DNA from: Candidatus Pacearchaeota archaeon
Lineage (GTDB): Archaea > Nanobdellota > Nanobdellia > Pacearchaeales > GW2011-AR1
Length of the DNA: 49,247 nt
Direction: 5' to 3'
NCBI GenBank assembly: GCA_016204145.1
Contig: JACQLK010000022.1
Coordinates: 1-49,247, forward strand
In this document: positions 1-49,247 of the stretch, piece after piece
How the letters are laid out: each line of letters starts with the position of its first letter
Numbering within the stretch: the stretch's first letter is position 1
Made by a program: the position numbers and the translations under genes
Notes under the pieces: generated by a model
The model's input: the letters and a program-made list of their open reading frames with translations, nothing else
Database searches by the model: none
Told to the model about the DNA's origin: nothing

Positions 1-7
1 AAAAAAT

Positions 8-165
8 CCCCCGCCGCCCGCCCCTAAGAAGCAAAGATAAAATTATTTTTTAACCGAGTTATCTCGCGAAATTGCCCGCCGCCACCCCGATAAAGCAAAT
101 GTTAATCTATAACAAATTCTATTATTTATGATTGAGATTTTTACATTAGCCATTTTAAATAATCT
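8..165 (+). repeat. Intergenic repeat family copy (two C-rich tracts, then AAATGTTAAT...ACATTAGCCATTT core)
   Basis: Similar to copies at ~7890, ~27984, ~29855, ~46403; CGCGAAATTGCCCGCC (65-80) resembles 30071-30090. Confidence 0.75.
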
Positions 166-253
166 CCAATTTGAATATCCCTTCTAAAATGAATAAATCT
201 TATTTATACAACCGGAAACTTCTTTTGATTAATTTTATATATTTGAAAATTCA

Positions 254-985
254 ATGTCTCTAATGGATAAAAAAGGTCAGCTGACGATTTTTATAATTCT
301 TGCGCTTGTTCTTGTCGGAGCGGTTGTTTTGTTTTTCGCGTTTCAAAATAATTTGATTCGGCAGCCGACAAATCCCGACGCAGGCAGGGTTCAAAATTTT
401 GTGCAGAACTGCATTAAACAAGAAGGAGAAGAAACAATTTATCAAACAGGGAAAAACGGGGGATATTTTTTCCCGCCAAATTTTTCTTTGCCGTCGGGAG
501 TTGCTATTTATTATGCAAACAACAAGAATTACGTTCCTTCAAAAAAACAAATTGAAGATGAAATTTCTTTTTTCATGAATGAGAAATTGTTTTTCTGCGC
601 GAGAAATTTTGCTGATTTTCCCGACTTGGAAATAACACAAGGGGAAATAAAAACACAAACAGATGTTCAAGATAATAAAGTCGTTTTCAATGTGAATTAT
701 CCGATAAGAATTTCAAAGGATAAAGATGTTTCTTTGCTTAATAATTTCAAGCAAGAAATTTCAATAAGGGCGGGAATTGTTTACGCCTCTGTCGCGGAAT
801 TTATGAGAAATAAAACAAGCGAAGGCATTTGCATTTCCTGCATGCTTGAAATTTCCGAGAAAAACGACTTGTATGTTGAAATGATGGATTACGACGAAAA
901 CACGACAATTTTTATCTTTAGAGATAAGAATTCAAAAATAAACAACGAGGATTTCACGTGGATTTTTGCGGAGAGGTATGGATAA
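254..985 (+). CDS. Pilin-like protein with archaeal class III signal peptide
   Basis: KKG|QLTIFII plus hydrophobic helix; paralogous to the N-terminus of 17435..19336 (C..G..GGY). Confidence 0.75.
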   Translation: MSLMDKKGQLTIFIILALVLVGAVVLFFAFQNNLIRQPTNPDAGRVQNFVQNCIKQEGEETIYQTGKNGGYFFPPNFSLPSGVAIYYANNKNYVPSKKQIEDEISFFMNEKLFFCARNFADFPDLEITQGEIKTQTDVQDNKVVFNVNYPIRISKDKDVSLLNNFKQEISIRAGIVYASVAEFMRNKTSEGICISCMLEISEKNDLYVEMMDYDENTTIFIFRDKNSKINNEDFTWIFAERYG

Positions 986-986
986 A

Positions 987-3107
987 ATGAAAATAAAAAA
1001 TAAAATATTTTTTGCGCTGATGGGAACGGTTTTAATTGCTAATTTGGTTTTAATTAGTGCAGAATTAACAGATTTAAGCAAGAGTTTGGATTTTAACGAT
1101 AACACCATAACTACATTTAGCTCTGACGGAATATCGTATGAAAAAACAGCCGATGGTGCTACAATAACATTCAAAGGCGGAGAGGTCACTGTTAAAGGAA
1201 ATTCTTTTGCAAACATAAAATCCGAAGAGGAAGCAAAACTTCCGTCTAAAATAAATCTTGACAAAGATGGAAAAGTCACAAACGCGGAATTCACAGTAAA
1301 TGAAAAAGGCGGGAATTATGTTTTTGGAAACACGCAGATTTATGCTCCGCCGAATTCAAGAGTTATGTTTGATGAAAAGACTGGAATTAGGATAAAAATT
1401 CCCGAAGGAAGCGAGATGAGCGATATTCCAAAACAAAAAGACATTTCAATCCCGTCTGAATATACGACGATAATTGAAGGAAATAATTACAAACTCCCAA
1501 ACAAGGCAGTTGTTAATGGGAAATTGGGATTTGATAAAAATGGGCAGGCGTTTGTTTCCCTTGACGACAAAACAATTGTAAATGGTGTTGAATTGACAAG
1601 CGGAATCAGTAAGCGTCCTCGGGAATACGGCGGAGAAGTTAATGTGTTTTTTGACGGACAAAAACATGAGGGGGACTATGCCTCTTTTGATTTGAAAAAT
1701 AAAAAGTTAATTTTATCCTCTGAAAAAAATGAAAATTTTATAACTAATTTTAATGGGGAAAATCCTTTTTTGAAAATTGACGAAGGAGATTATGTTACAG
1801 CAAAACCCTTGCCAGGAGGGGAAATTGAAATTCAGAATAGAGATGAAGAGGGACTGATTCCGAGGGTTACAACAAGAGGAAATTTTATTATAGATGAGGA
1901 TGGAAAATCAATATTTTATAAAGAAGAAGATTATTACAGGAAATTGGATGTTTTCCAAAAACTATTTTCTAATAGTAAGAGTACTACCACGTCTCCTATA
2001 GAACTTGATGTTTTTAATAAAGATGGTTTAAGCGCCTTTAAAAATAAAATACTTGTTGATAATTTTAATAGATTTATTTTTGATATACCCTCAAGTTCAC
2101 AGATTTTTTTTTCTTTTTTTTCAGAATCAGACTCACAAGTAATTAGTCTATCTAAGGTGGAAGGGATACCTTCTGTAGTATCCTCTTCAAGAATAAATTA
2201 TAACTATCCTTCTGAAGAAAGTTTAATTGCTTTAACTGGAAAAGAATTGATTTTCAGTGATGTTTCTCAAGGGGGCAAGGATTTACTTTTAGGAAGATTA
2301 AGGGATTATTGGGGAACTTTAACGCCCGAAACACAAGATTCTTTTAATCGGATTTCTTTTTTAAGCAGGTCTTCTTTCGAAGAACAATATAAACATATAA
2401 ATTTTGGGGAAAACCGGCCTATTGAATCTGTGGGGGCATTTGCAGGATTAAATGATATTGTTATTTCGCAAAATAGATTTGACTTTGAAACCTTTAGGCA
2501 CGAAGCGGCACATGAACTTCATTTATATGGGGTGGTCCATCAAAATGAAAAATATGCCCAGATAACCGATCAAATTAGTAAATTGCAGAATCAACTGGGA
2601 AGTTATGATAAAGAATTTGAAAATTTTGTCGCCGAATCCGATAAAAAAGGAATTTTTTGGCACGATACAGAACGTGGAACTTTTCTAAATTCTAAAATAA
2701 ATGAAATTGGAAATATAATAAGTTCTTTAGATTATGAGAAATGGGGTCTTATAGCTTCAGAAAAACAGTTATTTGATAATCAATGGAATTCTATTGTGGG
2801 AGAAAATTTTTACAACGGAGGAGTAGGAAAACTTGGAAAAGATGGCTATTGGAAATATAAAGATAATCCTTCTAGTAACGGTCCTGAACGAGGATTAATC
2901 ATGCCTTATGGTAGTTGGAATATCCATGAAGACGTCGCAACATTTGTTGGAGAAGTTAATAATCCTAAATTTTTTGCCCCTTTGATAAATCCAGACAGAC
3001 CTGATTACGACATTCGCTACAGACAAAAACTTGATTTATTGCATCAATATAAATTCATTTCTGACTCTGAATATAATAAAATTTTGGAGGTTGCGGGAGT
3101 AAAATAA
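987..3107 (+). CDS. Secreted protein with C-terminal zinc metallopeptidase-like domain
   Basis: Signal peptide from ATG 987; HEAAH at 2499-2513 and downstream EDVA (gluzincin-like third ligand) at ~2928. Confidence 0.65.
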   Translation: MKIKNKIFFALMGTVLIANLVLISAELTDLSKSLDFNDNTITTFSSDGISYEKTADGATITFKGGEVTVKGNSFANIKSEEEAKLPSKINLDKDGKVTNAEFTVNEKGGNYVFGNTQIYAPPNSRVMFDEKTGIRIKIPEGSEMSDIPKQKDISIPSEYTTIIEGNNYKLPNKAVVNGKLGFDKNGQAFVSLDDKTIVNGVELTSGISKRPREYGGEVNVFFDGQKHEGDYASFDLKNKKLILSSEKNENFITNFNGENPFLKIDEGDYVTAKPLPGGEIEIQNRDEEGLIPRVTTRGNFIIDEDGKSIFYKEEDYYRKLDVFQKLFSNSKSTTTSPIELDVFNKDGLSAFKNKILVDNFNRFIFDIPSSSQIFFSFFSESDSQVISLSKVEGIPSVVSSSRINYNYPSEESLIALTGKELIFSDVSQGGKDLLLGRLRDYWGTLTPETQDSFNRISFLSRSSFEEQYKHINFGENRPIESVGAFAGLNDIVISQNRFDFETFRHEAAHELHLYGVVHQNEKYAQITDQISKLQNQLGSYDKEFENFVAESDKKGIFWHDTERGTFLNSKINEIGNIISSLDYEKWGLIASEKQLFDNQWNSIVGENFYNGGVGKLGKDGYWKYKDNPSSNGPERGLIMPYGSWNIHEDVATFVGEVNNPKFFAPLINPDRPDYDIRYRQKLDLLHQYKFISDSEYNKILEVAGVK

Positions 3108-3246
3108 AAATGATAAAAAATAAAATAACGCTTCCCCCACAGGAGTTCGATAAAATGAAAAATAAAATTTTTCAGCATAAAAGTAGGAAATTTTCAAAAT
3201 TGCCGACTAGGAAATCGGCTCAAATAAATTTCAGAAGAAATTTATA

Positions 3247-3852
3247 ATGAACAAACAAATAATCTTTTTAATTTTTACAATGACTTTCTTAGCTTTTGCT
3301 TTTAACGTTTCCGCAATTCAGCAACCGTTAGTTTATTACAAATTAAATCTTGATTATAATTACGGAAACATAACAATAAATTCCAGCAGCATTGAACTTA
3401 GCAATAAAATTCTGGACAACAATTTTGGATTTTACACCGCAAGCGTTTTGGATTTTAATGGAAATTTAATTAATTTAACTTTTTTTGACGTTCCAAATCA
3501 AATTATTTACGATACCGTTGATTCAAACGGAACAATAAACGGCGGCGGACAATTGGAATTGAACCAAACAAATTTTGATATTTTTGTTCCTTATTATAAA
3601 AATGCGAGGGAAGTAAAAATTTACAATCAAAATTTAAGCGAATTGACAAAAATTGATGTGAGCGAGTTTTCAAAGGAAATACAGAAAGTTGAAAATGTTT
3701 CTAAAACTCCTGAAAGCGGAAAAGAAACAGGAAAAAAAGAAATTCCGACAGAAAGTTTAACGGATAAAATTGCGAAATACTGGTGGGCCTTGGTTATTGT
3801 GCTTGTAGTTCTAATTGGGTATTTGTTTTATTCTTTAACTGGAAAGAGGTAA
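3247..3852 (+). CDS. Secreted protein with C-terminal membrane anchor
   Basis: N-terminal signal peptide; C-terminal TM helix (WWALVIVLVVLIGYLF) and basic tail. Confidence 0.7.
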   Translation: MNKQIIFLIFTMTFLAFAFNVSAIQQPLVYYKLNLDYNYGNITINSSSIELSNKILDNNFGFYTASVLDFNGNLINLTFFDVPNQIIYDTVDSNGTINGGGQLELNQTNFDIFVPYYKNAREVKIYNQNLSELTKIDVSEFSKEIQKVENVSKTPESGKETGKKEIPTESLTDKIAKYWWALVIVLVVLIGYLFYSLTGKR

Positions 3853-3862
3853 TTTTTTCATG

Positions 3863-3877
3863 CAAATTCTTAAAAAC
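3863..3877 (+). promoter_or_regulatory. Putative BRE/TATA promoter element CAAATTCTTAAAAAC
   Basis: Ends 21 nt before ATG 3898; identical 15-mer at 11642-11656 at the same spacing. Confidence 0.5.
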
Positions 3878-3897
3878 ACCGATTATTTATTTGCGTG

Positions 3898-4851
3898 ATG
3901 GAAGACGGGAATTATGAAAAACTTGTGCATTTGATTTCAAAATCCTCGAGTTTGCCAAGGGACGAAATAGAAAAAAAAGTTGTTGCAAAGAGGGAGAGAA
4001 TATCGGGATTGATAAGCAAGGAGGGCGCGGCGCAGATAATCGCCGCCGAACTCGGAGTGAGCTTGGACGGCGGAAAATTGAAAATAGACGAGCTTCTTTC
4101 GGGAATGAAAAAAGTCAATGTCGTCGGAAAAATTTTGAACATTTCTCCGGTAAGGAGTTTCACGACGAAAAATGGAAAAGAGGGAAAAGTAGTGAACTTG
4201 ATTGTTGCAGACGAAACATCAAACGTCAAAGTCGTTCTTTGGGATTTGAATCACATTGTAAAGATAGAGAAAAATGAAATTTCCCACGAAAGCGTCGTTG
4301 AAATAACCAACGGAATGATGAGGGAAAATGAACTGCATTTGGGAAATTTTTCCGAGATAAAACTGAGCGGCGAAGAAATTGGCGAGGTAAAGACCGCGAG
4401 AGTCGTGAAAGAAAAGAAAATCTCGGAACTGAACATGGGAGACAATGCGAAATTAAGGGCTTTCATCGTCCAGGCGTTTGAACCGAAGCCGTTCAACGTT
4501 TGCAAAGAATGCAGAAAAAAAGCGGTTCAGGAAGGGGATTATTTTACATGCGCCGAGCACGGAAAAACAATTCCCGAGAAAAGATTCCTCATGAATTTTG
4601 TCCTTGACGACGGAACAGGAACAATCCGCGCTGTGGCGTTTCATGAAAATTTGAAAAATCTCGGATTCGCCGATTTTGAAAATCCGGAGATTTTGGCAAG
4701 ACAGAGAGAGCAAATTCTCGGAAAAGAAATGTTTTTCTCGGGAAATGTGAGGATGAACAAATTTTTTAACAATCAGGAGTTTTCGATAAATGCGATAGAA
4801 GGAATAAACATTGACGAATTGATTGCGGTTGCCGGAAAAAATGGAATTTAA
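3898..4851 (+). CDS. rpa: Replication protein A / OB-fold ssDNA-binding protein
   Basis: GLISKEGAA N-terminal motif; OB folds (VADETSNVKVVLW, LDDGTGTIRAVAF); CxxC..CxxH zinc finger. Confidence 0.85.
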   Translation: MEDGNYEKLVHLISKSSSLPRDEIEKKVVAKRERISGLISKEGAAQIIAAELGVSLDGGKLKIDELLSGMKKVNVVGKILNISPVRSFTTKNGKEGKVVNLIVADETSNVKVVLWDLNHIVKIEKNEISHESVVEITNGMMRENELHLGNFSEIKLSGEEIGEVKTARVVKEKKISELNMGDNAKLRAFIVQAFEPKPFNVCKECRKKAVQEGDYFTCAEHGKTIPEKRFLMNFVLDDGTGTIRAVAFHENLKNLGFADFENPEILARQREQILGKEMFFSGNVRMNKFFNNQEFSINAIEGINIDELIAVAGKNGI

Positions 4852-5245
4852 AAAAATCGTGAAAATCCTAGGATTTTTCATGTATCCGATTTTGCTTTTT
4901 TTGTGGAATGTAATCATTACGTTGCTTGGTTTTTACGATTCTTTTCCGTGGCTTGACATTCCGATGCATTTCCTCGGCGGAATCGCGGTCGGTTACAGTT
5001 TTTTTCTGACGCTGAATTATCTTCAGGAAAGAGAGAATTTTCAGAACAAAAAAATTTACACGGCGGTTTTCGGCATAGCGCTTGTTTCTTTGATTGCGGT
5101 ATTTTGGGAATTTTACGAATTCGGAATGGATTATTTTTTCGGCTTGAATTACCAGCTGTCTGTAGCAGACACGATGCTTGATTTTTTTCTCGGGATTTTA
5201 GGAGGAGCGTTTGTCAATATGATTTTATTTTTGAAGGGCGATTAA
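4841..5245 (+). CDS. Integral membrane protein (DUF2238/VanZ-like)
   Basis: Four TM helices; WLDIPMHFLGG, WEFYEF, DTMLD motifs. Confidence 0.65.
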   Translation: MEFKKIVKILGFFMYPILLFLWNVIITLLGFYDSFPWLDIPMHFLGGIAVGYSFFLTLNYLQERENFQNKKIYTAVFGIALVSLIAVFWEFYEFGMDYFFGLNYQLSVADTMLDFFLGILGGAFVNMILFLKGD

Positions 5246-5280
5246 ATTAATTTTAAATTTGTCCCGCTGTCCGCTTTGAA

Positions 5281-5425
5281 AACTAGAGGAGAAGAAATTT
5301 GCTTCACTTTGCTCAGAGATTAATGGCTTCGCGCCAGATTTTATCAAGGCGCTCCGCGAAATAAAGCGGTTAACGTGAAAAACATCGCGAGTTTTTATTA
5401 TGGCGCTTTGATGTTAACATTCTTC
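5281..5425 (+). repeat. Intergenic repeat, module B plus GTTAAC...GTTAACATT end
   Basis: About 95 bp closely similar to 12945-13038 (GGCTTCGCGCCAG..TCAAGGC..CGCGAAATAAA..GTTAA). Confidence 0.8.
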
Positions 5426-5487
5426 TTGGCAAAAACAATATTCTGAATCCGAATAATCTTTATAAAGTTCTTTAATCAAAACTTTTT

Positions 5488-5769
5488 ATGGCGACGCCGA
5501 AAGAGGTATTCTATGGATTTCACGGGAGTGTCGAGAGAGGATTATTGAAGGATATCCTAAAAGATATGGATAAAATTTCGGGAATGCCTGTTCAAGAAAA
5601 AATGGATTTGGAAAAGATGTCCCGGCTGATAGAGTTTAGAGGCAATCCTGCGAGGTATCTTGTCAGAGATGTTCAAATGGAAAATCCAAACGGAAAAAAT
5701 GAAGTTGATTATACCTGTTATTTTGATGAAGATGGAACAATTAAAAAGAAAGAAGGATTGGAGTATTAA
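5488..5769 (+). CDS. Hypothetical protein, first gene of the radA operon
   Basis: TTTATAAA box about 22 nt upstream; 2-nt gap to radA. Confidence 0.65.
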
Positions 5770-5771
5770 TC

Positions 5772-6782
5772 ATGGCGAAAAAAGTCGACGATTCCGATGA
5801 AGAAGTTGAAGAGAAAAAAATTGAAGAGGGAAAAGAGCCGCAGCTTACCGACCTTCCCGGAATCGGGCCGGCTGTGGCGGCAAAAATAGAGGCGGCTGGA
5901 ATTTATGATTTGATGTCTCTTGCGGTAATGTCTCCCGCGACGCTCGGGGATATCGCCGGCGTGGGTCCCGCAGTGGCGAGAAAGGCGATTCAAGCGGCGA
6001 GAAATATGCTAAATTTGGGATTTACCGACGGCGCGGAATACGCAAAGAAGAGGGAAAATATTATTTATATCACGACGGGAAGCAAAAATCTTGACTCTTT
6101 ACTCGGGGGAAAAGGCGTGGAAGGAAGAGCAATAACCGAGGCGTTCGGCGCGTATGGAAGCGGAAAAACGCAGGTTGGTTTGAGCTTGGCCGTGAATGTT
6201 CAACTTCCGCTGGAGCAGGGCGGAGCAAACGGAAAATGCGTTTTCATAGACACAGAGGGAACTTTCAGACCCGTGAGAATAAAGCAAATTGCGGAAAAAA
6301 TCGGCGCAAATTCCGAGAAGGTTTTAAAAAATATTTTCGTCGCGCGAGCGTTTAATTCGGATCATCAGATTCTTTTGCTTGAAAAAATCGGCGAAATGAT
6401 AAAGAACGGGGAGCCGATAAAACTTTTGATAATCGATTCTTTGACGGCGCATTTTCGAGCGGAATATGCGGGAAGGGGGCAATTGGCAGACAGGCAGCAG
6501 AAATTGAACAAATATCTTCATGATTTGATGAAATTGGCGGAGACATACAATCTCGCGGTTTACGTGACAAATCAGGTCATGGCGAATCCCGCGCAAATGT
6601 TCGGCGACCCAACGGTCGCAATCGGAGGAAACATCGTCGGACACGCAAGCACTTACAGGATTTATTTGCGACGCGGAAAACAGGGAAGCAGGGTCGCGAA
6701 GATGATTGACTCTCCAAATCTGCCTGAGAACGAAATTATTTTCTACCTTACCGAAGGCGGAGCAAAAGACGAGGGGGAATAA
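5772..6782 (+). CDS. radA: DNA repair and recombination protein RadA
   Basis: N-terminal HhH (LPGIGP), Walker [38 protein letters not shown]. Confidence 0.97.
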
Positions 6783-7175
6783 ATGACAATAGATTACAAA
6801 GTCGGCGGCACGAATATTGAAGCGGCAAGTTTGCCCTCAAGAGTTTATTTTGACGAGGAATGCAGAGAACTGTCGTCGATTTATGATACGAGAAACTGTC
6901 CGGATGAATACGTTCCAAGCACGCTCGGAGATGTTTATGCAGAAATTGGAGTTCAAAAATTTCTCGGTTTTTCAAAACTTAGCGGGAAGTTCGTCGGCGT
7001 TGAGAAGAATGAACTCTTGAATTTTTTAAAAGATTTTGCCGTTGGCGAATACGATTTCGGATTTGCGATGCGAAGCGGTTTTTTCAGAAGTTCGCAAATC
7101 AACGGGAGAGAAATTTTATTTCCGACGCCGTCTCTTTTGGAAAATCAAAAAGTCGGGAAGAGAAAAAGAAAATAA
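6783..7175 (+). CDS. Hypothetical protein
   Basis: 130-aa ORF abutting the radA stop codon. Confidence 0.6.
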   Translation: MTIDYKVGGTNIEAASLPSRVYFDEECRELSSIYDTRNCPDEYVPSTLGDVYAEIGVQKFLGFSKLSGKFVGVEKNELLNFLKDFAVGEYDFGFAMRSGFFRSSQINGREILFPTPSLLENQKVGKRKRK

Positions 7176-7213
7176 ATCAAAATCTCCGCTTTATTTTTAC
7201 AATCTTTTACAAA

Positions 7214-7306
7214 TGCCCCCACGAGGAGTCGAACCCCGAACACAACCTGTTTGCAAGAATTTTTCCTTGCCGCAAGGTCGTATTATATCCGTTTAACTAT
7301 GAGGGC
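7214..7306 (-). tRNA. tRNA-Arg(GCG) with 21-nt intron at 37/38 (7249-7269)
   Basis: Cloverleaf; CGACC-TTGCGG|intron|A-GGTTG; T arm GGTTCGACTCC; BHB central helix TTGC/GCAA. Confidence 0.9.
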
Positions 7307-7341
7307 TTAAAAATATAAATCGGGATTTCTCTTATAAAATT

Positions 7342-7854
7342 ATGCCTGCGAAGAAGATAAGCATAGAAAACGCGAAAGAGGACAAACTTTTCTATTTTGT
7401 CGCAAACGTTGTCGTTTATCGCGAGAGCGACGGGAGATGTCTGATTCTTAAGAGAGACGAAAGGGAGAAAGTTCATCCTGGAAAATACGCGGTTCCCGGA
7501 GGGAAACTTGAATGGAGAGACCTTGACATAAATAATCCGACGAGAATGAACGGAGAGGTTATTGATTTTGAAAATTCCGTCGAGGATTTATTAAAAAGAG
7601 AGGCAATGGAAGAGGCGGGAATAGAAATACAAGACGGACTTTTTTACATAAACAGCGTCGTGTTTGTAAGGCCCGACGGGGTTCCCGTAGTTTTGGTAAA
7701 ATTTGCCGCGAAATACAAATCGGGAGAAGTTGTTCTTGAAGAAAAGGGCTTCACCGATTACGCGTGGGTTAACGGCGAAGAAATTGAAAATTACGACTGC
7801 ATTGACGGAATAGAAGAAGAGATAAGAAAGACGATAAAATTATTTTCCAGATAA
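7342..7854 (+). CDS. NUDIX hydrolase
   Basis: PGGKLE...KREAMEEAGI Nudix box interrupted by an insertion of about 18 aa. Confidence 0.85.
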   Translation: MPAKKISIENAKEDKLFYFVANVVVYRESDGRCLILKRDEREKVHPGKYAVPGGKLEWRDLDINNPTRMNGEVIDFENSVEDLLKREAMEEAGIEIQDGLFYINSVVFVRPDGVPVVLVKFAAKYKSGEVVLEEKGFTDYAWVNGEEIENYDCIDGIEEEIRKTIKLFSR

Positions 7855-7889
7855 ATTCATTTATCTTCCAGTTTCCTTGGCTAATTTTA

Positions 7890-8040
7890 CCCCCGCCCTC
7901 CCGCCCAACAAAACCAATGCTAATCTAAAAAAATCCGTTTGCCGTCTATTTTAACCTATAACTCCTTCCATTAATATACGATTGAGTTTTACATTAACAT
8001 TCTTTAAATGATTCTTATGCAGAAATCCCTGCCGCCGCCA
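7890..8040 (+). repeat. Intergenic repeat family copy with G4-type tract
   Basis: CCCCCGCCCTCCCGCCC AACAAAACCAA...CCGTTTGCC.TCT.TTTTAACC..ACATTAACATT; closest to 46403-46530. Confidence 0.8.
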
Positions 8041-8087
8041 AAAATAAAACAAAATCAAACTCAATGCCATAATCTTAAAATTCCAAT

Positions 8088-8663
8088 TTATCCCAAAAGC
8101 ATTTCCGTCGCGGTTTTATAATTTTCGTGAATCTCATTCGGAGAAAACCACAAGGAAATTTCGCGTTTTGCGTTTTCAACGGAATCGGAAGCGTGGACGA
8201 GATTTCTCATTACTCTTTTGTTTTCGTCGGCGACGGCATAGGATTCAATTGAAACAAAGTCGCCGCGTATCGTGCCAGGTTGTGAAGAACGCGGCTCTGT
8301 GCTTCCGACAATTTTTCTCACGATTTCAATTGCGTGCGGACCTTGAAGAACAATCGCGATTATCGGACCTTCGCATAAAAAATCGCAGTTCCACGATTGA
8401 ATCGTTTTTCCGATGTGCATGTGGCCTTTGTATGGAAACTTTCTTCCTTCTTTGTCATACGATTTTTTTGACTTCTCGTAAACATTCTTCGCCCATTCCT
8501 CGTCGAGAAAATAATGCTTTTTCGCGAGCTCTTCGTCGGCGGAGAGCATTTTCATCGCGACTATTTTCAAACCCGCCTCTTCAAAACGCGAAATTATTTT
8601 TCCGGAAATTCCGCGCTTGACACCGTCGGGTTTTATCAGAACGAATGTTTTTTCCCGCGCCAT
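8088..8663 (-). CDS. ndk: Nucleoside diphosphate kinase
   Basis: EKTFVLIKPDGVKRG, PGTIRGDF, NLVHASDS catalytic His; carries an internal insertion. Confidence 0.95.
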   Translation of the reverse strand: MAREKTFVLIKPDGVKRGISGKIISRFEEAGLKIVAMKMLSADEELAKKHYFLDEEWAKNVYEKSKKSYDKEGRKFPYKGHMHIGKTIQSWNCDFLCEGPIIAIVLQGPHAIEIVRKIVGSTEPRSSQPGTIRGDFVSIESYAVADENKRVMRNLVHASDSVENAKREISLWFSPNEIHENYKTATEMLLG

Positions 8664-8804
8664 GAATTCCTTTTTGATAAATTCGGTTTATAATTCTTTT
8701 CATAAAAACTTTGGAAACCTTTTTTCAAAGAAAGATTTATAAATGCTATGAATTTGTTTTATAGAATTCACTTACTGGATTAAAAAAACAAAAAAGGATT
8801 GAAA

Positions 8805-10652
8805 ATGATTTTTGACAAAAAAGGGTTGAAAGGAAACAATTTTGTGCATTTGTTTTTTGCATTTTTATTTGTCGCGAGTTTGGTTTATGTGGGAAGTTTT
8901 GCTATGGCTCAAACGGTTATCGGACTTCTTAATATTACAAATGGCGCGGGTGTTCAATTCAATGCAAGTTCCAATCTTACAAGTATCAGCGTTAATAATA
9001 CTGGTGAGGGTGTGCTGTTAAATATTAATGAAGATACTAATTACGTATTTAATTTCAGCATTGACCATATTGCCGCCGCAAGAAACTTGACCGCAATAAA
9101 TATTACTCTGCCTTCAACTTTTGCTTATTGGAATGGTTCAAGTAGAGTTGGAAACGCCAGTACAGGCATCATCTCGTTTAATGTCACTCAAAGTGCTGCT
9201 GGAAATTTTAATGGTTCAGTATTGACTTGGAATGCAACTAATCTCACAAGTTGGATTATTAATCGCACAGGTTTTAACAATTACACTTATATTGCGTTTA
9301 ATGCAACTGCATGGGAACCTGGATATTATAACATGAGCGTCAGATTTTTCTATAATGCCACATTTTCTGCAGCAAACTTGGTGCCCGGAGGTTATAACGA
9401 AACAAACTTTTCAATCAGAGTAAATGACAGAACGAAACCATATGAAATTAATTTGTCCACCATCCCAAAGACATATCCAAATATTTCCGGTTCATTTACG
9501 ATTAATCTCTCTGTTTTGGATAATGGAAATCTTACTGCCGGATTAAGAGAGTATGATGTAACCGGAGTGAATATTACCATTATTAATAGCACAAACGGCA
9601 TGATCGCATCTTATCTTGCAACAAATGTTAGTGATAAATACTGGAATATTACCATACCAACTACCTCATTTTCAGATGGATTATACAACTTTTCTATTTT
9701 TGCCAATGACAGTGATAATAACATAAATGTTACCAATATAAGTAACGTTCGAATAGATAACACTGCGCCAACAGGAAGCGTTTCATGTACGCCCGGGACG
9801 GTTAATTTAGGGGATACTGTAACATGCACATGTTCTCCAAGCGACGGAGGTTCAGGAGAGAACAGCAGCGCAACTTCAATCACCGCGAATCCTTCAACAA
9901 CAAATACTGGAACTTATACTGTATCATGTTCTTTTGCAGATCTGGCAGGAAAGACGGGGACCGCATCAGGAACATACGTTGTTGAGCAAGGAGGAAATGT
10001 TGCTGGAACAGGTACTGGCGGAAGCGGTTCAGCGGCAACAGCAGGAACAACTGCGAAAGTTCAGTCGTTTACAAAAATAACTCCCGGAGCGGCTTCAATA
10101 GTTAAGAATTTCGACGCTGAAACGGGATTAAAAGAAATCCAGATAGATGTAAAGAACGAGGCGCAGAATGTCAAGGTAAGCGTAACAAAATATTCGGGAA
10201 AGCCCGCGGAGGTTTCTGTTGAGAAAGCTGGAAAGGTATTTCAGTATATGCAGATAAAAGTTGACAATGTTGCGGACAAATTAAACAAAGCGACAATTTC
10301 AACAAAGGTCAAGAAGACATGGGTTTCGGACAACGGTTTGACTAAAGATAAGGTCTCGTTGTTCAAGTTTGACGAAACAGCTGGAAAGTGGAATGAGTTG
10401 ACAACAACATTCGCAAGCGAAGATACGACATACTACTATTATGATGCCGAAGTGACGAGTTTCAGTTATTTTGCAATAGGGGAAAGAGGAGTTGTTGAAG
10501 TGACGACGCCTGGCACGGGAACGACTCCCGGCGGAGAAGATACTTCTGGAACGACGACGGCAGGCGGAACAAATTTGACTTGGTTATGGGTATTAATCGG
10601 CGTGGTCGTTTTAGCCGCGATTGCATGGTTTGTTTGGGGCAGAAAAAAATAA
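8805..10652 (+). CDS. Cell-surface glycoprotein with PGF-pre-PGF-like domain and C-terminal TM anchor
   Basis: Signal peptide, many N-x-S/T sequons, YYYDAEVTSFSYFAIG, Thr/Gly linker, TM plus RKK. Confidence 0.8.
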   Translation: MIFDKKGLKGNNFVHLFFAFLFVASLVYVGSFAMAQTVIGLLNITNGAGVQFNASSNLTSISVNNTGEGVLLNINEDTNYVFNFSIDHIAAARNLTAINITLPSTFAYWNGSSRVGNASTGIISFNVTQSAAGNFNGSVLTWNATNLTSWIINRTGFNNYTYIAFNATAWEPGYYNMSVRFFYNATFSAANLVPGGYNETNFSIRVNDRTKPYEINLSTIPKTYPNISGSFTINLSVLDNGNLTAGLREYDVTGVNITIINSTNGMIASYLATNVSDKYWNITIPTTSFSDGLYNFSIFANDSDNNINVTNISNVRIDNTAPTGSVSCTPGTVNLGDTVTCTCSPSDGGSGENSSATSITANPSTTNTGTYTVSCSFADLAGKTGTASGTYVVEQGGNVAGTGTGGSGSAATAGTTAKVQSFTKITPGAASIVKNFDAETGLKEIQIDVKNEAQNVKVSVTKYSGKPAEVSVEKAGKVFQYMQIKVDNVADKLNKATISTKVKKTWVSDNGLTKDKVSLFKFDETAGKWNELTTTFASEDTTYYYYDAEVTSFSYFAIGERGVVEVTTPGTGTTPGGEDTSGTTTAGGTNLTWLWVLIGVVVLAAIAWFVWGRKK

Positions 10653-10749
10653 TTTTGAGTTTTTTGCGGACATATACCCTGTTGGAAGAACACTTTCTTT
10701 TTTAATGAAACTTTTTCAATCATAAACCAAATTTATTTAAAAAATCTTA

Positions 10750-10930
10750 ATTCTTCTTGACTCATTAAACAGAATTTTTTTATCCCTCCGCCAAAATCTC
10801 CCGACTACTCGTCCGAAGAGGTCAAGGTTAATGTAAAATCGCGAATTTATAGTTATCATTCTTTGTCCCCCCGAATGAAGCGAGCCAAATTTTCGCGCAA
10901 ATTTAAACAATATCTTCTTATTAAACAAAT
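10750..10930 (+). repeat. Intergenic repeat, module C
   Basis: ATTCTTCTTGACT.ATTAAACAGAAT...AAAATCGCG.ATTTAT.GTTATCAT.CTTTGTC...GAAGCGAGCC shared with 14559-14780. Confidence 0.8.
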
Positions 10931-10954
10931 TCCCGCAAACCACAAACTAATTAA

Positions 10955-11635
10955 ATGATTTCTTATAAAAACTTTATTATGGAAGATGTTTTTAGAAATG
11001 AAATTAAAAAATTATCCTCTTCAGAAATTTTAGTTTCCCTTTATGATTTAATTATTCAAGATAGCTTGGAAAAAAATTTAAGGAAAGTTGACGGGTTGTA
11101 TCCCTTTGCAGAGACAAGCGATAATGAAGAATCCAGTTTTTTATCTTCAAGGCGTCTTCTGGACAAAGGGCTTGCCAAACGGGTTTTTATCATTGATGCC
11201 CCAAATAAAAACGGTTTCCCGGGTTTTGATTCTTGGTCGGATAAACTCTTAAAAAAATACGGCATCTCTGCATTGCCTGTTGATTTTTCATATTCCGGAG
11301 AATTTAACACTTTGACTGAAGCAGAGGCGTTAATAAGATATTCGATTAAAAACAACTTAAAGTCACTTTATATTCTTGCACCGAGATTTCATTTGCTGAG
11401 AGCATTCATGACCGCCTCCAGCGTCGTTATAAGGGAAAATCCTGAAATGAATTTATTTGCATATTCCGGAGCAGAGCAGGATTGGAATCAAACCGTAATT
11501 CATTCCCAAGGGATTGTCAAAGGGAAGAGAATTGATTTAATCGCGGGCGAGATGGAACGCATAAAAAAATATCAACTCATGGGAGATTTGGAATCCACGG
11601 AGAAAATTATTGAATATATTTTGCACAGAAAATGA
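10955..11635 (+). CDS. YdcF/DUF218-like protein (start may be ATG 10979)
   Basis: NTLTEA and ILAPRFHLLRA resemble the DUF218 nT.eNa and fH..RA motifs. Confidence 0.55.
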   Translation: MISYKNFIMEDVFRNEIKKLSSSEILVSLYDLIIQDSLEKNLRKVDGLYPFAETSDNEESSFLSSRRLLDKGLAKRVFIIDAPNKNGFPGFDSWSDKLLKKYGISALPVDFSYSGEFNTLTEAEALIRYSIKNNLKSLYILAPRFHLLRAFMTASSVVIRENPEMNLFAYSGAEQDWNQTVIHSQGIVKGKRIDLIAGEMERIKKYQLMGDLESTEKIIEYILHRK

Positions 11636-11641
11636 TATATC

Positions 11642-11656
11642 CAAATTCTTAAAAAC
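11642..11656 (+). promoter_or_regulatory. Putative BRE/TATA promoter element CAAATTCTTAAAAAC
   Basis: Ends 21 nt before ATG 11677; identical to 3863-3877. Confidence 0.5.
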
Positions 11657-11676
11657 TTATTTTTCTTTTTTGTTCA

Positions 11677-12906
11677 ATGAAAATTATAGCGGATTTGCAG
11701 ATACATTCGCGTTATGCGAGAGCGACTTCGAAAGACATAACAATTGACAATCTTGAAAAATGGGCGAAAATAAAAGGACTCGACTTAATCGGGACAGGGG
11801 ATTTTCAGCATCCTCTTTGGCGGAAAGAAATTGACGAAAAATTAATTGAGGATGACAATGGAATTTTGAGGACGAAAGGCGGATTTCCTTTTTTGTGGCA
11901 GACAGAAATCAGTTTGATGTTCTCGGATAACGGAAGAAGGGCCGTGCATCTTCTTGTTTTTGTTCCAAACAGAAAAATAGCCGATGAATTTACAAAATAT
12001 CTTCTTGGGAAGGGAAGAATTGATTATGACGGGAGGCCGATTTTTGGAATTACATGCGAAGATTTTGTCAAGGACTTAAAAAACATCGACGATAAAATAG
12101 AAATAATCCCCGCGCATTGCATGACCCCTTGGTTTGGAATTTTTGGAAGCAAGTCGGGATTTAATTCCCTGAAGGACTGCTTCAAAAGCCAAACAGAAAA
12201 GATTTACGCGATTGAGTCGGGAATGTCGGCAAATCCAGAAATGCTATGGAGATTTCAGGAATTTATCGACGGAAAAATAAACATCGTTAGTTTTTCAGAC
12301 ATGCACAGTTTTTGGCCGTGGAGAATCGGGCGGGAAGCCACGGTTTTTGAAATTCCGGAATTGAGTTATGAAAACATAATAAAAGCGATTCGCACAGGCG
12401 TCGGATTGAAAGGAACAATAGAGACGCCGCCTGAATACGGAAAATATCATTATGACGGGCACAGAAATTGCAATTTTTCATCCTCTTACGAAGAGACGAA
12501 AAAACTCAACGGCATTTGTCCGATATGCAAAAAGCCGCTCATCATCGGCGTGGATTACAGAGTCGAGGAAATTGCAAAAGAGCAAAAAGGATTCAAGCCG
12601 AAAAACGCAAAAGAATTTTATTCGTTCATACCTTTGCATGAATTAATCTCCATTCTTTACGAGACGCCAATGGCCTCAAAAAAATCATGGGCAATTTACA
12701 ACAATATGATTGAGAAATTCGGAAACGAGTTAAATATTTTGATGAACGTTTCAAAAGAGGAATTTGTAAAAAAAGAAACCGACGAAAATCTCACGGAGCT
12801 GATTCTGAAAAGCCGCGACGGAAAAATAAAAGTCAAGCCGGGATACGACGGAGAATACGGAAAAGTTTTGATTGGAGAACGGGAGAAGCAGGGGAAGTTG
12901 ATTTGA
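11677..12906 (+). CDS. Endonuclease Q family protein (PHP domain plus zinc finger)
   Basis: ADLQIHSRY, GTGDF, DGRP, IPAH..TPW, SFSDMHS, GKYHYDGHRNC..CPIC, PGYDGEYG. Confidence 0.88.
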   Translation: MKIIADLQIHSRYARATSKDITIDNLEKWAKIKGLDLIGTGDFQHPLWRKEIDEKLIEDDNGILRTKGGFPFLWQTEISLMFSDNGRRAVHLLVFVPNRKIADEFTKYLLGKGRIDYDGRPIFGITCEDFVKDLKNIDDKIEIIPAHCMTPWFGIFGSKSGFNSLKDCFKSQTEKIYAIESGMSANPEMLWRFQEFIDGKINIVSFSDMHSFWPWRIGREATVFEIPELSYENIIKAIRTGVGLKGTIETPPEYGKYHYDGHRNCNFSSSYEETKKLNGICPICKKPLIIGVDYRVEEIAKEQKGFKPKNAKEFYSFIPLHELISILYETPMASKKSWAIYNNMIEKFGNELNILMNVSKEEFVKKETDENLTELILKSRDGKIKVKPGYDGEYGKVLIGEREKQGKLI

Positions 12907-12931
12907 TTTTTAAAATTTTATTTTTATTAAT

Positions 12932-13092
12932 TCCGCCCCCCTAAGACCAGAAGAGAAAAAATTTGTTTCACTTCGTTTAAATATTAACGGCTTCGCGCCA
13001 GGTTTCATCAAGGCACTTCGCGAAATAAAAACGTTAATTGGCAATTCCGCCCTTTAATTTTTATGGGATTTTCTTGATTAACATTTTTTCTT
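12932..13092 (+). repeat. Intergenic repeat, module B plus GTTAAT...ATTAACATTTTTTC end
   Basis: Similar to 5281-5425. Confidence 0.8.
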
Positions 13093-13126
13093 TATGAAAA
13101 ACTTATACGACCGTTGGATATAAAAA

Positions 13127-13288
13127 TTATAAATCAATTGACGATACAGCATAGGTTTTATGGGGTTGGAGTTTTTTATATCCAAATTTCAAGAATTTGT
13201 AATGCGCGTCTTTCGTCTGATTTTTGCAGTTTTGGCAGATTTTTTTCAGAGTATGATCTTTGCAGGAAGGGCATTTTTTTAATTTCAC
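13127..13288 (-). CDS. nop10: H/ACA ribonucleoprotein subunit Nop10
   Basis: GTG start overlapping the upstream TGA; KLKKCPSC..HTLK..CQNC..T..AH..F zinc ribbon; downstream of aIF2-alpha as in many archaea. Confidence 0.75.
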   Translation of the reverse strand: MKLKKCPSCKDHTLKKICQNCKNQTKDAHYKFLKFGYKKLQPHKTYAVSSIDL

Positions 13289-13713
13289 TTCAACCCCATC
13301 AGATATTCCTTCAGATTCGGATGCAAGGAAACACCGAAACATTTCTCAATCTTGTCGGGAGAGATCCATTTTGAGTCCTCGTATTCTTCGCTCAACTTTT
13401 TCTTTCCTCCGGAGATTTCACACAAATAATACACCGACAGAAGCCCGTTTTTCTCGGAATAGGTTTTTACGAAAACAGAACCCAAAATTTCAATTGCGAG
13501 CCCTGTTTTCCCCCTTATCTTTCTCTTTAATTCCATTTCAATATCGTCGCCATAATTTATCTTTGTTCCGGGAAAGCACCATGTCAATCCGGTTATATGC
13601 GAAGGCTTTTTTCTTTTTACTATAAGAATTTTTTTTGAAGCCGTGTCAAATAAAATTCCGAGGGCTATGTTCAGCGGCGCCTTTCTTTCAGAAAGCTGAA
13701 TCATCTCTGCCAT
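13285..13713 (-). CDS. NUDIX-fold protein with degenerate Nudix box
   Basis: ILIVKR..WCFPG..G; REuxEE replaced by RKIRGK. Confidence 0.7.
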   Translation of the reverse strand: MAEMIQLSERKAPLNIALGILFDTASKKILIVKRKKPSHITGLTWCFPGTKINYGDDIEMELKRKIRGKTGLAIEILGSVFVKTYSEKNGLLSVYYLCEISGGKKKLSEEYEDSKWISPDKIEKCFGVSLHPNLKEYLMGLK

Positions 13714-13786
13714 ACCGACAATAATCCTCTTCTTTATTTAAGCTTTGTGATATTCTGTTGCCATGGAAAAATGAAAGCATTTTTTG

Positions 13787-14494
13787 TCACTTAATGCTGA
13801 ATTCAACCCGATTTTCTTTTGCCTTTTTTTCAATCTTTTCAACCGCTTCCCTCATTTTTCTGTCCGCTTTTTTGAAATCTGTAGATTCCGTTTTTACGGA
13901 ATATTTTCCCGCTGCGAGGTATTTTATTTCAGCGTCGCTGTCCGAGAAGACGGATTTTATGAGATTTATTCCGTCAGGCAATTCCGTCTTTAAAAAAATT
14001 TCCTTTTTTATGACCGCTTTTTTTTGTTTTTGCGCGGTTAAAATTTCAAGAATTTTTTCCGCCCCGGTTTTTCCAACGAGTTTTTCAAGCTTATTCGGGT
14101 TCTCTTTTATTTCTCCAAGAAAATCGTAAACGCTGCTTTCTTTTTTTATTTTTTCGATTATTTCCTCTGATTTTTCGCCGAGAATCTTTCTCAGGATGCT
14201 GAAAAAAGCCATTTCCTGCTGGTATTTCTCCATGACTTCCTTTCTTTCTTTTGAAGAGACCCTCCTCAAAGACAATTCCGCGTTTCCGCTGCCCGAAACT
14301 CTCAATACCTTGCAAACAATTTTCTTTTTCGGAACAACATAATCCCTGAGATTTCGTATTCTCCCCGGAGCAATCTCCGACGTAGTTATGCTTCCGTCCA
14401 CTTCCTTTCCCTCGAAAAATATTTTCACAAACACTATCGTGTTTTCTATTCTTTCAACAGAGCACAAAACAATGTCTCCTTCTTCCAAAGCCAT
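13787..14494 (-). CDS. eif2a: Translation initiation factor aIF2 alpha subunit
   Basis: S1 domain EEGDIVLCSV, SEIAPGRIRNLRDYV, ELSLRRV; C-terminal YLAAGKY. Confidence 0.85.
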   Translation of the reverse strand: MALEEGDIVLCSVERIENTIVFVKIFFEGKEVDGSITTSEIAPGRIRNLRDYVVPKKKIVCKVLRVSGSGNAELSLRRVSSKERKEVMEKYQQEMAFFSILRKILGEKSEEIIEKIKKESSVYDFLGEIKENPNKLEKLVGKTGAEKILEILTAQKQKKAVIKKEIFLKTELPDGINLIKSVFSDSDAEIKYLAAGKYSVKTESTDFKKADRKMREAVEKIEKKAKENRVEFSIK

Positions 14495-14558
14495 AAATTT
14501 TATAGAGAAAAAAGCTTTTTAATACTAACGATTCACCGGGTTTGTTTAGAAGGTCCCG

Positions 14559-14780
14559 ATTCTTCTTGACTTATTAAACAGAATATTTTTTCATCCCGCC
14601 AACTCGTGCCCTGATTTATTATTAATATAAAAATTACTTAAATCAAAGCACTCACCCACTCCAGACAAAAACTTATGTTAGCATAAAATCGCGGATTTAT
14701 CGTTATCATCCTTTGTCATCGCGAGAGAAGCGAGCCGATTTTTCATTGTAAATTTAAACAAAATCCATTTATTGAACAAA
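14559..14780 (+). repeat. Intergenic repeat, module C
   Basis: Similar to 10750-10930 with an extra internal segment. Confidence 0.8.
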
Positions 14781-14786
14781 ATCAAA

Positions 14787-15152
14787 TCACTCCGAATGCG
14801 CTCTTAATATTCTCAGCTGCGAAAATATCCTGTCTTTTTCCCTCATTGCCCTTTTATCCTGCCTGTTCTTTTCAAAATGTTTCATAACTTTATTGAGCTT
14901 TCCCTCGATGTTTTTCAAATCAGGGTTTACGTATTTGTTTTTTTCCTTTAAAATTCTGGATATCTTTTTCCCGTGCTCTTTAGGATGTATCCCCTGTTTT
15001 CTGAGGGCTTCGCCTATTTTTTCAGACGTTATTCCCGTTTCAGCAAGTTCCAAGACGCGCTTTTCAAACTCCGATCCGGAAAGTTTTTTTGAGATGATTT
15101 TTCCTTCGCTTTCCGAGGGCGCTTTCTTTTTTTCAGTTTTTTTTCTTGCCAT
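14787..15152 (-). CDS. rps15: 30S ribosomal protein uS15 (short, divergent)
   Basis: VLELAETGITSEKIGEALR..GI, PDLKNI, KHFEKNRQDKRA match archaeal S15/S13e. Confidence 0.8.
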   Translation of the reverse strand: MARKKTEKKKAPSESEGKIISKKLSGSEFEKRVLELAETGITSEKIGEALRKQGIHPKEHGKKISRILKEKNKYVNPDLKNIEGKLNKVMKHFEKNRQDKRAMREKDRIFSQLRILRAHSE

Positions 15153-15251
15153 TTTTTTAATTGCCGTTTTTGATTTTTAAATCTATTGATTGATTTTTTG
15201 GAGATATTTATTTCGGTCTAAAAATCCATTTTTTTATCCAAATAATTTGTT

Positions 15252-15580
15252 CCCACCCGCCCATCCCATAATGAGCGAATAAAAAATAATTTTCAAACTG
15301 AATTTTCTTGCAAAGTCGTTCGCCGTCCGCCCTATTCGCGTCCTGACTTTGCCATTGATAAAATAAAATTTGTCAAAGTCAAAACTCTTGCCATCCGACA
15401 CCTTTGGCGCCGGCAAAAAAGATTCCGACCAATTGATATAAAATTAATTAAATTAAAATACCCATCCCGCAAAATAATATTAATTCTAAAACCCGACGCC
15501 ATAATTGATGAGAATAATTCCCAAATCAACGGATAAAATCGCAACTGAATCCGGAGAGTTAACATTTTTTCAGATGACTT
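15252..15580 (+). repeat. Degenerate intergenic repeat region with G4-type tract
   Basis: CCCACCCGCCCATCCC at 15252-15267; ends in GTTAACATTTTTTCAGA at ~15558-15574. Confidence 0.6.
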
Positions 15581-15701
15581 TCGCGAATTTTCTTATATCC
15601 TAAGCGGTTATTTTCTTCCATCCCCTTCCGCAAACAAATTGAAAAATATTTAAATGCGGAAAAATTGGCTTTATAATATAATTGTCTAAAATTGAGGATA
15701 A

Positions 15702-16490
15702 ATGGGGAAAACGATTGGGGTGATGAGTTTGAAGGGAGGAGTCGGAAAGACGTCAAGCGTCGTGGCTCTCGGCGACGCAATTTCTGAATTGGGAAAAAAA
15801 GCGCTTTTAATCGACGGAAACCTCTCCGCGCCGAATCTCGGCCTGCATTTGAATCTTCTCGGGTTTCCGACGCTGCACCACGTTCTTGCGAGAAGGGCGA
15901 ACATTCGCGATTCTATTCACAAAATGGAAAATTTCGACATTATTCCGTCGTCGATTCTTTACAGCTCGAAATTGAATCCCTTGGAATTAAGGGACAGAAT
16001 AAGCCCGCTTAAAAAAAGATATGATGCGATAATAATTGATTCTTCTCCGGCGCTGAACGAGGAGACGCTTGCGGTAATGCTTGCCTCCGACGGAGTTATC
16101 GTCGTGACAACCCCCGACATTCCTTCTTTGAGCATGGCAATGAAAGCAGTGAGAATGGCGAGGCAAAGAGACATCTTGGTAATCGGATTGATATTGAACA
16201 AAGTGCATGACAAATATTTTGATTTGTCAATTGAAGAAATAGAAGACACTCTCGGCGTTCCAGTGCTGGCGGTAATCCCATATGACACGGACATTCAAAA
16301 ATCGCTTTACGAGTTCATGCCCTTGACACAATACAATCCGAATTCAAACGCAAGCACGGAATATAAAAAACTCGCCGGCGTTTTAATCGGAGAAAAATAC
16401 CGTCCGTCCGGATTCAGGGAATTTTTTAAAACCTCTCCAAAGAAGGAAGAAATCAACAGAGAGATTTATTATCATAGGGTTTTTGGATGA
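15702..16490 (+). CDS. MinD/ParA-family ATPase
   Basis: Deviant Walker A KGGVGKT; IDGN, IIDSSP, ILNKV, IPYD. Confidence 0.9.
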   Translation: MGKTIGVMSLKGGVGKTSSVVALGDAISELGKKALLIDGNLSAPNLGLHLNLLGFPTLHHVLARRANIRDSIHKMENFDIIPSSILYSSKLNPLELRDRISPLKKRYDAIIIDSSPALNEETLAVMLASDGVIVVTTPDIPSLSMAMKAVRMARQRDILVIGLILNKVHDKYFDLSIEEIEDTLGVPVLAVIPYDTDIQKSLYEFMPLTQYNPNSNASTEYKKLAGVLIGEKYRPSGFREFFKTSPKKEEINREIYYHRVFG

Positions 16491-16532
16491 ATTCATTCAA
16501 AACTTTGGATTATCTTCTTTCAATTTTTTTTC

Positions 16533-16550
16533 ATAGCCCCGCCCGGATTC
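16533..16550 (-). repeat. 18-bp duplication of the tRNA-Gln 3' end (att-like)
   Basis: ATAGCCCCGCCCGGATTC identical at 16533-16550 and 16641-16658. Confidence 0.85.
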
Positions 16551-16641
16551 AAAGCAGAACCGTCCAGCGGGGTTCTGCACCTCCAGCAACCGCAAACAAT
16601 CATGGGGTTTTAGCAAACCCAAACATTCTTTCAGAATGTTA

Positions 16642-16734
16642 TAGCCCCGCCCGGATTCGAACCGGGGTCACAGCCTTTCCATATTTCAAACAAATTTCAA
16701 AGGGCCGTATCCTTGACCGCTAGACTACGGGGCT
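16642..16734 (-). tRNA. tRNA-Gln(TTG) with 20-nt intron at 37/38 (16677-16696)
   Basis: A1-U72 acceptor AGCCCCG typical of archaeal Gln; CGGCC-CTTTGA|intron|A-GGCTG; GGTTCGAATCC. Confidence 0.9.
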
Positions 16735-17019
16735 TTTAGATAAAATGAGATAACAGTTTATAAGAATTTTGAATTTTTTAAATTCAGTTAATTTGCGACA
16801 ACCTTGTTATTTTTCAATTTTTTTGCAAGCATTCCGCTCATCTTCCCAAGCCGATTTTAATCAAAACCGCCCCTGTTCACATTTACGGCATTGTTTGGAG
16901 ATTAATATTTTTCAATCAACAGGAATTAGCGGAGCGGCTTTTATAGGATATTTTATCATAAAATTTCTCTGCCAGTCAAAAGAAAGCAAAAGATAAGTTG
17001 CCTGTTGAACAGTAAAGCG

Positions 17020-17088
17020 AGGTTAACTCCGACAAATTCGATTAACGGTTATAGCGGGATTTGCACATTAACTTTTTTCAGATAATTC
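17020..17088 (+). repeat. Partial intergenic repeat (GTTAAC..ATTAAC..ACATTAACTTTTTTCAGATAATT)
   Basis: Shares the terminal motif of the repeat family. Confidence 0.6.
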
Positions 17089-17208
17089 AAAATGATTGCC
17101 ATTCCTGCTACGTCTCAAAAAACAATTTTGATCTTCAACCGCGTTTTAAAGTATTAATTCTATTTTCTGCATTGGAAATATTTAAATATAATGCTCCGAT
17201 AAAATAAC

Positions 17209-17406
17209 ATGGCGTTTGGAAGATTTTTTTGGTTTTTGATTTGCCTTGCGTTCGGAGGATATCTCATCAATTATTCGCTGCAATTTTATCCCATAGACGA
17301 AGTTTTTTCCGGAATGAACAAATACGCAATCCTCATCGCCGGAGCGCTTCTAATCCTCGGCGGAATTAACCGCCTTCTTGCGAGAAAACACGGCAATTCT
17401 GAATAA
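17209..17406 (+). CDS. Small two-TM membrane protein
   Basis: TATA-like TTTAAATA about 20 nt upstream; two hydrophobic helices. Confidence 0.65.
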   Translation: MAFGRFFWFLICLAFGGYLINYSLQFYPIDEVFSGMNKYAILIAGALLILGGINRLLARKHGNSE

Positions 17407-17434
17407 GGTTTATATATATAATTTCCATCTTTTT

Positions 17435-19336
17435 ATGATGAAAAAAAGGGGGAGAAGAGTTTATTTTTCCGGAGAAAGTCCGCTTAAAAAAAACCGCGGA
17501 CAACTCACTATTTTTATAATAATTGCGATTGCAATCGTTTCAGCAGCAGTGTTATTTTTTGCATTAAGGGAAAACATTTTCAACGCAATAATCGTTCCGA
17601 AAGACCTGCAGCCGGTTTACAACACATTTTTAAGTTGCATACAAGACAGCGCTTCCGTCGGAATAAACGTTCTCGGTTCGCAAGGCGGCTACATTCAGTT
17701 GCCGGAATTTTCTCCTGGAAGCTCTCACACTCCTTTTTCATCGCAATTGAATTTTTTGGGAAATCCGATTCCTTATTGGCATTATGTTTCCGGAAACAAT
17801 ATTGAAAGGACGCAAATTCCTTCCAAAACAATAATGCAGAATCAGCTCGGGGAATTTCTTGACAGCAGAATCAGGGGATGCCGATTTGACGAATATTATG
17901 ACGAGGGCTTTCAAATTTTCGTAGGGGAGCCGAAGACAAGCGTGACAATAATGGACGACAGCGTAGAATTTTCTGTTGACGCGGAAATGTCAATAAGCAG
18001 AGAAGATGAAACTGCGCTCGTAAAAAATCACAAGGTGACGATTGATTCGGAAATCGGAAACCTGTACGACTCCGCGGTTAAAATTTACGAGTACGAGCAG
18101 GACAATTTATTCCTTGAAAATTACGGAGTTGACGTTTTGCGGCTGTACGCTCCGGTCGACGGAGTTGAATTGAAATGCTCTCCTTTGGTTTGGAACGCAA
18201 ACGACGTTTTTGAAAAACTGAAAGAAGCGATAGAGTCAAACACTCTTGCAATAAAAACAAAAAGCGGATTGCTCTCTGCAAATGCGGGCGACAAATATTT
18301 CTTCCCGGGAATTTCCGTTCCGCACGACGTGAGATTTTTGAATTCAAGAAATTGGTCGAGCGCGTTCGAAGTGAGTCCTTCAGAGGGAGCAATTCTTTTG
18401 TCGACTCCGGTCGGAACCCAGCCCGGTTTAGGAGCATTGGGATTTTGCTATGTTCCGTATCATTTTGTTTACAGCATGAAATATCCGGTTCTCGTGCAGA
18501 TTTCAGGGAAAAAAGAAACATTCCAGTTTCCCGTTGCAGTAGTCATTCAAGGAAATGTTCCAAGAAAGGCGATGGAAAATTCCACCGCGATTCAGGTGGA
18601 TATTCCGGAATTGTGCAGCCAGAAAAACACTTTGGCAGAGGTTTCTGTTTTTGACGAGAATTTGAATCCGATAAACGCAAATGTTTCCTACTCGTGCGCC
18701 GGAACCGAATGCAGGATAGGAGAAACGTCGTCGGGAAAAGTTTCCGCAATGTTCCCGCAATGCGTCAACGGATTTGTTATTGCAACAGCGGATGGATTTG
18801 AAGAGACGAAACAGCTTTATTCCGTCGTTGAAAACGCAAACGTTAATATTTTCATGAATCAAATTTACGATAAGAACGTAAATTTGAAAATCGACGGAAA
18901 GGATTACGAAGGGCAGGCGACGATAACCTTTGCCTCTGAAGAGGGAAATTCAAGAACCGTCGTTTATCCGGAGCGAAAAACAGTCAAACTCTCGGAAGGG
19001 CAATACGAAGTTCAGGTTTATGTTTACAGGAATTCTTCGCTGACAATAGGCGCGAAAACCGTCGAGGAATGCGTCGACGTTCCTCAAACGGGAGTCGGCG
19101 GATTTTTCGGATTCAACAGGGAGAAATGCTTCAAGATTGACTTTCCGGCGGAGGTTGTTTCAAACGCGCTTGCCGGAGGAGGGAGTCAGAATTATTACGT
19201 TTTGGAATCAGAGCTTAAAAATTCAAACATCATTGAAATAAACGTAGACGGATTGCCTTTGCCGACGTCGATAGATCAGTTGCAACAAAATTATATTTTG
19301 CTTGAGGACAAGGGGTTGAAAATAAATTTCAGATAA
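17435..19336 (+). CDS. Large pilin-like protein with class III signal peptide
   Basis: KKNRG|QLTIFIII plus hydrophobic helix; Cys-rich body; TATA box at ~17409-17418. Confidence 0.75.
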   Translation: MMKKRGRRVYFSGESPLKKNRGQLTIFIIIAIAIVSAAVLFFALRENIFNAIIVPKDLQPVYNTFLSCIQDSASVGINVLGSQGGYIQLPEFSPGSSHTPFSSQLNFLGNPIPYWHYVSGNNIERTQIPSKTIMQNQLGEFLDSRIRGCRFDEYYDEGFQIFVGEPKTSVTIMDDSVEFSVDAEMSISREDETALVKNHKVTIDSEIGNLYDSAVKIYEYEQDNLFLENYGVDVLRLYAPVDGVELKCSPLVWNANDVFEKLKEAIESNTLAIKTKSGLLSANAGDKYFFPGISVPHDVRFLNSRNWSSAFEVSPSEGAILLSTPVGTQPGLGALGFCYVPYHFVYSMKYPVLVQISGKKETFQFPVAVVIQGNVPRKAMENSTAIQVDIPELCSQKNTLAEVSVFDENLNPINANVSYSCAGTECRIGETSSGKVSAMFPQCVNGFVIATADGFEETKQLYSVVENANVNIFMNQIYDKNVNLKIDGKDYEGQATITFASEEGNSRTVVYPERKTVKLSEGQYEVQVYVYRNSSLTIGAKTVEECVDVPQTGVGGFFGFNREKCFKIDFPAEVVSNALAGGGSQNYYVLESELKNSNIIEINVDGLPLPTSIDQLQQNYILLEDKGLKINFR

Positions 19337-19345
19337 AATGATAAG

Positions 19346-22300
19346 ATGAAAATTTTTAATTTTGCATGGATTTTTTTATTTGTAATAATCTTCGCGGGAT
19401 TTGCAAGCGCGGATTATTTTCTTTCAAGTCCTCAAATCACAATGCCCGGAAGCGCGTTCAATTACGGCGGAAATCTTCCTCTCGGTCCGGCGTTCAATTC
19501 AAATTCATGCGGCGCGGGGCAGGATTTCATAATTCAAGTCGCGCCGTTCGGATGTTCTCCAAGCGTTGTGAGAAGCGATTTGCTTGAAGAGCAGAATGTT
19601 CCCGTTTTCTGCCAATTGATGGCGACAAAGTTAAATCCCTTGATTAACGTGCAGTCGATTGATTCAATTTCTTTCACAGGAAATTATCCCAATGAAGTTG
19701 CAGGAATAGGATTTAATCCGGCAAGAGCGGCATTGAGTTCAGCAGGACAGACATTTTTGAATTCTCCCGTGACAAACAACATCGGCTATGCCGTGATTGT
19801 CTTGAAACAGCAGCAAAACGAATCGTCAATGCCCGAATTTGTTTCAGGAAACCTCACGGCAAACATAAGATACAACATACAAAACGCGTTCGGCGTCGGA
19901 GCGGCGAATTATTTTGTTCCGGAATTGACAGAGGAAGAATGGGCGCAGAGATACGCGCAATACGGTTTCATGAACGGAAGGGGTTTTGTGAAAGCGGACA
20001 ACGTAAACGCGGACAGCGCGACAATTTCGCTTTATCTCGACAAAACAAATCGTCTTTCAACATTTAATTTGAGAAAAGGGGAAACATCCGGAGACGCTTA
20101 TCTTCCCGGATTTTATTGCGCCGCTTCGCTGAATGTGAGATTGGAAGGGGTTGAAAATCCCAATACAAGAGCGAGAATTGAAATCAACGGGGAAATAATT
20201 CAGGCGGGAGTCGGAGAGAGATTTCTTAATAATGCGTGCGTTGTTTCATCACCGCCGCAAAAAAGAGGAATGAGCGAGAGCGTTGATATCTCTTGCAGAA
20301 CAGACAGCGGAAACGAAAGAATCAATTTGATTATCGCGCCGAGGATAAAATTAAACGTCGATAATACCGAGAAGGCGTTCGGCGTCGGAGATTACATCGG
20401 AGAGGCGGCTGACAAAAAAAGCATTTATCTCGGATACATCGGAACAAAAGGCGACAGCAGAGACAAAAAGGACTTGTTTGTTTATTTTATTTCAATGCCG
20501 CAGAGAAAAGACAAATTGTCAAACGATGAAATTTCCAGAACAAATACAATTGTAAATTTGATAAGATACAATAAAATCACGACGATTGGCGTCATAGATG
20601 TTCCGCTTAACGCTTTCAAGAATTTTGCAGGAGCGTCAAATCTTGTTTATGAATTTTTCAAGGGGAACGAGTTTGTTTATCTTACTTCCTCGGAAAACGA
20701 GTTTTCCTTTGGCGGAAAAAAAATAAAACTCGTTGATTTCGTCGACGGGCAGGATATTAATTTCCCGGACGCGCAAACATCCGAGAACTACAAAAAAGCG
20801 ATGAGCGATTACAGGGAAATAATAAACAAATATCCCGGCGAGAAAGAGCCGAACAGCCAGGAGGCGTTTGGCAAACTTGCTTTAATCGAGGCGATAAAAC
20901 TTGCAAGTTCTGTTGAGCAGAAGAAAACATTGAGAGAATTGTGCGACGAATTCAGCCAAAAATATCCCGACGCAAAAGCAGAAGCTGTTAATCATTGCGA
21001 CTCTGTGAGAATTTCAAGTTCGGAATCCGCGACGCGCAAATTGCTCATCAACGGAAACGTAAAAGAAATTTCTTTTGACGGAATTTATCAGCCGTCTTTG
21101 GAAGAGTACAGCGCGGAGGTAAAAGTCACTTATCCCGACGGAAGAACCTCGGATATTTTCACGCTGACAAAAGACCAGACAATTATCCTAAATGAAACCA
21201 AAAACGAGTACGTTCAGCTTGTTTCATTGAGCGACAATTACGCGACAATTCAAATAAATCTTGTTCCGACGACAATAAGCGAGGCGTATACCGCTCCTTT
21301 TATCGCAAGCGTTAAAAACATCAACAAGGGAATTCAGGAAACGTTCGGAAGCGGCTACACGTTTACTCTTACGCAGATTAACCTGAAAAAGGTCGCGAAG
21401 GTTTCAATAATTCCCAACATAAAAAATTCCGGGACAACCGGGAATTTCAGCTTTACGGTAGGGATTGAAAAAAGAGCGATACAACTTACCCCTGATCAAA
21501 TTAGAGAGAGAATCCAATCGCTTAACGAATCAATTTCAGAATGGCAGGGAACTTCGGAGAAAGTCGGACAGGTTGTCAAAGGGTTTAATGCCGCATGCCT
21601 TGCCGTCGGAACCGCAATCACAGTGAAAAATCTTTTCCAAGGATTTGACGGAAAGGCGATTGCAAGACAAGAGGTAATGAGAAGCCCCGGGGGATGGATT
21701 GATTCCTGCACGCAAAAAGTAAATGAAAAACAATTCAGCACCGTTGATTCTTGTTTGCTGAAATATTCAGACGATATCGAAAAGGACGTGGGAATTGTCG
21801 AGGGAATAATAAAAAATCAAAAGCCGATAACAAATGAAAATGCGAATATTCGTTTAGCGGAAATAAGAAATTCGCTCGGAGATAAAATAGAAAATCCCAA
21901 TAAAAAAGGAGAATTCATCGAGCTTTCGGAGAATTCCGACGCGGGAGAGGCGTTTACAAACGAGGGAATAAAAAACGGAAGAATCACTTTGAGTCAGGCA
22001 AGGGATTTGGAGCGCCTTAATTCGGAGTTGAATTCCGCAGCGAGCCAGCAGGATAAAGAACTTGCGCAAAGAAAAATTTATTCAATTCTTTCGCAGATAA
22101 AAGCGAATTCAGAACAGCTTTCGTTGTACAATTCAATTCAGAGCGAATTAAATAAAGCAAACATCGGGGAGATAGGCGTTGTCGCTTACGGCGGAAAAAA
22201 CGCGATTGAAGGAAGTTATACCGGCGGGATAATAAAAGGAGACAAAATAATCGGCGCGGGAATTTCCGACGGCAAAGATTATCCCGCGCAAGTTGTTGTT

Positions 22301-25300
22301 TACAACAACAAAAAATATCTTTTGACATTGCAGGGCGCGGGTTCTTCTTATGCCATAAACAAGGTTTATCAATACGACGGAGCCGATTCAAATAGAATTT
22401 ATATCAAGCCGGTTGAGCCGGGGGAAGAAAATACAATAAGGGGCGCGTTTTCAAAATTCACAAGATACGATTTAGGATCTTATCAAAATAATTTCATAAA
22501 TCCAAGAGTAAGATATTTTGAAACAGAGCCGTACAAAGGACTGCCCGCAATTGTTCCTTTTGATACGAAAGCCGGATGGTATGTCGCGACAAAGCAAATC
22601 GTCGGCGGGCTTGCGGGAAGCGTTTCAGGGCAGGGAGGAATACGGGCTTATGATGATTCCGGACGACTGACAAGTTTTTATTTGTGCAACGTCGGACAAA
22701 ACGGAAGGGAAGAGTTCAATTCAAATCTCGGCGACGACGTTTGCAGAAGTTTTAATCCGGGTGTTTCGCAACTTCAGGGAACTTTCCAGGGTTTGAGCGA
22801 GAGCGACACAAATCGGATAATGTCCCGTGCTGTGCAGGCGGTGCAGGAAGCATCGACGCAATACAAACCGAGTTTGAGCGCGAGCGGGACGGTAAAAGTG
22901 CTGAATGAATTCATTCCCGTCGGGGAGCCGTCGATAAACACGCCGGACATTCAATGCCAGGATTTTATGTCTCCGAAAGAATGCAATATTTTATTCAATG
23001 TTTGCGATCCTGTTGTTTGTCCCGCGAGCAGATGCAATCTCGGCGGAGCATATAATGTTCCGGATGTAATTCAGTCGGGAATAATCGGAAGCGTTGCATT
23101 ATGTTTGCCAAATGCGAGAGAAAACATCGCGGTCCCAATTTGTCTTTCAGGAGTGAAGGCGGGAATAGACAGTTTTGTTTCCGTGGAGAAAAATTATCGG
23201 GATTGTTTGCAGACAAATCTCGACACGGGGAAGACGGTGGGAATTTGCGACCAGATACACAGCGTTTATCTCTGCGATTTCTTTTGGAGTCAGGCGCAGC
23301 CGATGGCGAAAGTAATTGTTCCAAAAATATTTGAAAAAATTCTCGGGCAAACGGGAAGGGGCGGCGGAGAATATTTGGGAGTTGCAAGCGCATGGGAAAA
23401 TGCGGGAAGGTCGATTGATTACATGACGCAATATTACGGCGCGGCGTCGTTCGAGGCGTTCAGGACGGGAATAATAAAAGAAGTCGGAAACGCTGTTTGC
23501 AGAAATTTTGTATCTGCGGCTTATCCTTCGAACATGAAATTTTTTGATTCATTGATAGAACCACAGTCGCCGCCGCAATATACCGCGTGGTTTTCAGAGC
23601 AGGCATACGCGACGTCGACAAATCCTCCGACTTCAAGATATAAAGTATTTTATCATATTTACGCGGGAGAAAACACAGGACAGGCGGGAAAAAATGCCGG
23701 AGCGTTTTACAGCGTTTATTTGAAATCGCCGAGCGGAAGTTCGTTTTACCAGTATTCTCCGACGCTGAATGTCGCCTCGGGATTTATTTCTCCGGCGGAC
23801 TATGCGTCAGAGACAAAGGATTTCACAGCTCCTTCGGGATACAAGGAACTTTGCATAAACGTGAACGGACAGGAGAATTGCGGATTCAATCAGGTCTCAA
23901 CCGACTTTGGACTGAAATATCTTCAGGACTCGTATGCGCAGAGCCAAATAAATCAGACGAGCATTCAATCGGAAAAGGATTGCGTTTCGGGAACTCCGTT
24001 TAATTTGTATTCCCTTGCAAATCCAAACATTCAGGAAGGAGCGACTCAATTTGTAGACCCTGCAATTTACAATCAGCAAATCGTCCGCGTTTGCTCTACC
24101 GAGAATCCCGGGAAAGGAACCGATCCGCATTCGGGAACAGAGAACAGCAGATGGATTCCCGTCGGAAATTGCGAGCCAACGGGAAAGTTGAAATGTTATC
24201 TCGATACAAAGAGCATCGGCAGCGCGATACAAGGCGCGGGCTTGAGGAACGAAACGCTTCAAGAACTTTCGAGATATTATTCAACGCAATTGCAAAATCA
24301 GACGCAGTTTGATTTCAATTCCGAATTGGAAAAAATAATCAAACTTGACAACAGCGGAAAAATAAGCCACATCACTCCGAGTTTGATTTCAAAAGCTATT
24401 CTCAACTTTCAGAAAGCAAAGTTCCTTTTGCTCAGGGGAAACGCCTACGGAGAAATTGCAAAGGGATTGTTTGAGAAATTGAAATTGACCACAACGCCGA
24501 GCGGAACGACGGCAGCAGAAGGAGTTATTTGCACGCCTGCTCCAGGAATAACTACAACAACTCCTTCAACGTCGGGAACGGGAATATTTAACATTCAAAA
24601 CATTGCATACGAATATCCGGTTTTAACTTTAAATAATCCCGGGTTTTTCGGAGGAAAAGATTATTATTTCAAATATTCAAATCAAAACAAAAATTGGGAT
24701 TGGTATTGGTCAAATGACAACTCGCAATGGACTGTCGTTGACAGTGATAATCTGCCCGAAAGAGGAAGCACATTAAGAGGGTTGGATGTAGACCTTATTG
24801 TAAATTTAAGGGGAGTTTCTTATGATGATGGAGTTGTAAATATAATTTCCACTGCGAAGAGTTTGCAAAACGATTTGTCAACGGAAAATGTCAAATTTTC
24901 AAACAGTGACAATTTATTCACGGTTTCCCAGAAAGAAAGCGGATTGCCAAGCAGCATTTATCTGAAATATGAAAATAGCAAATGGTTTTGGACATACAGT
25001 TCAACACAAAACGACTTGATTGATTTGTCCGACTTCACAAATTCCAAACTTAGCGTTGTGACAAATTACAACAAGCAAATATTTGCAAGCATTGCTGGAA
25101 AAAGTTATGAGGAAGGAGTCAAGATGATTTTCAGCATTGATGTCAAGGAGAAAATTATTTCAACAACCAGTGAAAGTTTGCCGAGCAATTCTGAACTGTC
25201 GAAAATTCCGGACAGCGGAGTTATTTGCACGCCTGTTCCAGGAACAACTACAACAACTCCTTCAACTTCGGGAACGGGAACATTCAATATTCAAAATATT

Positions 25301-26731
25301 GCATATGAATATCCGATTTTAACTTTAAACAATCCCGGATTTTTTGGAGGACTGACGCAAAAAACATATTACTTCAAATATTCAAATCAGAACAACAACT
25401 GGGCGTGGTATTGGTCAAATGACAATTCGCAATGGACTTCTGTTGACAGCAGTAATTTACCGACGAGAGCCAGCAATTTAAGAGGATTGGATACGGATCT
25501 TATCACAAACTTAAGGGGGGTTTCTTACGAGGACGGAGTTGCACAAATAATTTCAACGGCAAACAGTTTGCAAAATGATTTGTCAACAGAAAATGTCAAA
25601 TTTTCATATAGTGATAATTTATTTACAATTAATCAAAAAGAAGGCGGACTACCAAACAGCATTTATCTGAAATATGAAAACAGCAAATGGTTCTGGACAT
25701 ACAGTTCAACGCAAAACGACTGGATTGATTTGTCAGATTTCGCGAATTCAAAATTGAGCGTCGTGACAAATTATAACAAACAAATATTTGCAAGCATTGC
25801 CGGAAAGAATTTTAGAGACGGAGTAAAAATTATTTTCAGCATTGACGTAAAACAAAAAATAGTTGGAGCTAGCGGCGCTTCTGGAAGTCAGAAGTTAAGC
25901 AACTTGAATCTCGGAACTTGCACAACACGACAAGAATGCCAGAAAGCAATCGGCAACGGAATAATAAAAATCGCAAGAGATGTAAAAAACGCGGCGAACA
26001 TTCCCGATATTGATTCAACAATAAAAGCAGAAGGAGTCGCGGAAAATTTTGAATGTCTTGTACTGCAAATAGCAATGCAGGAAAGTTCGCTGCAGCATTG
26101 CCAAAATATTCAGCAAAATTTGGACCCTGTTTACTGCGACGGAGCCAAGGACAAAGTAAAAACGTTGAGCACTGCAAATGAAAATAGTTTTGGGGTTATG
26201 CAAATTAACACAAATGTTCATGCGGTTCCCGCGCAATATTTTGAAGAAGGGGTTTATTATGCTTCTTATAATATTTTTATTAAAAGCTATCTTGCCTATG
26301 GGCAGGAAGGAATGGCATTTAGACCGACTGGGACGACTTATTCAGGATGGAAAGCCGCGATAAGAAGTTACAATGGATGGGGTTACGGCGGAGATAATAA
26401 TTATGTTGAAAAAATAACAACAGATAGAAAACTTGAAATTCAGCAAATGTTTTCAGACGTTTGCGGCGGCTCAAATGTTGCGCCGATAAAAACTTTCCCG
26501 CAAGTTCCCGCGCCTTGGAGCGTTCAATCCGCGCTTGATTCCATTCAAACAAAGACGGGAAAATATTCAAATAATAAAGAATTCATAGACCAATTGTATC
26601 AGGACGGGATTTTGACGCAACCGGAATATATTGAAATCAGCGGCGACGGGTTTTTTAATCTGGAGGAGGACATGAATTACGTGAAAAATATTTTGCAGAA
26701 TAAGTTGGTTGAGCAGAGGAAAGGAACTTAA
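19346..26731 (+). CDS. Giant secreted Cys-rich protein (2461 aa) with internal duplication and C-terminal lytic transglycosylase (SLT/lysozyme-like) domain
   Basis: Signal peptide; Cys-rich core; IAMQES, SFGVMQIN, AIRSYNG, YVEKI motifs at ~26050-26420. Confidence 0.75.
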   Translation: MKIFNFAWIFLFVIIFAGFASADYFLSSPQITMPGSAFNYGGNLPLGPAFNSNSCGAGQDFIIQVAPFGCSPSVVRSDLLEEQNVPVFCQLMATKLNPLINVQSIDSISFTGNYPNEVAGIGFNPARAALSSAGQTFLNSPVTNNIGYAVIVLKQQQNESSMPEFVSGNLTANIRYNIQNAFGVGAANYFVPELTEEEWAQRYAQYGFMNGRGFVKADNVNADSATISLYLDKTNRLSTFNLRKGETSGDAYLPGFYCAASLNVRLEGVENPNTRARIEINGEIIQAGVGERFLNNACVVSSPPQKRGMSESVDISCRTDSGNERINLIIAPRIKLNVDNTEKAFGVGDYIGEAADKKSIYLGYIGTKGDSRDKKDLFVYFISMPQRKDKLSNDEISRTNTIVNLIRYNKITTIGVIDVPLNAFKNFAGASNLVYEFFKGNEFVYLTSSENEFSFGGKKIKLVDFVDGQDINFPDAQTSENYKKAMSDYREIINKYPGEKEPNSQEAFGKLALIEAIKLASSVEQKKTLRELCDEFSQKYPDAKAEAVNHCDSVRISSSESATRKLLINGNVKEISFDGIYQPSLEEYSAEVKVTYPDGRTSDIFTLTKDQTIILNETKNEYVQLVSLSDNYATIQINLVPTTISEAYTAPFIASVKNINKGIQETFGSGYTFTLTQINLKKVAKVSIIPNIKNSGTTGNFSFTVGIEKRAIQLTPDQIRERIQSLNESISEWQGTSEKVGQVVKGFNAACLAVGTAITVKNLFQGFDGKAIARQEVMRSPGGWIDSCTQKVNEKQFSTVDSCLLKYSDDIEKDVGIVEGIIKNQKPITNENANIRLAEIRNSLGDKIENPNKKGEFIELSENSDAGEAFTNEGIKNGRITLSQARDLERLNSELNSAASQQDKELAQRKIYSILSQIKANSEQLSLYNSIQSELNKANIGEIGVVAYGGKNAIEGSYTGGIIKGDKIIGAGISDGKDYPAQVVVYNNKKYLLTLQGAGSSYAINKVYQYDGADSNRIYIKPVEPGEENTIRGAFSKFTRYDLGSYQNNFINPRVRYFETEPYKGLPAIVPFDTKAGWYVATKQIVGGLAGSVSGQGGIRAYDDSGRLTSFYLCNVGQNGREEFNSNLGDDVCRSFNPGVSQLQGTFQGLSESDTNRIMSRAVQAVQEASTQYKPSLSASGTVKVLNEFIPVGEPSINTPDIQCQDFMSPKECNILFNVCDPVVCPASRCNLGGAYNVPDVIQSGIIGSVALCLPNARENIAVPICLSGVKAGIDSFVSVEKNYRDCLQTNLDTGKTVGICDQIHSVYLCDFFWSQAQPMAKVIVPKIFEKILGQTGRGGGEYLGVASAWENAGRSIDYMTQYYGAASFEAFRTGIIKEVGNAVCRNFVSAAYPSNMKFFDSLIEPQSPPQYTAWFSEQAYATSTNPPTSRYKVFYHIYAGENTGQAGKNAGAFYSVYLKSPSGSSFYQYSPTLNVASGFISPADYASETKDFTAPSGYKELCINVNGQENCGFNQVSTDFGLKYLQDSYAQSQINQTSIQSEKDCVSGTPFNLYSLANPNIQEGATQFVDPAIYNQQIVRVCSTENPGKGTDPHSGTENSRWIPVGNCEPTGKLKCYLDTKSIGSAIQGAGLRNETLQELSRYYSTQLQNQTQFDFNSELEKIIKLDNSGKISHITPSLISKAILNFQKAKFLLLRGNAYGEIAKGLFEKLKLTTTPSGTTAAEGVICTPAPGITTTTPSTSGTGIFNIQNIAYEYPVLTLNNPGFFGGKDYYFKYSNQNKNWDWYWSNDNSQWTVVDSDNLPERGSTLRGLDVDLIVNLRGVSYDDGVVNIISTAKSLQNDLSTENVKFSNSDNLFTVSQKESGLPSSIYLKYENSKWFWTYSSTQNDLIDLSDFTNSKLSVVTNYNKQIFASIAGKSYEEGVKMIFSIDVKEKIISTTSESLPSNSELSKIPDSGVICTPVPGTTTTTPSTSGTGTFNIQNIAYEYPILTLNNPGFFGGLTQKTYYFKYSNQNNNWAWYWSNDNSQWTSVDSSNLPTRASNLRGLDTDLITNLRGVSYEDGVAQIISTANSLQNDLSTENVKFSYSDNLFTINQKEGGLPNSIYLKYENSKWFWTYSSTQNDWIDLSDFANSKLSVVTNYNKQIFASIAGKNFRDGVKIIFSIDVKQKIVGASGASGSQKLSNLNLGTCTTRQECQKAIGNGIIKIARDVKNAANIPDIDSTIKAEGVAENFECLVLQIAMQESSLQHCQNIQQNLDPVYCDGAKDKVKTLSTANENSFGVMQINTNVHAVPAQYFEEGVYYASYNIFIKSYLAYGQEGMAFRPTGTTYSGWKAAIRSYNGWGYGGDNNYVEKITTDRKLEIQQMFSDVCGGSNVAPIKTFPQVPAPWSVQSALDSIQTKTGKYSNNKEFIDQLYQDGILTQPEYIEISGDGFFNLEEDMNYVKNILQNKLVEQRKGT
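24521..25860 (+). repeat. Intragenic tandem duplication, period 696 nt (232 aa)
   Basis: GVICTP.PG.TTTTPSTSGTG begins at 24521 and 25217; both copies end in IFSIDVK.KI. Confidence 0.95.
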
Positions 26732-26931
26732 GTGCGGATATTTTGGAACTAGAATGCGCGGTTTTTTCATATTGTTGAGTTTTGCCCGCCAACTGATAAA
26801 TAAATTTAACTAATAATTAAATTCAAAATAGATTTATCCCGGTTTTTATCAAAGGGCATTAACGGAACTGAGTTCATAAAAAGTTATTATTTTAAAAATT
26901 GGACAAATTTACGCAGATATTTTAAGAAGAA

Positions 26932-27687
26932 TTATTGGCTTTTGTAACCCAAATATTTTTTTGCTTCTTCTTCGCTTAGGAATTTCAATCTTTTGATTTT
27001 GTTTTGTTTTTTATCTCTGTCAACGAACGAGGCATTGCCTGTTTTATTGTCAATTATTAATTTGGTTCTTGTATCAATAAGAACAACGGGCAGATATTTT
27101 GGAGAGTTGCTTCCTGTTTCTGGCGTTGAAATCGGTTCAACTACTTCCGCTGCCGGAAATACAAAATAAAAATGATTATCTCCTGGAAGCTGCATCCTAT
27201 TGTCCCTGAAAAGCTCGTTCAAATCATAACTTTTGCGAACCTCTTTTCCGAGGCCTAGAACGCTTGTTTTTTCTTTGGATTCCGGTTCCGGAAGGTCTAA
27301 TTTATTTTTTAAAGTGATTTTTGCCTCTTGATTTTTTTCTGCAGCAGGAACAAGAAAGTATAATCCTTCTTTATCGCCTCTTTGTTCGTTGGATTTTACC
27401 GAGGGAACTTGTTTGCACGAGGGATCTATCTCCATTCTGGAATGGTCTCTTCTATAAAATCCGTGTTCTATCTCGCCCTTTTTTGACGGAAATCCCAAGT
27501 GATACAATCCAATGTCTTCAATGCTTATGCTTTCAACAGAATAAGTTTTGCAGTTTTTTTCAACAGCGTCATTGCCGATTTCAACTCCGGGAGTTGCGCC
27601 TCTGAAATAATTTGCGCAGCCCGATGCGCCAAGAGCAAGCACTCCGGCAGCAACCAAAGACACCAAGCCGTTCCTTGTTTTATTCAT
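26932..27687 (-). CDS. Putative lipoprotein
   Basis: Signal peptide ending in lipobox-like LGASGC. Confidence 0.65.
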   Translation of the reverse strand: MNKTRNGLVSLVAAGVLALGASGCANYFRGATPGVEIGNDAVEKNCKTYSVESISIEDIGLYHLGFPSKKGEIEHGFYRRDHSRMEIDPSCKQVPSVKSNEQRGDKEGLYFLVPAAEKNQEAKITLKNKLDLPEPESKEKTSVLGLGKEVRKSYDLNELFRDNRMQLPGDNHFYFVFPAAEVVEPISTPETGSNSPKYLPVVLIDTRTKLIIDNKTGNASFVDRDKKQNKIKRLKFLSEEEAKKYLGYKSQ

Positions 27688-27899
27688 GAAAAATGAGAAG
27701 AAATATTATTTATAAATCTTTATATTTTGTAGTAATTATGAAGTTATGACAAAGCGAGACAACCTACGGTTTTCTTCGCTTAACTTTCCCTTGAAAAACC
27801 AAAATTCATTCTTATCAAGCGATTACGCATACGCATCGCGAGGCGCGGAAAAGAAAACCCCTTCCTTAAAATACTTGCGGTTTTCTTTAACTTACAACC

Positions 27900-28078
27900 C
27901 CGCTCGTTTTAAATTTCACAAACTCATTCCTTCGCAGAAATCTCTCAAAGGAAAGCAAAATTTAACAGCAAACAAATTTCTTTCCCACCCGCCCGCCCTA
28001 GAAAACAAATGTTAACCGACGACAAACTCTATTAATGCTTATAATTGGAATTTACATTAACATTTTTCAGAGAATTTT
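27900..28078 (+). repeat. Intergenic repeat, module D plus core with G4-type tract
   Basis: First ~90 bp nearly identical to 29773-29862; CCCACCCGCCCGCCC at 27984-27998; AAATGTTAAC...ATTAACATTT inverted ends. Confidence 0.85.
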
Positions 28079-28155
28079 CACGCAAAATTATTTGCTTTGA
28101 TACGATGACTCGAATTAAAAATTCTTGTTCCGCATTTTTTCACTTCGCTCAAAAA

Positions 28156-28239
28156 TGCGGGTAGAAGGGATCGAACCTTCGCAAGCACTAAGCTACTGGA
28201 GCCTTAATCCAGCCCGTTTGACCACTCCGGCATACCCGC
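28156..28239 (-). tRNA. tRNA-Leu(AAG)
   Basis: GCGGGTA acceptor, long variable arm, discriminator A; anticodon arm CTGGA-TTAAGGC-TCCAG gives AAG (28203-28205). Confidence 0.88.
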
Positions 28240-28546
28240 ATGAGGAGAACCACGATTCTCCTTACACTAACTTCTCCTTTCAAAAAAGAAGCAACGTGTA
28301 GAATATTTAAACTTTCAGTTTTGCACTCGCTGCCGTTCGCGGAATTGATGCTGTTTCATATCGGGCTTCGCCACGATATTCCACTTAAATTATTTTAATG
28401 CATAAAAAATCTTTATTGACGATTAATAGTTGATTGAGTTGATAAAGTTCGGTTTGACAGTTAACCTTTGATTTTTTGATGGATAATTTATTTTTAGAAA
28501 TGTTTGGGATTATTCTTTAAAAATATTATTACAAAAACATTCAGAA

Positions 28547-29476
28547 TCACTTCGCTCTCGCCTGAAGCTCTTTTTCCTTTTGTTTTATTTTTTCTTCGAG
28601 TTTTAATTTTTCAATCAATTCTTTGTAACGGTTTCTTATTGTGACTTCCGTTATTCCGGCGATGTCAGCGACTTCCCTTTGGGTTTTTTTCTCGTCGTTC
28701 ATCAATGCCGCGACGTACAAAGCGGCGGCGGAAATTCCCGCAGGGCCTCTTCCAGAAGTCAATTCAACGTCTTCCGCATTTTTCAAAATTTTCAGCGCGT
28801 CATTTTGCGTTTTCGGCGACAATTTTAAAACAGAGGAAAATCTCGCAATGTAATCCTTCGGAGAAGATTGTTTTACTTTTATCCCGAGTTTTCTTATTAT
28901 AAATCTGTAAGTTCTTCCGATCTCTTTTCTTTCAACGTCTGAAGCGGTTGCCATTTCGTCGAGAGTTCTTGGAATATTGTAACTTCTGCATGCGGTGTAC
29001 AAGCACGCGGCGATTACCGACTCCATGCTCCTCCCCCTGACCAAACCTCTTTGAAGAACATAATTGTAAACGCGCGCCGCCTCGTCTCTCACGACGTTCG
29101 GAAGATTCAAATAAGACGCGATGACTCTCAATTCCGCCATTGCAAGACGGAGATTTCTCTCAATGCTTGTTGAAACACGCTCCTGCCATTTTTTCAGGCG
29201 GAGGAATTTTCTTGTTTGTCCCGCTTCCAATTTGTAAATATCAGAGATTTCACCGACGTTTGTTGTAAGACCTTTGTCGAATTTTTGTATGCTTATCGGG
29301 GCGCCTCCGCGGCCTTTTTTTTCCGACTTGTCGAATTTTCCCGCCAAATCCACGCCGGTATCGACCATCTTCTCCTCGACGACGAGACCGCAGTCGTTGC
29401 AAATAATCTCTCCAAGATTTGCGTCATAAGTCAAATTTGCGCTTCCGCATTCGGGACATTTTTTTACAAAGGCCAT
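28547..29476 (-). CDS. tfb: Transcription initiation factor IIB
   Basis: CPECG..C.DCG zinc ribbon, ERNLRLA, GLVRGRS, TQREVADIAGITEVTIRNRYKE. Confidence 0.97.
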   Translation of the reverse strand: MAFVKKCPECGSANLTYDANLGEIICNDCGLVVEEKMVDTGVDLAGKFDKSEKKGRGGAPISIQKFDKGLTTNVGEISDIYKLEAGQTRKFLRLKKWQERVSTSIERNLRLAMAELRVIASYLNLPNVVRDEAARVYNYVLQRGLVRGRSMESVIAACLYTACRSYNIPRTLDEMATASDVERKEIGRTYRFIIRKLGIKVKQSSPKDYIARFSSVLKLSPKTQNDALKILKNAEDVELTSGRGPAGISAAALYVAALMNDEKKTQREVADIAGITEVTIRNRYKELIEKLKLEEKIKQKEKELQARAK

Positions 29477-29632
29477 GTTGAGAATTGATGAGTTTAACGT
29501 GGGTTTATAAACTTTTTGCCTTTATAAAGTTTACTCTTTGTGTAGTTTTGTAAAAGTGATAAATCGCCGCCTATTTTAATTTTGTCAAAACCGCTTCGCA
29601 ATTCTTTTAAACGGCTCTTCTCTTTCTTTTCT

Positions 29633-29704
29633 GTCTCCATAGCTCAGCGGCAGAGCGCGGCTCTCATGAGGCCGAGGTCGGGAGGTCAGCACTCCCTGGA
29701 GACA
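29633..29704 (+). tRNA. tRNA with CAT anticodon (elongator Met or Ile2), atypical T-loop
   Basis: Perfect acceptor GTCTCCA/TGGAGAC, D arm GCTC/GAGC, CGGCT-CTCATGA-GGCCG, T stem GGGAG/CTCCC with loop GTCAGCA. Confidence 0.75.
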
Positions 29705-29772
29705 TTTTTTATTTGTCACAACTCCGGCAAATTTTATTTCTCCCCCTCCAAAAAAATCTCCCCGTAGCAATT

Positions 29773-29945
29773 CCGCTCGTTTTGGATTTCACAAATTCAT
29801 CCTTCCGCAGAAATCTCTTAAAGGAAAGCAAAATTTAACAACAAACAAATTTCTTTCCCATCCAACCAACAAAAACCAATTTTAACAGATAACACTTCCA
29901 TTAGAATTTATGATTGGGGTTTTGCATTAACATCTTTCAAATAGT
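29773..29945 (+). repeat. Intergenic repeat, module D plus core
   Basis: Direct repeat of 27900-28078. Confidence 0.85.
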
Positions 29946-30070
29946 TTCTGCTGGGCGATTATCTACTAATAGAACAAATTAATCCTTTCGTGCTTCGACA
30001 TTGAAATTGATACAAATCTTTACCCAAATCAAGACACTCTGCTCGCGCAGCCCCGCGTTTATGGATTATA

Positions 30071-30162
30071 CGCGAAATCGCCCGTCCGCCAAAGAAAACC
30101 GAGGTTAATTCTAAAGCCCTATAAAATAGTTTTTCATATTAACATTTTTTTCAGATAATTCT
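30071..30162 (+). repeat. Intergenic repeat family copy
   Basis: CGCGAAATCGCCCGTCCGCC..GGTTAATT..ATTAACATTTTTTTCAGATAATT. Confidence 0.7.
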
Positions 30163-30249
30163 TGCAATTTTTTCGTCAGTTCAGGAATATTCTGCAAAAT
30201 ATATCATTTAACAGACAAAACATTATAAATTAAAACAAGAAGTAATTTC

Positions 30250-30651
30250 ATGGTTCTGTGGGTTGAAAGGAAAAGGCATGTCTCAATAATATTTTCCATT
30301 TTGCTTGCAATTGAAATTTTTTACGTTTCATCCCTTCCCGGTTCAAAAGCCACCGCAGCAATTCCCTTTGTTGCGGAGACGTATCATTTCAGCGTATTTT
30401 TTTTGCTTGGATTTTTTCTATTTTTTTCGATAAAAGGCGGCAAAAAGACATCGCCTTTTTATTTGGCGGCTGCCTTGATAATAACTTTGATTTACGCTTT
30501 TTCCGACGAATTTCACCAAAGTTTTGTTCCTTTCAGAAGTCCCGACCTATTTGATATTTTTCTCGATTTAATCGGAGCAAGCATTTCAATTTTAATTGCT
30601 GGATTTATCTCAAAGAAATCTATTCAATTAAACGGGGAAATCATCCAATAA
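30250..30651 (+). CDS. VanZ-family membrane protein
   Basis: IFYVSS.P, H...F, YAFSDEFHQSFVPFR..D...D. Confidence 0.88.
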   Translation: MVLWVERKRHVSIIFSILLAIEIFYVSSLPGSKATAAIPFVAETYHFSVFFLLGFFLFFSIKGGKKTSPFYLAAALIITLIYAFSDEFHQSFVPFRSPDLFDIFLDLIGASISILIAGFISKKSIQLNGEIIQ

Positions 30652-30691
30652 AATTTAGTTATTTTTAATTTTCCCGCGTGAAATAAAACGC

Positions 30692-31042
30692 TCATTCAAA
30701 CAATCTGATTTTATCGCCTTTTTTTCTTGGAATTATGTGAAAATGAACATGTTCTACAACCTGTCCCGCCGGAGAAAAATTATTGTTTACCACATTAAAT
30801 CCCTCTGCCTGATTTTCCTTCATTAATTTTATCGATGTGTTTTTTATGCAATCAACAAGCTCTTGTCCAAACCTCGCCGGAATGTCGAGATATGTTTTAA
30901 AATGCTCTTTTGAAATAACCAAACTGTGTCCTTTTGTAATCGGATTTGCATCCGGAACGGAGAAAAAATTATGATTTTCGTAAATTTTTTTCGACGGAAT
31001 TTTTCCGGAAGATATTTTACAAAAAACACAATCGTCTTTCAT
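30692..31042 (-). CDS. HIT family hydrolase
   Basis: DCVFCKI, GHSLVI, AGQVVEHVHFHIIPR. Confidence 0.95.
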   Translation of the reverse strand: MKDDCVFCKISSGKIPSKKIYENHNFFSVPDANPITKGHSLVISKEHFKTYLDIPARFGQELVDCIKNTSIKLMKENQAEGFNVVNNNFSPAGQVVEHVHFHIIPRKKGDKIRLFE

Positions 31043-31072
31043 TGAAACAAAAAAGAAACATAATTTAAAAAT

Positions 31073-32719
31073 TTATTTGAAGGATTTTCCGGCTTTCTCA
31101 AATTCAATTTCGCCGCCGACTAATCTTCTCACAACTTCATTTATATCCGCTATCTTCACTCTTATTTGTTTTGTTGTGTTTCTTTCCCGGATTGTTACAT
31201 CCCGGTTTTTCGCGGAATCGCCGTCGACGGTTATGCAATACGGCGTTCCCGCCTCGTCGTTTCTGGCGTATCTTCTTCCTATTGAGCCGGATTCATCATA
31301 TAAAATTTTCCACTCTCTGCTCAAATTTTCAAAAACATCAACTGCGATTTTTTCAAATTCTTCTTTTTTTACAATCGGGAAAACCGCGGCTTTTATCGGG
31401 GCCAACTTGGGTGAAATTCTCAAGACGACATTTTGCCTTTTCTCGTCATAGAAATAAGAATCAAATAAAAAAACCAAAAACGCGCGCTCAACCCCGATAC
31501 TCGGCTCGCAAACGACATGCGGAAGAAATTTTTCCTTTGTCTCCTCGTCGAAAATTTTTAAATCCTTGCCGGAAAATTTTTCGTGCCGGCTTAAATCGTA
31601 GTCCTTTCTGTCGGCAATTCCTTCGAGTTCTTTCCATCCGAAAGGAAATTTATATTCCAAATCCCAGCAATCCGAGGAGTAATGCGCGAGCTCGTCTTTC
31701 TTGTGCTGGCGGATTCTGAAATTTTCGGGATTTGCGCCGAGCATTTTGAAAAATTTGAATTCCATCGCGAGCCAATATGCGTGCCAATCCTTCTTTATTA
31801 TCCCTTTTTTCAAGGCGTCTTTTATTTTCATTTTTTCCGAATCGAAATTTTTTTCCTGCGCTTCCGCGGAATAAACAAGCAATTCCTCGTCGGGAATTTC
31901 ATAATCGCATTTTGAATCCGGCTTTATGAAATATTCTATTTCCATTTGTTCAAATTCCCTGCTTCTGAAAAGAAAGTCCCTCGGCGCGATTTCGTTCCTG
32001 AACGCTTTTCCGAATTGCGCTATTCCGAATGGAAGTTTCATTCTTGCGTTTTCGTGAACGAGTTTGAAATCGGCAAAAATCAATTGCGCCGTCTCGGGAC
32101 GGAGATACGCCTCTCCGCCTTCCCCGACATTTGTCTTGAACATCAAATTAAAATCCTTCACGGTTGAAACGTCAAAGTCGCCGCCGCAATTCAAACATTT
32201 GGCTTTTCCCAATTCGTTTCTGTCGACTTTTCCGGGCTTTTTGCATTTTTTGCAAACGACAAAAACATCCGAGAAATTATCAACATGTCCGCTTGCTTTC
32301 CAGACGCTCGGATTTGTGATGATGCTTCCGTCGATTCCGGTCATATCTTTTCTCGAGTAAACGTGATATTTCCACCACTCTCTTTTTATATTGTTTTTTA
32401 ATTCAACTCCGAGGGGACCGAAATCCCAAAAACCGGAAAGTCCGCCGTAAATTTCTCCGGACGGATAAGCAAATCCCTTCCTCTTGCAAAAAACCGCCAT
32501 TTCGTCTATCGAAATTTTTGTCGATTCCATTTTTTCACTTGTTTTTTTTGTTTCATCTATTTTAATTTTTGCAATTTCCTTTGCTTTTTTCTCGGCATCT
32601 TTTTTATTTTTTCCCAAATACGCGAGGGTTTTTGTTTTTACTTTTCCGCCAATTCTTTTGTTCTCATTCAGGTAATAATAATCTTTTCCCCTTATTTTTT
32701 TCTTTACGATAAAAGCCAT
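31073..32719 (-). CDS. glyS: Glycine--tRNA ligase (alpha2 type) with 63-aa basic N-terminal extension
   Basis: EIYGG, YLRPETAQ, GKAFRNEI, REFEQMEIE, ELAHYS, EPSIG, SIGRRYARNDE. Confidence 0.95.
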   Translation of the reverse strand: MAFIVKKKIRGKDYYYLNENKRIGGKVKTKTLAYLGKNKKDAEKKAKEIAKIKIDETKKTSEKMESTKISIDEMAVFCKRKGFAYPSGEIYGGLSGFWDFGPLGVELKNNIKREWWKYHVYSRKDMTGIDGSIITNPSVWKASGHVDNFSDVFVVCKKCKKPGKVDRNELGKAKCLNCGGDFDVSTVKDFNLMFKTNVGEGGEAYLRPETAQLIFADFKLVHENARMKLPFGIAQFGKAFRNEIAPRDFLFRSREFEQMEIEYFIKPDSKCDYEIPDEELLVYSAEAQEKNFDSEKMKIKDALKKGIIKKDWHAYWLAMEFKFFKMLGANPENFRIRQHKKDELAHYSSDCWDLEYKFPFGWKELEGIADRKDYDLSRHEKFSGKDLKIFDEETKEKFLPHVVCEPSIGVERAFLVFLFDSYFYDEKRQNVVLRISPKLAPIKAAVFPIVKKEEFEKIAVDVFENLSREWKILYDESGSIGRRYARNDEAGTPYCITVDGDSAKNRDVTIRERNTTKQIRVKIADINEVVRRLVGGEIEFEKAGKSFK

Positions 32720-32720
32720 T

Positions 32721-33080
32721 TTATTTTACAAATTCCACATCTTCCAAATTTTGGAATTCTTTGTCTCCTGTTAAAAATTTTATTCCCAAATCTTTCGCCT
32801 GAAAATAAGAGATGCAATCCGTCATTGATAATTTTTTCTTCTTATTTTTATGCCTGAATTCCATGGCCTTCTCTATAGTTTCTACGTCAAAATCTTTAAC
32901 AAATTTATTATATTTATCAAGATATTTGCTGGCGGTTTCCACACCATAGTTTGAAATTAACCAATAAGCTAATTCGGTTAATATAAATTTATTAATGATT
33001 ATTTGAGAATTAATGTAAAATTTGTAATTTTCATTGCCTTTAATAATCTCTATTATGGCATAAGTATCAAAAAGAAACAT
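32721..33080 (-). CDS. vapC: VapC (PIN domain) toxin
   Basis: FDTYAIIE, LTE, LSMTDCISY, LTGDKEF; ATG at 33080 just after the antitoxin stop. Confidence 0.9.
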   Translation of the reverse strand: MFLFDTYAIIEIIKGNENYKFYINSQIIINKFILTELAYWLISNYGVETASKYLDKYNKFVKDFDVETIEKAMEFRHKNKKKKLSMTDCISYFQAKDLGIKFLTGDKEFQNLEDVEFVK

Positions 33081-33081
33081 T

Positions 33082-33312
33082 TTAAAATTCACTATCCAAC
33101 TCTTTATCAATCTCTTCCATAATTTCCCGTGTTGTTTTTTTTGTTTTTAATGTTCCAAACATTTCTCCAAGAACATTTTTTGTTTTTTCTTTATTCATCA
33201 AAATAGTCACTTCATCCCCCTCTTTAATTTCAGTTGTTTCAATAGTTTTTTGAGGCACAACTATCCCGAATGAATTTCCCCATTTTCTTAATTTTGTTTT
33301 TATTTCAATCAT
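33082..33312 (-). CDS. vapB: AbrB/MazE-type antitoxin
   Basis: KLRKWGNSFGIVVP..IKEGDEV swapped-hairpin motif. Confidence 0.9.
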   Translation of the reverse strand: MIEIKTKLRKWGNSFGIVVPQKTIETTEIKEGDEVTILMNKEKTKNVLGEMFGTLKTKKTTREIMEEIDKELDSEF

Positions 33313-33329
33313 GTATAAACCGTATAAAC
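33313..33329. promoter_or_regulatory. Putative antitoxin operator, GTATAAAC twice
   Basis: Tandem 8-mers immediately upstream of the vapB start codon. Confidence 0.45.
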
Positions 33330-33400
33330 ATTTTTATTTAAATCTTTCTGTTAAGTAATTAGGCACTACGCGAGGATATTTAAGTTTTTTTGTTTATTGT

Positions 33401-33471
33401 GTTAATACATATATAATAAGTATTTTTCTAATATTACATACATTTATAATAGTTAATACATACATAGTAAG
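33401..33471 (+). promoter_or_regulatory. Pair of 20-bp direct repeats upstream of the giant surface gene
   Basis: GTTAATACATATATAATAAG (33401-33420) and GTTAATACATACATAGTAAG (33452-33471), 18/20 identical. Confidence 0.5.
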
Positions 33472-33472
33472 G

Positions 33473-36400
33473 ATGGGAGGGACTCGTTTAGCAAAAGCCA
33501 GAATAGCGGAGCTTAAGAAAAGGATAGCTCATGCAGAGCAAAAGAAAAAAGAATTTTCAGATTATTTGCGCGGATTGAAACAAAAATATCATCGCGGCGA
33601 AATTTCATATTCGTCTTTCCTTGAACATTTTTATCAAAAGCGAAACGGGCTTAATCTGAAGGAGTGGCTTCTTCATTTTGACGACTATATCAAGGATTGC
33701 AAAAAGGAAATAAGAAAAGAGAGAATAAAACTCCTTGGGAACTATTCTGTGTTTGCATTTTTGTCTTTAGTTTTTATTTCAATTTTCTTCTTGGCTTTTT
33801 CCAATATGAACATCGGCTTCACGGGCTTTGCAATTCAGGAAGGAGAAAATATTTCCGCAAATCAATCGATTTCAGAAGAAATAAACGGAGAGGTTCAAAA
33901 TGAAACGAGTCCTTCCCATCAGATTGGACAAGAACCTCTCCCGCCTTCTGAGAACATAACTGCAAACGAAAGTTCTATTTCAGGAAATTTCTCTTCGGGA
34001 AATTTAACAGAACAAAATGCGACAGAAATTAATCAAACGCAAATCAACGAAACGCAAAATATTTCCGCGGAAAACGAAACAATTCCGATTCAAAACATCA
34101 CAAATCAAACGACTCAAAACATTGCAGAACAGAATATAACGCAACAAAACGTCTCAATCGTTGAAGATGCCACAATAAACACGACACAAGTAACTCCAAA
34201 AATAAAACTTGGCGAGAAAGTAAAATGGAAAAAAACAATTTCCAGTAATGAAATCGGAAACGCCACAATAATTCTCCCGAAAAATTCAGAAAACATAACA
34301 ATAACAAAAATAAAAGAAAACAAAGAAGAAGACATAACTTCTTCAAGCTCCATAACGGGCGCGGTTGTCGGCGGTTCAAGAGAAAATTTCATTTTCCGAC
34401 TTTTAAAAAACATTTTTGGAAGAATAACGGGAAGAATCGTTGATGAAATCGCGAGGCAAAATGTAAGCGTTGAGGTTGAGATTGAAATTGACGAGATTCA
34501 AGCAGAATATGAAGTTGAATATGAGACGCCCGCGCCTTATTCTATTGAAGAAGACATTGCTTTTGGGAAAAGAGTAAAAATTTTCGGTCCCGACGCGGTT
34601 CATTATGAAAACGTTCTCGCTTTCACGAATATTTCTGAAAATTTGAATTTGAAAAATCCAAGCAAGATAAAAATAAAATGGATTGAGCAAAATATTTACA
34701 TAAATCCGGATTCTGTTCTTGACTCGGATGAAAACGGAATTTACGATTATGTCGAGTGGAATGTTCCGAGTTTGAGCGAGCAGACGTTTGAAATAATTGT
34801 AATCACGAAAGCCGAGCATCTTGATGAAAATTATAATTTTGTTTCCGACATTTATGAACAGGTTAAAGAACTGGATGGGATTTGGAGCGAAGAAATTCCA
34901 GATGCACATTATGTTCGCGTAACGTTTGAAAAAAATCTTACAAATGAAAATGATATAACAATTTATCCGCGAATTACAAGCGGAAATCCGACTATTGAGG
35001 TTTATGAGGAAAACGGAAATGATTTGGTTGCAGAATTTTCTTCGCTGAATGAAAACGAATACAATAAAGTTTTTTTGACGAATCTTATTTCTGAATCTCA
35101 AAATGTTTTCGATTTGAAAGTCGTTGGTGGAACAATTCAAATAGATTACATTGTTGACCCTGTAGAAGTCGGATTTTTTGACGATTTTGAAGGAACATTG
35201 GCAAAATGGGGAACGACGTCTTGGGTTGTGACTACAGCGCAATTTAAAAACGGCGCGCAGTCTCTGCAATCTGCAAACGGGCAGGAAGGAGACATCATCA
35301 CAGACCCGTTTGACACATCCAACGCAACTTCAATCAATATAAGTTTTTGGTTCAGAGACAACAATTTGGATGCGGGCGATATAGATTTTTATTTTTTTAA
35401 CGGCACAAGTTCCGCTTATGAGTTGCAGACAGAAACTCTTGAAACTGAAACGGCAGAAGATATTTGGACATTTAAAAGTTTCACAACTTCAAACAGCGAA
35501 TTCTTCATAAGCAATTTCAGCGTAAGATTCAATGCTAATTTGGGAAACGGAGAAAATTTCTGGGTTGATGACTTTTCAGTAAACAAGACGACTGTCGTCG
35601 TGGATTCAACATCTCCAGATGTCACAATAAACGTTCCACAGAACACGACATATCATGTGCATTTTGATTTGCCATTTAATTTCAATGTTTCTTTAAATGA
35701 AGCTGGAAATGCATTATATTCCCTTGACAATGGTTTTACAAATATTACAATGAACACAACAGACAATTTGAATTTTAATGCGACTCTTCTGGATTTGACT
35801 GAAGGAAGTTACACTTTCCAAGTTTATGCAAACGATACTGCTGGAAATGCAAATTATTCGGAAAGTGTTGTTTTTGATTTAGTCATGGATAATATGCTTG
35901 TCAACGGAACAACCGTTGCTCCAGACGGAATGCCGACAAATACCACTTTTGTAATTATAGATGAATCTTCTTCAAATGTTGTTTACAATGAAACAAACGA
36001 TACACACGAGACGTTGATTCCTTTGAACTCAACTTACACAATTGAAGTTCTTCCTTTGGAAATAGATTCCGTAGACAAAGTTGAATTTAATGACGTTAAT
36101 TTTTCTGAAATAAATGATACTGTCACAAGCATTGTTAAAATAAATGAAAACGAAACTCTTGGAAATTTCAGTACTGTATTTTCCGTAAGACCGCAGTTTG
36201 AAACATTTGAAAACGGAACCTTATTTTTTACCGCGAAAGCGAACGCTTTGTTCAGATGCGGAGAGTGGAATTACACTATGGAATCTTGCCAGGGGAACTG
36301 GAGTTTGTTCATGAACGATTTGATTCCAGGAGAAGAATACAATTTCACATTTTCCGGAACAAGGGGTTACGGAATAATAAACATTACAAATGCGACACAT

Positions 36401-39400
36401 CTTGACTCAAACAGGAGTTACATATCCGACATTTATGACTATGTAAAAGAATATGACGGCAATTGGTCTGAAATAATTCCCGACGGGCATTACGTTCGCG
36501 TCGTCTTTCAAGAAAATCTGACCTCGGGCAACGATATTACAATCGTGCCGAGAAATCTTTCCGGAGATGCGAGAGTTGAGGTTTATGAAAACGGGCAGGA
36601 CGTTTTGCTTTCGGAATTTTATCCTTTGATTGAAGGAGAATTAAATCAAATTCTTCTTACAAATCTTACAGGAACGCAAGATGTATTTGACTTGCGTGTT
36701 TCGGGGAACGATGTTGAATTTGATTACATCGTCGACCCAAACATCACTGTCATTGATACTCAATCCAAAGACGTTGGGATAACTCCGATTAACAGCACCG
36801 CATTTGTAATAGTCTGGAATAATATCTCCTCTGATGTTGCTTCAAACGGTTCATTCTTTAAAATAATGACAACAACAGGAAGCATTGTCCTTGATACTGT
36901 TAAAGTAGACGAAAATAATCCGAGAGTTTCCGTCGCCGCCCTCAATTCAACAACATTTGCCCTTGTTTATGTGAACGCATCAACAGCGGATGAATTAAGA
37001 ACAGTATGGACTACTGACGGAACGAAAGTTTTTGGTCCGACAACAGATGACGGCTCTATAGGGGTTGTTGGTTGGGATGTTTCTGCGACGGCGATAAATG
37101 AAACAGCTTATGTTTCCTGCTATGTTGACATGGGAACAGACGGAGATGGGGACGTTCACATAATAAATTATAATGCCGCATCGTCTGAAATAGGGCTTAA
37201 CGGAGACATTGACGCCAACCAAAATTATGCAAATCTTTTTGATTGCGCGACCATAAATTCAACGGCGTGGGCGGGAGTAACGTATGATGCAGTAGACGCC
37301 GATGTCGGATTGGCGGTTTATAATGACAGGGGAACTGCGATAACTGCGCTTACTCTCATAGATACAAGTGTAGGAACAGGCGGAGCGCAGGTTTCTGTTA
37401 CTGGATTGAATGGCGAGAATTTTGCAATGGTTTGGTTTACAAATCTGAGCACTGCAGACACAAACATAAGCGCAACGGTAAGAACTGCAAACAATGGCGT
37501 TGTAACGGCAAAAACAAGAATTGTAAACATGCCCGGAAATTGGACAAGAATTGATGCTGCAACAGTGGCGAATGACACGGGAGATTATCTTGTTCTCGGC
37601 TGGATTAATTTAACAACAAAAGGTGTTTTGGCTCAAACATTCAAACAAGATTTGACTCCCGCTTCCGGAATAATAACAATTGATACCGCCATGAACAGGG
37701 AATACCCTTTGTTTGACATAATTGGAAAAACAACCACGACATCTTTATGCAATGAGACATTTGCTATTGCCTATACAAATTTCACAAATTCTACTGTTGT
37801 AAAAACATATTGGATGAATGGAAGCATTTGGAATGGAGTTTGTCCTGCCCCCGCGGACAACACAAAACCCGCAATTTCAATTTTTTCTCCCGCAAACTTG
37901 ACAAACACGACGGATAATTTGATTGATATTCTCGCGACATATTCCGACGCCGGCGGGCTTTCTTCCGCGTGGTATAACAATGATACTCATGCCGTGGCAA
38001 ACAAATCTCTTGGAACCGTCGGTTCATTTACAAATATAACAAATCTGACTTGGGGCGAGGGCGGACACAATGTGACGGTTTATGTGAGCGACACTGCGGG
38101 AAATGAAAATTGGACTTCTGTAACATTTGAAGTTGATTCAATAAAGCCCGCGATAGAAATTGTTTCTCCTGCAATAAATAATTCAAACAGTAGCGATACG
38201 GCTCTTGATATTACTTATACTACATCCGATGCGCATCTGTTTAATTTTTGGTATGCAAATGATACGACAACGGGCGCAAACAAATCCCTTGGTGTCTTGG
38301 GAACATCATTTAACATCACGAATATAACTTGGGGCGAAGGAAAACATAATGTTACAATTTACGCAAATGATACTTTTGGAAACGTAAATCAAACAAGAAT
38401 CAGCTTCACGATTGATTCAACAAAACCTCTTGTAACAATAGCAAATCCGACGACAAACAATACAAACACAAGCGACAATCTTCTCGATATAAATTACATA
38501 CCGACGGACACTTTTACGCAAATAGATTCTGCATGGTATACCAACAATTCAGGAAATATAAACAAATCCCTTGGAACACTCGGCTCTTTGACAAATATTT
38601 CAAACATAACTTGGGGCGAAGGAAAACACAACGTTACAATATACACAAATGACACCGCCGGAAACGTGAATTTCACGACGATAAGTTTTACTGTTGACAC
38701 CGTAATCCCTGGAATTTCAATTGATTCCCCAAGCAACCTGACAAATTCAAGCAATCCTGGTCTTGATGTAAATTTCATAGCATCTGATTCCGGTTCCGGG
38801 TTGTTCAATTTTTGGTATGCAAACGACACCTATTCTGTTGCAAACAAATCCCTTGGTGTCTTGGGAACATCATTTAACATCACGAATATAACTTGGGGCG
38901 AAGGAAATCATAATGTAACGATCTGGGCAAATGATTCTGCTGGAAATTACAATTTTGCGTCTGTTACATTTGAAGTTGATTCAATAAAGCCCGCGATAGA
39001 AATTGTTTCTCCGACGGGGAACAACACAAACACAAGCGACACCGCTCTTGATGTTACTTACACGACTTCGGATTTGCATCTTTTCAACTTTTGGTATAAC
39101 AATGATACTCATGCCGCGGCAAACAAATCTCTCGGTGTCTTGGGAACTTCATTCAACATCACAAACATAACATGGGGCGAGGGAAAGCATAATGTCACAA
39201 TTTATTCAAACGACACGTTTGGAAATGTGAATTTCACGACGACAAGTTTCACAATAGATTCAACTCTTCCTTTGATAACAATAACAAATCCCGCAAGCAA
39301 TAACACAAACACAAGCGACAATGGTTTGGATGTAAATTATGTTGCAACCGACACTTTCACGCAAATCAGTTCGGCATGGTATACAAATAATTCTGGGAAC

Positions 39401-41473
39401 ATAAACAAATCTCTCGGTGTTTTGGGTTCTTTGACAAATATTTCAAACATAACATGGGGCGAAGGAAAACACAATGTAACGATTTACACAAACGATTCGG
39501 CAGGAAACGTGAATTTCACGACGATAAGTTTTACAATCGACACAATACAACCAACAATCTCCATCGCATCTCCGTCAAATAATTCAAACAGCAGCGATAC
39601 CGGTTTGGATGTTCTTTACATTCCAACAGACGCGGGAAGCGGTTTGTTTAACTTCTGGTACAACAACGACACTTATACTGCCGCAAATAAAAGTTTAGGT
39701 GTTTTAGGGACTTCATTTAATATCACAAATCTCACATGGGGCGAGGGAAAACATAATGTCACAATCTGGGCAAACGATTCTGCTGGAAATTACAATTTCG
39801 CGTCGATAAGTTTTACGATTGACACTATAAATCCTGATTTAAATATAACTTATCCGATTAACAACTCGGTTGTTTCCGATATTAATGCAGACATAAATTA
39901 CACTCGCTTGGATTCAGGAAGCGGTTTGTTTAATTGTTGGTATTCAAATGACACATATCTTGCAAATACAACGCTTTCAAATTGTGAAAATGTAACCGCG
40001 GTTATATGGGGGGAAGGGGCGCACAACGCCACAATTTGGGCGAATGATTCAAGTGGAAATTTAAACAAGACATCTGTGACTTTTACAATATCCCTAAATA
40101 ATCCCCCTGAGATAAGAAATATTTACAATGACACCGCGACCATAATTGCCGCCGCTTCCGGAATCAGTTCTGGACCTTTGAACACTTCATTGATAGTTAA
40201 CTTTTCTGTTTATGACGCTAACGGCGTTGCAAATATGGATAACTCAACAGCGACGGTAAATTTCTCAAAATCAGGCGAGGCATTGAGACAAAGTCCGACT
40301 TGCGATCAGGTTGAAGTAGGCACAAATGTCGCAAATTACAGTTGCAATGTAACAATGTCTTGGTATGACGGGGCGGGAACCTGGGCGGTTCAGGCGTTTA
40401 TTTCAGATTTGGACAGCAACGACGCTAAAAACAATTCCGCGAATTTCTCTGTTGGCGAGACAACAGGATTTGAATCCGGTTCTTTGACTTTTCCATTCTT
40501 ATCTCCGGGGTTAAAAAATCAAACCTCTGCTGTCGCGTTACGGCTGAACAATACAGGAAACAAGAACATGGCTGCAAACACGACGCAGGTAAACGCGACA
40601 AACCTTCGCGGAGAGATAACCTCTGCATTTGCCATATGGTCCGGAAACATTTCTACAAGTTGGGATTCAACAACGCTTGAGGCGTGCGACACAAGCGGCG
40701 GCGATGGAATAAGGGCAAATAATATGTCTTCCGGCAACTATGTAAATATCACCACTGCTAATTTGACAAAAGGAAATTATTTTGTCAATGACGGAAGCAC
40801 GGGACAGGAGGACTTTTATTTCTGCATAAAAACAGTCGGAGCTGAATTGACTTCGCAGCAATATTCCACTGCAAACGAAGGCGCGTGGACAATAAGAATC
40901 CTTCTCGCATTTGTCGCAATTCCAAGAAAGAGGAAAAAGAAAACTGAAAAAGACAAATTGCTCGAAACAATCTCTCTGCTTGTTGACGAATTCAAGGAAA
41001 AGCACCGATTAAGCAAAGAAGACACTATGAATCTTGTCATAAAAGAAATAAGAAAAAAATATAAAATAAACAGAAGTGAAATTCTTGAACTTTCTGAGGT
41101 TAAGAAAATTTCAATTCCCGCGACAATATTCTCAGAGAAAATGGGAATTTTGGAATCGCTTGTGAAATACATGAAGGAAAATCTTGAAATGAGCTACAAG
41201 GAAATTGCCGAGGAAATCAACAGGGATGAGAGGACAATTTGGACATCTTACAAAAACGCCGTCGAGAAACAAAAAGAAGTCATAGAAGAAACCGAAACAA
41301 ACATAACAATTCCCCTTTCAATTTTCAAAGACAGCAAATCCACAATACTTGAATCAATTGTTGTTTATTTGAAGGAAAACGGAATGAGATATTCGGAAAT
41401 CGGCGAATTGCTCAATCGGGACCAGAGAAACATATGGACTATTTACGACAGAGCCGCAAAGAAAAAAAGATAG
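33473..41473 (+). CDS. Giant membrane-anchored Ig-repeat surface glycoprotein (2666 aa) with C-terminal tandem HTH-like domains
   Basis: Basic N-terminal domain, TM at about aa 92-112, sequon-rich body, eight WGEG.HN.T...ND..GN repeats, two ES.V.Y.KEN..Y.EI...NRD.R.IWT.Y units. Confidence 0.8.
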   Translation: MGGTRLAKARIAELKKRIAHAEQKKKEFSDYLRGLKQKYHRGEISYSSFLEHFYQKRNGLNLKEWLLHFDDYIKDCKKEIRKERIKLLGNYSVFAFLSLVFISIFFLAFSNMNIGFTGFAIQEGENISANQSISEEINGEVQNETSPSHQIGQEPLPPSENITANESSISGNFSSGNLTEQNATEINQTQINETQNISAENETIPIQNITNQTTQNIAEQNITQQNVSIVEDATINTTQVTPKIKLGEKVKWKKTISSNEIGNATIILPKNSENITITKIKENKEEDITSSSSITGAVVGGSRENFIFRLLKNIFGRITGRIVDEIARQNVSVEVEIEIDEIQAEYEVEYETPAPYSIEEDIAFGKRVKIFGPDAVHYENVLAFTNISENLNLKNPSKIKIKWIEQNIYINPDSVLDSDENGIYDYVEWNVPSLSEQTFEIIVITKAEHLDENYNFVSDIYEQVKELDGIWSEEIPDAHYVRVTFEKNLTNENDITIYPRITSGNPTIEVYEENGNDLVAEFSSLNENEYNKVFLTNLISESQNVFDLKVVGGTIQIDYIVDPVEVGFFDDFEGTLAKWGTTSWVVTTAQFKNGAQSLQSANGQEGDIITDPFDTSNATSINISFWFRDNNLDAGDIDFYFFNGTSSAYELQTETLETETAEDIWTFKSFTTSNSEFFISNFSVRFNANLGNGENFWVDDFSVNKTTVVVDSTSPDVTINVPQNTTYHVHFDLPFNFNVSLNEAGNALYSLDNGFTNITMNTTDNLNFNATLLDLTEGSYTFQVYANDTAGNANYSESVVFDLVMDNMLVNGTTVAPDGMPTNTTFVIIDESSSNVVYNETNDTHETLIPLNSTYTIEVLPLEIDSVDKVEFNDVNFSEINDTVTSIVKINENETLGNFSTVFSVRPQFETFENGTLFFTAKANALFRCGEWNYTMESCQGNWSLFMNDLIPGEEYNFTFSGTRGYGIINITNATHLDSNRSYISDIYDYVKEYDGNWSEIIPDGHYVRVVFQENLTSGNDITIVPRNLSGDARVEVYENGQDVLLSEFYPLIEGELNQILLTNLTGTQDVFDLRVSGNDVEFDYIVDPNITVIDTQSKDVGITPINSTAFVIVWNNISSDVASNGSFFKIMTTTGSIVLDTVKVDENNPRVSVAALNSTTFALVYVNASTADELRTVWTTDGTKVFGPTTDDGSIGVVGWDVSATAINETAYVSCYVDMGTDGDGDVHIINYNAASSEIGLNGDIDANQNYANLFDCATINSTAWAGVTYDAVDADVGLAVYNDRGTAITALTLIDTSVGTGGAQVSVTGLNGENFAMVWFTNLSTADTNISATVRTANNGVVTAKTRIVNMPGNWTRIDAATVANDTGDYLVLGWINLTTKGVLAQTFKQDLTPASGIITIDTAMNREYPLFDIIGKTTTTSLCNETFAIAYTNFTNSTVVKTYWMNGSIWNGVCPAPADNTKPAISIFSPANLTNTTDNLIDILATYSDAGGLSSAWYNNDTHAVANKSLGTVGSFTNITNLTWGEGGHNVTVYVSDTAGNENWTSVTFEVDSIKPAIEIVSPAINNSNSSDTALDITYTTSDAHLFNFWYANDTTTGANKSLGVLGTSFNITNITWGEGKHNVTIYANDTFGNVNQTRISFTIDSTKPLVTIANPTTNNTNTSDNLLDINYIPTDTFTQIDSAWYTNNSGNINKSLGTLGSLTNISNITWGEGKHNVTIYTNDTAGNVNFTTISFTVDTVIPGISIDSPSNLTNSSNPGLDVNFIASDSGSGLFNFWYANDTYSVANKSLGVLGTSFNITNITWGEGNHNVTIWANDSAGNYNFASVTFEVDSIKPAIEIVSPTGNNTNTSDTALDVTYTTSDLHLFNFWYNNDTHAAANKSLGVLGTSFNITNITWGEGKHNVTIYSNDTFGNVNFTTTSFTIDSTLPLITITNPASNNTNTSDNGLDVNYVATDTFTQISSAWYTNNSGNINKSLGVLGSLTNISNITWGEGKHNVTIYTNDSAGNVNFTTISFTIDTIQPTISIASPSNNSNSSDTGLDVLYIPTDAGSGLFNFWYNNDTYTAANKSLGVLGTSFNITNLTWGEGKHNVTIWANDSAGNYNFASISFTIDTINPDLNITYPINNSVVSDINADINYTRLDSGSGLFNCWYSNDTYLANTTLSNCENVTAVIWGEGAHNATIWANDSSGNLNKTSVTFTISLNNPPEIRNIYNDTATIIAAASGISSGPLNTSLIVNFSVYDANGVANMDNSTATVNFSKSGEALRQSPTCDQVEVGTNVANYSCNVTMSWYDGAGTWAVQAFISDLDSNDAKNNSANFSVGETTGFESGSLTFPFLSPGLKNQTSAVALRLNNTGNKNMAANTTQVNATNLRGEITSAFAIWSGNISTSWDSTTLEACDTSGGDGIRANNMSSGNYVNITTANLTKGNYFVNDGSTGQEDFYFCIKTVGAELTSQQYSTANEGAWTIRILLAFVAIPRKRKKKTEKDKLLETISLLVDEFKEKHRLSKEDTMNLVIKEIRKKYKINRSEILELSEVKKISIPATIFSEKMGILESLVKYMKENLEMSYKEIAEEINRDERTIWTSYKNAVEKQKEVIEETETNITIPLSIFKDSKSTILESIVVYLKENGMRYSEIGELLNRDQRNIWTIYDRAAKKKR
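34795..36738 (+). repeat. Duplicated ~120-aa domain (about 34795-35160 and 36374-36738)
   Basis: A.HLD.N....SDIY..VKE.DG.WSE.IPD.HYVRV.F...DYIVDP present twice. Confidence 0.85.
37856..40090 (+). repeat. Eight tandem Ig-like repeats (~94 aa) with 843-nt higher-order period
   Basis: WGEG codons start at 38051, 38330, 38612, 38894, 39173, 39455, 39737, 40007. Confidence 0.92.
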
Positions 41474-42584
41474 CTTGCTCGAGGGCGAAGAAAAAATCTA
41501 CCGCGAATAGATGATAAAATTTAACAATAGTTAATTCATTCCAAATTACCCCCCAATTGAAAAGAATAATGTTTAAAAAGAAAAAAAAATTAGTGTAAAT
41601 CAAGCGAGGTTGAAGTATTAAATGCATAAAATTAGGGGGGATAGAAAAATTTTTCTTTTGGCAATTTTGATAATCATGTCACTTTTAATTCCTTTTTCTT
41701 CCGCGGGATTTATTGACGATGCATGGGGAAAAATTACTGGAAAAGCGGCGCAATCGGTGAGTGTTAATATTACCATCGGCGTGCCTGAAATTCGAAATGT
41801 TTACAACAGCACTGCGACAATAATCGCCGCAGGCACAGGATTGAGTTCCGGTCCTGTAAATACTTCTTTAATAATTAATTTTTCTGTATATCTTGGCACA
41901 GGGGTGGCAAACATGGACAATGCGACAGCAACAATAAATTTTTCAAAAGCATCAGAAACATTGAGACAAAGTCCGACTTGCGATCAGGTTGAAGTGGGAA
42001 CAAATGTCGCAAATTACAGTTGCAATGTGACGATGTCTTGGTATGACGGGGCGGGAACATGGGCTATTCAGGCATTTATTTCAGATACCGGCGGAAACTC
42101 AGGAAAAAACAATTCCGCGAATTTCTCTGTTGGCGAGACAACAGGATTTCAAATGGGCGCATTAGGATGGGTTTCATTGTCTCCGGGCAGCACCAATCAA
42201 ACAGCCAGCGCCGCTTTGCGGCTGAACAATACGGGAAACAAAAACATGTCTGCAAACACGACGCAGGTAAACGCGACAAATCTTCGGGGAGAGACAGCGG
42301 CAAATAGATGGATTTCTGCAGGAAATATTTCGGTAAGCTGGGATGCAACAACGCTTGAGGCGTGCGACACAAGCGGAGGCAATGGAATTGCGGCAAACAA
42401 CATGAGCAACGGCACTTTTATAAACATAACAACAGCGAATCTGACAAAAGGACACTATCCTACAAATGATGGAAGCACGGGACAGGAAGATTTTTACTTT
42501 TGCATTAAAACAATCGGAAGCGAATTGACCTCGCAGTCATATTCGACGGCGGCGTACGGGCCTTGGATGGTTCAGATACTTCTA
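40106..42584 (+). repeat. 801-bp direct repeat pair (40106-40906 and 41784-42584)
   Basis: Same-length 267-aa domain PEIRN...ILL; long identical DNA tracts such as CATTGAGACAAAGTCCGACTTGCGATCAGGTTGAAGT. Confidence 0.92.
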
Positions 42585-42674
42585 ACGCCTTTGGTTTTAT
42601 TAAACATAAGAAGAAAAAATAAAAAGAATTATCGGAAATTAAATATGAATAGAGTTAAAAACTTTATCCACTAA
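41622..42674 (+). CDS. Secreted protein, stand-alone paralog of the last extracellular domain of 33473..41473
   Basis: Signal peptide; 267-aa shared domain; hydrophobic then basic tail. Confidence 0.85.
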   Translation: MHKIRGDRKIFLLAILIIMSLLIPFSSAGFIDDAWGKITGKAAQSVSVNITIGVPEIRNVYNSTATIIAAGTGLSSGPVNTSLIINFSVYLGTGVANMDNATATINFSKASETLRQSPTCDQVEVGTNVANYSCNVTMSWYDGAGTWAIQAFISDTGGNSGKNNSANFSVGETTGFQMGALGWVSLSPGSTNQTASAALRLNNTGNKNMSANTTQVNATNLRGETAANRWISAGNISVSWDATTLEACDTSGGNGIAANNMSNGTFINITTANLTKGHYPTNDGSTGQEDFYFCIKTIGSELTSQSYSTAAYGPWMVQILLTPLVLLNIRRKNKKNYRKLNMNRVKNFIH

Positions 42675-42682
42675 ACGTCAAA

Positions 42683-43249
42683 ATGAAAAAAATATGCCAT
42701 AAAAAGGTTTTTATATTTTTAGCAACATTGATTTTGTTTAGCAGCAGCGTTCTTGCTTTTGCAGTATCTTCACAATATTATGAAGGCAATCCGTTGTATC
42801 TTCAACCGGGCGAGACCAGAGATGTAAAAATAATGCTTCAAAATCATGCCGGAACAGAAGATGTAAGCATAAAAACAGAAATTAGCGAGGGCAAAGAGAT
42901 TGTTGAATTGAAAGATTCTAATGATATTTTTTTGGTTCCACAAGGAGGAAAGACAGACGTGTACTTTAAAATCAGCGCTCCTTTTAATGCCAAGAAAGGA
43001 GATGTTTTCCCAGTTACTCTGATGTTTGCATCCTCTACTGTCGGGGGAGAAGATCCGATAGGGCTCAGCGGCAGCATTGGAAAGGGATTTAACGTTGTAA
43101 TCGGAGAGCCGTCTGATTTTGAGGCAAAAGAAGCCAAATTTTCGCCAAAAGTTATATACGGATTAATAGGAGTTGTTTTGGTGGTTATCGCATTCTTAAT
43201 CGCAAGAAAAAAGTTTTCAAAGAAAAATAAGAAAACCAACAAATTTTAA
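42683..43249 (+). CDS. Secreted Ig-like protein with C-terminal TM anchor
   Basis: Signal peptide, L.PGET motif, TM plus lysine tail. Confidence 0.75.
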   Translation: MKKICHKKVFIFLATLILFSSSVLAFAVSSQYYEGNPLYLQPGETRDVKIMLQNHAGTEDVSIKTEISEGKEIVELKDSNDIFLVPQGGKTDVYFKISAPFNAKKGDVFPVTLMFASSTVGGEDPIGLSGSIGKGFNVVIGEPSDFEAKEAKFSPKVIYGLIGVVLVVIAFLIARKKFSKKNKKTNKF

Positions 43250-43272
43250 TATACCCTTTCTTATTTTAATAA

Positions 43273-44982
43273 ATGAAAAAAGAGGTTTTATTTGTTCTTT
43301 TAGCCGCAATAGTATTCTTAACAATAATTTATCAAACGAAGGCCGAAAATAATGTTATAACCGGAGAATCGGTTACGGGAGATGTTACAAATATTCTTGT
43401 TTTGAACATAACCGTCTCGGGACCGCCAGGATTGACTCTTCTGTCCCCAAAAAATCATACTTATTTCTCAAGCCAAAATTTGGTTTTGAATTTTTCAGTA
43501 AGCGACGAAGAATGGATAAAATATAGCATTGATTCCGCCGCCAATGTGACAATAACGGGAAACATAAAATTCAATACAAGCGAAGGAAGCCACAGCTTGT
43601 TTCTTTATGCGAACAACAGCAACGGACTTACAATAGAAAACGTGACATTTTTTGTAAACTCAAATCAAATTAAAATTAATTATACGAAATATTCCAATTC
43701 TTACAAGGGAGAATCTACCGATTTTAATGCTTCGTCTTATTCAGAGATACAAAACATATCGGGAATAATTTTAGAGCATACAAGTTTTGGGAAAATTTTG
43801 TTCAACGAAATTATTAATGTAACTGACGATGCGGATTTCAGCGATAACACGGTTGATTTGGACAATTATATTAATATTTCTTTAAATAGAACTTATGTGA
43901 ATTCAACCGCACTGCCGAATTTCAACAAATCAGCGACGCTGACTTTGCATAATTTGACTTTCACAAATCCGAGGGTTTTGCGCGACGGTTCTGTTTGTTC
44001 TTCAACAATTTGCACAGAGCAGAGTTATTCCGGAGGAACTTTTGTTTTTAATGTCACGGGATTCAGCGTTTACAGCGCGGAAGAAACGCCTTCCGAAGAT
44101 ACACCTTCAGGAACAATCTCTCCGGGAGGAGGCGGCTCTTCGGGAGGATCTTCAGGCAGCAGCAGCGGAGTCCTATCAAAAATCCTTCCGACAAAAAGGG
44201 GAATTGAAATAAGCGAAGAAGATGTAAAAGTAAAATTAAGGCCGGGGCAGGTCGTGACAAAAAAAATCACAATAACAAACAACGATTACAAAAAATTAAG
44301 CGTTAACATTGAAAATCCGCGACTGAAGGATTTTATCATAATCAAAGAGCCGGCTTTTGGTTTGGTTCCGGGAGAGTCAAAAGAAATTCTAATGGACATA
44401 ATTGCGAGAGAAGACGCAAAGCCGGATTTGTATCTTGGATATTTGCTTGTGAAGACGGAATTTGAAGAAAAGCAAATCCCTGTCGCAATTGAGGTCGAAT
44501 CCTTAAAATCATTGCTTGATGCAAGAGCGGAAATATTAAAAGAATACAAAGAGATTCTTCCGGGAGAAGAAATTCTGGCAGAAGTGAAATTGTTCAATCT
44601 CGGATATACCGGAAGAGTTGACGTCTCCATGGAATACATAATAAAAGATTATGACGGAAATGAAATCAGCATCAAGCACGAAATTCTTGCAATAGAAACG
44701 CAGACAAATTTTATCCGGGAAATAAGCATTCCTAAAAATGCAAAATACGGAGAATATGTCCTTTATGTCCGCGCGACTTACAACGGCGAAATCGCCAGCG
44801 CTTCCGATGGATTTGAAGTCGTGCAATACAAGGTCACGAACAAAGAAAAGATATTTATAGCCGCGATTATTGTTTTAACAATATTATTGGCTTTGTTTGC
44901 ATATTACGAAATAAGGGAAAAAACAAATTCCGTAATGAGCATAAGAAAAAAAGTCGGCGTAAAAGAGATGATAAAAAAATAA
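43273..44982 (+). CDS. Membrane-anchored surface glycoprotein
   Basis: Signal peptide, FNVTGFSVY domain, Gly/Ser linker, PGE-type Ig-like domains, C-terminal TM. Confidence 0.78.
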   Translation: MKKEVLFVLLAAIVFLTIIYQTKAENNVITGESVTGDVTNILVLNITVSGPPGLTLLSPKNHTYFSSQNLVLNFSVSDEEWIKYSIDSAANVTITGNIKFNTSEGSHSLFLYANNSNGLTIENVTFFVNSNQIKINYTKYSNSYKGESTDFNASSYSEIQNISGIILEHTSFGKILFNEIINVTDDADFSDNTVDLDNYINISLNRTYVNSTALPNFNKSATLTLHNLTFTNPRVLRDGSVCSSTICTEQSYSGGTFVFNVTGFSVYSAEETPSEDTPSGTISPGGGGSSGGSSGSSSGVLSKILPTKRGIEISEEDVKVKLRPGQVVTKKITITNNDYKKLSVNIENPRLKDFIIIKEPAFGLVPGESKEILMDIIAREDAKPDLYLGYLLVKTEFEEKQIPVAIEVESLKSLLDARAEILKEYKEILPGEEILAEVKLFNLGYTGRVDVSMEYIIKDYDGNEISIKHEILAIETQTNFIREISIPKNAKYGEYVLYVRATYNGEIASASDGFEVVQYKVTNKEKIFIAAIIVLTILLALFAYYEIREKTNSVMSIRKKVGVKEMIKK

Positions 44983-44983
44983 A

Positions 44984-45307
44984 ATGGCGTTCACTTATTT
45001 TGAAATCGGGATAAGTTTGATAATATTGCTATTTCATTTTTTCATTTTATACGCTTTGCTTAAACTAAAAATAAGCTTGATTGAGGATTTTTCAGAGGCG
45101 ATAGTTTATTTCAGGGTTTCGGTGTTTGTTTTAATTGCGCTTAGAATTCAGGCAATCTTCAGCAGGGCGGGACTTTTGAATATGCTTTATCTTCAGGATA
45201 TTTTAGCGCTTGTTTTGGCGATATTTTTGTTTTTGGCTTTTCACAGTTTTTACAAGTCAGTAGTTCTTGTTTCAGGAAAAAAAAGAAAGAAAGGCAGGTT
45301 AATCTGA
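44984..45307 (+). CDS. Three-TM membrane protein
   Basis: Three hydrophobic helices; paralogous to the next gene. Confidence 0.7.
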   Translation: MAFTYFEIGISLIILLFHFFILYALLKLKISLIEDFSEAIVYFRVSVFVLIALRIQAIFSRAGLLNMLYLQDILALVLAIFLFLAFHSFYKSVVLVSGKKRKKGRLI

Positions 45308-45311
45308 GACA

Positions 45312-45845
45312 ATGGGACTGGATTTGATAATAATCGGACTCAGCATTGCGACACTTTTGATTCTTTTAGCGGTGCTTTTTTTTCTTCTTGAGATAAAATT
45401 AAGGATTGGCGGAGAGTTAAGGGCGACTTTCGTTTATCTCATATTGGCGATATTAATTCTTATTTCGAGGAGAATTTATTATATTTTTTACCAGTCGGAT
45501 CTGGCGAAATGGCCGTATGTTTCGGATGTTTTGTCTTTGATATTCGCAATCTTGCTGCTTTTGGCGGCGTATGATTTTTACAGAATTTTGGCTGGAATCA
45601 CCGACGCGAAAGTAAAAAACAGTTCGGACAAAAAAAGAAGAAAAACCGGAAAAACCAAAAATGTTCGCGCCGTTTCAGCAAGAATTTTCGGAAACCCAAA
45701 AATTGCCGCACAGGGGAATCTTGGGGCGCAAAGTTCTTTATTGGAGCAGGCGTTTGAAAAGGGCTATATAAGCAAAGAGTCGTATAAGAGAGGAAAAGAA
45801 AAAATAAATAAAGTTTATAATAATCTTAAACAGAGATATTTATAA
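45312..45845 (+). CDS. Three-TM membrane protein with basic cytoplasmic tail
   Basis: Shares VY....LI..RI...F...D.L.L..AI.L.LA...FY pattern with 44984..45307. Confidence 0.7.
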   Translation: MGLDLIIIGLSIATLLILLAVLFFLLEIKLRIGGELRATFVYLILAILILISRRIYYIFYQSDLAKWPYVSDVLSLIFAILLLLAAYDFYRILAGITDAKVKNSSDKKRRKTGKTKNVRAVSARIFGNPKIAAQGNLGAQSSLLEQAFEKGYISKESYKRGKEKINKVYNNLKQRYL

Positions 45846-45886
45846 ATATCAATATTGAATAAGTTTAAATATATTCAAATTTTATA

Positions 45887-46300
45887 ATGGAAGAAGAAGA
45901 TGCACAGGAAATCATTGATGAAGTGTCTGATGAAGACGACGGAGAAGGGATGATGAAAAAGAGGGAAGAAACAAAATCCTATAACAGGGCAGATTATATT
46001 GAAAGAGATGGAAGAGTCGGAAACACGGGATTAGTCAGCGAAGCGGTTACCGATTTGGATAAAGAGATAAACCGGATAAAAAGCGACAAATCCGCTTTAA
46101 ACTTGGAACTTAATAATTTGGATCAGGATTTGGACAATGCGCAACAATTGGAAAAAAAGCTGCAGGAAAAAATTGCAATGCTGGAAGCCAAAGAAGCGGA
46201 ACTCATCAGCGAAAGAAAGAGATTGAAGCAAAAAGGGGATTCTTTGGGAGAGAGGTTAGACAAAGTCAAAGAAATAAAAGACAAACTCACTGAAATATAA
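45887..46300 (+). CDS. Acidic coiled-coil protein
   Basis: Heptad-rich C-terminal half; TATA-like box upstream. Confidence 0.7.
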   Translation: MEEEDAQEIIDEVSDEDDGEGMMKKREETKSYNRADYIERDGRVGNTGLVSEAVTDLDKEINRIKSDKSALNLELNNLDQDLDNAQQLEKKLQEKIAMLEAKEAELISERKRLKQKGDSLGERLDKVKEIKDKLTEI

Positions 46301-46402
46301 AATAATTTTTTCTGTTTTAACAACCGGTACATTGTTTTGACGAAATGATTTTTATTGTGTAATTCGCGCGGATATGCAAATTTAAATCAACTAAAAATTT
46401 CT

Positions 46403-46530
46403 CCCCGCTCACCCACCCCAACAAAACCAACACTAATTTAAAAAACCCGTTTGCCATCTGTTTTAACCGATAACAACTTCCATTAATTCTAAGGCGCGGG
46501 TTTGGGGTTAACACTTTTCAGATAATTTCA
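46403..46530 (+). repeat. Intergenic repeat family copy
   Basis: Collinear with 7890-8015; ends GTTAACACTTTTCAGATAATT. Confidence 0.8.
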
Positions 46531-46624
46531 GCGAATTTGTTCAATCAAAAAAACAATACCGACGATAAAATGCGGCATGATAAACGACGATAATAATTTA
46601 CAGATTATTTTTGCGTTAAAATTA

Positions 46625-47170
46625 TCATCCCCTTTGATTCCATGGCATACGTGTCCCTATAAATTCAAACCGCGGGACTTCTGTTCCGTTGACGACGACA
46701 TTTTCAAGAAACATTGTTTTTGTTCTTATCCACTTTGTTCCCCTTGGGAATTCTTTTCCGTCATAAAATTGCTTATACCATACGACTTCTTCTTTTGTTT
46801 TTCTGTCTAATGCGATTCCTAAAACTTTGTAAATGCCGTATCTTTCATTCGCAGAACTTCTGCTTTTGTAATGCCTATAAACTCCATGCACTAATTTTTC
46901 ATCAACTATGACTTTTAATTGGAGACAGCTGTGTTCAAATTTAGGGATTTCTTTTCCAATGACGGGAATATTTCTAAGGAAATCCTCTTTTGCTTCCGCC
47001 CATCTTGTTCCTTTTGGGAACTCTGAATTGCCGCAAAACTGCTTGTACAAAACATTTTCTTCTTTTGTTTCGCTGTCCAATCCGGTTCCGAAGACCCCGT
47101 AAAATTGCGTTGCCATTTCGCAATCCCGGTACACTCCGCGCAAAACCAATTCCCGTTCCATAAATTTCAA
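46625..47170 (-). CDS. Tandem DUF1653-like protein
   Basis: Two copies of GVYR...Y.V.G...D.ETKEE.V.Y.Q...W.R...F...PRF. Confidence 0.8.
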   Translation of the reverse strand: MKFMERELVLRGVYRDCEMATQFYGVFGTGLDSETKEENVLYKQFCGNSEFPKGTRWAEAKEDFLRNIPVIGKEIPKFEHSCLQLKVIVDEKLVHGVYRHYKSRSSANERYGIYKVLGIALDRKTKEEVVWYKQFYDGKEFPRGTKWIRTKTMFLENVVVNGTEVPRFEFIGTRMPWNQRG

Positions 47171-47241
47171 GCGAAGATTTAGTTTTTAAATCTTGGGAAA
47201 CAAAAGATAACTCTGTTTAAAGATATCTCTATATTCGAAAA

Positions 47242-47314
47242 AGCGAAGGGTGGGACTCGAACCCACGAATAATCGCTCTGCAGGCGATTGCAGTAGCCGC
47301 TGTGCCACCTTCGC
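47242..47314 (-). tRNA. tRNA-Cys(GCA)
   Basis: ATCGC-CTGCAGA-GCGAT anticodon arm; U73 discriminator; GGTTCGAGTCC. Confidence 0.93.
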
Positions 47315-47364
47315 AATGAAAACCTCCGGGCGGGTTTTTCACAATTCCAGCATACAACTGGAAA

Positions 47365-47492
47365 CGCCCGAGACAGGATTTGAACCTGCGACCCCCTGCT
47401 TCCCTCTTCTCTCCAAAAAGGAGATGGTGCGGAAGAACCTTGGTTCTTCTGGTTAGAAGGCAGGTGCTCTCTCCAGGCTGAGCTACCCGGGC
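47365..47492 (-). tRNA. tRNA-Arg(TCT) with 53-nt intron at 37/38 (47401-47453)
   Basis: CCTGC-CTTCTA|intron|A-GCAGG; GGTTCAAATCC; central helix CTTC/GAGG. Confidence 0.9.
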
Positions 47493-47539
47493 TTTAATAT
47501 ACAGATGAGAAAAAAATCTATTTAAAATGTTTTGTTATT

Positions 47540-48067
47540 CTAAATCCTCATCAATCTTATCGCTTCTTCGCAGGTTTCTTTGAGATTGTCATAAATTTTC
47601 ACATCAGGGCAATCGTCGGAGAATATTTTTCTTATGTATCTCTCGCCGCTGAATCCGCTTTCAATTCCCATGACTAATTTTGACCAGTTTATTTCATGCC
47701 TCAATTTTGATTCCGCCAATTCAACTCTTGACGTCTGTGCGTAAGACCTATCGCAACGATGCTCGTATTCTTTCGCAAGCCAAAACATAACCACGCCGTT
47801 TTTCCATGTTTTTTTCAAATGCGCCCTTTCCCAATCAATTTGCTCAAAATATTTCTCCCGAGAATAATCCCCGACGTTTTTTTCATTTCTTCTCGGAGAG
47901 AATATTATTATTTTGCTTTCCAACGAGCGCAGATGTTTTATTGCGTCGCTTTGCCAGTCGGCAGCGCCCTGAATCGGTCCGCCGATGAAAACAAAATTTC
48001 GCCCAATTTTTTCCCATTCCTCAACGCTTAAATATGTTGGCGGAGTAATAATCCTGTTTTCGTCCAT
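47540..48067 (-). CDS. Nucleoside 2-deoxyribosyltransferase-like protein
   Basis: VFIGGPIQGAADWQ, SPRR, QIDWE..HL, VMFWL, SRVEL. Confidence 0.75.
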   Translation of the reverse strand: MDENRIITPPTYLSVEEWEKIGRNFVFIGGPIQGAADWQSDAIKHLRSLESKIIIFSPRRNEKNVGDYSREKYFEQIDWERAHLKKTWKNGVVMFWLAKEYEHRCDRSYAQTSRVELAESKLRHEINWSKLVMGIESGFSGERYIRKIFSDDCPDVKIYDNLKETCEEAIRLMRI

Positions 48068-48155
48068 TAGAATAATTAGAAAAAGAGAATAAAAACTTTT
48101 ATGTGATTTGTCACATGAATCTGAAAGTTGCAGGAAAAGATGTTATCCGTCAAAA

Positions 48156-48198
48156 CCCCGTTAATATTACAATTCGGTTTGGACATTAACATTTCCCA
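48156..48198 (+). repeat. Short intergenic repeat remnant (CCCCGTTAAT...ACATTAACATTT)
   Basis: Shares the GTTAA...ACATTAACATTT frame of the family. Confidence 0.5.
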
Positions 48199-48295
48199 AA
48201 AACAGGGCGGCGTTTATCGGACTTCAAAACTTGATTTGCACGTTAATCCCCTTTCAAAACATTTTTGCGAATAGTTTTCCCGAATAATAGGGTTT

Positions 48296-49189
48296 TCAAA
48301 CGCCAACAACATCCAAATCGTTTACAAGAACCGTGTTTTTGAAGACCTTTTTAGCTTCGGCAAGAATTTTATCCGTCTCTCTTTCATGCCTCTGGCTTAT
48401 ATGGGTTATTATCAATTTTTTTGAGTTTGATTTTTTTGCTATTTCTCCCGCTTGTTTTGACGTGAGATGATGAAACTCTTTTGCTTTGTCTTCCCATTCT
48501 GAAGAATAACTCGCTTCGCAGACGAGCAAGTCGGAATTTTTCACGAGTTTTATTGCTTGATTGTTTATTGAAGTATCGAGGACAAAAGAGATTTTCAAAT
48601 CGTCTTCCTTGTAAGTAAGATTTTTCGCAAGATATTTTTTTCCGCCATAAACAATGTCTTTTCCCTCTTTCAATTTTCCGAGAATCGGCGAGTTCGGGAT
48701 TTTTGTTTTTTTCAGTTTTTCCCGGTCTATTCTTATTTGTCCTTTTTTCACAAAGGAATACGCGTTGCACGGAACGCCGTGAGTCATTTTTTCGGCTTCA
48801 AGATAAAAATCATCCGTCTCAAAGAATTTCCCCCCGACTTCTTCAACGGAGATTTTATATTCGTCGATTCTTCCAAATGCTCTGAAAATATTTTCCATAA
48901 ATTCCCTTGTTCCTTTCGGACCGCAGATGAAAAGCTCTTTGTTATATCCCGAAAGGGCAATTGTCTTTAACAATCCTATAAGCCCGAGAGAATGGTCCGC
49001 GTGCTTGTGCGTCAGCAAGATTCTTGTTATTTTGCAAGGATTCAATCCAATTTTTCTGAACTGCCTTTGGGTTCCCTCGCCGCAATCAATCAGAATATTT
49101 TCTCCGCCGTAAGTCAGCAATATCGCGGTGTGATTTCTTTTTGCGCTCGGAATGGAATCCGAGGTTCCGAGAAATGCGAGTTTTATCAT
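48296..49189 (-). CDS. rnz: Ribonuclease Z
   Basis: FLGT, IDCGEGTQRQ, THKHADH, exosite arm, DT, CEASY, HLT, THISQR. Confidence 0.95.
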   Translation of the reverse strand: MIKLAFLGTSDSIPSAKRNHTAILLTYGGENILIDCGEGTQRQFRKIGLNPCKITRILLTHKHADHSLGLIGLLKTIALSGYNKELFICGPKGTREFMENIFRAFGRIDEYKISVEEVGGKFFETDDFYLEAEKMTHGVPCNAYSFVKKGQIRIDREKLKKTKIPNSPILGKLKEGKDIVYGGKKYLAKNLTYKEDDLKISFVLDTSINNQAIKLVKNSDLLVCEASYSSEWEDKAKEFHHLTSKQAGEIAKKSNSKKLIITHISQRHERETDKILAEAKKVFKNTVLVNDLDVVGV

Positions 49190-49247
49190 TTACGGAAAAG
49201 GAAAAAATTGTTTATATAATTATTGAATTCGCAGATTTGTTCCCCGC

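Follow-up and report, generated by a model that had tools for sequence, protein, structure and literature searches.

When the large intergenic gaps of this archaeal contig are compared, a question arises: what kind of DNA recurs in gap after gap and reads in the same direction whatever the strand of the neighboring genes? The window, that is, the whole 49,247-nt stretch that was analyzed, belongs to a groundwater archaeon whose 757-kb genome is assembled in 34 contigs (labeled G000 in the species comparison). Strict one-way polarity relative to replication, which the family described below displays, is unusual.

A family of intergenic mosaic repeats

A profile built from 10 window copies was run by nhmmer over the whole genome and returned 46 raw matches at E ≤ 1e-3 and 57 at E ≤ 1e-2, every one of the 57 being intergenic, as against no match in the reversed genome (best E 0.067). 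The related non-coding repeat that a first-pass annotation had suspected in these gaps is thereby confirmed as a family, although the consensus strings offered for it were loose, since the literal 22-mer has a single match at up to 3 mismatches and the 14-mer barely exceeds shuffles (11 matches at up to 2 mismatches versus 4.7 expected, with 11 reached in 2 of 100 shuffles). Elsewhere in the genome, 2,310 of the 4,286 nt of 12 window gaps recur, and within the contig these gaps have 18 direct matches and no inverted one. The repeats form an old non-coding family, specific to the genus and mosaic in build, in which a core of ~100 nt is accompanied by several companion modules.

The core consists, in this order, of a C-rich tract, RAAAAC, TGTTAAY, ~40 nt, CATTAACA, T5-7 and CARATAATTC. 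The TTAA boxes are invariant across copies, with a TTAA-to-TTAA spacing of 41-47 nt in 19 of 30 anchorable copies, and in almost every copy the T5-7 run lies 3' of the right box. With a G fraction of 0.118 versus 0.158 over all gaps, the top strand is poor in G, and its folding does not surpass that of shuffled sequence (z > -0.8 in 10/10 copies, positive in 8/10); the core has no conserved fold (0 pairs), and neither subterminal hairpins in the core nor an Rfam match for the family were found. A search for element ends, a target motif and a consistent target duplication found none; one possible 5-nt ATTGA duplication was seen by eye.

Ten of the 13 gap loci listed at the outset contain a core copy (at 75, 5354, 7890, 13019, 17011, 27981, 29851, 30078, 46402 and 48136), whereas at 10750, 14559 and 15252 the polar set is represented by other modules, without a core. 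All window features named in this section lie on the + strand, except for the unstranded hairpin module M2, and the claim that the window copies share a single strand holds for 11 of 11 non-overlapping copies. The window starts with a degenerate first unit at 8-56 (C-rich tract CCCCCGCCGCCCGCCCC, short remnant and T-run; a weak profile match only, E 5.5), followed at 70-178 by a core copy with a C-rich tract, a left TGTTAAT box and a right CATTAG box (nhmmer E 1.8e-15; model R1 E 1.5e-13). The upstream module D11, which carries a GCGCC...GGCGC hairpin and ends at the left GTTAA box, occupies 5279-5373 and, as a second copy, 12943-13037; the associated core copies are a divergent subtype at 5354-5441 (E 3.8e-9) and the copy at 13019-13102 (E 3.4e-9). 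Another upstream module, D10, with the hairpin GGAAAGCAAAATTT...AAATTTCTTTCC, is found at 27895-27990 and again at 29768-29863, with a third copy on contig C2. The best core copy, at 27981-28082 (C-tract CCCACCCGCCCGCCC; E 4.2e-22), overlaps the first of these and the core copy at 29851-29957 (E 5e-20) the second, while 227 nt past the 29851 copy there is one more, at 30078-30163 (E 3.3e-11). The core copies at 7883-8015 (E 9.9e-15) and 46395-46539 (E 7.1e-18) have the same ~40-nt insertion past the first TAAT box; the C-tract of the former, C5 G C3 T C3 G C3, reads on its complementary strand as a motif of the G-quadruplex type. The remaining core copies are at 16848-16925 (weak; E 0.0021, R1 E 1e-6), 17011-17095 (E 3.9e-13) and, without a C-tract, 48136-48209 (E 1.5e-10).

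Among the modules that occur without a core, TTCTTCTTGACTCATTAAACAGAAT at 10732-10790 has copies at 14541, on C11 and on C27, and also matches in sister species, G003 included; the second window copy, of the TTCTTCTTGAC module, was recognized by repeat comparison at 14541-14588. D14, an alternative cassette that starts at a GGTTAAT left box, lies at 10827-10930 and, again by repeat comparison, at 14677-14780. The C-rich tract CCCACCCGCCCATCCC at 15252-15270 opens a block of ~430 nt that four sister species lack in the corresponding gap. Repeat comparison places M2 (GACTTTG...CAAAGTC), a non-polar module that co-occurs with the family, at 15331-15392, and motif and repeat comparison place a solo right box with T-run, GTTAACATTTTTTCAGATGAC, at 15555-15590.

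The long modules common to pairs of loci are, as proposed, direct repeats in all four cases: 27895/29768 (89% identity), 5279/12943 (81%), 10827/14677 (81%, over 14677-14744) and 7883/46395 (73%, over 46395-46487). The suggestion that modules join at TTAA fits three of these four pairs, which begin or end at a TTAA box, but there is no genome-wide enrichment: the fraction of match ends near TTAA is 0.218 (1,249 ends), compared with 0.242 for random positions. Shuffling of modules by a recombinase has no supporting enzyme, and ordinary recombination at the sole conserved stretches can yield such a mosaic.

Orientation is independent of the neighboring genes

Far from being random genome-wide, the orientation is uniform in 11 of the 12 multi-copy contigs (43 copies), for which we reckoned by hand a chance probability of ~2^-32; the exception, C14, has one locus that matches both strands. 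Polarity extends to the companion modules: on contigs of known orientation, agreeing and opposing loci number 8:0 for the core, 7:0 for D14 (8 other loci, one on a contig without known orientation), 3:0 for D10, 3:1 for D11 and 2:0 for the TTCTTCTTGACTCATTAAACAGAAT module. Other repeats of the same genome are non-polar, namely M2 (of ten other loci, 5 share the family orientation, 4 oppose it and 1 is on a contig that has none) and a second repeat, at 3150-3228 (7:8).

Gene calls for the gap and flanking-gene counts came from a home-made ORF caller. Copies occur in all four gene contexts, the upstream gene being on the same strand in 29 cases and on the opposite one in 18, the downstream gene in 25 and 28, respectively; genome-wide, 374 of 692 genes (54%) are co-oriented with the family. 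Orientation is thus independent of flanking-gene strand, as the first-pass annotation had held in arguing against promoters or terminators of neighbors. The family does not act for its neighbors as promoter, terminator or structured RNA; it has no conserved fold and no fixed promoter, and its orientation ignores genes. An encoded peptide was ruled out by indels.

The copies might still be small transcription units of their own, each giving a short RNA without structure that would be C-rich in its 5' part, possibly to pair with G-rich ribosome-binding sites, and would end at the T-run, or else one-way oligo-U terminator cassettes, in either case kept co-directional with replication. The almost constant T-run would suit this, oligo-U tracts being the archaeal termination signal according to the cited parts of PMC8716108 and PMC13675443, as would the 29 of 47 co-oriented upstream genes, the TATA-like box that some copies have ~25 nt 5' of their C-tract and the 5' hairpin of the D10 subfamily. 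However, 30 anchored copies show no A/T box at a constant distance 5' of the C-tract, unlike the genome's own promoters, which have TTTATA/TATAAA ~33 nt ahead of start codons; a conserved fold and an Rfam match are lacking, as noted above; and termination is no fitting role for 18 of the 47 cases, in which the upstream gene reads away from the copy. Moreover, 4 of the 5 Rfam-called tRNA genes of the window are on the - strand, opposite to the repeats, so that complete strand bias would be odd for small RNA genes. We consider such transcription units unlikely.

Orientation follows replication

The proposal of a replichore-oriented element is supported by nucleotide skew, by resident insertion sequences and by the position of the origin, which together serve as an indirect compass on a 34-contig assembly with one origin. 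The sign of the gene-strand-corrected third-codon T/A skew agrees with family orientation on 19 of 21 contigs of G000 and on 6 of 6 contigs of the sister species G004. On G004:C1 the elements flip from + (2.3-2.8 kb) to - (15.4 and 26.2 kb), and jointly with them so does the T/A skew of genes on the minus strand (0.228 versus 0.05-0.08). The origin, an AT-rich stretch with ORB-like dyads, sits directly 5' of cdc6 on C9, and the family copies of this contig are directed away from it. The first two window genes have homologues in G004 at 16-19 kb downstream of cdc6, co-directional with it. Resident IS200/IS605 copies are oriented as the family on all 8 contigs that hold both, and the cited part of PMC5027513 puts the active strand of these elements on the lagging-strand template. 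The G-poor strand, with the C-rich tract, TTAA boxes and T-run, is the lagging-strand template.

Such behavior invites comparison with host signals. The KOPS, Chi and Ter sites of bacteria are motifs of 8-23 bp that have known reader proteins and occur also inside genes. Their orientation likewise switches with replication direction, as in the joint flip on G004:C1, but the archaeal family is a modular element of ~100 nt that occurs only in gaps, only in one genus and at uneven density. (PMC5027513, in the part cited, also names Ter and Tus.) An archaeal counterpart of these polar signals, read one way by the host, might for instance be recognized on the lagging-strand template or act as a directional signal for forks or translocases, with three TTAA boxes ~22 nt apart as putative protein-binding sites. 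The near-absolute polarity tied to replication direction, the invariance of the boxes despite the age of the family, the G-poor, poorly folding top strand and the lack of a transposase common to the carrier genomes speak in its favor; its distribution, considered next, does not.

Age and turnover between species

Core copies were found in 4 of the 5 genomes of the genus, which are 73-89% complete, and among 150 other genera of the same taxonomic family one has a single marginal match. Mean pairwise identity is 0.595 within G000, 0.606 within G004 and 0.584 between the two. Judged by this identity of ~59%, alike within and between species, the family is old and has undergone no recent burst; beyond a few pairs and trios, no near-identical dispersed copies were seen. 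Turnover of positions is extensive: of 18 G004 gaps that could be compared, G000 has a copy in just 2, and gaps that bear repeats measure 80-190 nt in sister species, where they lack them (the gap at 15153-15701 is 549 nt in G000). On a related metagenome contig, where a neighboring gene has 92% protein identity, a core copy sits at the place of 13019-13102 with different content. Gaps between gene ends are preferred, occupancy being 10/54 for convergent, 25/262 for tandem and 5/110 for divergent gaps. Occupancy, empty sister gaps and unshared positions form a pattern typical of tolerated insertions.

For a host signal, restriction to one genus, the absence of core matches from the syntenic sister species G003 (0 found), the unconserved positions, the very uneven density (11 copies in 49 kb on C13 versus 1 in 55 kb on C31) and the preference for convergent gaps, as with neutral insertions, are all awkward, and no candidate binding protein was found. 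We therefore regard this possibility as rather improbable.

Alternatively, the repeats could be passive relics, i.e. intergenic DNA duplicated by local tandem duplication and gene conversion, with inverted copies lost via harmful inversions. No enzyme would be needed, and both the mosaic content, with breakpoints inside conserved boxes, and the head-to-tail arrays of G004 (period ~96-128 nt; 37 copies in that genome) fit. Yet copies of ~100 nt at ~60% identity are poor substrates for homologous recombination, so that selection against inverted pairs would be weak; an insertion step is needed to colonize new gaps on many contigs; and the two other repeat families of the same genome are non-polar. 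Passive origin is, in our view, the least probable of the explanations weighed here.

The enterobacterial REP/BIME sequences with their RAYT proteins resemble the family in being old, lineage-specific intergenic module mosaics that are common between gene ends (PMC3333891, in the part cited). REPs are short G+C-rich palindromes and BIMEs alternate in orientation, whereas the archaeal repeats are non-palindromic, G-poor on one strand and uniformly replichore-oriented. No RAYT-like gene flanked by family repeats was seen.

Possible mode of spread

The statement that the window encodes no cognate enzyme was borne out, none being found there; nor was an enzyme common to the carrier species found in the five genomes (73-89% complete), among which Y1_Tnp, DDE_Tnp_1 and RT were found in G000 only and DDE_3 and rve in none. 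G000 has two kinds of IS200/IS605 (Y1 TnpA) with the polarity of the family, one of them at no fewer than 4 contig ends. Could the repeats be true non-autonomous derivatives, i.e. palindrome-associated elements moved as single-stranded DNA by cut-and-paste, with a Y1 HUH transposase acting in trans? IS200/IS605 and such derivatives, as far as the cited parts of PMC5027513 and PMC3119063 describe them, are likewise strictly polar, intergenic and without clear target duplication. Besides the shared polarity and the two Y1 types, three near-identical core copies adjoin an IS200-type right end; one of them belongs to a block of family modules that is bounded at C5:17400-17760 by a left end of this type as well, the other two keeping the right end. 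Against this, only 3 of 55 copies are tied to IS ends, the ends of both resident types are unrelated to the family in sequence, those of the family are undefined, copies are old with few close duplicates, and searches for Y1_Tnp found none in G004 (89% complete, with 37 copies of the family), G002 and G001. The core also lacks the hairpins that known single-strand transposases need. True derivatives of this kind, the leading idea of the first-pass annotation, are doubtful. The replisome-biased elements of Gomez et al. 2014 (PMC3971601, in the part cited) resemble the family in that their orientation is biased with respect to chromosome replication, in a way specific to each family of elements; unlike the present repeats, which have no linked transposase, they are autonomous bacterial insertion sequences whose transposases bind the sliding clamp.

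We tentatively favor the view that these are copies of selfish or duplicative DNA that would have spread through single-stranded DNA at the replication fork. The route might involve a strand-specific enzyme supplied in trans or template switching between exposed lagging-strand templates, and the spreading process would require the conserved TTAA boxes, C-tract and T-run in cis. In a family this old, the invariance of the TTAA boxes fits selection for a host function as well.

Anatomy and abundance of the repeat family

The intergenic repeats that the first-pass annotation recognized in the window form a real family. An nhmmer profile built from ten window copies was run on the host genome (G000; 756,625 bp in 34 contigs, 88% complete, the window being all of contig C13) and yields 46 raw matches at an E-value cutoff of 1e-3 and 57 at a cutoff of 1e-2, versus none in the reversed genome, where the best E value is 0.067. 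Upon removal of overlaps from the matches at E ≤ 1e-2, 55 copies remain, every one of them intergenic as judged from home-made ORF calls; 11 of these copies are in the window, all on the plus strand, just as claimed. The four pairs of longer modules shared between distant window loci are, indeed, all direct repeats (73-89% identity). More broadly, 2,310 of the 4,286 nt in 12 window gaps recur elsewhere in the genome, and the matches of these gaps within the same contig are direct in 18 cases and inverted in none. Other details of the initial description fared less well. The quoted consensus strings proved loose, with one match for the 22-mer (up to 3 mismatches) and 11 for the 14-mer (up to 2) versus 4.7 expected, and the joining of modules at TTAA, which is seen in three of the four window pairs, does not extend to the genome at large, where enrichment of match ends near TTAA is not supported (0.218 vs 0.242).

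Read along its top strand, the core consists of a C-rich tract, RAAAAC, the left box TGTTAAY, a stretch of about 40 nt that frequently contains CTTCCATTAAT and ATTTATGATTGAGG, the right box CATTAACA, T5-7, CARATAATTC and, often, TCGCGAARTTGC. Both TTAA are invariant across 27 aligned copies. The C-rich tract takes the form C3-N-C3-N-C3-N-C3 in some copies, and all nine motifs of this form on contigs with a family orientation follow that orientation. The base content of the family strand is 0.118 G and 0.226 C, compared with 0.158 G and 0.164 C for all gaps. In G004, one of the sister species, the units are arrayed head to tail, with a repeat period of roughly 96-128 nt.

Orientation of the repeats and direction of replication

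The orientation of the copies is uniform in 11 of the 12 multi-copy contigs (11 plus in C13, 6 plus in C5, 6 minus in C20, 5 minus in C3, 3 plus in C17, and six contigs with two copies), the exception being C14, with one locus matching both strands; a random genome-wide orientation is, thus, not seen. The ratio of agreeing to opposing copies is 8:0 for the core, 7:0 for the companion module D14 (window 10827 and 14677), 3:0 for D10 (27895 and 29768), 2:0 for the TTCTTGAC module and 3:1 for D11 (5279 and 12943). Two non-polar controls from the same genome, the M2 hairpin module (5:4) and the repeat at 3150-3228 (7:8), refute the notion that every repeat in this genome is polar: the polarity is specific to this module set. 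Hitch-hiking on the gene strand is ruled out as well, since the flanking genes come in all four arrangements, at variable distances, and only 374 of 692 genes (54%) are co-oriented with the family.

To separate strand asymmetry from the direction of the genes, the third-codon T/A skew was calculated as read on the plus strand for the genes of each strand, and the plus-strand and minus-strand values were averaged. In G000, this gene-independent skew is detectable although no more than those 54% of genes follow the inferred direction of replication. Its sign coincides with the repeat orientation in 19 of 21 contigs, among them five with the majority of genes facing the opposite way (C2, C12, C19, C26 and C34); the misses are C16, for which plus-strand genes supply a mere 108 third positions, and C28, with a single copy (E 0.0046). 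In G004, the sign agrees on all six contigs, one of them a 99-kb contig with seven plus copies and only 41% plus-strand genes. A switch of orientation was seen once, as a joint flip on contig C1 of G004: the copies are on the plus strand at 2.3-2.8 kb and on the minus strand at 15.4 and 26.2 kb, and the T/A skew of minus-strand genes drops from 0.228 to 0.05-0.08 between the flipped copies. The segment at about 2.8-15.4 kb, where repeat orientation and skew flip together, is a candidate replication terminus.

The second compass is provided by the origin. The region C9:1-748, directly upstream of cdc6, combines an AT-rich stretch with several TTTCCACGGAAA-like dyads and is likely to be a replication origin of typical archaeal layout; the same layout is seen at 19750-20520 of G004 contig C13. 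Within the C9 region, a 22-nt unit (GAGTAATTCCCATGTTATTTTT) also occurs three times in direct orientation. The family copies on C9 are on the plus strand and point away from oriC, the homologues of the first two window genes in G004 share the strand of cdc6 and are found 16-19 kb downstream of it, and contig C24, on the far side of the origin by synteny, shows the expected skew sign; none of the contigs has copies on both sides of an origin. The repeats are not origin recognition boxes themselves, as they differ from the real ORB-like dyads at oriC.

The third compass is the resident IS200/IS605 elements, the orientation of which equals that of the family on all eight contigs that carry both. 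According to PMC5027513, the active strand of IS200/IS605 sits on the lagging-strand template. Because the skew, oriC and IS200/IS605 compasses agree, the strand with the C-rich tract and the T-run can be assigned to the lagging-strand template. Thus, the observation itself and the replichore orientation proposed for it both hold. Contig C32, on which two IS types point in opposite directions, may for this reason span a polarity switch. With gene strand bias almost absent, replication direction is marked most clearly here by the repeats together with the IS200/IS605 copies, and both can serve for orienting contigs in metagenome-assembled genomes of this kind and for locating origins and termini.

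DPANN archaea rank among the cellular organisms with the smallest genomes. Despite this smallness, core copies totalling about 4.7 kb, that is, 4.5% of the intergenic DNA of G000, with companion modules additional, are kept in strict replication polarity. One could envisage that the repeats are not selfish, and that a replisome or a DNA translocase reads the direction of replication from them. To our knowledge, no cis element is known to serve direction-reading by archaeal replisomes or translocases; if this reading were true, archaea would have their first described polar cis element of this type, and the question would arise how these machines read direction. We consider a host signal of this kind, comparable to the polar KOPS, Chi and Ter motifs, unlikely, with the consistent polarity speaking for it; no candidate for a protein reading the polar motif was identified.

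Relationship to mobile elements

Two IS200/IS605 types, each with a Y1 HUH transposase, reside in G000. One is represented by a full copy (C3:48398-48913), a mini copy that lacks tnpA and measures about 200 bp (C32:4020-4218) and a copy with the interior replaced by repeat modules (C5:17400-17760); the other exists in multiple copies, and the assembly is broken by it at the ends of seven contigs (C2, C7, C8, C12, C27, C32 and C34). An IS200-type right end adjoins three near-identical core copies, the one on C5 having a left end as well; therefore, the repeats can ride inside IS200-type elements. Under a stricter interpretation, the entire family would descend from IS200/IS605, and its polarity is what is expected of a PATE, a non-autonomous derivative of these elements, but the hairpins are missing. 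Subterminal hairpins for TnpA recognition were not found in the core, either with RNAalifold (0 consensus pairs predicted for 27 copies) or in ssDNA folds of 10 copies, and hairpins of the IS200 type occur only in the C5 block and in two copies that keep a right end. With 52 of the 55 copies devoid of IS200-type ends, such strict derivation appears rather improbable.

Among the five genus genomes, Y1_Tnp, DDE_Tnp_1 and reverse transcriptase are present only in G000, with Y1_Tnp not found in G001, G002, G003 and G004 (fragmented assemblies, 73-89% complete), whereas tyrosine recombinases are encoded in four of the five; a TnpB-like match is located on C31. DDE_3 and rve are absent from all five genomes. 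Together with the non-random orientation, conservation that continues outside the 7-nt arms (ATGTTAA/TTAACAT) and the lack of a consistent target duplication, this distribution of DDE enzymes argues against a MITE of a DDE transposon. Insertion of the piggyBac type at TTAA is opposed by the polarity and by the absence of flanking TTAA duplication. The short imperfect palindromic units of REP/BIME are not present, as the family shows no fold in either kind of folding analysis. The attC core sites of integrons, RYYYAAC/GTTRRRY, do not fit TGTTAAC/ATTAACA, as judged by reading. A rolling-circle nick site is disfavored as well, since TAATATTAC occurs in a single copy (48136) and there is no conserved stem. 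A 201-nt unit gave no blastn match in plasmid and phage collections.

Over the four rival explanations, we tentatively favor strand-specific spread, with the copies propagating through single-stranded DNA of the replication fork. If mobile, the family would exhibit replication-coupled, strand-specific spread without the hairpins that known single-strand transposons need. In another bold reading, the spread would be enzyme-free, through switching from one exposed lagging-strand template to another, which, if true, would represent a novel mode of selfish DNA. No earlier description of the family was found in the literature searched.

RNA, promoter and terminator functions

Given the T-run, the copies could also be envisaged as terminators or as units encoding small RNAs. 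As for an oligo-U terminator, the T-run is present, and the gene upstream shares the orientation of the copy in just 29 of 47 cases. A search of the window against Rfam 15 at E ≤ 1 gives only five tRNA matches, and six further copies give none, so that the family matches no known Rfam family. As ssDNA, none of 10 copies outperforms its shuffled controls in folding (z between -0.73 and +1.63, eight of the values positive), and the 201-nt unit has z of -0.23 on the plus strand and -1.20 on the minus strand. Guide RNAs of the C/D-box or H/ACA type are disfavored, as the boxes are out of the required order on both strands (by eye) and there is no fold. Altogether, we regard small RNA or terminator units as quite doubtful.

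A promoter of the downstream gene is rejected because this gene shares the orientation of the copy in just 25 of 53 cases, at 13-367 nt, and no A/T box at a fixed distance was found upstream of the copies; the promoters of G000 carry TTTATA/TATAAA about 33 nt before start codons. The frame of a six-codon mini-ORF (ATGATTGAGGTTTTACATTAA) is disrupted by indels in other copies, which excludes a peptide-coding role. Avoidance of restriction sites offers no explanation either, since genes show no strong depletion of GTTAAC (observed/expected 0.66) or TTAA (0.79).

Distribution, age and turnover

The five genus genomes contain 66, 37, 13, 8 and 0 matches to the model, which was built from G000 copies and so could miss distant versions; some companion modules are present in G003. 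Outside the genus, a single marginal match each was obtained for 2 of 36 further relatives and for 1 of 150 additional genera from the same archaeal family. Among 80 metagenome loci, only the nearest one (92% protein identity) was strongly matched, with two matches, and one further match was weak; one metagenome scan revealed no strain-level relatives, the nearest sequence being this 92% relative on a 1.8-kb contig. At the site that it has in common with G000, position and orientation are kept, and the content is different.

Mean pairwise identity of the copies within a genome (0.595 in G000, 0.606 in G004) is about the same as that between the two species (0.584), and just 2 of 18 comparable G004 gaps also have a copy in G000. 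Convergent gaps are occupied more often (10 of 54) than divergent ones (5 of 110). The gap at window 15153-15701 spans 549 nt here and 80-190 nt in sister species. Its repeat block of about 430 nt precisely separates two back-to-back promoters, which lie next to each other in four sister species, and has ATTGA at both junctions, a possible 5-nt duplication; this is the only such candidate, filled and empty gaps of sister species being too diverged to fix the junctions. The overall pattern is that of long-lived, slowly turning-over insertions with a few conserved boxes under constraint. Passive relics, copies that would have spread only locally through tandem duplication and gene conversion, are deemed very unlikely.

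Other features of the window

The separate repeat at 3150-3228, a GCCGA...TCGGC hairpin, recurs at 18 other loci in the genome and is matched at 83-94% in sister species; it is oriented independently of the polar family, and it may be a gene-linked leader or terminator. The M2 hairpin, GACTTTG...CAAAGTC, is found at 15331-15392 and at 10 other loci, in both orientations, next to polar repeats.

RadA, TFB and an RPA-like protein are encoded here, and tRNAs contain introns, which marks the organism as an archaeon. Two tRNA genes, one at 16536-16600 and 16642-16734 and the other at 47365-47492, have long introns, and a partial duplicate of a tRNA 3' half (ATAGCCCCGCCCGGATTC...) lies directly beside the first of them. 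Two giant ORFs extend over 19346-26731 (2,461 aa) and 33473-41473 (2,666 aa); the latter contains internal tandem repeats of 279-282 nt, and the following gene, at 41622-42674, reproduces its 3' part to about 80% (40106-40872 vs 41784-42550).

Follow-up and report, generated by a model that had tools for sequence, protein, structure and literature searches.

The window analysed here is a stretch of 49,247 nucleotides (contig JACQLK010000022.1) from a Candidatus Pacearchaeota archaeon with a source assembly of 757 kb that is 88% complete. It contains an open reading frame, P0001 (19346..26731, + strand), encoding a giant protein of 2461 aa; a TFIIB gene lies close to it, and the genome is that of an archaeon of the DPANN group. 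The strongest hydrophobic window of the protein covers residues 1-21, and an N-terminal signal or anchor is assigned to aa 1-23 (19346..19414, +) on the basis of its hydrophobicity, with a candidate cleavage site read by eye (FAGFASA/DY); a hydrophobicity scan along the whole protein found no second transmembrane-like segment above 1.5. This signal-like segment supports export of the protein, as judged from its sequence. A search at E<=1e-3 collects 502 homologues, 1353-4307 aa in length, and those with names belong to Pacearchaeota or Nanoarchaeota, in agreement with a preliminary description of the DNA that had spoken of a giant archaeal secreted protein. Directly upstream lies a partner gene (17435..19336, +) whose product is 633 aa long when translated from its ATG. 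By eye, the N-terminus of the partner (KKNRGQ and then a hydrophobic stretch) resembles an archaeal prepilin-type signal; the protein has no Pfam family, and in five of five related genomes its orthologue sits immediately upstream of the gene for the giant.

We propose that the giant protein would run, in order, from the signal or anchor through a core of ~1700 residues and two modules of 232 residues to a GH23 domain and a helical end module. The core (~aa 1-1700; 19346..24445, +) is conserved and without a known family; it was delimited by homologue coverage, the core homologues spanning 44-80% of the query counted from the N-terminus, and Pfam gave sub-threshold matches only. Of 60 genomes from this organism's family, 54 contain residues 1101-1700 of the core, in most cases matched once. 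The core had been described as Cys-rich, which is too strong for a protein with 38 Cys in 2461 aa and apt for one part of it, where 11 Cys cluster at residues 1204-1310 (nt 22955-23275). The aromatic-rich tandem modules, each of ~232 aa, occupy 24521..25216 and 25217..25897 (both +); a direct repeat search found their copies to be 79-91% identical in DNA at a spacing of 696-705 nt, a repeat that Tandem Repeats Finder missed because its longest period is 500. The preliminary description had placed a lytic transglycosylase domain at the tip of the protein, and here it has to be corrected, since 86 further residues follow (26471..26728, +), modelled as a four-helix module with a pLDDT of 89.3. 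This module recurs in many other proteins: many domain-search matches cover query residues ~216-292 alone. It has no Pfam family, and ESM Atlas gave no usable match to it or to the repeat module; we assign it no fold, because its best structural match reaches a Z score of 5.0 and the proteins matched are unrelated helical ones.

Between the repeats and the end module lies a domain with six Cys (aa 2185-2377; the interval 25898..26470, +, corresponds to aa 2185-2375). In family 1 lytic transglycosylases, E-S at a helix end, G-L-M-Q, A-Y-N-x-G and a downstream Tyr follow one another in this order. The same order was noticed from the letters of the DNA and holds in the giant protein: IAMQES (Glu codon GAA at 26081-26083), SFGVMQIN (from 26186), AAIRSYNG (from 26354) and YVEKI (from 26402) share one reading frame within the giant ORF. 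An alignment of the query domain with 36 homologues (37 sequences, 29-50% identical) shows the Glu in 35/37 and the next Ser in 30/37; in GxMQ the G and Q are invariant and the M is found in 36/37, in YNG the Y and N are invariant and the G is found in 36/37, and the Tyr of YVE is kept in 34/37. A chance pattern was considered for the motifs and rejected on this conservation. QES corresponds to aa 2245-2247, and in the predicted structure the helix 51-63 closes with E62-S63. In P0073, a homologue of this domain, QES falls at about the same position of the Pfam SLT profile as the QES Glu of the genome's own canonical SLT. Conservation, model and profile placement together point to E2246 (domain position 62; 26081..26083, +) as the putative catalytic Glu.

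The suggested HMMER comparison with SLT (PF01464) gave no match for the query sequence: neither the whole protein nor its 293-aa C-terminus has a Pfam SLT match at E<=1, NCBIfam and PHROGs assign the query sequence to no SLT or other family, phmmer against the PDB with the query sequence returned nothing at E<=10, and PF01464, searched across the genome in six frames, picked up other loci and missed this domain. BLASTP of the domain against the two SLT proteins of the same genome and against P0175, a canonical SLT tip, found nothing significant, and hhalign between the domain alignment and individual SLT sequences stayed below 1% probability, an uninformative outcome, as a lone sequence is a poor profile to search. 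The domain call rests on homologues, a family profile and the predicted fold. Of 178 domain homologues at E<=1e-3, 101 also pass E<=1e-10; for the most part the domain is C-terminal there, in proteins of ~2000-3000 aa. Pfam SLT is matched by 8/37 domain homologues at E<=0.1, including P0102 (39.9 bits) and P0073 (31 bits), both above the gathering score of 21.3 bits; P0102 shares 31% identity with the query (BLASTP E 2e-18). An HMM of this domain gave partial matches to 16 core homologues (E 1e-14 to 1e-6), 13 of which carry a precomputed PF01464. When the family profile was compared with solved structures, the only significant matches were six goose-type lysozyme sequences (E 0.0023-0.045), aligned from GxMQ through YVE.

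Structure prediction, likewise proposed as a check, gave a lysozyme fold. The AlphaFold model of the domain has a pLDDT of 95.4 and a pTM of 0.92, and its best VIA-align match is Slt (5o2n; Z 10.1, rmsd 2.7, 121 aligned residues), followed by MltF (9.7), MltC (9.4), a fungal muramidase (9.1), MltE (9.0) and a g-type lysozyme (8.8), with 120-136 aligned residues for Slt, MltF, MltC and MltE. The top 24 VIA-align rows all belong to peptidoglycan hydrolases or to lysozyme-like glycosidases; models without a clear match typically reach a best Z of 7-8 in this comparison, so that values of 9-10 are moderately above that level. Foldseek against the PDB ranked the same kinds of protein highest with weak scores, none at E<=0.001, and its top five rows are g-type lysozymes. 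Homologues, profile and predicted fold thus support aa 2185-2377 as a lysozyme-fold domain of GH23/SLT type, and the original recognition of such a domain was sound.

The domain resembles the family 1 lytic transglycosylases (Slt70/Slt, MltC, MltE, MltF and MltD; Z 7.7-10.1) in its lysozyme-like fold, in the order E-S, G-x-M-Q, Y-N-G and Y-V and in the Glu that closes a helix. Unlike them it has six Cys, scores below the Pfam thresholds and belongs to a giant multi-module protein of an archaeon, and it carries ~20 extra residues and a conserved Cys pair between the Glu and GxMQ. Spacing comparison places this insert at 26090..26185 (+), where 37 residues separate the Glu from the Gly in the query versus ~17 in core homologues whose tip is a canonical SLT; the flanking Cys, C2252 and C2264, are kept in 34/37 and 37/37 sequences. 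Lying next to the putative catalytic Glu, the insert might reshape the cleft or close it off.

The preliminary description had also recommended a survey of the C-termini of core homologues. The tips of the giant family differ and comprise SLT, Amidase_3 (2e-39), VanY (5e-31), OmpA and Peptidase_M10, and one protein, P0167, bears VanY alongside the divergent domain described here. Core homologues that share 47-50% identity go by the name [quoted passage not shown]. A precomputed PF01464 is present in 21/119 of the best core homologues and in 0/32 of those with the divergent tip type; once this type is counted, GH23 tips rise from 21/119 to 56/119. One common tip type thus escapes Pfam SLT entirely, and surveys based on Pfam or CAZy would therefore undercount wall-directed archaeal proteins.

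We consider it likely that the GH23 domain of this giant exported DPANN protein cleaves bacterial peptidoglycan, probably in the manner of a lytic transglycosylase. The domain would grip bacterial peptidoglycan by its glycan strand and cut the MurNAc-GlcNAc bond, with E2246 as a single acid/base, and the giant protein, along with the product of the upstream partner gene, would either stay attached to the archaeal surface or be shed from it. Catalysis, the type of reaction, the peptidoglycan substrate, the surface location and the use against bacterial cells are all inferred here from the features described above. With a smaller yet appreciable probability, we are instead dealing with a hydrolytic muramidase of goose-lysozyme type, which shares the fold and the substrate and differs in adding water and releasing a reducing MurNAc. 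The profile matches to goose-type lysozymes and the Foldseek ranking speak for such an enzyme, as do fungal GH23-like muramidases at Z 9.1 and 8.7. The GVMQ, SYNG and YVE stretches of the query align with GLMQ, AYN and Y of goose lysozyme (153l, 3mgw and 4g9s). Those lysozymes are stand-alone eukaryotic enzymes of 185 aa, and two of their Asp residues (GD and MQVD) assist hydrolysis. In the profile alignment the query domain does not carry this accessory pair: the Asp after MQV is replaced by Asn (N in 29/37, D in 1/37), and the Asp of GD faces an N in the query, D being present in 13/37 family members. The highest structural scores also belong to lytic transglycosylases, a ranking in which rows within 1 Z unit are to be read as tied.

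The fold by itself does not fix the substrate, since two enzymes with other substrates, a GH23 chitinase (3w6b) and a GH124 cellulase, reach Z 8.7 and 8.3, close to the values of the murein-cleaving enzymes. A glycan other than murein, be it chitin or chito-oligosaccharides, the envelope glycan of an archaeal host or that of the organism itself, would be compatible with these matches, with the Cys-flanked insert near the presumed cleft and with the archaeal hosts of cultured DPANN described in PMC8204110. We regard such a substrate as improbable: sister giants bear modules that act on murein peptides, namely Amidase_3 and VanY (a D-Ala-D-Ala carboxypeptidase), P0167 combines VanY with the very domain considered here, and the conserved motifs are those of murein-cleaving GH23 enzymes. 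To our knowledge, moreover, the beta-1,3 bonds of pseudomurein are not cut by lysozymes. The presence of the domain within a very long protein of surface type that also contains repeat modules, and an insert that could occlude the cleft, might also fit a wall-binding module devoid of catalysis, an adhesin holding peptidoglycan uncut. The Glu and Ser are retained among sequences only 29-50% identical, as expected for an active site that is being maintained, which makes such a module very improbable.

An enzyme that cuts peptidoglycan thus remains our preferred reading of the domain. The same genome also encodes two SLT proteins of canonical type; one bears a Tat-like signal, the other two LysM stretches. 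Murein synthesis by the organism itself was considered and rejected, as Mur_ligase_M, PBP transpeptidase and GT51 gave no hits in the genome, whose 88% completeness leaves their absence short of proof. We know of no archaeon that makes murein, and a maintained domain of murein-cutting type on an exported giant protein of an archaeon points to physical dealings with bacteria. For uncultured DPANN, few of whose hosts are known, a domain of wall-cutting type is one of few genomic clues.

Contact with bacteria is already a published hypothesis for this protein family in PMC8204110 and PMC9723730, so the proposal made here is not new. Family fam00969, as outlined in Castelle 2021 (PMC8204110), comprises giant, extracellular proteins of Pacearchaeota and Woesearchaeota, ~2000-3000 aa long, that resemble murein lytic transglycosylases. 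The giant protein shares with them its 2461 aa, an N-terminal export signal, a small-genome DPANN lineage and a C-terminal glycosidase domain of murein type, which are the size, signal, lineage and domain features of a fam00969-type protein on that description; its tip differs in being invisible to Pfam SLT. Large lytic murein transglycosylases (CAZy GH23) of Woesearchaeota MAGs are interpreted as predatory tools by Vigneron et al. 2022 (PMC9723730); such proteins are also mentioned for DPANN MAGs of oxygen-deficient zones in PMC10936187, and they are cited in PMC12352652. The protein described here is likewise a large GH23 protein of a DPANN archaeon with bacterial walls as the presumed target; those earlier proteins came from annotation of CAZy/Pfam type, which the query tip escapes in Pfam. 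We regard the giant protein as another member of these described proteins, not a new kind. The upstream partner gene and the variable tips find no mention in the available parts of PMC9723730, PMC10936187 and PMC12352652. The two-gene unit of partner and giant is present in nearly every genus of the same DPANN family, as judged from the core in the 54 of 60 genomes given above. We tentatively suggest, as a possibility on the doubtful side, that this unit is the whole family's organ for attaching to and opening bacterial cells, with tips matched to the host. If so, it would serve cross-domain episymbiosis or predation; the interchangeable tips (two GH23 types, amidase, VanY, OmpA-like and M10) would fit the wall chemistry of different hosts, and the GH23 tip with the Cys loop, unseen by Pfam, would be one specificity variant.

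Three loci related via the domain are titled Candidatus Woesearchaeota archaeon. A cluster look-up of ten domain homologues supplied few names. Several short domain homologues in it come from contigs only 1-3 kb long and may be pieces of giants; one homologue on a 1.7-kb contig is labelled Patescibacteria, a label that we do not take as a sign of bacterial origin.

The motifs that the preliminary description had read as a lytic transglycosylase all lie on the forward strand in the frame of one 2461-aa ORF (19346-26731, a single reading frame), which confirms the observation: the Glu codon of IAMQES is at 26081, and SFGVMQIN, AAIRSYNG and YVEKI start at 26186, 26354 and 26402, respectively. The archaeal origin of the DNA is borne out by a TFIIB gene in the window (28547-29476, reverse strand; Pfam TFIIB 9e-48 together with its zinc ribbon) and by the homologues of the giant protein, which, where named, come from Candidatus Pacearchaeota or Nanoarchaeota MAGs; in the reference genomes, three loci related to the domain are titled Candidatus Woesearchaeota archaeon. 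The source assembly comprises 756,625 bases in 34 contigs and is 88% complete. Besides a tRNA-Pro found by ARAGORN (7214-7306, 93 nt), two reverse-strand tRNA matches were returned by Rfam and not by ARAGORN (16642-16734, 93 nt; 47365-47492, 128 nt); their length, greater than that of an ordinary tRNA, suggests that they are probably intron-bearing archaeal tRNA genes.

The assignment to SLT (PF01464) did not carry over to a direct HMMER search, in which the giant protein's own sequence gives no SLT match: the family was found neither in the whole protein nor in its last 293 residues by Pfam at E<=1. NCBIfam and PHROGs searches and phmmer against all PDB sequences gave no match either. Translated in all six frames, the complete assembly matched PF01464 at three other places, the giant-protein domain not being among them. 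These include a 318-aa canonical SLT protein with a Tat-type signal on contig C28 (L001:1147-2103, forward strand) and a 451-aa one with two LysM stretches on contig C5 (L002:817-2172, reverse strand); the third match, on contig C21, is weak.

The identity of the domain as SLT/GH23 is nevertheless supported by four independent lines, namely conservation, profile, transitive homology and predicted fold. When the C-terminal 293 residues served as query in an exhaustive HMMER search, 178 proteins matched at E<=1e-3, of which 101 also passed E<=1e-10. Most of these matches fall close to the C-terminal end of proteins that are 2000-3000 aa long. The query was aligned with 36 shorter homologues (under ~570 aa) picked among the 150 matches listed. 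The homologues share only 29-50% identity with the query; the putative catalytic Glu is conserved in 35/37 rows, Gly and Gln of GxMQ in 37/37 and its Met in 36/37, Tyr and Asn of YNG in 37/37, and Tyr of YVE in 34/37. The profile of this alignment finds six goose-type lysozyme sequences in the PDB (E 0.0023-0.045); in the match, GVMQ is paired with GLMQ, the YN of one aligns to the YN of the other, and YVE falls on the Tyr close to the end. Pfam SLT is detected at E<=0.1 in eight of the 37 aligned sequences (best 3.5e-10). With 39.9 bits, the homologue P0102 clears the SLT cut-off of 21.3; BLASTP aligns 193 of its residues with the query at 31% identity (E 2e-18). P0073, a further homologue, reaches 31 bits, above the same 21.3-bit cut-off. 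An HMM built from the trimmed 37-row alignment was run on the best 119 full-length homologues of the giant protein; it finds the whole domain in 32 (E<=1e-25) and makes partial matches to 16 more (E 1e-14 to 1e-6, HMM positions ~86-175). Since 13 of these 16 carry a precomputed PF01464 and several homologues match SLT themselves, the divergent domain and canonical SLT recognise each other.

The structure prediction proposed in the preliminary description gave a lysozyme-like fold. The AlphaFold2 model from the 37-row alignment has a mean pLDDT of 95.4 and a pTM of 0.92, and all of the top 24 rows of a search of 48,161 PDB representatives, performed independently of Foldseek, are peptidoglycan hydrolases or other lysozyme-like glycosidases. 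The best is P. aeruginosa Slt 5o2n (Z 10.1, rmsd 2.7, 121 aligned), accompanied by MltF (9.7), MltC (9.4), a fungal muramidase (9.1), MltE (9.0), salmon g-type lysozyme (8.8), a GH23 chitinase (8.7), phiKZ gp144 (8.2), MltD (8.2) and Slt70 (7.7), on a scale where Z 7-8 is commonly the best score even for models without relatives. Foldseek also puts these kinds of protein on top, but its E-values are weak: the best is 0.05, and nothing reaches E<=0.001. The fold evidence alone is good but not overwhelming; it gains weight because it agrees with conservation, profile and transitive homology. Taken together, sequence and model support placing the domain in the lysozyme-like GH23 group.

In the model, the putative catalytic residue E2246 (domain position 62) lies at the end of helix 51-63, and the residue after it is Ser. 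The Pfam SLT match of P0073 starts at residue 3, equivalent to profile position 20, with its QES Glu at about position 24; in the canonical SLT protein encoded by this genome, residues 120-204 match profile positions 16-100 and the QES Glu likewise falls at about position 24. The QES of P0073 falls in the same alignment column as that of the query. In the canonical SLT tips of 22 core homologues, the Glu of 'qES' lies ~17 residues before the Gly of GLMQ, whereas this spacing is 37 residues in the query. Two Cys, conserved in 34/37 and 37/37 rows, bracket the extra stretch, which may thus form a disulfide-closed loop. It is likely because of this insert between Glu and GVMQ that the Pfam SLT model misses the divergent tip; of the 32 giants that bear this tip among the best 119 core homologues, none has a precomputed PF01464.

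Enzyme chemistry, substrate and lifestyle are features of the giant protein that we infer. In goose lysozyme, an Asp after MQV and the Asp of the preceding GD assist hydrolysis. In contrast, the divergent family has Asn at the former position (N 29/37, D 1/37), and at the latter the query has Asn (D 13/37 in the family), a pattern that would favour single-Glu lytic-transglycosylase chemistry over the goose-lysozyme type. The case for murein as the substrate is circumstantial and rests on relatives in the giant family that bear wall-directed modules: Amidase_3 (2e-39), VanY D-Ala-D-Ala carboxypeptidase (5e-31), an OmpA-type domain (4e-8) or a matrixin-type peptidase (8e-9). The homologue P0167 combines the divergent GH23 domain (residues 1739-1932) with VanY (2595-2728). 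On the structural side, the scores of a GH23 chitinase and of a GH124 cellulase come close to those of the top matches, so a non-murein glycan stays a candidate, one that we regard as very improbable beside murein. Searches for Mur-ligase, PBP-transpeptidase and GT51 genes found none in the 88%-complete genome. Three of the longer giants (P0007, P0014 and P0028; 3100-3800 aa) carry, far downstream of the divergent GH23 domain, a second GxMQ...YNA stretch; their precomputed Pfam domains include PF07759, and in two of them also ankyrin or Amidase_3.

Giant GH23 proteins of DPANN archaea have already been published, and the novelty here is modest, consisting of a tip type systematically missed by Pfam SLT: among the best 119 core homologues, GH23 tips increase from 21 by Pfam to 56 by Pfam or the domain HMM. 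Placing the giant protein in fam00969, the murein-like lytic transglycosylase family of Pacearchaeota and Woesearchaeota, rests on the core sequence that it shares with SLT-annotated Pacearchaeota proteins. Castelle et al. (PMC8204110), who refer back to remarks in Rinke 2013 and Castelle 2015, propose that the proteins attach to the walls of bacterial cells. Large GH23 proteins in Woesearchaeota MAGs are interpreted as predatory by Vigneron et al. 2022 (PMC9723730), a point repeated in PMC10936187 and in PMC12352652, the latter also showing by experiment that bacteria are killed by other peptidoglycan hydrolases from archaea.

The only strongly hydrophobic segment of the giant protein is its N-terminus, which we read as a signal peptide or signal anchor, with an ASA/DY cleavage site suggested by eye. 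The core (residues 1 to ~1700) is conserved and was assigned to no family by the Pfam search; its proposed role as a delivery scaffold is a guess. When 60 other genomes from the taxonomic family were searched, each from a different genus, residues 1101-1700 turned up in 54; with the window's own genome included, ten of the ten genomes that are 90% complete or better have them. In most cases there is one match per genome. The divergent tip, by contrast, occurs in only 5/27 family genomes and 9/401 phylum-sample genomes, the window's own being included again, and three of those nine matches are weak and partial. Ahead of the GH23 domain, two Trp/Tyr-rich copies of a ~232-aa module (24521-25897, forward strand; DNA 79-91% identical, spacing 696-705 nt) are a recent tandem duplication, possibly of a glycan-binding module, for which nothing was found in the ESM Atlas. 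The GH23 domain lies close to the C-terminus, although not strictly at the tip, since an 86-aa four-helix module still follows it (26471-26728, forward strand; pLDDT 89.3). This end module (consensus GKYS.NK.FID.LY.D..LT..EY.EI.GEG.FN.EEDM.YV) matched no Pfam family and no informative structure. Many otherwise dissimilar proteins lacking GH23 contain it too, some of them with several copies.

Directly upstream of the giant gene, after a 9-nt gap, lies a 633-aa ORF (17435-19336, forward strand) whose N-terminus resembles, by eye, an archaeal prepilin-type signal. Its orthologue immediately precedes the giant gene in five of five related genomes, which are non-independent because they were chosen for a domain match and belong to one family. 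A 65-aa ORF with two hydrophobic segments (17209-17406, forward strand), just upstream of the 633-aa ORF, may belong to the same unit. Elsewhere in the window, a 615-aa protein (8805-10652, forward strand) has the look of a glycosylated, S-layer-type surface protein: its N-terminus is signal-like, N-x-S/T sequons are very numerous, Big_13 matches weakly, and the C-terminus is a transmembrane tail that ends in GRKK. A second giant ORF of 2666 aa (33473-41473, forward strand) contains seven Big_13 Ig-like stretches (1.6e-23) and a Big_3_4 domain; its C-terminal Sigma70_r4_2/HTH match (residues 2567-2598, 4.3e-6) is barely above the cut-off and odd for a surface-type protein.

Follow-up and report, generated by a model that had tools for sequence, protein, structure and literature searches.

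The window analysed is a stretch of 49,247 nucleotides from a Candidatus Pacearchaeota archaeon (assembly GCA_016204145.1, contig JACQLK010000022.1), a groundwater organism with a genome of 757 kb that is 88% complete. On the forward strand, to which all features below belong, positions 33473..41473 encode a giant surface glycoprotein in a single ATG-started frame of 2666 aa plus stop. The frame is intact and has no internal stop, in agreement with an earlier note on this DNA that had described one open frame over these positions. That note had also asked for the junction at 40900-40960 to be confirmed in reads. Contigs of the runs X2 (40724-41663), X4 (40712-41050) and X3 (40844-41038) cross the junction with 0-1 differing letters and 0 indels, leaving it unchanged. 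A contig of run X1 crosses it as well and may itself be the source, and X1-X4 all come from one study. An assembly chimera or frameshift is ruled out by the X2-X4 contigs together with 95 other giant proteins that end in the same C-terminal module. On balance, this DPANN archaeon of the Pacearchaeota type probably makes the gene product as a giant glycoprotein with two predicted membrane passes.

The basic N-terminal domain (aa 1-91, 33473..33745) contains 25.3% K+R and 0 sequons and is conserved among relatives. AlphaFold2 modelled it with a pLDDT of 88-96 across aa 11-80 and with helices at residues 2-40, 46-54 and 62-110, predicting a helical hairpin that continues into the first membrane helix. 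No Pfam family was common to more than 2 of 14 members in this domain, and the best match of its profile against the PDB was an RNA polymerase coiled coil with an E-value of 0.011. A Foldseek search yielded only generic helical hairpins (HlyD, AcrA, FadA) with E-values of at least 0.23 and no anti-sigma entry among the matches listed, and the top score in the Atlas comparison was 0.79, under the lead level. Topology was judged from hydropathy and composition. The first membrane helix (aa 92-110, 33746..33802) shows a Kyte-Doolittle value of 2.42 over 19 residues, the maximum of the protein.

It is followed by a sequon-rich Ig-like ectodomain of about 2360 aa (aa 111-2469, 33803..40879), which contains 157 N-x-S/T sequons (6.66 per 100 aa) and 4.0% K+R. 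Eight stretches match Pfam Big_13 (E 1.6e-23) and six match an OmpL47-type domain of NCBIfam (E 3.9e-17), in addition to a match with Big_3_4 (E 5.2e-9). The basic N-domain, the membrane helix and the roughly 2350 aa of sequon-rich Ig-like material of the earlier note are thus confirmed by K+R content, hydropathy, sequon counts and the Big_13 and Big_3_4 matches. The membrane-proximal domain (aa 2189-2478, 40037..40906) shares 72% identity over 290 aa with the product of the next gene, a downstream paralogue at 41622..42674. The paralogue has a signal-peptide-like start, carries no HTH and matched no Pfam family at E <= 0.001. It ends in an equivalent hydrophobic stretch and basic tail, which serve there as a plain C-terminal anchor.

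In the giant protein, the corresponding hydrophobic stretch GAWTIRILLAFVAIP (aa 2470-2484, 40880..40924) is presumed to form a second span of about 13-15 residues, based on hydropathy, the family and the paralogue. Its Kyte-Doolittle value is 1.69 over 15 residues and just 1.07 over 19, which justifies the caveat of the earlier note that the stretch is short for a membrane helix. It is directly followed by the polybasic RKRKKK (aa 2485-2490, 40925..40942), presumed to act as a stop-transfer signal at the cytoplasmic face. Six to ten consecutive K/R residues straight after a hydrophobic segment represent the classical stop-transfer arrangement. In 83 of 96 family members, 9-22 uncharged residues precede a polybasic cluster, usually with a proline among them; the median number of uncharged residues is 12, with about 10 in G331. 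As the stretch is so short throughout the family, the second span is a putative one.

The tail behind it has a composition of cytoplasmic type, with 1.1 sequons per 100 aa and 22% K+R, as compared with 0-0.76 sequons per 100 aa and 12-19% K+R in five housekeeping proteins of the window. A cytoplasmic HTH pair, as the earlier note had proposed, is favoured by the tail composition, by the hydrophobic stretch with its presumed polybasic stop-transfer signal and by the anchor of the paralogue, but the 13-15 residues of the second stretch speak against it. We infer that both ends of the protein, the basic helical N-domain and the tail of about 180 aa, reside in the cytoplasm. A C-terminal sorting signal of the archaeosortase/PGF-CTERM type is not found at the extreme C-terminus, as 182 residues follow the hydrophobic stretch, and a search for the archaeosortase family PF09721 gave no match in the genome, which is 88% complete.

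The tail consists of linker helices (aa 2491-2543, 40943..41101) and two HTH units. The linker helices, at residues 33-81 of the AlphaFold2 model with a pLDDT of 52-66, match the N-terminal part of the free-standing regulators described below. From hmmsearch domain limits, HTH unit A spans aa 2544-2602 (41102..41278) and HTH unit B spans aa 2609-2666 (41297..41470), the latter supported also by structural matches; the two HTH-like repeats marked in the earlier note (41114-41270 and 41309-41467) fall within these limits. Pfam Sigma70_r4_2 matches the tail at aa 2567-2598 with 26.7 bits against a cut-off of 25.7, and both units were modelled with block-mean pLDDT values of 82-97, with values above 90 in each of them.

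Superposition of unit B on EnfR (8hno) gave a Z-score of 8.3 and an RMSD of 1.1 Å over 47 residues with 32% identity; in a profile comparison EnfR matched with an E-value of 0.0011. Other matches of this unit include sigma-28 (1rp3, Z 8.0), domain 4 of SigW (6jhe, Z 7.6) and NarL (1je8, Z 7.1), and comparison with NarL, QscR, RcsB and GerE gave Z-scores of 6.4-7.3 and RMSDs of 0.9-1.9 Å over 45-48 residues. Pfam GerE is absent from the matches of the tail at E <= 1. Foldseek with the whole tail model returned nothing at E <= 0.001, its weak rows being mainly sigma factors and bipartite HTH domains. The above-cut-off Pfam match, the AlphaFold2 model and structural superposition agree on the C-terminal HTH pair that had been read from the sequence alone, and its units resemble the sigma-region-4/LuxR type. 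The tail may well be a complete regulator, in which linker helices and two HTH units form a built-in pseudo-dimer. No second copy of this module was found in the genome.

The fusion recurs well beyond this genome, which answers a further question of the earlier note. The same C-terminal module lies behind unrelated ectodomains in the 95 other proteins, of 1466-4666 aa, from Pacearchaeota and Nanoarchaeota, and 37 of 151 genomes of the order possess the tail, which in most cases terminates a frame of 1000-4500 aa. At E <= 0.001 a profile search retrieved 2229 representative clusters (at 50% identity), of which 994 remain at E <= 1e-30. Among short database proteins with the module, 5 of 9 inspected begin mid-sequence without a methionine and are fragment-like. 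One apparently free-standing HTH frame, in G073, proved to be the end of a gene split across two contig ends.

Genuinely free-standing forms occur in other orders. In a sample of the phylum the module was found in 136 of 251 genomes, G386 and G387 (both unpublished) being counted among the 136. Most of the frames that carry it there have about 120-360 aa, and the free-standing frames match the profile from position 45-60 or so to 208. We inspected 12 loci with 13 such frames (167-202 aa), all 13 of which overlap the following gene or lie directly against it. For 9 of these frames, the next or next-but-one gene encodes a sequon-rich protein of 761-2890 aa. The regulator gene lies 5' of a gene for a surface protein that is membrane-anchored and often giant, and overlaps its start. 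One such giant has the same N-terminal domain as the window protein (hhalign probability 93.4%, E 2.4e-7). No hydrophobic segments were seen in a scan of the free-standing homologues. Castelle 2021 reports 'sigma-70' genes in DPANN, with Sigma70_r4 in 19% and K03086 in 49% of the members of fam00359, and the free-standing proteins are possibly this family.

The promoter of the gene contains a 17-nt imperfect palindrome, consensus TACATACATAATAAGTA, on both sides of the TATA box, at -70 and -19 from the ATG. The distal operator-like site (core 33406..33422, matrix window 33403-33422) scores 29.1 bits, the top match genome-wide, and is also one arm of the direct repeat D2. The proximal site (core 33457..33473, matrix window 33454-33473) is the second-best match of the genome with 22.3 bits. 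Placed downstream of the TATA-like box, it reaches up to the start codon, the A of the ATG being its last letter. Between the two sites, at 33432..33449, a half motif copy TATTACATACAT, the third copy of the 12-mer, is joined to the TATA-like box TTTATAA (33443-33449). This box and the leaderless start were read by eye, as was the resemblance of the 3' half of the motif to a TATA box. The matrix was built from 26 sites in promoters of relatives, the window's own sites being left out, and the sites were gathered by a loose pattern drawn up after the window's promoter had been seen. Across the 757 kb scanned, the third-best match reaches 9.9 bits, and a control with the backwards matrix reaches 16.3. 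The palindromic symmetry is modest, with a column correlation of 0.46 that was matched by 75 of 2000 column shuffles.

Promoters of relatives show the same layout of TATA box and half motif. At least two sites are present in 14 of 18 relatives with upstream sequence, spaced by 51-52 nt in 10 of these 14. By hand count, 26 of 151 genomes of the order carry motif pairs, 21 of them among the 37 with the tail. Three of the five others represent genes cut by a contig end. In G065 (95% complete) the motif pair precedes a small unrelated frame and no tail was found, and G066 (69% complete) has the motif and a family-type gene of 735 aa, again with no tail found. Sites of more than 20 bits also lie upstream in 3 of the 13 split cases, and a further 3 cases have sites of 10-16 bits. 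The motif variant corresponds to the HTH clade, a match confounded by descent. As the motif travels with the gene, another factor could read it.

Based on these features, we consider it on balance probable that the protein is a membrane-tethered self-regulator with predicted DNA binding, most plausibly a repressor. The most likely target of the tail would be the 17-nt imperfect palindrome in its own promoter, with one copy upstream of the TATA box and the other between this box and the point at which an apparently leaderless message begins. Once complete, the protein would reside in the membrane and bind this promoter. Shutdown is the likely outcome, because RNA polymerase has to load at a position that the proximal site occupies; EnfR is likewise a repressor that binds a pseudo-palindrome (PMC10570040). 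The earlier note had proposed that the HTH pair relays surface contact to transcription. The conserved operator-like repeat makes a link to transcription likely. A relay of contact finds no support, and neither does a wider response, as the gene's own promoter is the only detectable target in 757 kb. Therefore, the likely role is a self-regulating loop in which the protein controls its own production from the membrane, rather than that of a general contact sensor.

An extended form of this self-regulation, which we regard as an unlikely possibility, would be a cis-acting device for dosage and contact. If the 8-kb gene were transcribed, translated and inserted into the membrane at once, the locus would be held at the membrane, and the tail, made last, would emerge beside its own promoter and close it. 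Each finished giant adhesin would then count itself. Pulling, clustering or host-contact shedding of the ectodomain might move or free the tail and reopen the promoter, which would couple the supply of adhesin mechanically to attachment to the host. As a lock, the conserved hairpin at the N-terminus could serve beside the tail, which is pure speculation; a complex prediction with aa 1-88 of the N-domain and residues 30-207 of the tail model scored 0.02 against a mark of 0.32 and is uninformative either way.

Alternatively, the tail might act after release by proteolysis, as the earlier note had also considered. An intramembrane protease would cut the short proline-containing span, and the freed tail would serve as a soluble regulator on the same operator, similar to Notch, SREBP and RsiW. 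The length of the stretch, its usual proline and the identity of the tail with a regulator that is soluble in other orders are consistent with such a cut. Among the encoded proteins are a rhomboid (91.3 bits) and a site-2 protease of the M50 family (96.8 bits), but the presence of these proteases says nothing, because both families match in 14 of 14 control genomes. Membrane-bound regulators of other systems act without release (Demey 2023, PMC10269533). We judge release to be rather improbable, and the same low weight is given to triggers such as host contact or ectodomain shedding.

Equally doubtful is a different role for the tail, for instance in tethering DNA or the nucleoid to the membrane or in contacting a protein partner, with the promoter repeat being read by another factor or forming a strong family-specific promoter. 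In bacteria, sigma region 4 is also engaged in contacts with proteins, the motif is TATA-like in its 3' half, and it occurs without a detected tail in G065 and G066. However, the free-standing homologues stand first in operons of the same type, in some cases together with the motif, which is the usual layout of an autoregulator, and both the motif elsewhere and a second copy of the module are absent from the genome.

It is considerably less probable still that the hydrophobic stretch does not cross the membrane and that the HTH pair lies outside, where the hydrophobic and polybasic patch would keep it at the surface and it would bind extracellular or host DNA. The stretch is indeed below canonical helix length, both here (15 aa) and in the family, but it runs straight into a K/R cluster of stop-transfer type, and the paralogue employs the equivalent segment as its terminal anchor. 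Moreover, the tail does not have the sequon load of every exposed part, and no hydrophobic segments were seen in its free-standing homologues. That the tail is a bacterial-type sigma factor, or the region 4 of one, recruiting RNA polymerase is hardly credible: a region-4 HTH with an above-cut-off Sigma70_r4_2 match is present, some relatives are named 'sigma24 family protein' in their sources and the 'sigma-70' genes of Castelle 2021 point the same way, but the protein has just two tandem region-4-like units and nothing else of this kind, Pfam Sigma70_r2 was not found at E <= 1, the sigma70-ECF model TIGR02937 reaches 10 bits against a cut-off of 42.9, the archaeal machinery is present with TFB in the window, and without region 2 it is not a sigma factor.

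Attachment to other cells is the way of life of DPANN archaea, whose genomes are under 1 Mb and encode few recognisable regulators. For the control of their enormous surface proteins, membrane-tethered self-regulation would offer a concrete, testable circuit, with a defined tail, a defined 17-nt site and a defined promoter, in a family of about a thousand or more clusters at 50% identity that occurs in the 136 sampled genomes. The automatic annotation of these genes as sigma factors is also put right by the lack of region 2. If the dosage and contact device were true, attachment and adhesin supply would be tied together by a direct mechanical route in a tiny symbiont that has hardly any other genes for signalling. 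A literature search, confined largely to abstracts and main texts, found no account of the fusion or the motif.

Several known systems can be compared with the window protein, the split form among them. The free-standing tandem-HTH proteins share the module of linker and two HTH units, and their partners are of the same type, starting with a helical domain in the cytoplasm that is followed by a membrane helix and an ectodomain rich in sequons. They are, however, separate, apparently soluble and encoded 5' of the surface gene, whereas in the window protein the module is fused at the 3' end behind the second span. With this DPANN group of tandem sigma-4-like HTH regulators, fused or split, the window protein shares the linker helices and two HTH units, the physical link to a membrane-anchored, sequon-rich surface protein, and a repeated 17-nt candidate site in the promoter that serves the HTH pair. 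In pairs of ECF sigma factors and membrane anti-sigma factors, such as SigW-RsiW, SigE-RseA and SigI-RsgI, a region-4-type HTH is similarly coupled, through fusion or the order of the genes, to a protein that crosses the membrane once and has its N-domain in the cytoplasm and a sensor outside. The tail HTH superposes on region 4 of SigW, SigK, CnrH and sigma-28 with Z-scores of 7.0-8.0, whereas the window protein differs from these pairs in having no region 2, a host with archaeal TFB/TBP and an N-domain predicted to be a plain helical hairpin. In bipartite HTH domains, such as those of Tc3 transposase (1u78) and SETMAR (7s03), two tandem units read adjacent parts of a site of about 20 bp; these gave only weak Foldseek rows with the tail (E 0.21 and 0.43), and no relationship is claimed.

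The nearest solved HTH, EnfR (TON_1525) of Thermococcus onnurineus, is an archaeal repressor acting on a promoter pseudo-palindrome, but it works as a soluble homodimer whose chains each carry a single HTH, on a site of 36 bp (PMC10570040), in contrast to the two HTH units per chain, membrane anchor and 17-nt site of the window protein. Like the window protein, ToxR, TcpP and CadC combine an extracytoplasmic part, one or more spans and a DNA-binding domain in one polypeptide that is thought to act from the membrane, and the archaeal ArnR/ArnR1 are also transmembrane transcription regulators. Demey 2023 (PMC10269533) defines this class by a predicted DNA-binding domain and at least one predicted membrane region, and the window protein has both, in the HTH pair (26.7 bits; Z 7-8.3 to DNA-binding HTH domains) and the helix at aa 92-110; the main text of that work contains 0 occurrences each of DPANN, Nanoarchaeota and sigma. 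No Pfam family of the OmpR/PhoB-type winged helix matched at E <= 1, and the N-domain is predicted to be a hairpin. Unlike ToxR, TcpP and CadC, with an N-terminal winged helix and a small sensor outside, the window protein has a C-terminal tandem pair resembling the sigma-4/LuxR type and an adhesin-like giant ectodomain of about 2360 aa. It would also have two spans rather than the single span of the ToxR/CadC type, and its only detectable target is its own promoter. Judged from its sequence, the gene would belong with the transmembrane transcription regulators, extending the idea of a membrane-bound transcription regulator to giant adhesins that carry their own.

The frame at 33473..41473 (plus strand) starts with an ATG and runs for 2666 codons without a stop. 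The earlier note had divided its product into a basic N-terminal domain, a membrane helix, a sequon-rich Ig-like ectodomain, a short hydrophobic stretch followed by a basic cluster and two HTH-like repeats, and this list of parts was borne out by composition, hydropathy and domain matches. Residues 1-91 contain 25.3% K+R and no sequon, the maximum hydrophobicity of the giant protein lies at residues 92-110, and residues 111-2469 carry 157 sequons with only 4.0% K+R. This ectodomain matches Big_13 (8 stretches), Big_3_4 and an OmpL47-type domain. At about residues 1450-2200 some eight closely similar tandem repeats (Big_13 / OmpL47-type), each of roughly 95 residues, make up a block that is likely the site of length variation. 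AlphaFold2 modelled the N-terminal domain as a helical hairpin, with helix 2 continuing into the membrane helix; the domain, the membrane helix and the subsequent TGF-like motif are conserved in relatives, and the domain matched no known family among Pfam families, PDB profiles, Foldseek and the atlas.

That the C-terminus forms two HTH units was supported by Pfam, in which Sigma70_r4_2 narrowly passed the cut-off, and by an HMM of the two repeats, which placed unit A at residues 2544-2602 and unit B at residues 2609-2666. AlphaFold2, using a 20-sequence alignment, folded each unit into a short strand and three helices at a pLDDT of 82-97; ahead of the units it placed linker helices, at lower confidence, and a helix covering the hydrophobic stretch. 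Superposition of unit B against the archaeal repressor EnfR (8hno) revealed a Z of 8.3 and an rmsd of 1.1 Å over 47 residues with 32% identity, and region 4 of many sigma factors as well as NarL/LuxR-type domains superpose with Z of 6.4-8.1. The tail is not a sigma factor, as no region 2 was found and the ECF model reached 10 bits against a cut-off of 42.9.

The stretch is present in contigs of four groundwater runs, all from one study; one of them (X1) is the possible source, and the other three (X2, X3 and X4) were counted besides it. Contigs of these three read through nt 40880-40960 free of indels and differing in 0-1 letters, indicating that the fusion is real. It also recurs elsewhere: residues 2440-2666 match 95 other giant proteins with lengths of 1466-4666 aa (E from 2e-106 to 4e-26), the ectodomains of which vary (beta-helix, LamG, Big_13, DUF2341). 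Two HTH units are the rule, in 79 of the 96 proteins; in the others (P0004-P0012 and further ones) there are four units, forming two pairs, in 16 cases and three in a single case. In 83 of the 96, a run of 9-22 uncharged residues (median 12) leads straight into a polybasic cluster. The module occurs once in its own genome and is present in 37/151 genomes of the order. A profile search of 1.84 billion representatives yielded 2229 hits at E ≤ 0.001, 994 of them at E ≤ 1e-30, with the module almost always at the C-terminal end; the short hits are mostly fragments.

At E ≤ 1e-10 the module was found in 136 of 251 sampled genomes of the phylum, a count that takes in the unpublished G386 and G387. 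Beyond this order, the module resides for the most part in frames of about 120-360 aa. Twelve loci with this free-standing form were fetched, giving 13 tandem-HTH frames of 167-202 aa, each of which either adjoins or runs into the start of the following gene on the same strand. For nine of them the next or next-but-one gene encodes a protein of 761-2890 aa bearing 41-112 sequons, and the remaining four have a small next gene (116-264 aa). All those next genes but the 81-aa one of locus L058 encode a hydrophobic segment close to the N-terminus, and the giant partner in locus L049 has its N-terminal domain in common with the fused family (hhalign probability 93.4%, E 2.4e-7, 120 columns). In a tree of the HTH pair the 20 fused rows, all from a single order, make up one side of a branch with support of 90/84. 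Genome G331 holds both forms in one transcription unit (locus L059, G331:C1, minus strand), in which a free-standing tandem-HTH frame of 183 aa overlaps a surface-protein frame of 1669 aa that ends in a fused HTH pair; from this arrangement, stop loss in an array of such pairs could create the fusion. We propose that the tail is a dedicated regulator of surface-protein genes that, in this order, has turned into part of its own product.

The genome (757 kb in 34 contigs, 88% complete) is that of an archaeon, because TFB and RadA are encoded in the window, and the closest database proteins carry the labels Pacearchaeota or Nanoarchaeota. Divergent to the giant gene, and sharing a 160-nt intergenic region with it, lie a PIN-domain gene (32721-33110, minus strand) and a MazE-like antitoxin gene (33082-33312, minus strand), which overlap one another. 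The giant gene is the first of a small island of surface-protein genes that extends downstream. The 350-aa product of 41622-42674 (plus strand) has a signal-peptide-like start, a hydrophobic anchor with a short basic tail at its end and no HTH; it shows 72% identity over 290 aa to residues 2189-2478 of the giant protein, whose membrane-proximal domain appears to have been duplicated recently. Two further surface proteins are predicted from 42683-43249 and 43273-44982 (both plus strand), the latter carrying 17 sequons. Each has a hydrophobic N-terminus and closes with a hydrophobic anchor and a basic tail, and Pfam gave no family for either at E ≤ 0.001. Further upstream, a second giant frame of 2461 aa (19346-26731, plus strand) is preceded by a 652-aa frame (17378-19336, plus strand); no Pfam family matched either of them at E ≤ 0.001. 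For DPANN archaea, Castelle 2021 describes proteins as long as 3000 aa that bear a lytic-transglycosylase domain.

A TATA-like box was read by eye at 33443-33449, between the MazE-like gene and the ATG, with a 23-nt direct repeat at 51-nt spacing on both sides of it. One 12-mer has three copies in this promoter and none elsewhere in the genome, its backwards control occurring once. The same layout was found upstream of 19 full-length relatives from other genera, with one motif copy ending at the start codon, a second about 52 nt further upstream and a TATA-like box about 30 nt before the ATG. A weight matrix built from the relatives' 26 sites alone scored 29.1 bits at 33403 and 22.3 bits at 33454; the next best score anywhere in the genome was 9.9 bits, and the backwards matrix reached 16.3. 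The 17-nt core (33406..33422 and 33457..33473) forms an imperfect palindrome, TACnTA-N5-TAnGTA, of modest symmetry (correlation 0.46, attained by 75/2000 column shuffles). Upstream of the 13 free-standing HTH frames, three (L050, L053, L054) have sites of >20 bits, three further have sites of 10-16 bits and seven have none >10 bits, some of these seven showing by eye lineage-specific repeats around a TATA-like box.

The proximal site is enclosed by the TATA-like box on one side and the start of a seemingly leaderless message on the other. In archaeal repressors such as MDR1, Phr and LrpA, protein bound between the TATA box and the start blocks polymerase loading. Because the proximal site takes this position, we favour negative feedback, in which the tail bound there would turn down the giant gene's own promoter. 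Self-regulation by the giant protein, as predicted from sequence, is well supported by comparison. The two unlike HTH units in one chain would fit the imperfect palindrome, one per half-site. A spacing of 51-52 nt equals about five helical turns, so the distal site may help to stabilise the bound protein; it could also have a positive effect. The long gene is probably inserted while being transcribed, which together with the tether and the tiny cell would bring the promoter within the tail's reach; alternatively, intramembrane proteolysis might release the tail.

Another possibility is that a different factor reads the motif and the tail has another role. By hand count, motif pairs occur in 26/151 genomes of the order, 21 of which are among the 37 tail-bearing genomes, and lie at the predicted gene start wherever the gene is complete. 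Of the five exceptions, G041, G052 and G056 have family genes cut by the contig end. The family-type gene of G066, 735 aa long, lacks the tail; in G065, 95% complete and with no tail found, the pair (locus L035, G065:C3, minus strand, nt 302-925 of the turned locus; 34-nt spacing) precedes a small unrelated 191-aa frame with a C-terminal anchor and without a family-type N-terminus. These two genomes count against a strict link of motif and tail. Proteins whose second HTH reads RDQRNIWT(I)YSRA have the canonical site, and those with KDPRNI(Y/W)TLYSRA have a variant or other upstream sequence instead, a match confounded by descent because both groups are also clades. The sole other genome of the same genus (locus L042, G140:C9:1-4200, minus strand) has the motif and a very similar N-terminus on a frame that stops after 975 aa, 932 nt short of the contig start; the HTH module was not found in that genome, and the frame may be a broken or truncated orthologue. 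A single identical near-match in two genomes of one genus (G021:C3:35144-35160 and G111:C3:40720-40736), on a separate contig from the giant gene, could be a second target or merely conserved sequence.

The weakest link of the topology is the second span, GAWTIRILLAFVAIP (residues 2470-2484), followed by RKRKKK; at 15 aa it is short, as the earlier note had cautioned. The polybasic cluster directly after it, the composition switch exactly at that point and the equivalent stretch of the 41622-42674 product, by its sequence an ordinary surface protein anchored C-terminally, argue for a span, whereas the equivalent in G331, of about 10 residues only, counts against it. The last 182 residues are cytoplasmic in type by composition, with 22% K+R and 1.1 sequons per 100 aa, against 12-19% and 0-0.76 in five housekeeping proteins encoded in the window. 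An N-in/C-in topology is quite probable, and an extracellular tail, which a failed second span would imply, fits poorly with this composition.

Membrane proteins with a DNA-binding domain are a known general class (Demey et al. 2023), the portion of that work consulted making no mention of DPANN or sigma-type domains. In Woesearchaeota and Pacearchaeota, 'sigma-70' genes without anti-sigma partners are noted by Castelle et al. 2021, and these may be the free-standing form of the tail. A literature search found no description of the fusion or its putative operator. As a predicted transmembrane transcription regulator, the giant protein represents a variant of this class that is genuine, conserved and, as far as that search went, undescribed.
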